DNA of 63,168 nucleotides, the filler included, from Octopus bimaculoides (lineage: Eukaryota): NCBI RefSeq assembly GCF_001194135.2. It is 5 parts of 5 records of this genome, joined end to end, with 100 filler letters (N's around TTAATTAATTAA, not from the genome) between each part and the next. Parts side by side here need not be neighbours in the genome. Positions count along the whole stretch, not along the records: positions 1 to 19,522 come from NC_069001.1; positions 19,623 to 40,691 come from NC_068985.1; positions 40,792 to 49,853 come from NC_068998.1; positions 49,954 to 52,378 come from NC_068982.1; positions 52,479 to 63,168 come from NC_068983.1. One strand, 5' to 3'. The notes beneath the pieces were generated by a model. That model was not told the origin of the DNA. It made no database searches and was given only the letters and a program-made list of their open reading frames with translations. A program made the position numbers and the translations under genes. Of the stretch, positions 1 through 63,168 are shown piece after piece. How positions within the stretch are numbered: position 1 is the stretch's first letter; every line of letters begins with the position of its first letter.

Positions 1-2
1 TG

Positions 3-33
<31 letters not shown>

Positions 34-173
34 GTTTGCATATGAATGTATGTATGTGTGTGGATACATACACACACATATATATATCTACTCACACACA
101 CTCAATCGGTTTATAGTTGTGGCATATATGCGATGCGTCGTGTGTGTATGTATGCACGTCCATATCGTGTGTG

Positions 174-212
<39 letters not shown>

Positions 213-1654
213 CTGATGAACTTCCAGAAGGGAATGTTATAGTACTGAGAAACGCAGAAGAACGTAATAAAAACGGGACATAAATCATACCTCATTTTAC
301 ATCCCCGCCACACATACACGTATACACATTCGTGTTTGAGAGATACATAATGAGAGGGAAAATGATTGGGAGAAAGGGAAGTGTTTTGCTTCACTAGAAG
401 AGAACACCTACAACTGACAGAATATGGAGTGTGGAGTTGGTTGCGCTGAATAATTCTTGTTTTATAGATGTGCAAATTAAGTCACGTTAGTAACGTGTTT
501 CAAGGGCAATTAATAATGCCATTATATTTAAAATGACTATTTAGAATAGCAGAGACATACAATTTGCTATTAAATGAGAATATCTACTTTGGGCGTAATT
601 CTAAATGAGCAAATTAAGCATGTATCGCCATCAGTTACTTATTTTATAATAAGGTTTTACTGAACGGCTATTGTTTATGTGTTTCTTGTTAAGTGTACAA
701 ATGTATTTCTGCTAATAATAATTTAAATTATTGAAATTATCGTGAGAGATAATATGATAAGAAAAGTCGATAGTGAATAAAGCGTATGAAGTATAGTTTA
801 TACATTATCGACTTTCCGTATTCTATACGGGTTTCAGCTTATTTTTATCATGTGTATACGGAAGCACACGCGTGCAAAAACAAGCGTTTCCATCTTACAT
901 ATGTACCCTATTACATCTTGTTCACGTGGATGTGCACACATACGCGTATGTACAACTAATCAGAAGTAATCACTCACACCTTGTAGAATACAAAGTCTTT
1001 CCCTTTTGAAGTTGTTTCTACTTCTTCCATGTAGCATCAATTCATGGTTGAGAAATTTATTTCCCATTTTTATTAATCACAATAATAACAACTATTTCTG
1101 TAACTAATACTATTCAAATCTGCTCTCTGAAGAACGCCACTTTTGAAAACCTCCATCCACGCGTCTCACACTGTATTCGTGCGAAAAACATGCCATAAGA
1201 AATGGGGGTGAACAAGTGAAGAAGGTATATATGACACAGAGCTAAATACCAAAATTCGTTGGTAACTGAGCACCCAACCGGAATATTTGACCTATGCCGA
1301 TAAATATAAAACAACAGCAAAAGAAACATACCAGCTTTGAAGCTATATATATATATTGCGAAAAATAGAAGAGTTTAGATGTAACACTCGTTTCTCAATG
1401 ACCAGTTAGCAGTTTGAAGCGACGAAATATTGATACCATACTACAAACAATAAATGTTTAATTGGAGATGGCGGTATTTGAGTGCTTCTAAATGGTTACC
1501 TTGTGTCTTTCACGCAGCTATCATTTTCATATCAAAACACGATCTTAAATCAAATGACTTGTCATGCAAATATATAACCGTAGTTTCTTAATGTTAACTC
1601 ACCCTTGACATTCGATATGCAGATCAGGTTGTTAGTAATAAATCCTGGAAACAA

Positions 1655-1795
1655 GGCGGTGAAGCGGCAGAATTGTTAGCACGTCGAACAAAGCACTTAG
1701 CGCCATTTTGTCCATCTTTATACTTTGAGTTCAAATGCCGTCGCGGGGGTCAAGTATACTTTTCATCATTTCGGGGTTGATAAAATAAGCACCAC
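1655..1795 (+). mobile_element. SINE family B, diverged
   Basis: aaggcggtgaagcggcagaattgttagcacg...gagttcaaatgccg. Confidence 0.75.
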
Positions 1796-2400
1796 TTTCT
1801 TCATCGTCTAAAACTTCAGGGTCTGAGATATTTTATTATTGTATGGTGGTGAGCAGTGTGAATCGTTACTGCACGGAATATAACACTTATTGGCATTACA
1901 TTCTGAGTTTAAAAGCTACCTGGAACTACTTTGCTTTTCATCGTTTCGAGAAGGATAAAATAAGTTACCAGTCGTGCACTGGTGTAGATGTAATCGATTT
2001 GAACACATCTTCCGAAATTGCTTGCCTTGTGCTAAAAATTGAAAGCAATAAGATCTTGAAACACAATCACTAAGAGCTATTTCATTTATAATTATCCGCT
2101 ACATTACAGCATCTTTGGTCTTCTTGCACTGGATAGGTTCCGTAGTTGTTTGCTGTTCAACCAAGAACGATGCAGTAAAAACGGAGACACGATGTCCATA
2201 GTATTTTACTTGTATATATTTTATAAATCTGTGAAATATATCTTACAAAAATGACAGCGGCATTATATGAATTAATAATGCAAACAGACCGAGACGTTTC
2301 TTGACGTCATGTCATGTCCCACGTCTTATCAACTTTGCCAATAGGCATAATTGTGTGTTGTGTGTGTGTATGTGCATGTATTTTTACTCACACACACACA

Positions 2401-2482
<82 letters not shown>

Positions 2483-2492
2483 NNNNNNNNNN

Positions 2493-2961
2493 CTTCGACA
2501 TAAATAAAGCGACATAAAGCTCAACATAACAGAAGTATTAATAAGATACAAGCATGTAGACATATATATATTTTCATAAACCGCAAATATCTAAAAATAT
2601 TTTTAAACATTTATAAATACATAGGCAGTTTTATATGTTTTTATATATTTTTAAATATCTAAGTGTTTTTAAATATTCTAAGTACTTGTATTCTGACCTC
2701 TAAATTTTTATTCCTATATAGTATATCGTGTGAACTTATAATTCACTATGTTTTATATAATATCGACGTTTTTATATCTTATGATGTGTATATTTTGTAT
2801 TTATTTTGCCTATATATTTAAAAAATGCCTATGTATTTATAAATGTTTAAAAATATTTTTAGATAGTTGTGGTCTTTTAAAAATATGTATATGTCTATAT
2901 GCTTGTATCTTATTAATGCTTCTGTTATGTTGAGCTTTATGACGCTTTATTAATGTTGAAG
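2493..2961. mobile_element. AT-rich fold-back/MITE-like element
   Basis: Arms 2493-2627 and 2826-2961 are imperfect reverse complements (cttcgacataaataaagcgacataaagctc / gagctttatgacgctttattaatgttgaag). The left end abuts a 10-N gap. Confidence 0.75.
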
Positions 2962-3135
2962 TAAGTGGGCAAATATAATGTATATTCTGCTGGATAATAG
3001 GTCGTGTCCCTCTAGTTTTTCGCTCGTATTCCCTCCACTGAAATTATAAACTTGAACTTAGCTCAGCTTGAACACTTTGATTCTAGCCTATCTACGAGTA
3101 ATTTTAATCAATAACAATATCTATAAAACAATATA

Positions 3136-3171
<36 letters not shown>

Positions 3172-3659
3172 GCATGTGTGTGTGTGTGTATGTGTGTGTG
3201 CTTGTTTAAATTGGGAGCAGTTATTCTCAGAGTCTCTAAGATGCCATTCAATCAGCGATGAAAATAGAATCAAATTACACACTAAACATTTCAGATTTCA
3301 GTTCATTCACTTTTAATGCTTCTCTTATGTTGCTGTGCACTTAGCTGTTTGTGTTGATCAGCCCAAATCATTCTCCTTTCTTGTCGTAATAATATTTTAA
3401 GTAGGAATAACTGTACAATGTTTCCGGAAAACATGAGGCTGAGAGTTTAAGATATTTTCTGTTTATTTCTTTCATATCACGAGTCCGTTTTGTTCAACCA
3501 CATTTCTCGTACTTCTTGAATATAATGAGTCTGTATACCCTATAGTATTTTCCTTCCAGTTATTGTTTTTGTTACTTTGATTATTAGCAATAGGTCAGCT
3601 ATGATTTAATAAACAATTTGAAAAACGCGTTTAGCTATGCAAATCGCGTCCTGCTTTCA

Positions 3660-3850
3660 CTGATTGACTATCCAGGTCTGTTAGTTCATTTTCAAGAATG
3701 TATTTGTAAAGACTAATATTTGTAACAGATTTAAGGACCACATAGAAGGTCCCTCATTACGAAATACTTTGATAGATGGACACCAAAACTATATTTGTCA
3801 ATATGAAAGAATCTGCGAAGCTTTAGAACTGATCCGCATATATTCAAACA
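3660..3850 (+). mobile_element. Possible decayed GIY-YIG endonuclease fragment (PLE)
   Basis: One frame reads KTNICNRFKDH...ERICEALELIRIYSNRD, resembling the R..EH and EA..I....NRD motifs. Weak. Confidence 0.3.
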
Positions 3851-4634
3851 GGGACAATCCATCAGTAATGGTTTCAAATTTTGGCACAAGGCCAGCAGTT
3901 TTTGCGGGAAGGTGTTAAATCGACTTAATCGATCCTAGTGTTCATCTGGTGCTTATTTTATAGACCCCAACAGTATGAAAGTCAAACTGAATCCTGGCAG
4001 AATTTGAACTATAACGTAAAAAGGAGGGAAATGAAGCAAAGCATTTTCCTTGAAACAATTGCAGATGCTTCTCTTAAAGATCTACGTGTTATCACGTGTT
4101 TATTTCAATGTCGATCTGCAAAACTTTAGCTCCTCGTAACACTACTTCATTAAGGTTAATACTTAAATTATGTCACTAATCTTGTTGCAAAATTAAGGTT
4201 TTTTTTTTTATCAAAGCGTATCAGGTTCTATATTAATTTAAATCTATAAATCATGTTTACGACTTCATTCTATACTTAAGCTTGGGGACTAAAACTCGAA
4301 CATAATTCGTTCCGTTAATCATTCATTCTATATCTATTTTCTTCAAGCGCTAAGGTAGTTAGTAGTGTAACCCTGTCGTGAGAAGGTGAAAAATAATATA
4401 TAATATTCAACTCAAAATGGCATTTTCTTTCCCTAATAACGATATTTTATCGTTATTTCTCTATTTAATTCTCTCTGCTGTGCATTAAATATGCTGAAAT
4501 CTTGTTCGTAATAATTTTCGATGCTTCCTATCTATCAAACAACGGATTATTTAATCCCAGATTAACACAGATCGAGAATTTCGCTCGAATGCGTTACTTC
4601 TGCAAGTAAACCGTTAATTTTAGGGCATGTAATA

Positions 4635-4840
4635 CAATAATCCCTCTACTATCTCGGGGGTTACGTTCGAAAACTTCCTACGGAAATAACTTAAGATCCA
4701 CAGAAATGTAATTACCTATCGGCCGCAGAAGCCCACGACACACTGAGGAGTCTGCAATATAAATTTACATATATTATCCAGAAAATCCGTGATATACTGA
4801 GCGCGCGATCGGTGAACCGCAATATAGCGAGAGATTACTG
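4635..4840. mobile_element. Tigger/pogo-type MITE
   Basis: ta|caataatccctctactatctcgg ... ccgcaatatagcgagagattactg|ta: imperfect TIRs and TA flanks. Confidence 0.7.
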
Positions 4841-5365
4841 TACTATAACATTTGTTGGACCGTTCCATTTCTATAGTGCTCAGGTTTGATTTTGTGGACA
4901 TGTGGCAGTTATTTCCAGCCGGTGCAACGACAGGTGAATGCTTTTGTATTTCCATAAACAATATGTGTATTAGTAAGCTAGAATCTTAAAGCATTTCAAA
5001 ACAATATTCTATACTTTTGTTATCCTACCAGGTATAGATTTTGTTTCATTTTATTAACAATATCATATGTAAATTATAAAGTCTCTTCACATCTTATTGC
5101 GCCAAAATTCCCGAAATATAGTTGTGTTTCTATTTATAAGACACACAAACAAAATCAGTATGATCTTCAACTCATAATAATCTCAATTTAAATTTTGGCT
5201 CTTCCCGTATTAAATGTACAGACATCCATTTACAGCTTATATTAATTTGTCCAGGAACTTACCACTTTAATCATTCATTTAATTTTGAATAAGAATAAAG
5301 CAATTTCGTAATATGAAAGAATTAACAGTTTTTATTTCTGCATCCAGACTTATATATATATATAT

Positions 5366-6293
5366 NNNNNNNNNNNNNNNNNNNNNNNNNNNNNNNNNNN
5401 NNNNNNNNNNNNNNNNNNNNNNNNNNNNNNNNNNNNNNNNNNNNNNNNNNNNNNNNNNNNNNNNNNNNNNNNNNNNNNNNNNNNNNNNNNNNNNNNNNNN
5501 NNNNNNNNNNNNNNNNNNNNNNNNNNNNNNNNNNNNNNNNNNNNNNNNNNNNNNNNNNNNNNNNNNNNNNNNNNNNNNNNNNNNNNNNNNNNNNNNNNNN
5601 NNNNNNNNNNNNNNNNNNNNNNNNNNNNNNNNNNNNNNNNNNNNNNNNNNNNNNNNNNNNNNNNNNNNNNNNNNNNNNNNNNNNNNNNNNNNNNNNNNNN
5701 NNNNNNNNNNNNNNNNNNNNNNNNNNNNNNNNNNNNNNNNNNNNNNNNNNNNNNNNNNNNNNNNNNNNNNNNNNNNNNNNNNNNNNNNNNNNNNNNNNNN
5801 NNNNNNNNNNNNNNNNNNNNNNNNNNNNNNNNNNNNNNNNNNNNNNNNNNNNNNNNNNNNNNNNNNNNNNNNNNNNNNNNNNNNNNNNNNNNNNNNNNNN
5901 NNNNNNNNNNNNNNNNNNNNNNNNNNNNNNNNNNNNNNNNNNNNNNNNNNNNNNNNNNNNNNNNNNNNNNNNNNNNNNNNNNNNNNNNNNNNNNNNNNNN
6001 NNNNNNNNNNNNNNNNNNNNNNNNNNNNNNNNNNNNNNNNNNNNNNNNNNNNNNNNNNNNNNNNNNNNNNNNNNNNNNNNNNNNNNNNNNNNNNNNNNNN
6101 NNNNNNNNNNNNNNNNNNNNNNNNNNNNNNNNNNNNNNNNNNNNNNNNNNNNNNNNNNNNNNNNNNNNNNNNNNNNNNNNNNNNNNNNNNNNNNNNNNNN
6201 NNNNNNNNNNNNNNNNNNNNNNNNNNNNNNNNNNNNNNNNNNNNNNNNNNNNNNNNNNNNNNNNNNNNNNNNNNNNNNNNNNNNNNNNNNNNN
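5366..6293. other. Assembly gap (other large gaps: 25160-25496, 28441-29406, 33759-34021, 38001-38550, 43466-43804, 44663-45243, 48613-49150)
   Basis: Runs of N. Confidence 1.
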
Positions 6294-6587
6294 TATATAT
6301 ATATATATATATATATATCAGAGCACACTTAACACTATGCTTTGTTCTTCCGTTTCGTTGCACTCACTTTTGTGCTCCAAATAAGTATACGTATAAAGCT
6401 CCGCTGTGTTTATCGACTTGACTGGCTCCAGGACACTTCGATGACGTATGTTCTTATAGCTAACTTGATAAAGTAGGTGGAGTTTAAGTCCCCATCCATT
6501 TGAACATTACTTTGTATTATCTATACTGTACTTATTTTACTTCTTCCTCTCTTACTCAGTCACCCAATCACTGTGTGTGCGTGTATG

Positions 6588-6639
<52 letters not shown>

Positions 6640-6687
6640 TATACACACATATATGTTTATATATGCACATACACACACGCACATATA

Positions 6688-7890
6688 TATGGGTTGAACA
6701 AAATGATGGAAACACCTAGCATCATTATTTTGAAACATCTATATAACCGTCAAAAGCTTTTTATGTTTTGGGGATTTATTATTAGTGTTGCTTAATATGT
6801 TTTGCTAAAATTGCTCTTTCTGTTCAGATATCATCAGAAAAAGCTAATTAAAATTCATTAAAATGAGAGATATATTCGTCTTTCAAAGAAGTCAATTTGT
6901 TGGTGCTCGCATGGCAGGAGCTAGCGTAACGTAAACAGCTGTAATGTTTGGTATATCAAGAAGTACTGTCATTGAGAGTAATGAGAGGGCTTGAGAAAGA
7001 GGGAAAACTTTCCTCGTCGAAACAAAACTTCGGAAGCAAATCAAAACTGTAAGATGGGGACCGTCGGAGTCTTGTGCTAATTATTAGAAAGGATCACAAA
7101 AGTACAGCTCTCAAAATTACTGCAGAGCTTAATAACCACCCCGATAACCCAGTTTCCACAAAAACTGTTCGCCGAGAGCTGCAACCAGAAAACCACTACT
7201 TTCAAAAACAAACGTTGCAAAGCGTTTAGAGTGCAGCAAAAACCTACAGAGCTCGTCCCTAGACCAGTGGAAGAATGTTATTTTCTCGGACGAGTCAACC
7301 TTTACCTTATTTCTGACCGTCGGACGAGTATACGTGTGGAGACAGCCAAAGGAAGCATTTGACCGAGACTGTTTTGTTCCAACTGTTAAACATGGAGAAG
7401 GATCTACGATGATTCGGGGATCATATCTTAGAAATCCGCAGGCCCAATGATTTCCCTTCATGGCTGAATTAATAGTCAAGACTATTCAAGCATTTTATTT
7501 CATCAAATTAATCCATGTTTTGCCGAACTGTTTTTAGAGGGAAACGCAATCTTTCAGGAAGTTGTTACTGAATGGTACGCGGAATATTCTAGTGAAGTCG
7601 AACATCTTATCGTGTCACCACAGTCCCCAGATCTCAATATCAATGGACATTTATGGGGCATTTTAGAAAATCAAGTAAGGAATCGATATCCTCCATCATC
7701 ATTACTACAAGAAATGAAGACTGTTTTAGCTAAAGAATGGACAAAATTTCGTTTGGAAACAATTCAATCTTTGTACGAGTCTACACTTGTAGAATTCAAG
7801 CTGCAATTATTGCGAAAGGTGTTCCTACCTCATATTAAAGAATTTTTTGGGGAAATTATAAGGTGTTCTCATTATTTTGTACAACCTCTG
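6688..7890 (+). mobile_element. Tc1-family DNA transposon, near full length, inactive
   Basis: TIRs gggttgaacaaaatgatggaaacacc / ggtgttctcattattttgtacaacctctg|ta. Transposase relics MRDIFVFQRSQFVGARMAGASVT (ATG 6863), FSDES..., VKHGEGS, SPDLN..HLW. Confidence 0.9.
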
Positions 7891-7989
7891 TATATATATA
7901 CATAGATATATGTCGTGTGCCTGTGTGTGTGTGTGTGTCTGTGTGTAAGTATAATACAACGTGGGCAAAAGTCAAGCACAAAATAGTTC

Positions 7990-8852
7990 AATACTTTCCA
8001 GAATTGTAAAAGACATGCTCCAAATTTTCTAAAATATATAAGAAATAAAAAAAAAATAATGGCAGATAGCAGCACATGGTTGCGCACGCAATGAGTGCTA
8101 GCAGTGGCATTCAGGAGGCAGTGTGCCGAGTGATATCTCTGTGTTTACTTCGAAAAAGGTGAAATCTGTGTTTTTGTGATCACGTGTAAGGTATAGTCTG
8201 CGATTTCGTCATGGACAGGAAATTGGAACAAAGACCCAACGTGAAATTTTGTGATAAACCTGGGAAACATGCGCCAGAGACATTCAACGTTCTTCGGCAA
8301 GCTTAGGACGCCGAGACAATGGGTTGTACACAGTGTTTCGAGTGACATGGGTGCCTTGAAAGCTGCAGAACGTGACTTTGCCTCCCGAAATGTATTGTGC
8401 ATCGAGAATTCGACCCCCAGGCCCAGAACGTCAATCAAAAGTTCTCCTGCAACATTTTGAAGTGTTTGAGGGAGAATATTCGGCGAAAGCGACAGGACCA
8501 GTGAAGCGCGAAAACTGGATTCTTTGCAAGGACAACGCAGCCTGTCACCGAGGTCTGCTAAAACAACATGGTATCGCTTCCGCAGCTGCGAATTCCATTT
8601 TACTCCAAGATGAAAACGCAGGACAAAGGCCGCTGTTTTGACATCGTTATCGAGATTCTGAGCGAATTGCAGTGGGTCCTCGCCTCGCTTATGGACAATG
8701 AGTTCCAGGCCGGATTCCTAAACTAGCAGCAACGCCCAGATCGGTGTATTGCTGCACAAGGTTAGTATTTCGAAGATGATGCTAAAACTTATGTAAATAA
8801 GTTAGTTTTTATCAAACATAATTAATCTGTGAGCTTTATGATACTCCCTCGA
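7990..8852 (+). mobile_element. mariner-family element, internally deleted
   Basis: MDRKLEQRPNVKFC... from ATG 8211, ILCKDNAACH (HDNA-like), right TIR gagctttatgatactccctcg. Left boundary uncertain. Confidence 0.85.
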
Positions 8853-9260
8853 ATACGTGCAAAGCGTCACGATCTGAAACCGAAGAACGAACTATAGAAT
8901 TTTAAATTGAAAACGCAAGCGCAGATGTATTCATAAGAGCAAGCGTATATATAAGAAAGACGTTACGAAAGGAAATACATTGCTCACCAGGACAAAAGAG
9001 GAAACCAGGTTACATTTGTTACGTAATATTTAACATGACACAAATCGCAATTCTCGAAAAATATAAATGAATATTCTATTTAGGAGGCAAATAAACGTTT
9101 TTAATGGAGGAAAACACCTGATCGCTAGTAACCCTCGTAAATAGGTGTATATATGTATGTGTGTGTGTGTGTGAGTGCGTGTATACTTGCATGTGCGTGT
9201 CTCTGTATATATGTGTGTAAGTATATTAGTGTGTGTTAATATATCCGCGCGCTTACACTC

Positions 9261-9336
<76 letters not shown>

Positions 9337-9417
9337 CATACATGTTTACACATGCATACTTATATCTATACATATCTATCCATTTGTCTGTCTGTATTTC
9401 AGTCTAACTCTTCACGT

Positions 9418-9458
<41 letters not shown>

Positions 9459-9529
9459 ATTCCCTCCTCGATATATATATCTGCATTTGGGTCTCTGTGT
9501 ATTTGTAGTTCGATATGTGCGTGTATGTG

Positions 9530-9560
<31 letters not shown>

Positions 9561-10135
9561 ATTCGTATTGCTGTATCTAAATGTATATAAATATATACAT
9601 ATATATTATATATACATTTACATACAATTATACGAATACACACAGACACATACACATACAAAACCCAAGTATAGGTACAGGGAGTCCGAGATGCAGATAC
9701 AGGCAGCGATAATTGCAGAAAGACATAAATTATTTAGTGGGTGGAGGGTTGAAATACACTTCAAACACCAATAACAATTCCTGTTATGGAAATATCATTT
9801 GCTTTTAGAATTCAATATAATCGTTTATGAATATAACTTAATAGTAAATAGCAGAATTTAGCACCACTTTCATACGGCATGTTCTACTACATTTCTATAT
9901 ATATTGATGCCCTTTTATTTTCTTCGATTATTTTCGATATTGTGTTGCTCTTGTTTTTGATCTTTATGTGTCTTATTCTGTGTATTGCAATGTTTGTAGT
10001 CTGTGCAATACAGTTATCATCAAAAATTCACTCAGCAAACTCTACCATAATTTCCTCTCTATTATTATCCACCCTGCTGTCTAATTTCCTTTCCTAATCC
10101 ATTGCAGATTCATCTTCCCAACAGTTTGCGCATAC

Positions 10136-10238
<103 letters not shown>

Positions 10239-11354
10239 TATCTGTGTGTGTGTACGCACACATACACACAGCTCACACACCGTCACACAGACATTCACAC
10301 AGACAAACACTTATATTCATAAAATAACAAAGAACATTAAAATAAGAGCATATAAATATATAAAACATATATATAGGTATTCAGAGATTCTCACACATGT
10401 ATCAATCTAGAATAGATAAATTTTATATGAAATGTTTGTATGTGTATCTATCTATCTCTCTCTCTCTATATATATATATATGTCTACATATCTATCTATA
10501 TGTACACACGTACAGACACTCACACACATACACATATTCATATGTGTGTCTGTTTGTATGCTCGCACAAACACACATATATATATACCTATGTACATTAC
10601 GTGTGTGTTGTTTTTGTTTACGTATGTATGTGTGTATAAGCAAATAATATGATTGAACGTTATTCTCTGTTCAGAAAAAATCGGAATTTTTCTATTTCTT
10701 TACTTTTAATCATTTGCCGTGATGAAGTCAACCAGTTCGTAAACCAAACTTAAAATAATAATCATATAATTGTACCATTTTGTCTCATGTATCCGCCTTA
10801 TCATATTTGGGTTATTTTCTTCTTTTACAGCCTAGCATGTTTTGTACATGGGTCTTCTTTCATATATCACCATGACTCGTTCTACTGTGTAATATTATTC
10901 ATCGTGGCCCAACCCAAACAATGCCTTATACATAGTATCTACGATGAAGAAGATTACAGCAATGAATCTTTTGCTTTTGCACAGACGATAGTTGCGATAC
11001 TATTATGCTTTTATTTGGGAGTACTTGTAATTATTCGAGCAATCGCGTTGTAGATGCAGTTTCATAACTTGCTTATTAATATGATTACGAAGTTTCGATT
11101 GTGGTCTTGTGTGGCATCTCCTCGCAGGAAATTCTTCGGTATATTCATGTTTCAGTGCCAACATACGGTAATAGTTATCCGGCACAATTTATCCTACTTT
11201 TATCATATCTCCGTGGAGCGCAGTTGCATCCCGCGTATATGTTGCATGATGCTTTTCGATGGCCTACAATTTTACAATTTTAACACCAGTATATATTTTG
11301 ATACCTCTACATATATGTGTTCTGCATTCTAACACACCGCGCTATATATATATA

Positions 11355-11525
11355 TTGAGTGAGCAACTGTATTACTGAAATTCTAATCACTTTTCCGTAA
11401 TCTCCAAAATAAAAATAAATTAGAACCCAACAAGCCTTCGAAATACAATACCTATCCTATGTATGCATATATATATACAGTTAGGTATGTATGTATATAG
11501 GTTTGCATGCATATTTACATATGTA

Positions 11526-11568
<43 letters not shown>

Positions 11569-11709
11569 AGTGAGCAACTGTATTACTGAAATTCTAATCA
11601 CTTTTCCGTAATCTCCAAAATAAAAATAAATTAGAACCCAACAAGCCTTCGAAATACAATACCTATCCTATGTATGCATATATATATACAGTTAGGTATG
11701 TATGTATAT
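11355..11709. repeat. Perfect 144-bp direct duplication (period 211)
   Basis: 11355-11498 is identical to 11566-11709, and each copy is preceded by (TA)n. Confidence 0.9.
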
Positions 11710-12318
11710 TCACAAATATATGCACATACATAAATACATACGGACACGCACACACACTCGCATACACTCACTAACATATACCGGGGTATGTACGTGTTTT
11801 TTTTTTAGTGTATATATGTATTAATGCGCATACAAATATTCTTGAGACCTTAGCGAGTTTAGATTGAATATAGCATTCATATCAGTGAGGTGAAATAACA
11901 ACTGCCAAAAGATTGAAAATTTCATAACGTTTCCGTTAGGTGGTAGAGTCAATGATATAAAAAAGTAAAGTCTAAAAAAAATAATTCAAGAAAAATTCCA
12001 TTTCATTATGGCATTTGAAGAATATGAATTATAGAATCGAATATCAATATATGTGGTAGTGGAGGTGCACATCAGTTGAAATATTTCCATCTGTACTCAA
12101 ATAAACAACAATATGTAGACGATATCTGCTTAAAAAAATTAACTATATTAACCAGATCTATTAAAGCCTGTGTATGTTTGTGCAAGCGAATATGTGCGCG
12201 CGTGAGAGAGTATGTGAGTGTGCATGCGTTTGTGTGCTTATGTATACGTATGCATGAATATATACGTAGACATATTGATGTGTTTGTTCACGTATGTAGT
12301 TATGTATCTACTTAAATC

Positions 12319-12560
<242 letters not shown>

Positions 12561-12877
12561 GATAATATTAAGCTTAAAACTTATAAGCGCTCACTGTGTA
12601 TTGACTAAAGGAAATAGTTTAATACTTTTTCCTTAGAGGGTTTATATGTCCCAATATCAGACTATTATCGTTAGTCAATACATGGTGATCGCTGAGAAGC
12701 TTTCAGCTGTAAGCTTATAAAATATTATTACTATTTTCATATATATATATATATATATATATGGAGAGAGAGAGAGAGAGAGGGACAGAGAGAAAGAGAT
12801 ACTTAGATATATGTATACACACAGACACACAAGCACACACAAACACACACACACACACACACACACATATGTATATA

Positions 12878-13430
12878 CAGGGTGTCCCAAAACAACGTAC
12901 TCACATGTTGACTCACCATAGCTCATTGAATTGTCCAATGATTTTCAGATTAATTTGACCCTAAAAATGGCAGAAGTATGACTAAATTCTGAATTATGAT
13001 AATATATCATAAAGTGCTATTGGAATTATGAAAATATCTTGGAAGTGCAAAGACAATCTAGAGGACAGTTTCACAAATATCCACTAATGCAATTCACCTT
13101 TACTCGCATCAGGTAACTTTGAATCAGATGGAACTGTGTATAACGTCCATAGGTATCATTCACGAAGACCACGGTCATCAACCGGCCCCACAAAGACAGA
13201 ACAATTGCTGGAAAACCTCTGGCAATCCCCACAGAATTCTGCATGAGAAATGGGTCGTGAGGTGGGAATCCCATAAAAATACGCCCATCGCATTTTAAAG
13301 TGATTTGGTTGGAAAGGGTACACTCCAATATTAAGATACACTCTAAATGAAGACGATATATATATAGGTTCCAAGGATCGAGGTGTAGGAAGAATGTTAG
13401 CTTCAAGCAATCTGCAGTAAACATAAAAGA
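12878..13430 (+). mobile_element. 5' fragment of a Tc1/mariner-superfamily element (CAGGGTG-type TIR)
   Basis: ta|cagggtgtcccaaaa terminus followed by a decayed HTH-like coding stretch. No right TIR found. Confidence 0.45.
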
Positions 13431-14824
13431 CAACTCACAGGAACAGTAGAAGTTTATTGAGTCGGAACGTTGTGGAGTTTTTTGTATCGAAGTACGATAG
13501 TCTGAAAAAAATTATTTTATATTTCACGGTAGCCAACCAGGGGTGCAGGGTATGCGAGTAAGAATACTAGAGTTAAGGAAAGGAGTAGATAAGAGCCGGG
13601 CTACATATGTTTCATAGCGAGCGGATCCTCGGAGGTGGTAAATATCCAAGCGAAGTGTATACCGCAGGATACGCATCAGGCCAAGGATATCTTGATTAAG
13701 TGAAAGTTTATCTTGTCTCAAGGTGGTACATGTTAAACAAGGAAGGTTTGATCAGAATGTGTAGAGAATACAGTAAAAGAGGAGACTATAAACGTGGAGA
13801 GAAAACAGGAATGTAAAAAAGAAAACAGAAAAGAATAAAAGTAATAAAAAAATTAAGTGGGAGAGAGTTAAAGAATTTAAGTAAGGTCATTTGACCGGTA
13901 GTTCTTAATTGAAAACTGTGTGTGTGTGTTGGGTAGTGTTTATCTTTGTATAGGTATATTAGCTTTCATAAGCTGGTGCACATCTTTAATGAGCATTGCA
14001 ATACATTCTGTCTATGCATTGATTATTTCTGAAGCAATACTATACTTGCTGTAATCGCTAAGCTGAATATCCTTGACAGAACGGACGACAAGAATGGTTT
14101 TGAATTATAAGAGTAATCTGTCAGAGATTCTTCCTCATAATTCACCTTCAAGTAATTTCTTTTACACAAGGTTTTCAAGTAAGTACAAATAAACAGCATG
14201 TATTTGGATCAAATACGGCATCTGATAAATGTCATTGCTTTAGTCAGTCGTACGTAGATAAACGCACATGGACAAGCGGGTACACTTTTCAGATTATACT
14301 GTTGCAGTTTCCCGTGTCCTTGACCAGGGAGATTCAGTTACGCGGCTTAGGAATACTTAGACGAAAATGAGTAGCAGTAGATGGTGGGGAAGACTTCAAA
14401 AAATCTCCTATGATGTGCAGGTTTAACTAAGGACCGGAAAAATTAGCATACTTTGATATGCGTACGAGCGAAACAAAACTTTCTCACTTACGGTTTACAT
14501 GAATTTAAATATAATGGTTTCAAAGTTTGGTACAATGCCAACACTTTGCTGTGAGAGGCTAAGTCGATTAAATCAACTCCACTGCTCAGCTGGTTCTTAT
14601 TTTATCGAAAGGATGGAAAGCAAAATCGACTTCAGCGGAATTTGAACTTTGGACGTGAAGACTTAAGAAATACTGCTAATTACAATATATAATATTATAA
14701 AATACTCGAGCGCTCGTGTGTGTGTTTGTGTGCCTTATGTGTATCGATTGGGACATGCAATATATCCCAACAATTTACTGAAGTAATAAGAATAGATACA
14801 TAATATTTCATACAGAAAACATTA

Positions 14825-15050
14825 TTTATCTGTGCCTGTGCTTGTCCCCCCGCCCAACATCGCTTCACAACCGATGCTGGTGTGTTTACGTCCCCTTAAT
14901 CTAGCAATTCGGCAAAGGAGACCGATAGAATAAGTACTGGACTTACAAAGAATAAGTCTTGGGGTCAATTTGCTCGACCAAAGGCCGTGCTCCAGCATGA
15001 CCACCGTCAAATGACTGAAACAAGTAAAAGAGTAAAAGAATAAAAGAGTA
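14825..15050 (+). mobile_element. SINE family A, 3' half
   Basis: ...gctccagcatgaccaccgtcaaatgactgaaacaagtaaaagagtaaaagaat tail. Confidence 0.85.
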
Positions 15051-15804
15051 TCTAAAGTCAATTTTATTCTCAGCACTGAAATTTAGCACAATGGCGATTG
15101 TATGTTGGCTACTGTCTCTTTCCGTTATACGAGTGGCAATTTCACAAATTAGAGCAAGGTAATGCTCCCGTAATGTTTATTTAGTTTTAATTACCAATGA
15201 GTTCTATGTACTAAATTTCATTCATTACCATTAGAATTGTTTATTAGAACCTATTTTCTCGAAGCATATTTTTAAAACGTGTTTAAATGCTATATCATTC
15301 CCATTTGTTCATTCAGCATTCTTGTCTATGTCTGTGGAATGCATAATTTCTTGTTCCTTGCCCTATTTTGGTTGATTCACTACTTTGTTTATCGATTGTT
15401 CGTTGATCTGTCTTGTGATTGACATGTTAATTTTTGGGGGATTAATTTACACTGCATACGAAAATACAGACATATTATCACGGTACGATATTAAACACTC
15501 ACAGATCTTCGCATACATACCTGACGACTGACATGCGTGAAGTTTCAATACGAAATTTTATTTTCATTTCCTTTAAAACAATACACATTTACTTTTCCAT
15601 TACCGGTTAATAATTATCGCATCAGTTGCAATGTTGGCAGGTAAAATCTAAAATTCTTTGTCTCTCTGTACAAGTGCTTCTATTTCCTTAATTTATACTG
15701 CATACACAAGTACAGACATACTAAATACGGTACGTTATTAAACACACACACACACTCACACACGCATACACAGCTACACATACATATACATACCTGACGA
15801 CTTA

Positions 15805-15900
15805 ATTTTTTTATTAACCACGCTGGGTCGAAACACAGAGGGAACAACACGATGAGTGAAACACAAAAATGGAGGAAAAATAAAATCGAACGAAAAGAAT
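15805..15900 (-). mobile_element. Short tail fragment of the same L1/Tx1 family
   Basis: tttattaaccacgctgggtcgaaacacagaggg resembles tttattagccacaaggggctgaaaacagaggg at 53910. Confidence 0.4.
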
Positions 15901-16325
15901 GGTAATGATAAATCGAAAGGTGGAATGACGTCTACTCGAACCCCACACTCCACTTAACGTCATTGAACGTTTTCAGAAAAAAAAAAAATTGTCACGTGTT
16001 ATTTTATTTTACATTCTCCTTTTTGTGTGTTGCTTGTTTTATATACTTTGTGGACGACTGACGTGCGGGAAGTGTTACCGGATGATAATTACCGCAGAAG
16101 TTGCAAGGTAAGACAAAATTTTTTGTCTCTAATAATTATTGTGTCATTTACCGTTAAATTAGCAATTCCATACATGTGCTATTTCGTTCACGTGCTTATA
16201 TTTAATAGATTTACACAGCATACAAAAATACGGACATAATATATATTTACAATTGCTTACAAAAATAGAGATTAATGTATATTTTTTCTATGTTCATAAT
16301 TTTTTGTTTACAATATTGAAAAAAT

Positions 16326-17130
16326 ATGCCACCAAAGAAAAGACGTAATCCCTCCAGAAACACGTATAAAGCGAGGACGATTACAGAAAACAAAGGCGGG
16401 TGTCTCGACAGAGAAAGGAGACGAGACTTTCTCAAGCTCAGCAGATGCATGCCGCAGCACGTCAGTCTCAAGAGAGAAGGGAGATGAGATTTTCCCAGTA
16501 TCAGCTAAGGCATGCTGCAATACTTAATGCTGAATCATTCGAACAACCTTTAACACGCCAGATTAGACGGAGGTCCAATACAATAGCTCTCAGAAATAAA
16601 TCACATGCAAATTCGCTCTTCGCAACACCAGGAGCTGCTTTCAGATATGATCCATCCTATTCCTATAAAAATGATAATTCTGTACAAAATGGTGTGCTAC
16701 ACTCAAATTGTCGTTTCTGCAAAGCTTTCTAATTTCCAAATGAAACTAATGACATGTGCCGCTCGAGCGGTAAGGTAATATTGCAAGCACTACAATCTCC
16801 TTACCGTCTCCCATTGCAACCCATTTCTAGAATGTACTCATTTACCGAGAATATCTCCATTACACCTCTATTCATTTGACTGTTAACCATACGACGGGTC
16901 GTGTTAGATGTAGCGCTGACCGCCTCAAAGAAGAGTATTCCACTGAGCTTTTCGGCGGGGTGGAAAATTACATATCTTCACCCCCAACTTTCCATCATAG
17001 TTTAGCACTTGGAATCCTCCAATCCTCCGTTGTATTACATGTCGATTAATCGAATTAGACCATCATTTACTCCACAAATGTTTTGTCGTCAATGCTGCAC
17101 TTTTCCGATTCACCTGTTTCAACATAACTG

Positions 17131-17189
<59 letters not shown>

Positions 17190-17238
17190 AATAAACTATA
17201 CCATTTTAATCCCGAGCGATGCCGGGTGTCCCTGCTAG
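16326..17238 (+). mobile_element. Helitron derivative: RepHel N-terminal relic plus 3' terminus
   Basis: AAFRYDPSYSY...CRFCKAF*FPNETNDMCRSSGKVIL is the Helitron N-terminal Cys motif. The 3' end is a hairpin cccgagcgatgccggg followed by CTAG|t at 17235-17238. Confidence 0.85.
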
Positions 17239-17289
17239 TAGATATTAAACTTTAATCGAAAAAGATTTTTGTCAGGCTGGAACAATGCA

Positions 17290-17600
17290 GAAAATATGAT
17301 ATAAAGTAAGCTACAAAGTAAAACACGTAGGCTCTCGAGCGTACTTTGAAGTCATCACAGGTGTTATCGTGGGCTGTACACTATCAAATTGTCTCATGAA
17401 CAACTTCAGAATGTGCTTCAGTAAATGGTGGTGTATCCTACATTAAAAACAAACATCATCATAAAACCCCTAAAAAATGCCAGAACCAGGAATCTGAGGT
17501 AACCATCAGAGCTACTCAACGCATGGAGCCATACTCAGAATCCTGGAGAGAGTCTACAAGAAACTTAGAACATCCATAAACAAGAACAGCATGAATCAGT
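17290..17600 (+). mobile_element. Highly decayed LINE RT fragment
   Basis: FEVITGVIVGCTLSNCLM resembles the GVRQGCxLSP RT motif. Confidence 0.35.
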
Positions 17601-17795
17601 CTGGTTAGGGGAGCAACACCAATCTGCGCATGTCCTCCTCAGCTATTTCTTCTCCTTCCTCCTACCATCTCTTTCTCTTTGACATGCCCCGAAGAAAAGA
17701 TCATAGTTCTGAAATACAAAAATATTATGGAAAAACTATATTATTGTTAGTTTATTTTATATCTTCTCACAGTTTTCCAGTGTTGTAAAAGTCTG

Positions 17796-18027
17796 GGTAA
17801 TCTTCAAGTTTAGGGGGATAAAAAAAAATATTCAAGGGAAATAACTGAACGACTTACCAGTATTATCCGTTTTCTTCTAGCTGTTTATAAATTCCACCCT
17901 AACCCTAACGTCAATCAAATCACGTGTGATTTATTTATAAACAGATGTACGGAGAATACTGGTAAGACGTTCAGTTATTTCCCTTGAATATTTTTATTTT
18001 TTTATCCCCCTAAACTTGAAGATTACC
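17796..18027. mobile_element. Merlin-type MITE (232 bp)
   Basis: ~80-bp TIRs GGTAATCTTCAAGTTTAGGGGGAT... / ...ATCCCCCTAAACTTGAAGATTACC. 8-bp TSD aaagtctg / aaagtctc (7/8). The GGTAA terminus fits the Merlin GGNRM pattern. Confidence 0.75.
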
Positions 18028-19426
18028 AAAGTCTCTTTTAAGTAACGCCACACAATCCTTCACAAAAACTCCTCCATATTTGTGTGTGTGTGTGTGTGTG
18101 TATGTGTATCTGTGTATATGTACATTTATTTGTGTGTATCTGTGTGGGTAGGTGCTTCTCTCTGTGTGTGCTTATGTGTGTATGTGTATATTGTACGTGT
18201 GTATAATTGTTCAAACAAATAGGCAGAGTAAAAGTAATTAAACATTAATGACTCTGTATATTAAATCAGTGTATCACGTAATCGCGCACAAACATACCTG
18301 CTAAGACATTGTCAGACACAAATACACTTTCTCCAAATCCTTGTCTCCCCCTCTCGCACACACTCAATCCATGCATATGGAACAAGGACGTGTATGAAAC
18401 TCAGAGTGACAAGAATTTCAATCATGAGATAATACTTGTTGTACAACATATGCTGATATATATTTGTTTATGTACACATGATACACATCCATATACCTAC
18501 ACCCTCATATACACTCATATATTGATGTATACACACACATATACATATGTATACATAGATATAGAAGTATGCACACAAAGATCCACGTATGTGTATATCT
18601 ATGTGTACATTTGATGTATGTGCATCTCTATCTGCAAATTTGCATCTATATACGTATGTACTTGTGTATGCGTGCGAGTTTACTTGTGTGTGCATGTGTG
18701 TATTCGTGTGTGTGTGTTTGTGTCCATGTATTTATACTTGTATGCCTATGTGCAATGAATTTAAGCTTACACAATATGAACAACTCACAAGAAAAAACGT
18801 TACTTTTCTCCTGAAAAACACATTTCACTACGTTTTACTATTCTTTTCTTCGATTTTATGATAACTTGCTGTCATTTCTATTGAGTTGTTATTTCAGTAT
18901 TTTTTCTTTAAATATTCATCATTCAATACGCAGTTTTTAACAGTTTCTGTCTTTAATCTTTAAGACTTTTTCATTTTATTTATGAGGGATGTTTTTATAC
19001 CTTCTCCTTCAAACTTCTCATATTTCTATGAAACTAGTATTTCTGACTTATTTCCTTGTACGGTATATGTATTTTTTGGCTAGTGTAACTGTAATTTATG
19101 TACAGCAATTGTAATTTATATCCCTAGTATGTTTGTGTCTTTTATTATTGCTTTTCTCCTTCCATACGTAAAAATATACACACACATGTATCCCTCACAC
19201 ACACACAAACCCACACACACATACACTTATATATATATACAGCTATGTGTGTTTTTATACATGCATACATATATGCACGCCCAACGAATGTGTCTCGTTA
19301 CACGTTTGTAACGAATACTTTTGCTAGTATTATTCATACACACGTATACATATTTATACACATGGACATATAGATACACGTATATATAAAGAACCCTGCA
19401 CACATGCAAATATACATATATATATA

Positions 19427-19491
<65 letters not shown>

Positions 19492-19911
19492 ATGTACATA
19501 TATATCATATATATATATATATNNNNNNNNNNNNNNNNNNNNNNNNNNNNNNNNNNNNNNNNNNNNTTAATTAATTAANNNNNNNNNNNNNNNNNNNNNN
19601 NNNNNNNNNNNNNNNNNNNNNNCTAAAACCAAAATCCTAATAAGTAGGAAGGTAGATAAAACACAAACCCCTTCAGGTAGATAGCCCTGCTCAGTATGTA
19701 GAAAAGGAGTAGGTAGTAACTCTATAAGATGTACCCGGTGCAAGCTATGGACACATAAGAGGTGCAGCAACATCAAAGGCAGGTTAACTAGCAAGTTAGT
19801 TTTTGTTTGTGGCAGATGTTCAGGTGCAATAAAGACTGCAAACAAACAGGAAACAACTTCTATCTCATTCCAGGGTGAAAAACTAGAGGTAGTCGATAGC
19901 TTCCGCTATCA

Positions 19912-20048
19912 AACCCAGTACGCAACTAGTACTTAATAAGTCGACTCCAAAAGGATGAAAGGCGAAATTTGAACTCGGAACGTAAGAACGGGCGAAATAT
20001 CGCTAAGCATTTCGTCCGGCAAGTTAATGTTTCTGCCAGCTCACCACC
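19912..20048 (-). mobile_element. SINE family B, 3'-truncated, inside the RTE insertion
   Basis: Reverse complement aaggtggtgagctggcagaaac...gtactggg. Confidence 0.8.
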
Positions 20049-20410
20049 TTTCAAGCACAGCACATTGCCAAAGGACAAGAAACAGTCACCAAAGAATCGA
20101 GTAACCACACGCATGGGTAGAACAATTAAAATGCCTTCCCGTGTCCAGTGACAAGGAACTATGTAGGGTAGGATTCGTGACAGACGAACTGTAGACAGAA
20201 ACTTCGCAGTGGACGAGCTAGGAAGTTAGCCAGCAGCAAAACAAAAGGGACTTCCGGTAGGAGAAGGAAAACAAGTGAGTGTGAAACGAATCTGAGTGAA
20301 CTAAACAGAAATAACACTGACGACTTCAGCCCTGATGTACGTAAAGTAATAAACCTTTGATAAATGTATTCTCGTCTCCACTAGTTTGCGTATAGCTTAA
20401 CTAAGCTATA
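20049..20410 (+). mobile_element. 3' end of a Gypsy-like LTR retrotransposon (pol C-terminus plus ~250-bp LTR)
   Basis: TRMGRTIKMPSR* (TRxGRxxKxPxR-like), then TGTAG at 20162, AATAAA at 20348 and a terminal CTATA at 20410 (CTACA expected). Confidence 0.55.
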
Positions 20411-21414
20411 AGGTAGTAAATAGCTTCCGTTATCTAGGTGACCAATTTAGTAGCGAAGGTGGATGCTCCAAGAGCCTAGCCGTGAGAATAAGAATTGGCT
20501 GGGCAAAGTTCAGAGAGCTCCTACCTCTGCTGGCAACAAAGGCTTCTCCCTCGGAGTGAAAGGTAGATTGTATGATACCTGTGCACGAACGACTTTGATA
20601 CACGGCAGTGAAACAGGGGCTGTGACAGCCGAGGACATGCGTAGGCTTGAAAGAAATGAAGCCAGTATGCTTCACTGGATGTGCAATGTCAGTTTGAATG
20701 TACGACAGAGTGTAAGCATTTTGAGAGAAAAGTTGAGCATAAGAGGCATCAGATGTGGTGTGCAAGAGAGATGACCGTGCTTGTATGGTCATGTGATGCG
20801 TATGGACGAGGACAGCTGTGTAAAGAAGTGCCGATTTCTAACAGGGGAGGAAACCTATGGAAGGGGTTGACCCAGGAACACATAGGACGAGTTGGTGAAG
20901 CATGATCTTTGAACGTTGGGCCTTACAGAGGCAATTGCTCGTGACTGAGACCTTTGGCGATAAGCTATGCTTAAGAGACTTGTCAAGCCAGTGAAATCAT
21001 AGTCGTGGCCGATGCTGGTGTCACGTAATTTGCACGTAAAAAGCTCCTTTCAAGCGCTGGGCCTCACGGAGGCAAAGTGGCTGATGCCAGTGACACGTGA
21101 AAAGTTCCTTTCGAGTTTTGGGCTTCAGGGAGGCAATGACGAATGATCGAGACCTTGGCATTATGTCGTGCTAAGAAGACCCACAAAGCTAAGTAAAATA
21201 GTAGTTGTGACAGATACTGGTGTCACGCAAATGGCACTCCTGCTGATGGCATGTAGAAGCACCCATTATACTCTCAGGGTGGTTAGCATTAGGAAGAGCA
21301 TCCGGTCGTAGAAAACCATGCCAAATTAGACTACAGTCTGGTGTAGCCTTCCAGCTTGCCAGTCATAGCCAGACCGTCCAACCCATGCCAGCAGGAACAA
21401 CAGACGTTAAATGA

Positions 21415-21452
<38 letters not shown>

Positions 21453-21630
21453 TTTATATGTTTCAGCCTTGAGGTTGCGGCCATGCAGATATATATATGT
21501 GTGTGTGTGTGTATTAATTTCTGTTGGTGTGTATATATTCGTTTATCCAAAGTCCAAAAATAAAAATGGAAAAAGAGGAACAAGGAAAGTAAAACAAAAA
21601 ATGTAAAAACAAACAAAAAAAAAAATGTGG

Positions 21631-21895
21631 CGCAGGAGCGGCTGTGTGGAAAGAAGCTCGCTTCCCAAACACATGGTTCCGGGTTCAGTCCCACTGCATG
21701 GTGCCTTGGGCAAGAGTCTTCTACTATAGCCTCGGGCCGACCAAAGCCTTGTGATTGGATTTGGTTGTCGGAAACTGAAAGAAGCCCGTCGTATATATAT
21801 AGATGTATGTTTGTTTGTGTGTCTGTGTTTGTCCCCCGCCATCGCTTGACAACCGATGCTGGTGTGTTTACGTCCCCATAACTTAGCGATTCGGT
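21631..21895 (+). mobile_element. tRNA-derived SINE family A, ~600 bp upstream of CHCHD1
   Basis: ggagcggctgtgtgg...ggttcagtccc head and ccaaagccttgtg..ggaaactgaaagaagcccgtcg body. Confidence 0.88.
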
Positions 21896-22501
21896 AATAG
21901 CATAAAAATTTACCAAAAAAACATCAGTTCAACACAAGTTCGTTTCAGTTATTTTTAAAGCATAGTTTTAAATAAATGGCAGGATTTCAGATGACATTCT
22001 TTTGAAATTCTTTGTTAAAACAATGTCTTCGAATCTGTTGCCTGACTTTGAAGAATTTCCGCGGATGACGCGAATACAGAGTTATTTCCCTTAGATTGAA
22101 AACTTTTCGAGTAGCTTCTCTTTAATTACCATAAAGTGTTTAGTGTCGTACTTTTGTGAAATCAATTGAACACATTTGATTTTCAAGAAACTTATTAAAG
22201 TGCTATAATAAATATATATAAAGCATGGTATCGACAAAATTAGAAAACTTTCAATAATTTAACTGAACTCTATAATTTGCAAACACAAATGTATCTGTGT
22301 TTATATTGTGTAACTACGGTAATCGGAAATAGGTTTGAAGGTTGAAGCTTTTAAGCATGCTGTCTCTTGGAACTGAACCATCGTCTTCTTCATAATCTTG
22401 TCTGTGGTTTAGTCTGGGTTATATCCTACTTTAGGGGGAACTTCTGAGTGGTGTCTCGACCTGGTAGAAATAGCAATCACAACAACAGAATCGATCTTCA
22501 A

Positions 22502-22649
22502 ATGACGAGGCTTACAGAAGTATTAAATCGTGGCCGACGACCCGGTTACCATGGGAAATTCACCAATTACAAAGAAGTGTTTCCCTATAAAATGCCTTTG
22601 CCTCCGATCCTTAAAGACAGTGTATCGAATAAGAAAGACAAATCCAAAG
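22502..22649 (+). CDS. CHCHD1: CHCHD1/mS37 coding exon 1 (MTRLTEVLNRGRRPGYHGKFTNYKEVFPYKMPLPPILKDSVSNKKDKSK)
   Basis: ATG at 22502 and 148 nt open, ending AAAG|gtaag (phase 1). The basic N-terminus with the PxxLKxSVS motif matches the CHCHD1 family pattern and joins exon 2 in frame. Confidence 0.85.
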
Positions 22650-22744
22650 GTAAGATCTTTATTTAGACTCTCGTATCATAATTATGTCGAGAATCGCTTC
22701 TCTGAGTTCCTTCTTCCAGGAATAAAGCTGATCGAAGTATTGAT

Positions 22745-23115
22745 GTCTCATATGCTTGTGTCAGTCATTGGACTGCGGTCACACTGGGGCATAGTCTGAA
22801 AGGGTTGTTTTTAGTTGAACAAATCGACCCCAAGACTTTACTGTTAGTACATCTTTTGCCGAACCAGTTGTCATGTGTTGGTGGGGGATAAACTCAGACA
22901 CAAAGGGGTTGGGTTACGTCTCCGCCATGTACGCCGATAGATGCATATACACATACGACGGGCTTCTTTCAGTTTCCGTTTACCAAAGGTTAATATATAG
23001 CCGGGTGTGGATCTATATATTAACCCCAAATTTACTCACAAGGCTTTGATCGACCCGTGACTATTGTAGAAGTCATTTGCCCAATACGCCACGCATTGGG
23101 ATTGTACCCGGAACA
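22745..23115 (-). mobile_element. SINE family A fragments in CHCHD1 intron 1
   Basis: Reverse tail (cagtcattggactgcgg) and reverse head (gggcttctttcagtttccg...). Confidence 0.7.
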
Positions 23116-23694
23116 ATGTTTACTCTCTAAAGATGAGGTCAATAGTTTGGAATATTATTATCATGTATGTAACTCGCCTCAATCATTAAATCATATTGGC
23201 TAATTAAACAGCCGCTAATTATTTAAACACACGTGAGCATGCCTACAAAGTCAGAAAAAGCACAGCTCCCATGACTTTTGGAAACATTTTTTCACACTCA
23301 GAGTTACTGAAGCACGGAACAAACTACCTGCATCAGTTGTTAGCTGCCAAGACATTGCATCCTTTAAAACCTCCATGCTTCCTGAAATTCGCCAACACTA
23401 CACCTGATATCCCCCACCTCCATACGCATGCATACCTGTATATCATGACTCATACGCCGTTTACTTTCCTGACTTTTGTACATAATTCTATGTACTATAC
23501 ATACACCTGAGCACGATATACAATAATTTCATTATTATTATTATTATTATTAAGACCTGTTTGGAAAGGCAGCCTTTGACTTTTTCTGTCCAAAATGATT
23601 TTTACTACCCAATATTTACTTACTATTAATTATAGTTTTATGTGATGAGCTTGAAGAGCATATGTTCCAATAAATAAATATATGTATGTATATA

Positions 23695-24619
23695 CAAGGT
23701 GGTATCGTAAAATTTCAGGTCTAGTCATGTTTAATAAAAAATAACTTATTTATCTAAGTTTTAACATCCTCTCCCTCGTTTTGTTCACCTTGCACAGCAA
23801 TGCTCCAGTCGCAGCATTGTTGGAATCCGGCCTTGAAGTTGAGCACTTTCTGTGATTTGCTCTGGATCCTGACAACGGTGTTAAAATGGCCACCTTTGAG
23901 CTACATTTTCGTCTTGGCGAACAGGTGAAAGTCCGCAGGCAAATTGGGCAGGTGCAGAAGGGATACCATGTTGTTTTTGACAAGAAACTCACAGGCAAAG
24001 AGAGCTCTGGGACAGGGTGCATTGTTGTCTTCATGGAATCCGATTCTTTGCACCCCACAGATTCAGTCACTTTCACCAAACGTCCTCCTTCAAACAATTC
24101 AAAACATCACAACAGAACTCTTCTCGATTGACAGTCTGGCCCTGGGGGTTGAATAGAACTCTTGATTGACAGTCTGGCCCTGGGGGTTGAATTCTCGATG
24201 CACAATACCACAGATGTCGAAAAAAAAAAACTGATGAGCTTGCTCTTGATTGAGTTACAGCTCTGTCATGTCTTCTTCAGTGATGGAGATGAAAGCCTCT
24301 TCCATTGTGATGATTGCTGCTTCATCACCTTAAGCTTGCCGAAGCATGCTCAATGTCTCTGTAGCAGACCTCTCATGTTTAATGCAAAATTTCATGTTGG
24401 CTCTTTGATCCAACTTCCTGTCCATGACAGAATCGCAGACTACAGCATACAAGCGATCACAAAAACACCGATTTCACAACTTGCAAAGTAAACACATCGA
24501 TGTCATTCAGCAGACTGAATCATGAGGGTCACTGCTGGCACTCTCTGCACATGCAACCATGTGCTGCCATCTGTTGGCATGCTACAGAACTATTCCAGGT
24601 ACTTTTTGATACCACCTCA
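23695..24619 (-). mobile_element. mariner-family element, internally deleted, same family as 7990-8852, in CHCHD1 intron 1
   Basis: ta|caaggtggtatcgtaaaat ... actttttgataccacctca|ta. Minus strand MDRKLDQRANMKFC from 24425. Internal tandem duplication at ~24114-24192. Confidence 0.9.
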
Positions 24620-24939
24620 TATGTGTATGTGTGTGTCTGTGTATTTGTTTGTCTCCACCATACTGCTTGAAAGCAGGTGTTGGTTTGCTTACATCCCTGT
24701 AGCTTAGTGTTTTGGCCAAAAGAGATCAATAGAATAAATAGCAGACAAAAAAAAAACAAAGTAAGTGTTGGGGTTGATTTGTTCAACTAAACACTTCAAG
24801 ATGGCACCCCAGCATGGCTGTAGTCATCATCATCATTTAACATCCGTTTTCCATGTTGGCATGCATTGATTCTCTTGACATATTTCTTAACTTTTGTTTT
24901 TTTACTTTTTTTTATTAATGACCACATCATAGCTCTCTT

Positions 24940-25800
24940 ATCATCATCATCATCATCATCATCGTTTAACGTCAGCTTTCCATGCTAGCATGGGTTGGAC
25001 GATTTGACTGAGGACTGGTGAAACCGGATGGCAACACCAGGCTCCAGTCTAATTTGGCAGAGTTTCTACAGCTGGATGCCCTTCCTAACGCCAACCACTC
25101 AGAGAGTGTAGTGGGTGCTTTTACGTGTCACCCGCACGAAAACGGCCACGCTCGAAATGNNNNNNNNNNNNNNNNNNNNNNNNNNNNNNNNNNNNNNNNN
25201 NNNNNNNNNNNNNNNNNNNNNNNNNNNNNNNNNNNNNNNNNNNNNNNNNNNNNNNNNNNNNNNNNNNNNNNNNNNNNNNNNNNNNNNNNNNNNNNNNNNN
25301 NNNNNNNNNNNNNNNNNNNNNNNNNNNNNNNNNNNNNNNNNNNNNNNNNNNNNNNNNNNNNNNNNNNNNNNNNNNNNNNNNNNNNNNNNNNNNNNNNNNN
25401 NNNNNNNNNNNNNNNNNNNNNNNNNNNNNNNNNNNNNNNNNNNNNNNNNNNNNNNNNNNNNNNNNNNNNNNNNNNNNNNNNNNNNNNNNNNNNNNNCATC
25501 TCATGTGCCACCCACACAAGAACCAGTCCAGGGGCACTGGCAACGATCTTACTTGGCTTGCCGGGTCTTCTCACGCACAGCCCATTTCCAAAGGTCTCGG
25601 TCAGTAGTCATCGCCTCGGTGAGGCCCAATGTACGAAGGTCTTGCCTCACCACCTCAGCCCAGGTCTTCCTGGGCCTACCTCTTCCACGGGTTCCCTCAA
25701 CTGTTAGGGTGTGGCACTTTTTCACGCAGCTATCCTCATCCATTCTCACCACATGTCCATACCAGCGCAATTGTCTCTCTTGCAACACCACAACTGATGC
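24940..25800 (-). mobile_element. RTE LINE 3' fragment spanning a gap
   Basis: Minus strand LQERQLRWYGHVVRMDEDSCVKKC...GRGRPRKTW...DRDLW, with a (CAT)n tail at 24940. Confidence 0.85.
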
Positions 25801-26212
25801 TTCTAATGTTCAGCTTTTCTCTCAAGATACTTACACTCTGACGGGTATTCACATTGACATGTGGTGGAAATGATATCTTACCAAGGTCAGCTTCACCTGT
25901 CATCTTTTCTGAATCAATAAATTGTCACTCCAATTCTGGAGTTTTCATTGAATTCACTGTACTCTCCTACAAAGTATTAGTCCCAGGAAAGGCAGACTAT
26001 TACTAGGTGACTGATATTAGCAGAATCCAAAAATGTTGGATCCTTCACTGTTCACAACAACTGAACTTCCTGACCTCTACTCTTAACTCCCTTATTGGTT
26101 TATGTGGACCTGGACATAATATTATAAACTGAAAGTAGAAGCCTGCCAGAATTTTAATTTCCTTAATAATCCTCTTATTGGAATGTCACTTATGTATGTA
26201 AATGCATTTTCA

Positions 26213-26470
26213 TCATCATCATCATCATCGTTTTCCATGCTAGCATGGGTTGGACGATTTGACTGAGGACTGGTGGACCAGGAGGCGATACCAGGCTCCA
26301 ATCTTATGTGGCAGAGTTTCTACAGCTGGATGCCCTTCCTAACGCCAACTACTCTGAGAGTGTAGTGGGTGTTTTACATGCTACCGGCACGAGGGCCAGT
26401 CAGGCGGAACTGGCAACGGCCAACGCTCGAAATGGTGTGTTTTACATGCCACCTGCACAGGAGCCAGCCC
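26213..26470 (-). mobile_element. RTE 3'-UTR/tail fragment
   Basis: (cat)n-cgttttccatgctagcatgggttggacg..., same as the 24960-25160 tail. Confidence 0.8.
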
Positions 26471-27098
26471 ATCAGCACTGGTAAAGAAACTATTTACAAC
26501 ATAATATTGCAAGGAGATTCTTTTTCTTTTTTTAAAGTTCATCACATGTCACCTTAAAACCCTTTTGCAAATCACCTCTGACTCACGTATGTTATAGGTC
26601 TGCCATCACTGCCTTGAAATAAGATGGGATAGTCATGAGTGGAATGCCTTTGGTTAAAAGTTTTCTCTATCAGGATTTACTTTTCAGCTTATTGACACCA
26701 ACTTCTATCTATAAATGGCTGCTTATTCATAATGATTCACAGTAAGGAAAGAAATCAGAGTTGCATGTTTTTTGTCTTTCTCAGGAAATCAGAGAGAATT
26801 GTGCCATTCATTGCAGTGGCACTTATTATAATCACCTTGTAGATATTATAAACTGTTTGGTGATGGTTGTTGTTATTGTTGCTCCAGGTTTGTTGTGACC
26901 CAGGAGATATTCATGTTATGACATTTCCATAATTTGAAACAATTTTCTGATTATTGCTTTCTACAAGTTGTGAATAATTGAGGATTTGGCTGCTATTTTT
27001 AAGAGGTCAAGCAACTGCACAGAGGCTTCCCCCGTTGCTTCATAAACTGTCGGGTTGGTCAAAACGATGGGATGCTAAATGCACAACAATACTTAAGG

Positions 27099-27512
27099 TC
27101 AGTTCTATATTTAAGAGATGAGGAATTATGTACATTATTTACGTTATTTACATTATTTACATTTGACGGATATTTGTCCTCATCTTGTTTGTTGTTAACA
27201 CAACGTTTCGGCTGATATACCCTCCAGCCTTCATCAAGTGTCTTGGGGAAATTTCAAACCCAGGTTCTCATTCCTAAGGTATGGCATAGTGGTTAAGAGC
27301 GTGGGCTACTAACCCCAAGATTCCAAGTTCGAGTCCAAACAGTGACCTGAATAATAATGATAATAATAATAATAATAACATCGAAAAATACCTTAGGAAT
27401 GAGAACCCAGGTTCGAAATTTCCCCCAAGACACCTCATGAAGGCTGGAGGGTAGTTCAGCCGAAACAAACAAGATGAGGAAAATTATCCGTCAAATGTAA
27501 ATAATGTAAATA
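27099..27512 (+). mobile_element. tRNA-headed, hammerhead-bearing non-autonomous retroelement with inverted tail and 11-bp TSD
   Basis: TSD aatacttaagg at 27088-27098 and 27513-27523. Inverted tail copy 27099-27281, A box TGGCATAGTGG 27282-27292, B box GTTCGAGTCC 27327-27336, forward tail 27388-27512 with an HHR motif at 27429-27466. Confidence 0.75.
27197..27242 (-). ncRNA. Minimal type I hammerhead motif with one core substitution (C3U)
   Basis: Minus strand GACAC-TTGATGA-A-GGCTG(GAGGGTATAT)CAGCC-GAAAC-GTT-GTGTT, with palindromic AACGTT at stem III. Confidence 0.6.
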
Positions 27513-27562
27513 AATACTTAAGGACCTCCACGAACTGATTTCAAATTTGTGTTAGTCTAGAG

Positions 27563-27721
27563 CAGGCATGGGCAACTTTTTGCAAGAAGTGAGCCGCTTG
27601 AGACATGGTTAACCTTTAGATGGGCTGCACTACTAAAAAAATTCGAAATCATTTTTCGTTAGCTATGTCATTCAGCAAGTCCCACGGGCCACATGTGGCC
27701 ACAGCAGTTTGTCTATGTGTG
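27563..27721. mobile_element. hAT (Charlie-like) MITE
   Basis: caggcatgggcaac ... gtttgtctatgtgtg, with 8-bp flanks gtctagag / atgtagag (6/8). Confidence 0.65.
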
Positions 27722-28064
27722 ATGTAGAGTATACCTTCAGTTTTTTTTTTGTAATTGTGTTTCTATAAGAAATTATTATTGTTATTAGCAAAGTTTGGAT
27801 TCGGTCGAGTAACGGAAAAAAGTTGCCTTATGTTTAGAGATCAAATACGCCTGAGGTATAATTTGTTTCAGTCTTCTGTGGTCAGCAAAAGTAACAGGGA
27901 TGAGCTCAAGAGTTATTTCCCTTGGCTTAAAATTGATTTTCTTTTTCACCAAAATCGAGATTAATAATTCCGTGTGCATTTAATGCATCGTATTTAGCTG
28001 TAAAATTTTGCCCTGCATTATCTCCCCCTTTTTCCGTGTTATCCTTTACTGAACCCGTTTTGTT

Positions 28065-28250
28065 TTAAACTTATTTCAGTCATTGGACTGCGGCCATGTT
28101 GGGGCACTGCCTTCGAGTTTTTAGTTGAACGATCGACTCTAGTTCATTTCTTTTTAAAACTTAGTACTTTTTCTATCGATTCCTTTCACCTAACTACTAA
28201 GTTACGGGGACTTAGACAAACTCCGATTGTCGAGCGGTGGTGAGGGACAA
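28065..28250 (-). mobile_element. SINE family A, 3' half
   Basis: tttcagtcattggactgcggccatgttggggcac... Confidence 0.7.
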
Positions 28251-29512
28251 ACGCACATGTCTATACCATGTTTTATACTATATTCTTTATGCATAAATTT
28301 TATCAGTTAACGCTTTGCAGCCATACACTCAACATGCAGGAATTGAACACCTCTGACGAAATTCGACTTTCAAATAATTTTTAATTTTATTAATTAATTT
28401 CTGAAGGTCTTGAATTGAAAGAGATGTTTGTCAATTTTTTNNNNNNNNNNNNNNNNNNNNNNNNNNNNNNNNNNNNNNNNNNNNNNNNNNNNNNNNNNNN
28501 NNNNNNNNNNNNNNNNNNNNNNNNNNNNNNNNNNNNNNNNNNNNNNNNNNNNNNNNNNNNNNNNNNNNNNNNNNNNNNNNNNNNNNNNNNNNNNNNNNNN
28601 NNNNNNNNNNNNNNNNNNNNNNNNNNNNNNNNNNNNNNNNNNNNNNNNNNNNNNNNNNNNNNNNNNNNNNNNNNNNNNNNNNNNNNNNNNNNNNNNNNNN
28701 NNNNNNNNNNNNNNNNNNNNNNNNNNNNNNNNNNNNNNNNNNNNNNNNNNNNNNNNNNNNNNNNNNNNNNNNNNNNNNNNNNNNNNNNNNNNNNNNNNNN
28801 NNNNNNNNNNNNNNNNNNNNNNNNNNNNNNNNNNNNNNNNNNNNNNNNNNNNNNNNNNNNNNNNNNNNNNNNNNNNNNNNNNNNNNNNNNNNNNNNNNNN
28901 NNNNNNNNNNNNNNNNNNNNNNNNNNNNNNNNNNNNNNNNNNNNNNNNNNNNNNNNNNNNNNNNNNNNNNNNNNNNNNNNNNNNNNNNNNNNNNNNNNNN
29001 NNNNNNNNNNNNNNNNNNNNNNNNNNNNNNNNNNNNNNNNNNNNNNNNNNNNNNNNNNNNNNNNNNNNNNNNNNNNNNNNNNNNNNNNNNNNNNNNNNNN
29101 NNNNNNNNNNNNNNNNNNNNNNNNNNNNNNNNNNNNNNNNNNNNNNNNNNNNNNNNNNNNNNNNNNNNNNNNNNNNNNNNNNNNNNNNNNNNNNNNNNNN
29201 NNNNNNNNNNNNNNNNNNNNNNNNNNNNNNNNNNNNNNNNNNNNNNNNNNNNNNNNNNNNNNNNNNNNNNNNNNNNNNNNNNNNNNNNNNNNNNNNNNNN
29301 NNNNNNNNNNNNNNNNNNNNNNNNNNNNNNNNNNNNNNNNNNNNNNNNNNNNNNNNNNNNNNNNNNNNNNNNNNNNNNNNNNNNNNNNNNNNNNNNNNNN
29401 NNNNNNAATGAGTAAAAGATGAAAAATACATAATATACATAGACATATATTATACATGGGCTACAACAATATTTTCGAAGAAGCTGCAGTGGTGGTGGTC
29501 ATGGTGATATTG

Positions 29513-29760
29513 ATCATCATCATCATCATCATCATTGTTTAACGTCCATCTTCCATGCATGCATAGGTAGGACGGTTGACAGGAGCTGGCGAGGTAGAAA
29601 AACTACCCAAGGCTTCTGTGTCTGTTTTGGCAGGGATTTTACGGCTGGGTGCTCTTCCAAATGCTAACCTCTCTGCAAAGTGGACTCAGCACAGGTGAGG
29701 TTAGTTTTGGCATGATTTTTACACCTGGATGCCCTTCCAGACACCAATCGTGTTACAGTG
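29513..29760 (-). mobile_element. Older RTE tail fragment
   Basis: (cat)n-tgtttaacgtccatcttccatgc... Confidence 0.65.
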
Positions 29761-30594
29761 TTGACGGTAATTAATAATAAGTTGGTAACAAGCAATTCAT
29801 TTTTGTAAACTGAAATTTAAAAAAGAATAATCCTGTGTTATTTAATGAATGCATTTCAATGCTAATGATTGCCATCCTTGTTATTAGTCTGAGTTCGTTA
29901 GTATGTGAGAGGAGAGAGAGACAAATGGCTGGAAAGTTGCAGATGGGTTTAGAGGTGAATGTAATGAATGGACCAAGGGTAGGATAGGGGTGGGGGTTGA
30001 TGGTAAATATCAGAATGGGGAGGAAGGTGAAAGAATTGGCTCTGGAAAGGGGAGGTGGTTAGTGGCAGTACAGGAAGAGATGAGAGCAGCAGTATAATAA
30101 ACCTTTAGATAGATCAGAAAACAGAGATGTGGGAGAATGGGGTGAGGTGAGAGAGAGATGGATACAGTGACAGAGATGGAAGTCAGAGGTATGTAGTGAG
30201 TTGGTAATAAAGTTTGGGGAGGTTGTTGTTAGTAGATATAAGAGGGTGATAAGAATGATAACAGATAAGAGTGGGTGCTAAGATATTGTGTAGCAGTCCT
30301 AAGAAAAAAAGGGAGAGATAACTGAAGGCACAAAAAGAGGAATCATTGGGAATATAGTGAGAATGGATGATATTGAGAATGAAGGGTGGATTTTTTAATG
30401 GCAAGTAGTTCTAGAAAGAAGGGAAGGTAACAGGTGTCACGAAGGGAGATGTAATATGTGCATATTCTGCCCTTTGCTCTAGTTCAGCTGCTGATTGGGT
30501 GCAGGATCAAGGCCCAGTGAAGGTATTAGTCTAAACATAATGCATTTTAAGACCTCACATTTGCTGAGATAGACAGGGCTTCTCAAGAAGGGCA

Positions 30595-31045
30595 AATCAC
30601 CTGTCATCTCTTCTGTGAGGCTCAACATCTTGAGATCAGCCTTCACTACACCGTCCTATATCCTCCTCGGTTTCTTTCTTTCCCAAGTTCTCCCCATTTT
30701 TATTGATTGCCTCTTCTATATACAGGTGTCCTCAACCATACACATCACATAACCAAACCAGTGTAATCTCTCTTGCACTGCACTTGATTCCCACCTGGGG
30801 CCCAATTTTCCTCTATTATGCATTGCACTTTGTCTTACATGCACACTGATATTGCACCTGCAATAGAGCACTCTGGCTTAATTCCTTTCCAGTTTTTGCA
30901 TGTCCTCTGCGTTCAGGACCCATATCTCTCTACCATGTAGCATTGTTGTTCATACACAGGTATCACACAATCAGTCTTTCACTCTGATAGAAAGAGAGTG
31001 AGACAGACCTTTTGTTACCAACAGAGTTAATAGCTTTCTAAATTA
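30595..31045 (-). mobile_element. Decayed RTE ORF C-terminal fragment
   Basis: Reverse complement aligns by eye with the 20500-20950 RTE coding region. Confidence 0.7.
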
Positions 31046-31048
31046 TGA

Positions 31049-31085
<37 letters not shown>

Positions 31086-31087
31086 TT

Positions 31088-31990
31088 TGACAGTAAGCAT
31101 CTTGAGAAAAAAGTTAGGCATAAGAGGCATCAGATGTGGTGTGCAAGAGAGCCTACTGTGCTGGTATGGTCATGTGATGCATATGGACAAAGACAACTGT
31201 GTAAAGAACTGCCAAACTGTGGAGGGAACCTGTGGCAGAGGTAGACCCAGAAAGACATGGAATGAGGTGGTGAAGCATGATCTTCAAAGTTCAGGTCTCA
31301 CAGAGGCAATGACTAGTGACCGAGACCTTTGGTGGTATGCTGTGCTTGAGAAGACCCATCAAGGCAAGAGAAATTGTAATCTTGGCTGATGTTAGTGTCA
31401 CGTAATTGGCACCCATGCTGGTGGCATGTAAAAAGCACCTTTTGTGCGTTGGGCCCTCACGGAGGCAAAGTGGCTGAGCTCCTTTCAAATGTTGGGCCTC
31501 ACAGAGGCAATGACCAAGACCTTTGGCATTTATTGTGCTTGAGAAGAAGACCCATCAAGCCAACCATAATCATGACAGATAGCAGTGTCACACAAATGCC
31601 ACCTGTGCAGGTGGCATGTAAAAGCACTCATTACACTCTCAGAGTGGTTGGTGTTAGGAAGGGCATCCAGCTGTAGAAACCAAGCCAAAACAGACTGGAG
31701 TCTGGTGCAGCCNNNNNNNNNNTGTAGAAACCAAGCCAAAACAGACTGGAGTCTGGTGCAGCCTTTCAGCTTGCCAGCCCTGGTCAAACCGTCCAACCCA
31801 TGCCAGCATGGACGATGGACGTTAAGTGATGATGATGGTGATGATGATATGTCATGTTATTAGGAAGGGTATCCAGCCATAAAAATAGACAATGAAGCCT
31901 GGTGCGGCCTCTGACCTTGTCAGTTCCTGTCAAACCATCCAACCCATACCAGCAGGGAAAACAGGCATTAATTGATAACGATGATGATTA
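31088..31990 (+). mobile_element. RTE 3' fragment with a second tandem tail
   Basis: ILRKKLGIRGIRCGVQE...WYGHVMHM...GRGRPRKTW...DRDLWW, with tails ending at ~31850 and ~31990. Confidence 0.85.
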
Positions 31991-31991
31991 T

Positions 31992-32029
<38 letters not shown>

Positions 32030-32146
32030 GCGTGGCATAATCAACTTCATTTTAATGTCCATTTTTGGATGGGATTTTGTTATTACGAATTTCCCACTGC
32101 GGGTGCCTGGTCACCAATCCTTAAGTAAGATAATATATCTCCATGT

Positions 32147-32365
32147 TAAGGCAGCGAGCTGGCAGAAACGTCAGTATGCCGGGGCGAAATGCTTAGCGGT
32201 ATTTCGTCTGTCTTTACGTTCTGAGTTCAAATTCCGCCGAGGTCGACTTTGCCTTTCATCCTTTTGGGGTCGATAAATTAAGTACCAGTTGCATACTGGG
32301 GTCGATCTAATTGACTGCCCCCTTCTCCAAAAATTTTAGGCTTTGTGCCTAGAGTGGAACAAAAT
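32147..32365 (+). mobile_element. tRNA-like SINE family B (best copy)
   Basis: aaggcagcgagctggcagaaacg...gagttcaaattccgccgaggtcgactttgcctttcatcc...aagtaccagtt. Confidence 0.85.
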
Positions 32366-32387
32366 AGAAGACAAACACACACACACA

Positions 32388-32535
32388 CATATCTGATAAG
32401 CTTCTTTCAGTTTCCTTTACCAAATTCACTCAAGGCTTTGGTTGAGCTCAGGCTATAGTGGAAGACACTTGCCCAAGGTGCCACGCAGTGGGACTGAACC
32501 TAGAACTGTTTAGCTGAGAAGCAGACTTCTTACCA
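32388..32535 (-). mobile_element. SINE family A, 5' half
   Basis: cttctttcagtttcc...gcccaaggtgccacgcagtgggactgaacc. Confidence 0.8.
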
Positions 32536-32578
32536 CAGAGCCACACCCACACCTATGTGCGCGTATGTGTGTGTGTGT

Positions 32579-32617
<39 letters not shown>

Positions 32618-33168
32618 TATTTGTAGGAAAAGGTTTGTCATTGTATTTGTCTGGATGTAGTTTATGTGGTTATGACTCTATCTATAAACGTGTGAATATG
32701 TGTGAACATTAGTTTGGGTGTGTTTAAACTCTATGTATTTTTGTGAGTGTGTTTATGTGAACACTCGTGTCTATAGCTACATATGTCCCTATAAAACTTT
32801 GTGTGTGTGTGTGTCTACGTGTGTTTGCTTGCCAGTCTCAAATCACTCTGCCTGTGTTCTGGTGAGCGTGTGAGTGCTCTTTTGCCGATGTTTTGATGGG
32901 CGTAGAAGCAAATGTGGGCAGACAGTGTGACGAGGCTAACTTTTGTCCCCCTTGTACCCCCCTCCCCCGCTGCCCTCCCTACCCCCTCCTCCACACAAAT
33001 AGCCACCACCACCACCTCCTCCTACTCCACCCACATTTTACTCAGCTTGTTGATTGTTGTCTGATACTTTGATGAATAATACTAATATTGGACAGAACAA
33101 CTCCTTTATCACTCCCCTTCCTTCTGCATCGTCTTCACCACACACACACACATATACACACTCACACA

Positions 33169-33199
<31 letters not shown>

Positions 33200-33304
33200 T
33201 CTCTCTCTCTCTCCGTCTCTCTCATTATACATCAGACTATATTGTACTGTAACATCATATCAAAAAGCAGTCAGTCACTCATACATGTATACGTACTCAC
33301 ATTC

Positions 33305-33495
33305 AAATCGTTGTTTCAGTCATTTGACTGCGGCCATGCTGGAGCTCTGCCTTTTAGTCGATGAAATCGATCCCAGGACTTGTTCTTTGTAATCCTGATG
33401 CTTATTCTATCGTTCTCTTTTAGCAAACCGCTAGATTACAGGGATGTAGACACACCAACATCGATTGGCAAACAATGGTGGGGGTGGGGTGACAA
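33305..33495 (-). mobile_element. SINE family A, 3' half
   Basis: tgtttcagtcatttgactgcggccatgctggagc... Confidence 0.8.
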
Positions 33496-33522
33496 ACACA
33501 GACGCACACACACAAATATATA

Positions 33523-33758
33523 GGAGTGGCTGTGTGGAAAGTAGCTTGCTTACGAACCACATGGTTCCGGGTTCAGTCCCACTGCGTGGCACCTTCGGCA
33601 AGTGTCTTCTACTATAGCCTTGGGTCAACCAAAGCCTTGTGAGTGGATTTGGTAGACGGAAACTGAAAGAAGCCCGTCGTATATATGTATGTTTATATGT
33701 TTGTGTGTCTGTGTTTGTCCCCCCAACATCGCTTGACAACCGATGCTGGTGTGTTTAC
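33523..33758 (+). mobile_element. SINE family A, cut by a gap
   Basis: ggagtggctgtgtggaaagtagcttgc... with intact head and body. Confidence 0.9.
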
Positions 33759-34043
33759 NNNNNNNNNNNNNNNNNNNNNNNNNNNNNNNNNNNNNNNNNN
33801 NNNNNNNNNNNNNNNNNNNNNNNNNNNNNNNNNNNNNNNNNNNNNNNNNNNNNNNNNNNNNNNNNNNNNNNNNNNNNNNNNNNNNNNNNNNNNNNNNNNN
33901 NNNNNNNNNNNNNNNNNNNNNNNNNNNNNNNNNNNNNNNNNNNNNNNNNNNNNNNNNNNNNNNNNNNNNNNNNNNNNNNNNNNNNNNNNNNNNNNNNNNN
34001 NNNNNNNNNNNNNNNNNNNNNTATATATACACACACACACAAT

Positions 34044-34196
34044 GGGCTTCTTTCTGTTTCTGTCTACCAAATCCACTCACAAGGCTTTGGTCAGCCCGAA
34101 GCTATAGTAGAAGACACTTGCCCAAGGTGCCACGCAGTGGGACTGAACCCAGAACCCTGTGGTTGGGAAGCAAGCTACTTACCACACTGTCACACC
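34044..34196 (-). mobile_element. SINE family A, 5' half, 41 nt upstream of CHCHD1 exon 2
   Basis: Reverse complement of 33523-33675. Confidence 0.88.
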
Positions 34197-34237
34197 CGCA
34201 CCTTTACTTATAAAACATTGTTTTTTCTCTTCTCTAG

Positions 34238-34356
34238 CTGCACCCTGCCTTGAGGAAATTGGATTGTTGCTGACTTGCTGGAAGTCTTCAGATTTTTCCA
34301 TGAAAGGATGCGAGAAGGAAGTAAAGGCGTTTAACAAATGCTATGCGGCGTCTACG
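34238..34356 (+). CDS. CHCHD1: CHCHD1/mS37 coding exon 2, twin CX9C domain (AAPCLEEIGLLLTCWKSSDFSMKGCEKEVKAFNKCYAAST)
   Basis: Acceptor ttttttctcttctctag|CT, donor ACG|gtatgt, 119 nt. CX9C-X10-CX9C with the C-x-x-E-(M/I)...CWK...F...C-x-KE pattern typical of CHCHD1. Confidence 0.92.
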
Positions 34357-34669
34357 GTATGTACTCTCTCCACTAATCTCTGTGGATAAAAAAACTCCAT
34401 TATCCATTTTCCTTCTGGAAGATTTTCAAGAAATAACATCACTACCACCACCACCACCATCATCATCAACACCCCCCCATCATCATTATCATCACTGTCA
34501 TCATTATTATCTAAACTTTCTTTCTATATTTATCCTACACACTTTACACTGTATCAACTGTGCAGAAGAACGGCAACTGATGTATGGACCTGGTACTAAA
34601 AAAGCCTCTACAGATAGATTCCATTTTCCAAATCTTCTTCAAAAAGAAAAATCTAATTAGACTTTTTAA

Positions 34670-34975
34670 CCGTGGCCTGTGCCAGTGTCACATGACCAGC
34701 CCATTTAAGAGGACCCTTCAATCATTGGGCAATAATAGCAAAAATGGCATTGGGCAATAATGGCAATAAACTGCGCTTCTGAAGACCTGTTGAGGCAAGT
34801 GAAATTGCCGTGGCTGATGACAGTACCCCCTGATTGGCACCTGTATCAGTGGCATGTAAAATGCACCATTCGAGCATGGTCAATGCTAGTGCTGCCTGAC
34901 TGGTCCCGTGCCAATGGCACATAAAAAGCAACATTCGAGTGTGGTTGTTGCCAGTGCCGCCTGACTGGCTCCTGT
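34670..34975. mobile_element. RTE 3'-UTR-derived fragments in CHCHD1 intron 2
   Basis: gtggcatgtaaaa...cattcgagc repeat units shared with other RTE 3' UTRs in the window. Confidence 0.55.
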
Positions 34976-35235
34976 GGTGGTGGTGGTGGAGGAGCTGATT
35001 TCTGGAACATAAATTAGCAAGAAATTTTGATGGAAGGCTTTAGTTTGACCTTTTACTATTTAAACCAGCCATTATCTGTCCCAAATATTCTACCCATTTT
35101 CTATTCCCAAGGGTCTTCTGGCTTTTGGTTGCAAGAAACCACTAACTTACAGCTTCTTTCACTACTGTCGTTGTTGTTGCTGGTGTTGTTACAAATACTT
35201 CGAAGTCACTTCCAAATCCTTTATGTTTCTTACAG

Positions 35236-35328
35236 AATCAACCTCCTCAAACTGGAAACAAACTTTCCGCAGCAGAAGTGAACAAATTACTCAAGAAGTT
35301 TCCTCAGCCTCCACACTCATACAAGTAG
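35236..35328 (+). CDS. CHCHD1: CHCHD1/mS37 coding exon 3 (NQPPQTGNKLSAAEVNKLLKKFPQPPHSYK*)
   Basis: Acceptor ttatgtttcttacag|AAT (phase 0), TAG at 35326-35328. The NKLLxxFP C-terminal motif is characteristic of CHCHD1. Joined protein is 119 aa. Confidence 0.88.
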   Translation, partial: NQPPQTGNKLSAAEVNKLLKKFPQPPHSYK

Positions 35329-35842
35329 ATGATTCAGTGAAAGGTTTTTAACAAGTGAACAGCATGTGTGTAAGTATGATCTTTGCTCTTTCAGCTCCTG
35401 TTTTGCTCAACCCCTGTTGTTACATTAGAGGCAGGTTCAATTCTAGATCACAACAGCTGCAATGTTAAAGTGTTTATTTTGTAGGCACAAGCATGGTTGT
35501 GTTGCTATGATGTTTAGCTTGCAAATCATGTGGTTCCCGGCTCAATCCTAGCACACTCTATAAAATAGTTGGTGTTAGGGCACATCCCTCCATAGAAACT
35601 ATTGCAAAAAGGGAACATGTGAACAAGACATGCCATCTGCCCCTAACCTGTTTAGGAGGCCAGTAACTCTGTATAAGGACTAACTCAGGATGTGATGGCC
35701 TGTCTCACCTTTGCCAGCAGAGAAAAGTTAATGTAAAATTGTAGGTGAGGCGGGGGAGTTAAGTTTAAATTAGAAACATTTAAAAAATTCTACTTTTTTT
35801 ACCATCATGCTTTGTTGAAAAATCCTGCATGATTTGATCATT

Positions 35843-35947
35843 TTGAAAACATTGGTTCTCGTCCAATCACCGAAGTTAAGCAGCGTCGAGCCTAGTTAGT
35901 CCTTAGATGGGTGAGCGCTTGGGAAACCTAGGTGCTGTAAACGTCTT
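35843..35947 (+). pseudogene. 5S rRNA-derived pseudogene, 5'-truncated and diverged
   Basis: ttgaaaacattggttctcgtccaatcaccgaagttaagcagcgtcgagcctagttagtccttagatgggtgagcgcttgggaaacctaggtgctgtaaac aligns by eye to metazoan 5S rRNA from about nt 20 to the end, including box A (agttaagcagcgtcg) and box C (tagatgggtgagcgcttg). Confidence 0.85.
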
Positions 35948-36170
35948 TCCATCCTTGTGCAGGTGGCACGTAAAAAACACCATTTGAGCATGGCCATTGC
36001 CAGTACCGCTGGACTGTCCCTCGTGCCGGTGGCATGTAAAAAGGTTTCTATGGCTTGATGCTCTTCCTAACCCCAACCACTTTACAGAGTGTATTGGGTG
36101 CTTTTTATGTAGAGCTGGCATGTGACTTCTAAATCCATACTGTGTTATCTATTCCTCTTTCTCTTTACAG

Positions 36171-36255
36171 CATCTAAGGGCAGCGTGATGCAGTCTGAAA
36201 ATGTATCTATTAATTAAAATGTCTCCCATCAATATTAAATATCTTGCATTTATAT
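36171..36255 (+). other. CHCHD1: Putative non-coding terminal (3'-UTR) exon of CHCHD1
   Basis: Donor gtaagt at 35370 (41 nt after the stop), strong acceptor ttcctctttctctttacag ending 36170, ATTAAA at 36213 and 36234. The 3' end is an estimate. Confidence 0.4.
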
Positions 36256-36269
36256 CAGATCAGTCCTTA

Positions 36270-36650
36270 AGGCAATTTGTCCTGGCAGAATTGTTAGCAC
36301 ATTGGACAGTATTTTGTTTGTCTTTACGTTCTGAGTTCAAATGGTCAACTTTGTCTTTTGTCCTTTCAGGGTCAATGAAATAAGTACCAGTTACACACTA
36401 GGGTCAATGTAATTAACTTGTCCCCTTCCTCAAAACTACTGGCCTTATGCCAAATTTTGACGCCAATATATTAGATTAGCCATTAAGGCGATGGAGAACT
36501 GTTGGCTTGTTAGAGAAAAGGCTTCACAGCTTTTTGTCTGTGTCTTTATGTTCTGAGTTCAAATATCATCATGGTTGACTTTGCTTTTCATCCTTTTGGG
36601 GTTGAAATAAGTGCCAGAGCGCTGGGGGTGATATAATCAACTAACCCCTT
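36270..36650 (+). mobile_element. Two tandem diverged SINE family B copies
   Basis: ctggcagaattgttagcac... and ...gttctgagttcaaat...aataagtgccag. Confidence 0.7.
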
Positions 36651-37760
36651 CCCTCATGCTTATGATAAAAAGTATTAGCCTGGATTCTCATGTAATTATT
36701 AAAATTATTGTTATAAAAACCTAGTAGTAGTAGTAGTAGTAGTAGTAGTAAATTATAGTAGAACATTACTAATATCATATTGACCCTTTTGATACCAACC
36801 CAGCTGAAACCGTCTCTAGTTCTGAGTACAAATGTTCTTGTTTTCATAAGTTCTGAATAAAAATCTTCCATCAAACCTTAGTCACAATTTATCTTCCTAA
36901 CACTAGCTTAATGATAACTAAGTTATTTTACTAAATTCTTTGTTATATTTGAAATTAATTGAAAGAAACACAGAGCATCTCAACAGAAATACAGTAATGA
37001 AAGGGTTAAAACCTAAACTCATTTTCCTTGAGATTTCTCAGAGAAAAACAGTCAGTGGTGGGGGGCAGTACTTGTCATGGTCTTTTTTCTTTCTTATTTA
37101 CTTCTCTCACACTTTTTGTTTCTCTTTCTTTCTTTATCTGTTTTCCTATTTTCATTTCCTTTAATGTGATTGACAATTTTAATTTTTTGCAGGAAGGGTC
37201 CAGTGTTCAATTCACATCAGATGTCTACACAATGCTTCATGTGTTCCTCATGCCAATGTCAGCAAATTGAAGAATATTCCAGTTGCAGTAGTATTAAGGT
37301 GTCTAGCTGGCAAAATCATTGGAGCATTGGCAAAAATGCCTTGTAGCATTCATTCTGACCCTTTACGGTCAATGGTATCAACTAGCCCCTTCCCTCAAAA
37401 TTTCTGGCCTTGTGCCAAAATTTGAAATAATTATTATTATTAATAACATTATGCTGTGATGATCTGTTTGAAAGTGAGAAATGACCTGAAAGAAATTTGG
37501 AATAAAAGATTGTAAATAAAGCAACTTGTGTCTTTTTGTTTAATTTAATTTTTTTTTTTATGAAAAAGCCATAGAAACCCAGTGTGATGGTGTGGTTAGT
37601 CTATCTTTAGTTTCTAACTCTTTTTTCACTTCACATATATATTCAGAGGTGCATATACACACATGCATTTTTGTATATGTATCTACATCGATAAAACTGT
37701 GAATGTGTGTCTGTACGTGTGTCACACTCAAATGATTGAAACAAATAGCAGAGTAAAAGA

Positions 37761-37983
37761 GTACCGCCTGACTGGCCTTTGTGCCGGTGGCACGTAAAAA
37801 GCACCCACTACACTCTCTGAGTGGTCGGCGTTAGGAAGGGCATCCAGCTGTAGAAACTCTGCCAAATCAGATTGGAGCCTGGTGTAGCCATCTGGTTTCA
37901 CCAGTCCTCAGTCAAATCGTCCAACCCATGCTAGCATGGAAAGCGGACGTTAAACGACGACGACGATGATGATGATGATGATG
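37761..37983 (+). mobile_element. Young RTE tail fragment
   Basis: ...cgtccaacccatgctagcatggaaagcggacgttaaacga(cga)n(tga)n. Confidence 0.8.
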
Positions 37984-50011: not shown

Positions 50012-51049
50012 GTGTGTGTGTTGTGTGTATACACACAAAATATGTACAAACATATATACACAAACATTCGCGCCGACACATATATGGGATACCCTTAATA
50101 ATCAATTAGTCGAAAAATATATTCATGTTTCTTTCCCATATACTAAAATTCCTACAACCGTTTCTCTGAATAGTGTGATCTGCAAGTTCCATCTTCTAAA
50201 TGATATTATAGTTCATGAAGAAACCATGTGAGAAAAATCTTCCATGGTTTTTGAAAGTATATTTATGTGGTTTATATCGTAAATTGAATGGATTTACTGA
50301 ACATTTCTGAAACTGAATCATATGTTGTAAATATCATCCTGTTATCTAAGCGAAATTTTCGAAACCTTTAATTAATAAATGGATAATTTAGGCAATTAAA
50401 AATAATTGCAGAAACGGAAATAATTGTATGCAGAGAAATGTTTAAAATTTCTACTTTTAATATTTTCTATTACTGCAGCAAAATGATGTGTATAACTTAT
50501 ACCTAATGCAACACCTTTTCTTATAAAATATCTTGTGATATCTGTTTTGGTAGATACTTTAAACAAATTAAACAAACTGCTAGCAATACTTCAACTCACA
50601 TTAAGGACACCATGAACATTAAATCATATAAAAGCAGGTGAACAAGTAGGTTTTTTCGAAGATAGTCTTTGATGTGTTCAAAGCGTTTTTACACTGATAT
50701 TAAAGTTGTGTCTGTTTTTTTCCTTAGCGTGTATATTTTTTGAGATATGACAATTCAAATTTTGGTTCATTGCCTAACTTATAATTTGAGATTCAGCATA
50801 AGTGTTTTATATATTTATCTTTAAATTTACCCATAAATGCACAAATGTGATGATTGGTCTAATATATTGATTTTACAAGCACGTTTTCTTTTATTTCGTG
50901 ATTATAATATTTTCTAACCAAACTATCAACATATTTAGAAAATATAAAATACACCCAGATATTCTTTGCTTCACAAATATATCACATCGCATTATATCTT
51001 AAAAAGGTATAACGCTATATTTAACTGCGTAGCCAAGTGAAACCAAGTG

Positions 51050-51375
51050 TAACGTACTGAATTTGTCCAACGTGTGTCTATCAACTGTGTGATCAAAGGA
51101 CGTCAGAGGTCAATATATTAAATTTGTACAGTAAATGATTGTTAAGGCGGTCGAGAGAAGCCAGGGTCAACACATTAAATATGTAAAGTGAGTGTCTGTT
51201 AACTACATGGTCGATCAAAATCAGAGCAACGCTTTAAATCTGTACAGAAAGTGACTGTCAATTAGATGACAGAATTAGATGACAGAAAGCAGGAGTAATA
51301 AATTCAGTATGTACAGTAAATGACCGCCAAATAGATTGTAAGAGAAGCAAAGCTAACGTATTAAATTTGTATGAG
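51050..51375. repeat. Degenerate ~60-bp minisatellite, about 6 units
   Basis: (c/t)aacg/tattaaat(t/a/c)tgta core recurs near 51051, 51112, 51168, 51227, 51296 and 51355. Confidence 0.6.
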
Positions 51376-52149
51376 TTTCGAAGTTATTAATTCTGAAAAA
51401 GAAAATTCAAGTGGGAGCCATTACATGATCTTAAACCAGAGAGGTATCAAAAAATGAAACATTTCAGGAAACACTTGCAGTACTTGGGCTAAAAGTTTGG
51501 CATGCCTTCAAATGGGTTTGTGATAACTTCTTAAGAAATTATCGGCCTCTGGTGTCGATGTGATCGATTAAAATTCTTTCAGATGGTGCCCTAGCATGGC
51601 CGCAGTTCAATGACTGAAACTTAGTAAAAGAACAAAACGTGTTTATCTGTCTCTGTGTCTATATGTATCTCTATATGAAAGCATTCATTAATAGTTACTA
51701 TAAACACAGCCACGACGCAATAATGACAGTAAGTCTAATACAATAGAGTACGTCATGTCTAGCAGAAATGTCAGCGAACATTAAAGCTATTTGTGTTAGT
51801 CGTGATCAAAGGAACGCAGTGTTGCTGGAAATGTCTTCCGAACGGCCATTATAATGATGACCGGATTGAAAGCGAGTGAAACACAACGGAATTTTGTCCA
51901 TGTGAATCTAATTTGTCAGCAAACTTAATGAACAGATGAATATCTTTTCTAATGGACATTACACTTCATACGTTTAATGTGTTTTCATTTTCATTTCCGT
52001 CTCAAAACTTAACTAATTAACTGATATAGAGTAATGAGAGATTTCGTCACAGTAATGAAGCGTCCACCCCGCCTTCTCTCTCTCGCTTTTTCTGACTGAT
52101 TGTCGGTTTATTTTTCTGTCAGTATGTCTGTCCGCCTGTTTGTGTCTCA

Positions 52150-52287
52150 ATCTCAAAGACTCTTTCTCTCTCTCTCTTTTCCCTCTCTCTCTTTTCCCTC
52201 TCCCTCTCTTTCCCCCTCTCTCTTTCTCCCTCTCTCTCTTTCCCCTCTCTCTCTCTTTCTCCCCCCTCTCTCCGCCTGCTGATTGCA

Positions 52288-52365
<78 letters not shown>
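52150..52365. repeat. CT-rich and (TCTA)n microsatellite cluster
   Basis: Seen directly. Confidence 0.9.
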
Positions 52366-52939
52366 CGGACCCCTTTTANNNNNNNNNNNNNNNNNNNNNN
52401 NNNNNNNNNNNNNNNNNNNNNNTTAATTAATTAANNNNNNNNNNNNNNNNNNNNNNNNNNNNNNNNNNNNNNNNNNNNATATATATATATATATATATAT
52501 ATACGCCGGACCTCTTTCAGTTTCCATCTACCAAATCCACTCACAAGGCTTTGGTCGGCCCATACACACACATTAACACGTTTCGTTTGATACTATACAC
52601 ACCTAATGTTACAACTCAGTATACGTATACTTCAGAAAAAAGTGTCAGTCAAGTACTGAGTGTAAGAAGAGATTATATAAATGACAAGACATTAAGGAAT
52701 GAATTCTTATCTGAGTGTTTGCGTATCACCTTACTGCTTCGTCGGAGCTACATATATGACAAAACTGTAAGGTTATGCAGAAGCACTCAAATGTGAGTGC
52801 ATTACATCTAATAGCAGAAATGGTTAAGCTAATGAAGTTCATTATATAATTTCTTGTTCCTTTGTCGTTTATATAATGTCCTATTACGCTATACATATAT
52901 GGAGACTTACATGCATACATACACACACACACATACACA

Positions 52940-52999
<60 letters not shown>

Positions 53000-53071
53000 A
53001 ATGCGCTCAAACACACGCACACACATATATGTATATTGATATACGTATACATGTGCTCATACACACACACG

Positions 53072-53117
<46 letters not shown>

Positions 53118-53905
53118 TGTGTGTGTGCGTGTTTACATATATATATGTATATATGCTCGCATATATACGTGTTTGTGTGTATGCGTGAAATAGATCTAAT
53201 GGTAGTATATGTCAGTAATTTTGATATGAGAACTAATTGTATTAACTATAAAGTCTTTCAACACAGAATATTGACAAGATGTGAGACATTATGCACATAA
53301 GTTTATCTAGCTTTACCGGTCTCTCATGAAGTATTAAAGTTCCACTAATGATACGTCAAATAAAATAAATCTAACTGGTTAGTTCTCATCTCATTTGCTG
53401 TATGCACCAAATGCGCAATCGAAATAAATTAACGCCGAATGAAGTCTGTTAGTAACACTAAACTTTGGCTCTACTCTATCACTGTATGTGTGATTTAGAT
53501 GAGTAAAGAAGTTTCTTTATTAGAAATAGCTATAGGCTAAGGCTGTCCGCTTCAGTAAAAGTTAGCTTCGAGTTCAGTTACTCTGTGTGACATTTTGGGC
53601 AAGTGTCTTTTACTATAGCTCCGAGCGGATGAATTTATGAATTTGGTAGATAGATAGACATACATATAGACAGAAAGAGAGACAAACAGACAAATAAATA
53701 GATATATAGATATATGGACAGAGAGATAGATAGATAGTGAGAAAGACGGATAAATAGATAGATAGATAAATAGACAGACAGGCAGACATACCGATAGATG
53801 GAGAGATAGATAGTATATAAATAGACATAGATAGATAGATAGATACATACATACATACATACATACATAGACAGGCAGGCAGACAGACAGACATAGAGAT
53901 AGATG

Positions 53906-54166
53906 TTTCTTTATTAGCCACAAGGGGCTGAAAACAGAGGGTACAAAATACAATGTAAAGCTTTTCTTTTCGAAAAAAAAAAAGAGAACTATACAATTCC
54001 GATCAAAAGGGATCGTGAAAAAAAGAAGAAACGATCAAAGTGGATTGCCTATCTGAAGACATTAAAAACGTAAAAAGAAAGATTAGGTTTATCAGTTGAA
54101 AGAAAAACCCACGGAAAAGATCACGGTAACCGCAGGCACGGAGGGAAAGACACATGAGTACAAAGT

Positions 54167-54204
<38 letters not shown>

Positions 54205-54270
54205 NNNNNNNNNNNNNNNNNNNNNNNNNNNNNNNNNNNNNNNNNNNNNNNNNNNNNCTCTCTCCCTCTC

Positions 54271-54312
<42 letters not shown>

Positions 54313-55075
54313 TCTTTTCTCGATTTACCGGATCATGCTCAAAGCGGTTTCGTCATTTGCAAGTGCCATCTTTACTACATTCACCCACCTCTTATTGAAA
54401 CTTACACGAGACAAAATTTGCCTCTGTATTCTCACTTTCCTTTTCAAGTGGTACTTGAAAACGTTAATGCGCGATTGGCCAGAGAGGAATAAGTTTGTCT
54501 CTAAACCTTTCGCTCGAGTCCACCAAACACATTCTTTCACCATGGCCACCAGTACCATGAGCACTACCTTGACTTCCTGGTGAGGGAAGGTGGCAGAGCG
54601 ATTTTCACGACAAACGAACTTATCCCACACATGACAGCAGCCATTCGGCATATGCCCACAGGTCCGAAATGATTGGACACTGAACGAGTGTGTGCATAAC
54701 GGTTCCGTCGCTCTGACCGTATCTCGGGCATGTCGGTCTGGTGTGTCTCGAACCGTGCCTGTAGAGCTTATCCCAAACAGGTAATGCTTCTCGATGGCAC
54801 TGCCAGGCCAGGGATCTCTGGTGATTGTCCATAGGTCCTGGCTCGAAAGTTGTCCCGAGCAGGCGAGTCAGGTGTTCTTAGTCGACGCCCAGATTGTGCC
54901 AGAGAACGTCGTCGCACCTCCCGTCCATTAATCCTCCATAGAACGCCTTTACGGAATTGCATTCGCACAAATTTGGTTCCAGACGGTAGAGTTGCTTGAA
55001 AGCAAGTCGACACACGTGGTGCCATTTGCCTGCAGATTCTATGATTTAATGTCATTTAACAGGTAGCCTTGTTTC
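53906..55075 (-). mobile_element. L1/Tx1-clade LINE 3' fragment
   Basis: Minus strand LAWQCHREALPVWDKLYRHG...PTCPRYGQSDGTVMHTLVQCP (zf-RVT-like CCHC). 3' end at ...aataaagaaac. Interrupted by (CT)n and a gap. Confidence 0.8.
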
Positions 55076-57761
55076 CAAGGCGGCCCCAAGCTACGTACAT
55101 TGATACTACCTATTTTGAGCATGTTCCTATCGAGAGTTGTGTTTTACACAAGAAAGGAAGACGAAAGAGAAAGAGAGAGAGTCACTGTCCGACAGTTGTT
55201 TGTCCTTCTCCTCACAGTATTCTCCCAGAATGTTTCTGTATAGTTATTTAGACAGGAATTTTTGAAGTCACCCTACTGCATCCGGGTAGAGACATTTCAG
55301 TGTACTGTGTGTGTGTTCTGTGTTATGTGTATGATTTTAATGTGGTGTGGTATTGTTATACGTGGGGTGATTCTTTGTTTTGGTATCATTTTCTGCCATC
55401 TTGGTGTCTGACGTAATGTATGCCATTAGGTCTAGATTGTCGAATCCAGTGTCAATCTAAGCTCCTACTGAGGAATTTTTCACACGTTAATTATATTTCA
55501 AGGTAGTATGGATAAATTGCTATCTGATTCGCATGACAATTCTGATATCTGTTATGGTTTTTATTTACTTTTTTTCTACATTGTTACATAATATAAGCAT
55601 GGAATGTAAACAAAAATACTAATTGCATCATGATAATGATAATTTCGTCAGTACTTCAATATAATACTGGCAAAAAAAAAGATCCCTATTTTCAATATTA
55701 TACTGATTTCTTCATTTAGTCTCGGAAACAAATCATTAAACGGTGGGCTCAATCGATTCAATAAATCTCAGTCAGTAACTAATGCATTATTTTATCGATC
55801 CCGCCGCTGAGAATACGTACCAAAAATAACATCAATGGGATTTAGGCACAAAACAAAATAAGTTCAAAACATTTCTGCAAATACTTTGCCCCAGGCTTAA
55901 ATTATTTCACTCACTAATCCAAAGCTATTAAATCTAGCTTCAGAATTGTTTCTAATATAGTTACAAGGCAAAAGAGTTAGGACAGAAAGTGAGTTAGTCG
56001 ATTAAATCGACTCTGTTTCTTGTCTGGTACTAAACTCTTTTTATCTCAAAAGTATGAATAGATTCGAAGTCAGAAGCAAATCAGACGGTGCAAACACCGC
56101 GAGGTATTTTGTGCCTTGCCAATCACTCGCAATTTATTTAATATTCTAATATACGGAGCTGTTTTACGATGTTGTATATAGAAAAAATTGCTTCACAGAG
56201 TCATATTTTCATATTCGACTCTCAACAGCAGCTTGTTTTTTTTCCTTTCTAGGTCCCGCAAAATTTCATGGAAGATGAAAGCATGCTTTCATGATAAATA
56301 GTGTGCGCTACAGTTTTACTAACCCTCCTATAGTTCTGAACATTCTGACTACTTCGTAAATGAGAGAGAGAAGAGAGAGGCACGCAGAAACACAGACAGA
56401 GACGGAAAAATGACGGGGAAGGCTTTAGACAGTCAGAAAAATAGAAACAGAGAGAGCAAAAGAGAAAGATAATCAATTCCTAGTTAAGACTATTAATAGA
56501 AAAATGTCCTCAGACAAATCTACTGTGAAAGATTACAAAAGATGAATTAACTCTTTGGTGGGAATTGAACTCAGTGTGTTGAGTTTATTTATAAACCACA
56601 GTAGTGCATTTAATCTCCTACCTTAACGACTCGATTCACTGTATAAGTTTCTAAACTCATACACAGATCTCAAAAACAAACAAAAGGTCATTAGATCGTG
56701 TGATCAAGAGCAAACTGTATATTACATCATAGTTTTTGAACATACACGGAAGGCTTGGAGCTCCAAAACATCAACTACAAGTTGAAAGTTGTGACTACTT
56801 AAATCACTTGAGAATTTCAAATATTTGTATTCATATATAAGACTTGAAGAAAAGAAACATGCTGAAAATAGGAACCGGTCCAGTCTGTGAACCTTGAGTC
56901 ATACTTTCAATTGGAATATGAAAATTTATATTCATAATTACTGTATGCGATAAACTGATACAATTTCAGTACAAATTAGGCTATTACACTTTATTTCAAT
57001 GTGAGATAGGCTGTTAAACAATTGTAAAATGAAATAAGGCTGTTACATAAGACAGCATAATGAAATTATATTGTAACACAAAGGCATTTTAAGGGCATCA
57101 TAAAGTAAATTAATGAGCAATAAACCAGTTAACCAAAATGATGAACCAAACAGCTTTTAAACTGAATCAAGTTTAATACATAATACTGAAGTTATTTCTT
57201 CATTATTTCTTTGTTTTTAATTTTCAGTTATTTCCTCATCCTTGGCAGACTCTCTAGAATTTAGTGCAAAATGTATTGCCGTGGTATTTGCTTGCCTATT
57301 ATATTAAGTTTCTCTGATCAAATAATTCAACTGAGCAATTTTTACTTTCATTCTTCTCTTCTAGTCAGGTTCTGAGATTTCCTTAATTGATTAAACCCTT
57401 CTCTTAAAACATGTGGCCGTGTCTTTGTGTTAGGAATTATAATAATTGTTAGAATATGATTGTGGGACAATGCCTCGATAGAAATAAGTATGGATTTTAC
57501 GTGTATGGCATGCACCCGATGCTCTAACAATCAGGACCCTCTCCGTGTAAATTAACTCTTCACTCCACATGCTTTCCAAAAAAAAATTCCATTTTATATT
57601 CTCTGTAGAACCTTCTATTCTTTTACAACTTATCCCGTTTGATGTAAATATTTCACAAGGTGGTGTTTATTTGATCAATATATTTTAAACCATATTTTCC
57701 CAACTTCTCTGTGTATTTACCATGATCATTCATCTTCCAATTTACTGACTCTCAGAATTTT

Positions 57762-58962
57762 CTTCTATGTACTGGACCCAGTTTTTTTTTTCTAATACCT
57801 TTTATAATATTCCTTTCATTATGACATTTGCATGACCGGCCTTCCCTTTTGTAGCTCTCTCTCTCTTTCAATAATCGTATCCTTTATGCGTGTATATATA
57901 TACTCAATAATAATAAAGGGTAAAATTAAATAATTAATTCATAATTAATAATTTTACCAAGTAGGTCGGTATGTTAAAATAACTTTAATCGGTAACCTTA
58001 TACAAAAATTCTATAATTATAAGCATAATTATAATTAGGGTTGAGCAAATTGCTTCACGATATACCGAAATTTAGAAATATCAGTTAAAAAGTATTCCTC
58101 TACCATATGATATCTCCCAGACAGCAATACTCTTATTTTACGTAGGTAAAGAGAAAACATAACGAATCTACACGACTTTGATTAACCACATTTTTTTCTC
58201 TTTATCTACGTAAAATAAGAGTATTGCTGTCTGGGAGATATCTTATGATAGAGAAATACTTTTTAACTGATATTTCTACTTCTTCACCCCTTCCTTGCTG
58301 TCTGGGAGATATCTTATGATAGAGAAATACTTTTTAACTGATATTTCTACTTCTTCACCCCTTCCTTCCTGTATTAAGGCTTGACCTCTTAACCCTACAC
58401 ACATCTCTCACTTGATTTGGGCTATCCTTTGAGTAAACAACACACAGAATACTCCGGATACGATATAATATATATCCACCTTCGCTATTACAATTATCTC
58501 CGGAAAATACCCACAAGGATTCTTTGCATGGATGTTTACTGCTGGAATGGAGCTATACTCTAAGTACTGTTTCTTCTTTGTTCTTTTTTCTGCGCATCGC
58601 TCTCACTTCTTACTACAAATCTCCTCTTATAGATGTAATAATCCATTATTGTACTATTGCCGTCTCCGATGAAGGGATACATTGGATTTTCCCTGAAACA
58701 GCTGTAAGACATTATCCATAAAATATAATTCTAACTTTGCTATTGGTCTCTTCATCCTTTTCTTTATTTATACATACATTAATTATGAATTAATTATTTA
58801 ATTTTACCCTTTATTATTATTGAGTATATATATACACGCATAAAGGATACGATTATTGAAAGAGAGAGAGCTACAAAAGGGAAGGCCGGTCATGCAAATC
58901 TCATAATGAAAGGAATGTTATAAAAGATATTAGAAAAAAAAACTGGGTCCAGTACATAGAAG
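57762..58962 (+). mobile_element. 1.2-kb element with ~185-bp inverted terminal arms, nested hairpin, tandem duplication and HHR
   Basis: Arms 57762-57949 and 58778-58962 differ by 3 substitutions and 2 small indels. Inner inverted repeat 58073-58157/58194-58278, 71-bp tandem duplication 58224-58366, HHR at 58662-58710. Confidence 0.75.
58662..58710 (+). ncRNA. Minimal type I hammerhead motif with one core substitution (U4C)
   Basis: GTCT-CCGATGA-AGGGA(TACATTGGATTT)TCCCT-GAAAC-AGCT-GTA-AGAC: stems I and II pair perfectly, palindromic stem III ACAGCTGT, GUA triplet. Confidence 0.7.
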
Positions 58963-59163
58963 TTAAAGTCTGTCATACCGGCCATGATGAAATACCACAA
59001 GGTATAGAAAATATGAAATACCACAAGGAATATAAATAAAACATAAAAAACGGACAGTGTTGGAACTCTTTTAAACAAAATAATATATTCCTCTATACAC
59101 AATCATACAAAACCCCCTTTTTTTGGATTTATTTTTACTCGCATATATATACATATATATATA

Positions 59164-60461
59164 CGAAGGGGTATACAGAAGAAACCGGAATTTTGCAATG
59201 TTATATTATTCAGTTAGTTTTACATATTTACACTTTTATCGCCTACAAAGTATTCTCCGTTTGAAACAATGCAGCAGCCCAGATGCGTTTTCCACTGTTC
59301 GAAGCAGTTCTAGAACTCTTGCGAAGTGATGTTTTTTAACGCCTCGTCTTTTTTCTTCACCTCTTCTACATCTGCAAACCTTTTTCTTTGAAGAACTTTT
59401 TTCATTCGGCGGGTGGTGGTGGGGACACAAAATAAGTTACAGGGAACAAGACTGAGTGAATGGGGAGGATGGATGAACGGGGTCAAGCCATTTTTGGTCA
59501 AAAACTGTCTCATATCTAAGGCGGTGTGCGAAGGTAAATTGCCGTGATAAAACCACCACTCTTCACTTTGAGACCCGTCGGGGGATTTTCATCTCGCCGC
59601 GTCTCGCAAATGCTTCAGGACTGTCAAGTAAAATGTTTGTGTAACAGTTTGACTAGAAGGAACAACTTCTGTTTGGATAATTCCTTTTGCATGAATGAAA
59701 CCAATCAGTATCGTCTTGATATTAGACTTCACTTGACGCAATGGAGTGCGTGGTGACATAGAATGCTTCCAATGGCTTGATAGTGGCTTCATTTCCAGGG
59801 CGCAACCGTCGTAGCATTAGCGTTCGTCACCAGTGATGACCTTCAGAAAAAGGTTCGGATCAACTTCCAACTGTTTTTTTCAGTTGATGACACTTATGAC
59901 TGCTCTTGATCTTCCGAGAGCAAGTGAGACACACATTTTGTTGCAACTCTTTTCATTCGCAATCTCTGGCTTAAAATTCGTTGAGAGGAGCTCCAGGATA
60001 TACCAGTCATATCAACAAGTTCATCAGTTGTTCAGCGAACGTCCTCCAGGATCAGTTCATGAATTTCCGTGATGTTTTCATTCGTTCGGGAGGTCGACGG
60101 TCGGCCTCAAGGAGGTTGGTCTTCAAGCGACAAGTAACCATTCCTGATGTGTGAATGCCACTGGTAAACAAGACATTTGCTCGTGGTAGCGCCCTTGTAA
60201 GCTTTTGAAGCATGAGAAATGCTTCAGCGCTATTTTCCCTTGCAGGAAACAGCAGATCGCTGGTTCTTCGTTTCCGCCATCGCAAAGAACGGCAAACAAG
60301 AGAGAAGCAATGCAAAACTAAGATGCACTATGTGACAGTACGACATAGCCGAACGACGCTGGTCACCAGACTGATGCCCAAGGGTCGTAAATAGCGGTGG
60401 AAGCCTGAATTACAACGGACTTGTCTCACAGAGAACGTTTCAAGTTTCTTTTGGCTACCGC

Positions 60462-60465
<4 letters not shown>
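59164..60465 (-). mobile_element. Full-length (1.3 kb) decayed mariner element
   Basis: ta|cgaaggggtatacagaagaaac ... gtttcttttggctaccgcctca|ta. Minus-strand relics MAETKNQRSA, VITGDE, HPPHSLSLVPCNLF (YSPDLAPCD-like). Confidence 0.9.
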
Positions 60466-60518
<53 letters not shown>

Positions 60519-61394
60519 CCAATTAGTTCGAATACAGTAATTAAATTAAATCAATTTAATTTCAGTTTTCATATCGAGACTGGTTAATTGGGTATTTCCC
60601 CAGAGAAGAATTTCCTAAAAGGGAGTTACATTTTAATGTGTTGGTTGACCTACGACAGACTCGGATGTGTGCGTTTTAGAATATGTGCGTCGTTTAAAAC
60701 ACCGCTATTTTCATATATATGTACATATAAACAAATACGTCTGACATATTTGTGTGCGTGCATGCATAATACATGATGGTTTTTCTCTATTTTCATCCTT
60801 TTGTCATTCATAAATATTTTAAATATTTATATATATCAATGCAAAACTAGGATGCTAGCATCCCTTAAAGGATTATAGGTACTTGACACAATTATATATA
60901 TATATATTATATGTCCAGTTATTAATTTTATTGTATTAGTGTAACATTGTCCGTTTTTTCCGTCCTTGTTTTTGCATATATTCGCTGCTTTCTTCCAAAC
61001 TTTAACCATTTTGAAACTTTCTCTCGTCATGTATTTACTAGAATGTTTCTCTCACTGCACCCATTTCTGAACACTTTCCTCTACGTTATTCTGATTCCGC
61101 GCCCCACTCTGATATTTAGCACAGTCAAAACCCACTCCAATTACATCCAGCAGGATATGAGTTGTGGTTCCACTCCATTGAACAACATTTCTACACCGCC
61201 TCAGACTTATTTTCTTCTCTCCTTTTCACCACCCATCTCTTTCCTCGTTCCTCTCTCTTGTGATCAATATCTGTATGTCCGAAACGACAAAATCACTTTT
61301 CCTTCCGTTTCTCAAACGGAAATACACCCCCCCCACACACACACACACGCAATGATATGCATATGTGTGTGTATTTGTGTATGTGCATACAATA

Positions 61395-62590
61395 CTGGCT
61401 AGAAAAAATCCCAAATGACATACCTGACCGAATCGGAAAAGAATTCATCGTTGAAGGCATAAAATCCAACCTACAGAACAACTTCCTCAACTTCAACGAG
61501 AACACTTATAGACAAAAGTTGGGCATGATGTTGGGAGCGAGAGTAGCCACTACCTTTGTCAACCTTGTCTTGGCATACTTGGAAGTTCAAATATACGAGA
61601 ACGCTAGATTGAAATTTGGAGACAACTTCCACAAATACTTACTCACCGACAGGAAACGCTATTTGGATGACTGTTTCATTCTTTTCCCACATAAACTTGA
61701 ACAACTCTTAAAATTTAAAAACTTAATCAACCCCATTAACCACAGTATCCAATTCACAATAGGATACAGCTACAAGCAACTACCCTTCCTGAGCAACTAA
61801 TCATACGAAGAGAACCTGAAATTGAAACTGACATCTTCTTCAGACCGACGGACTCAAAACAATATCTTCTATTCACCTCCTGCCACACTAAACATACTAA
61901 AATATATAGAGAAGAATTTGCATGATTGCATCAAAATCCGAAACCAGGGAAAAGCGACTCAAAGAACTTAAAAACACATTACTTGATAGAAAGTACCCGG
62001 CTAGTCTAATCAAAAACGGAATGGAGCGTGACAAAAATGATAGACATCGGAAAACAATAAAACATCATGACACTCGTGAAACTTTAGCTTACGTATCAAC
62101 ACATAATCCGAGGAACATAGAAGCAAACAGCATCATCCACTAATAACATACCCCTCCTACTGAATGACGTGCGAATGAAAAAGGCACTGGAAGCACATAG
62201 CATTATTAAAAACAAGAGAGAACCGAAATCCCTAAAAACGTTATTCACCAGGGCCAAATTAGCCACCAAAACTACAATACCACTAGTCAAATAGTGCAAC
62301 CGCCATAACTGCGGCACTTGCCTCTTCCTCTTAGAGTCTCAACATACAAATTTATGTCACGTCACACTTTTTCCATAATAAATAACTTCACATGTGCTTC
62401 AAAACACCATACAATAACACCATACAAACACCAGTTGATGACGTCAACTAACCCTAGACCATTGAGATTTTACAAATACCAGTTGAAGACATCACCTAAG
62501 ACAAGACCAATGAAATTTTACTTCCGATCAAAACGGAACTTCAGCAAATACAACAGAATGGATTTGTCGGGTTGCCAGTATGGCCAATGA
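61395..62590 (+). mobile_element. Penelope-like element, decayed RT/thumb and start of the GIY-YIG linker
   Basis: Translated pieces YRQKLGMMLGARVATTFVNLVLAYLE, RYLDDCF, IQFT...LPFL, TDIFFRPTDSKQYLLFTSCH, RLKELKNTLLDRKYP, YVSTHNP, CNRHNCGTC. Multiple frameshifts and stops. Confidence 0.9.
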
Positions 62591-62963
62591 AAGGACACGC
62601 AATATATATTTGGTGTTTACTTCAGTTCTATTTCATATTAATTGTATTTCGGCTAGAGTTCTTTTGTCACACTTCTGTGATTTCATCAGTAAATTAAAAA
62701 AAAGAAAGAAAGCGAATGACCACTGATGAATACCCAGAAGTGTGACGAAAGAACTCTGAAGCAAGTGAACACCAAATGCGTTTGCTTTCATTGGCTAAAC
62801 TGGCAACATGGCCATCCCCAAATAGAACAATATATATATATATATATATTATAAGTGCCATATTAGGACTAGGATCGATGCAATGAACTCACTCCCGTCC
62901 CCGAAACTGGTACCCGTATGACGAAATTTGAAAACCATGTATGTACATATATATATATATATA

Positions 62964-63070
62964 CTAGCAGAAATACCCGGCTTTGCCCGGGTTAAAGAGA
63001 ATAATGAAATCTAAAAACGCCGTCTAGACTACGCAACCCTCAACTGTTAGTAGCTACGATACCATATTTC
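62964..63070 (-). mobile_element. Helitron 3' terminus (minus strand)
   Basis: a|ctagcagaaatacccggctttgcccggg is the reverse complement of hairpin + CTAG|t. Confidence 0.55.
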
Positions 63071-63168
63071 TACAATAATAACTCTCCAATCCATGCCAGC
63101 ATGGAACATAGACATTAAGTGGAATGCCAGTCTCTCATCTAGGAGGGCCTTGAAATCAATGTTACCAA

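What the first reader, a model, noticed from the sequence alone, without database searches (positions are those of the whole stretch)
13602..62790. Recurrent [inverted tail]-[HHR]-[tail] architecture: candidate family of non-autonomous ribozyme retroelements
Seen: four sequence-unrelated loci share one layout on the HHR-sense strand, an inverted copy of the downstream tail placed upstream of an HHR. They are 27099-27512, 38563-38912, 57762-58962 and ~62600-62790 beside the PLE RT relic. Further decayed HHR-like cores lie at 13602-13632 (-; CCGAGGA...GAAACATATGTA), 29846-29890 (-) and ~39405-39440 (-); the first two follow CT-rich tracts. Established: PLEs carry HHRs in their pseudo-LTRs and often form inverted-pLTR insertions. 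Inference: this genome hosts several small HHR-bearing elements mobilised in trans by PLE RT, one of which has captured a Pol III promoter. Seven to nine HHR-like motifs in 63 kb would imply a very large genomic population.
Basis: partly seen in the sequence, partly recalled or inferred. Interest (0 to 1): 0.75.

Follow-up and report, generated by a model that had tools for sequence, protein, structure and literature searches.

The report
Penelope stubs, retrozymes, tRNA-headed Penelope

Summary
The inverted arms are real, and six of the seven sites belong to six unrelated high-copy hammerhead (HHR) families; 29846-29890 is unsupported. The 'non-autonomous family' reading mostly fails. Families f1 (27099), f3 (58348), f4 (62571) and f5 (13356) run into Penelope-like (PLE) GIY-YIG ORFs in other copies, so these are 5'-truncated PLE stubs. 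An inverted 5' copy, one-sided tail and 11-14 bp target duplication are published PLE anatomy. Only f2 (38563) and f6 (39325) are ORF-less 300-350 nt circular units (non-LTR retrozymes). At 57762-58962 the arms are not the element's tail, and the RT relic is not f4's parent. The notable feature is f1: its tRNA-like head follows the ORF in at least 25 of 29 ORF-anchored copies; 14 of 18 unbiased copies that reach the head end at its 5' edge; and the ORF is depleted of TTTT. This points to a Pol III promoter that spawns SINE-like copies and may read the coding element (untested). This scan noted both that feature and a LINE targeting f2 on other DNA before (unreviewed); my literature searches found no paper on it.

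The parts
27099..27512 (+). f1 insertion: short copy of the pLTR of an ORF-bearing Penelope/Poseidon-type PLE, head-to-head with an inverted copy
   Evidence: 4360 first-look candidates, 40 scored, 85-90% identity; ORF-linked copies
27088..27098 (+). 11-bp target-site duplication, left copy (right copy 27513-27523)
27099..27281 (-). f1 inverted arm carrying the 22-nt outer tail and an HHR whose core (27237) has one mismatch
27282..27349 (+). tRNA-like head with A box (from 27282) and B box (27327-27336); predicted Pol III promoter
   Evidence: sequence; weak Rfam tRNA match in a relative, 13.3 bits, E 6.1, model 8-63; 5' ends pile up here
27350..27512 (+). AAT run, ORF start region, HHR (core 27434-27440 mutated, cleavage site deleted in this copy) and inner 3' end
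38563..38983 (-). f2 insertion: ORF-less retrozyme-like element (unit about 350 nt, circularly permuted); direct arm 38563-38771, inverted arm about 38780-38983
   Evidence: 2854 candidates; period 348-355 in 5 of 29 copies; extent
38722..38764 (-). type I HHR with intact core
   Evidence: strict descriptor, 0 mismatches
39325..39615 (-). f6: one full turn of a roughly 300-nt ORF-less retrozyme-like unit with short terminal redundancy; decayed HHR at about 39395-39440; no inverted arm
   Evidence: 1291 candidates; period 298 and 304 in 2 of 14 copies
13356..13909 (-). f5: 3' stub of an ORF-bearing PLE; decayed HHR 13599-13682 with long stem II
   Evidence: 1668 candidates; GIY-YIG remnant upstream in 2 of the 2 longest of 14 relatives translated
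58348..58778 (+). f3: 5'-truncated 3' UTR/pLTR of an ORF-bearing PLE; HHR 58662-58710
   Evidence: 1109 candidates; GIY-YIG about 950 nt upstream in the 4 longest of 29 relatives
57753..57949 (.). inverted duplicate of 58778-58972: about 140 nt single-copy flank plus about 57 nt end of another repeat; not f3 sequence
57893..58278 (.). another repeat (f8), itself in inverted arrangement; one relative carries an HHR-like motif
   Evidence: 4 relatives inspected
62571..62853 (+). f4: head-to-head pLTR pair of an ORF-bearing PLE (inverted arm 62571-62690, direct arm 62696-62853); both HHRs decayed
   Evidence: 967 candidates; RT-thumb-GIY-YIG upstream in 3 relatives translated
61386..62545 (+). 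f7: separate PLE relic (RT, thumb, GIY-YIG with about 400 nt deleted, 3' UTR) into which f4 inserted

Best explanation
The sites are independent insertions of six unrelated hammerhead-bearing families, four of them 5'-truncated ends of protein-coding Penelope-like retroelements and two of them ORF-less 300-350 nt units that are likely carried by Penelope enzymes, and one coding family has a tRNA-derived leader that likely acts as a Pol III promoter. Insertion (inferred): the PLE endonuclease nicks both strands about 11-14 nt apart. Each nick primes reverse transcription of element RNA, one at the outer and one at the inner start site. The two cDNAs join at their far ends, giving [inverted 3' piece][direct 3' piece] with the tail on one side only and a target duplication outside. 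In f1 the A/B-box leader likely starts transcripts about 13 nt before the A box. These would yield 260-280 nt SINE-like RNAs that the parent's RT copies in large numbers. Because the ORF starts just downstream and is nearly free of TTTT, Pol III may also read the coding element. Shown: family membership, ORF linkage, inverted arms, tails, target duplications, 5'-end pile-up, T-run depletion. Inferred: priming model, polymerase, trans-mobilisation of f2 and f6, ribozyme activity.
For: ORF linkage: f1 (RVT_1 E 8.5e-8; homologues with RVT_1 and PF26215); f3 and f4; f5; shared GIY-YIG residues. Variable 5' truncation out to more than 1.4 kb in f3 and f4. Upstream inverted copy in 19/29, 12/29, 5/29, 6/26, 4/14, 2/14. 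Tail on one side only in at least 20 of 24 f1 copies with both ends. Target duplication of 9 nt or more in 19 of 50 f1 copies versus 1% of mismatched flanks, mode 11-14. f2 and f6: circular permutation, no PLE ORF contiguous in 43 copies, circular fold z -5.0 and -2.3. f1 promoter: A or B box after the ORF in 25 of 29 copies; 14 of 18 unbiased copies end at -14..+7, against 1 in the preceding 60 nt (p below 1e-11); TTTT in 5 of 58 short copies; in the ORF 0-0.36 per kb versus 1.4-2.1 expected, no shared site; 1 observed versus 6.1 (P 0.004) or 3.7 (P 0.063) under two codon nulls. Literature: inverted 5' copy and one-sided tail are typical; a PLE protein nicks and extends both strands from two start sites.
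Against: No transcript evidence for any start site or polymerase. A 12-nt palindrome sits exactly at the f1 5' pile-up, and palindromes at pLTR 5' ends were described and read as self-priming, so the pile-up need not mark a start site. T-run depletion is not significant under the codon-permutation null (P 0.063) or triplet shuffles, and f4, which has no tRNA head, is also fairly low (0.77 per kb). The tRNA match is weak (E 6.1). No autonomous partner was found for f2 or f6, and only the top 14-29 copies of each were seen. 31 of 50 f1 copies show no duplication of 9 nt or more. Pfam GIY-YIG scores are below cut-off for f3, f4 and f7, and absent for f1 and f5. No full intact element was recovered. 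Individual HHR windows do not fold better than shuffles.
Confidence: 0.82

Rival explanations
1. One reading: one class of small non-autonomous ribozyme retroelements defined by an inverted tail, moved in trans by PLE RT.
For: f2 and f6 are ORF-less units; most f1 copies are short, with 3 of 29 unbiased copies reaching beyond the leader.
Against: f1, f3, f4 and f5 join PLE ORFs; the inversion is in a third of copies and absent at f6 in the window; the arms at f3 are not element sequence.
Confidence: 0.1
2. The tRNA-like head in f1 is a passenger (an old SINE remnant in the 3' UTR); the element is Pol II-transcribed and short copies end there because the palindrome stops RT or drives self-priming.
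For: Palindrome at the pile-up; palindromes at pLTR 5' ends in rotifer PLEs; Drosophila Penelope has a LINE-like internal promoter (abstract); weak tRNA score.
Against: A and B boxes are kept in most copies; RT would be expected to stall on entering structure, yet only 1 of 18 ends lies inside the head; TTTT depletion through pLTR and ORF.
Confidence: 0.25
3. The inverted arms arise by self-priming fold-back on an antisense template, or by later repair, rather than by priming from both target strands.
For: Proposed in print for head-to-head junction palindromes; the f3 site has a flank-derived inverted duplication that needs template switching.
Against: One-sided tail in at least 20 of 24 copies and duplications outside both arms fit two priming events; both strands are extended in vitro.
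Confidence: 0.3

Closest known systems
Endonuclease-positive Penelope-like elements (Penelope/Poseidon, Neptune; PAc of Anolis, PMC11167929; rotifer Penelope, PMC3846280; Craig 2021, 10.1101/2021.04.23.441226)
   Same: RT plus C-terminal GIY-YIG, HHR in the pLTR overlapping the ORF start, heavy 5' truncation, inverted 5' copy, one-sided tail, short target duplication, partial tandems.
   Different: f1 has a tRNA-derived A/B-box leader in its pLTR and a fixed 5' end for short copies; described PLE promoters are Pol II-type.
Metazoan non-LTR retrozymes (PMC7229834; 10.64898/2026.07.22.740005)
   Same: f2 and f6: ORF-less 300-350 nt units, type I HHR, GC under 45%, circular permutation, self-paired circle, proposed PLE dependence.
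   Different: Mostly dispersed monomers or partial dimers here; f2 often has PLE-type inverted arms; circular RNA not shown; no pLTR partner identified.
TRIMp3 (Cassandra, Helenus, Ajax; PMC10886601) and tRNA-derived SINEs
   Same: Small-RNA-derived Pol III promoter inside a terminal repeat; short abundant copies.
   Different: Those are non-autonomous; here the promoter sits in the coding element itself, and the 3' end is a PLE pLTR with an HHR.
Target-specific Tx1-clade LINEs (Tx1L in Tx1D, Keno, Tx1-Mar; PMC4494074)
   Same: A zf-RVT LINE inserts at one position of another repeat with a duplication of about 17 bp.
   Different: The target is an HHR repeat (f2), about 30 nt before the ribozyme; Tx1 membership was not tested by a tree.

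Membership tests
EN+ Penelope-like element (f1, f3, f4, f5) | RT followed by C-terminal GIY-YIG in one ORF | tested here: met
   f1 RT, thumb and GIY-YIG in order; f4 RT, thumb and GIY-YIG; for f3 and f5 only the GIY-YIG end was reached; Pfam GIY-YIG below cut-off
EN+ Penelope-like element (f1, f3, f4, f5) | Type I HHR in the pLTR | tested here: met
   strict motif in 7/29, 21/29, 12/26, 5/14 relatives
EN+ Penelope-like element (f1, f3, f4, f5) | Inverted 5'-truncated copy, one-sided tail, short target duplication | tested here: met
   duplications measured for f1 only
EN+ Penelope-like element (f1, f3, f4, f5) | Partial tandem with pLTR running into the ORF N-terminus | tested here: met
   f1 only: L225 and L226
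Poseidon or Neptune clade | RT phylogeny | not tested
   Clade labels are recalled from motif patterns and come from no call; no tree was built
Non-LTR retrozyme (f2, f6) | 150-450 nt ORF-less unit with type I HHR, low GC, repeated or circularly permuted | tested here: met
   periods 348-355 and 298-304, GC 0.38 and 0.37, HHR 18/29 and 8/14
Non-LTR retrozyme (f2, f6) | Two or more consecutive HHR-bearing units | tested here: inconclusive
   only partial dimers among the copies seen
Non-LTR retrozyme (f2, f6) | Self-cleaving, circular RNA in vivo | not testable with these tools
   needs cleavage assay and circular-RNA detection
tRNA-derived SINE (short f1 copies) | tRNA head with A and B boxes at a fixed 5' end, no internal T run | tested here: met
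tRNA-derived SINE (short f1 copies) | Head foreign to the partner; separate non-autonomous lineage | tested here: not met
   the head is present in at least 25 of 29 ORF-anchored copies
tRNA-derived SINE (short f1 copies) | Transcription by Pol III | not testable with these tools
   only assembled contigs of guessed RNA runs were available

The most novel reading that the evidence does not exclude
f1 is an autonomous, protein-coding Penelope-like retrotransposon transcribed by RNA polymerase III from a tRNA-derived promoter in its own pLTR: one promoter makes both the 2.5-3 kb coding RNA, kept free of T-run terminators, and tens of thousands of SINE-like ribozyme copies.
Probability: 0.35. Interest if true: 0.8.

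Novelty: new variant of a known kind. Interest (0 to 1): 0.5.

Why it matters
The layout itself is ordinary PLE anatomy and should not be named as a new family. If f1 is Pol III-driven, it would be a coding retroelement that uses a SINE-type promoter, it would show one route by which SINE-like elements arise from within their partner, and it would raise the question of how an uncapped RNA with a ribozyme inside its first codons is translated. The many short copies with defined ends also give a natural data set for the open question of how PLE inverted insertions form.

Tried and rejected
Rfam: no hammerhead family in the window at E up to 1 or in 20 loci at gathering score; ARAGORN found no tRNA. 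The repeat finder was swamped by microsatellites. 29846-29890 rejected. MFE folding of seven single HHR windows gave no significant z-scores. Two 5'-end mapping scripts over-extended or mis-parsed the AAT run and were replaced. The relic as parent of f4 rejected; its 62430-62530 repeats are 3' UTR repeats, and no strict HHR was found in 19 relatives. Expression: no RNA holder on record; contigs of four guessed-RNA runs cover the element but cannot show start, strand or level, so they were not used. PDB gave only weak RT hits. Triplet-shuffle control for T runs was not significant. Literature searches for a tRNA- or Pol III-driven PLE and for a Tx1 LINE targeting HHR repeats listed no such paper; the library lacks most subscription papers and Repbase, and no supplements were read.
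Full report
Setting. The window is a pack of five stretches from a 2.34 Gb genome in 145,327 contigs. The finding's sites lie in three stretches on three contigs. Each genome search scored only its best 40 candidates and I took 6-30 loci from each, so family samples lean toward copies most like the query, and candidate numbers are not copy numbers.

Observation. All four inverted pairs exist and are unrelated to each other. A strict type I HHR descriptor gives 2 hits in the window against 0 in each of 12 shuffles, and 3 against 1 in 12 with one mismatch; a looser version gives 5 against 0-3. Six sites belong to abundant families: f1 27099-27512 (4360 candidates), f2 38563-38983 (2854), f3 58348-58778 (1109), f4 62571-62853 (967), f5 13356-13909 (1668) and f6 39325-39615 (1291). 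Their relatives keep an intact HHR in 7/29, 18/29, 21/29, 12/26, 5/14 and 8/14 copies, with different stems around the same core (three f4 relatives were dropped for lack of the anchor). In the window only the f2 and f3 motifs are intact. The site at 29846-29890 is neither a repeat nor a descriptor match.

Four families are ends of coding PLEs. In f1 the RT, thumb and GIY-YIG run straight into the tRNA-like head. Two loci continue past the tail into the ORF N-terminus, which begins just before the HHR, as in the anole element PAc. The RT matches RVT_1, and its 36 database homologues mostly carry RVT_1 with PF26215. The four longest f3 relatives, three f4 relatives and the two longest f5 relatives that I translated reach GIY-YIG remnants, with shared catalytic-motif residues. 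Pfam scores for these are below cut-off or absent; the Atlas places f4 among clusters where 13-18% carry GIY-YIG. The 5' ends of f3 and f4 are spread over more than 1.4 kb, as for truncated retroelements. Clade names (Poseidon for f1, Neptune for the others) are recalled, not tested.

Two families are ORF-less. The sequence upstream of the f2 HHR repeats the sequence downstream, with period 348-355 nt in 5 of 29 copies; f6 has period 298 and 304 in 2 of 14. Several f6 copies, including the window's, are one turn long with a short terminal redundancy. Both fold as circles better than 40 shuffles (z -5.0 and -2.3). No PLE ORF adjoins them in 43 copies. They fit non-LTR retrozymes (passages), which a 2026 preprint derives from PLEs (abstract, introduction and part of methods). 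No partner was identified.

The layout is known PLE anatomy. An upstream inverted copy occurs in 19/29, 12/29, 5/29, 6/26, 4/14 and 2/14 relatives, and in 35 of 58 f1 copies, including the window's, by a more sensitive test. In f1 the outer 22-nt tail is on one side only in at least 20 of 24 copies with both ends; the other four look one-sided in the raw flanks. Duplications of 9 nt or more flank 19 of 50 gap-free copies versus 1% of mismatched pairs. Craig 2021 (passages) and Arkhipova 2013 (passages) describe this structure. Frangieh 2024 (main text) shows nicking and extension of both strands from two start sites that bound the tail. I infer two priming events joined head to head; self-priming on an antisense template is the published rival.

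Two loci were misread. At 57762-58962, f3 homology ends at about 58778. The arms are about 140 nt found only here plus the end of another repeat, f8, so this is an inverted duplication of flanking DNA. At 62600-62790 the f4 pair sits in the 3' UTR of a separate PLE relic, f7, at a 10-nt match to the f4 end. The relic's protein does not hit f4 ORFs.

Population. In flanks of loci fetched for other families, f1 occurs 8 times in 466 kb (about 40,000; 95% range 17,000-79,000), f2 twice in 546 kb, f6 once in 679 kb, and f3-f5 not at all in about 650-680 kb each. Strict HHRs occur 5 times in 544 kb versus 0 in 3 shuffles (7,000-50,000 genome-wide), four of them from further families. Thousands of such motifs per genome are already reported (passages). 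The window overstates the density about 4-5 fold.

The f1 promoter. With a query from the ORF end, an A box followed in 23 of 29 copies, a B box in 23, and at least one in 25. Of the other four, one has the head after an assembly gap and three have partial or deleted heads. With a query from the 3' end only, 18 of 29 copies reached the head (one called by eye). Of these, 14 ended between -14 and +7 relative to the A box, 1 inside the head and 3 further upstream (p 1e-21, or 3e-12 with a conservative hazard). The head weakly matches the tRNA model (E 6.1). TTTT occurs in 5 of 58 short copies. In about 31 kb of ORF copies it occurs 7 times, never at a shared site. Over 833 codons, 1 was seen versus 6.1 (P 0.004) or 3.7 (P 0.063) expected, with Phe TTT/TTC 7/16 against 111/83 for other T/C pairs; smaller samples of f3, f4 and f7 showed no significant depletion. 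Against: a palindrome at the pile-up, mixed nulls, a lowish T-run rate in f4, and no RNA evidence. The closest published analogues are non-autonomous TRIMp3 elements (passages); Drosophila Penelope has a LINE-like internal promoter (abstract). Searches listed no tRNA-headed PLE; Repbase and supplements were not seen. Earlier unreviewed notes of this scan report the same feature on other DNA; I had planned the T-run test before reading them.

Side finding. A zf-RVT LINE ends at one position about 31 nt before the f2 HHR. Of 29 LINE 3' ends, 19 are followed by f2 or a related repeat, 11 of them at exactly that position. A duplication of about 17 bp at the 5' junction was seen in 2 of 17 long stretches; in most others no upstream target half was found within 8 kb. 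Earlier notes report this too. Tx1 LINEs that target other transposons are known (passages).

Verdict. Four PLE stubs and two retrozymes share a known insertion footprint. The tRNA-headed coding PLE is a new variant worth testing.

Noticed in passing
L121-L125, L256-L296 (relatives of window 38563-38983): A zf-RVT LINE inserts at a fixed site about 31 nt upstream of the f2 HHR: 19 of 29 LINE 3' ends are followed by f2-like sequence, 11 at the exact site; duplication of about 17 bp in 2 of 17 long stretches; one tandem pair separated by a single target piece (L265).
   Followed up: yes
L257, L258, L266-L270, L280, L282: Diverged f2-like subfamilies with different HHR stems are also targets of the same LINE group.
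   Followed up: partly
L285, L289, L296: LINE-plus-f2 copies with an inverted f2 piece upstream; LINE sequence may be carried as cargo by f2 retrotransposition.
   Followed up: partly
window 57893-58278; L300, L302: A further repeat family (f8) in inverted arrangement; one relative has an HHR-like motif.
   Followed up: partly
window 61386-62545: Separate PLE relic (f7, 342 candidates) with about 400 nt of GIY-YIG deleted; no strict HHR found in 19 relatives within the 1.5 kb flanks held.
   Followed up: partly
L008, L089, L096, L170, L085, L302: Further unrelated type I HHR-like motifs in flanking DNA, so more families exist than the six here.
   Followed up: no
window 35825-35943: 5S rRNA-like sequence (56.8 bits), diverged and single; probably a pseudogene or SINE head.
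   Followed up: no
window 2493-2632/2821-2961 and 17796-18027: Two more inverted repeats without an HHR match; the second contains two telomere-like hexamers near its centre.
   Followed up: partly
window 54325-55055 (-): LINE ORF2 C-terminal fragment with a zinc-knuckle-like motif, resembling the LINE that targets f2.
   Followed up: no
window 59310-60330: Mariner-like transposase fragments (label recalled from the translated motifs, not tested).
   Followed up: no
L103, L112, L100 versus other f4 copies: L100 lacks about 370 nt of the f4 3' UTR between the ORF end and the HHR region; L095 is a 689-nt direct tandem.
   Followed up: no
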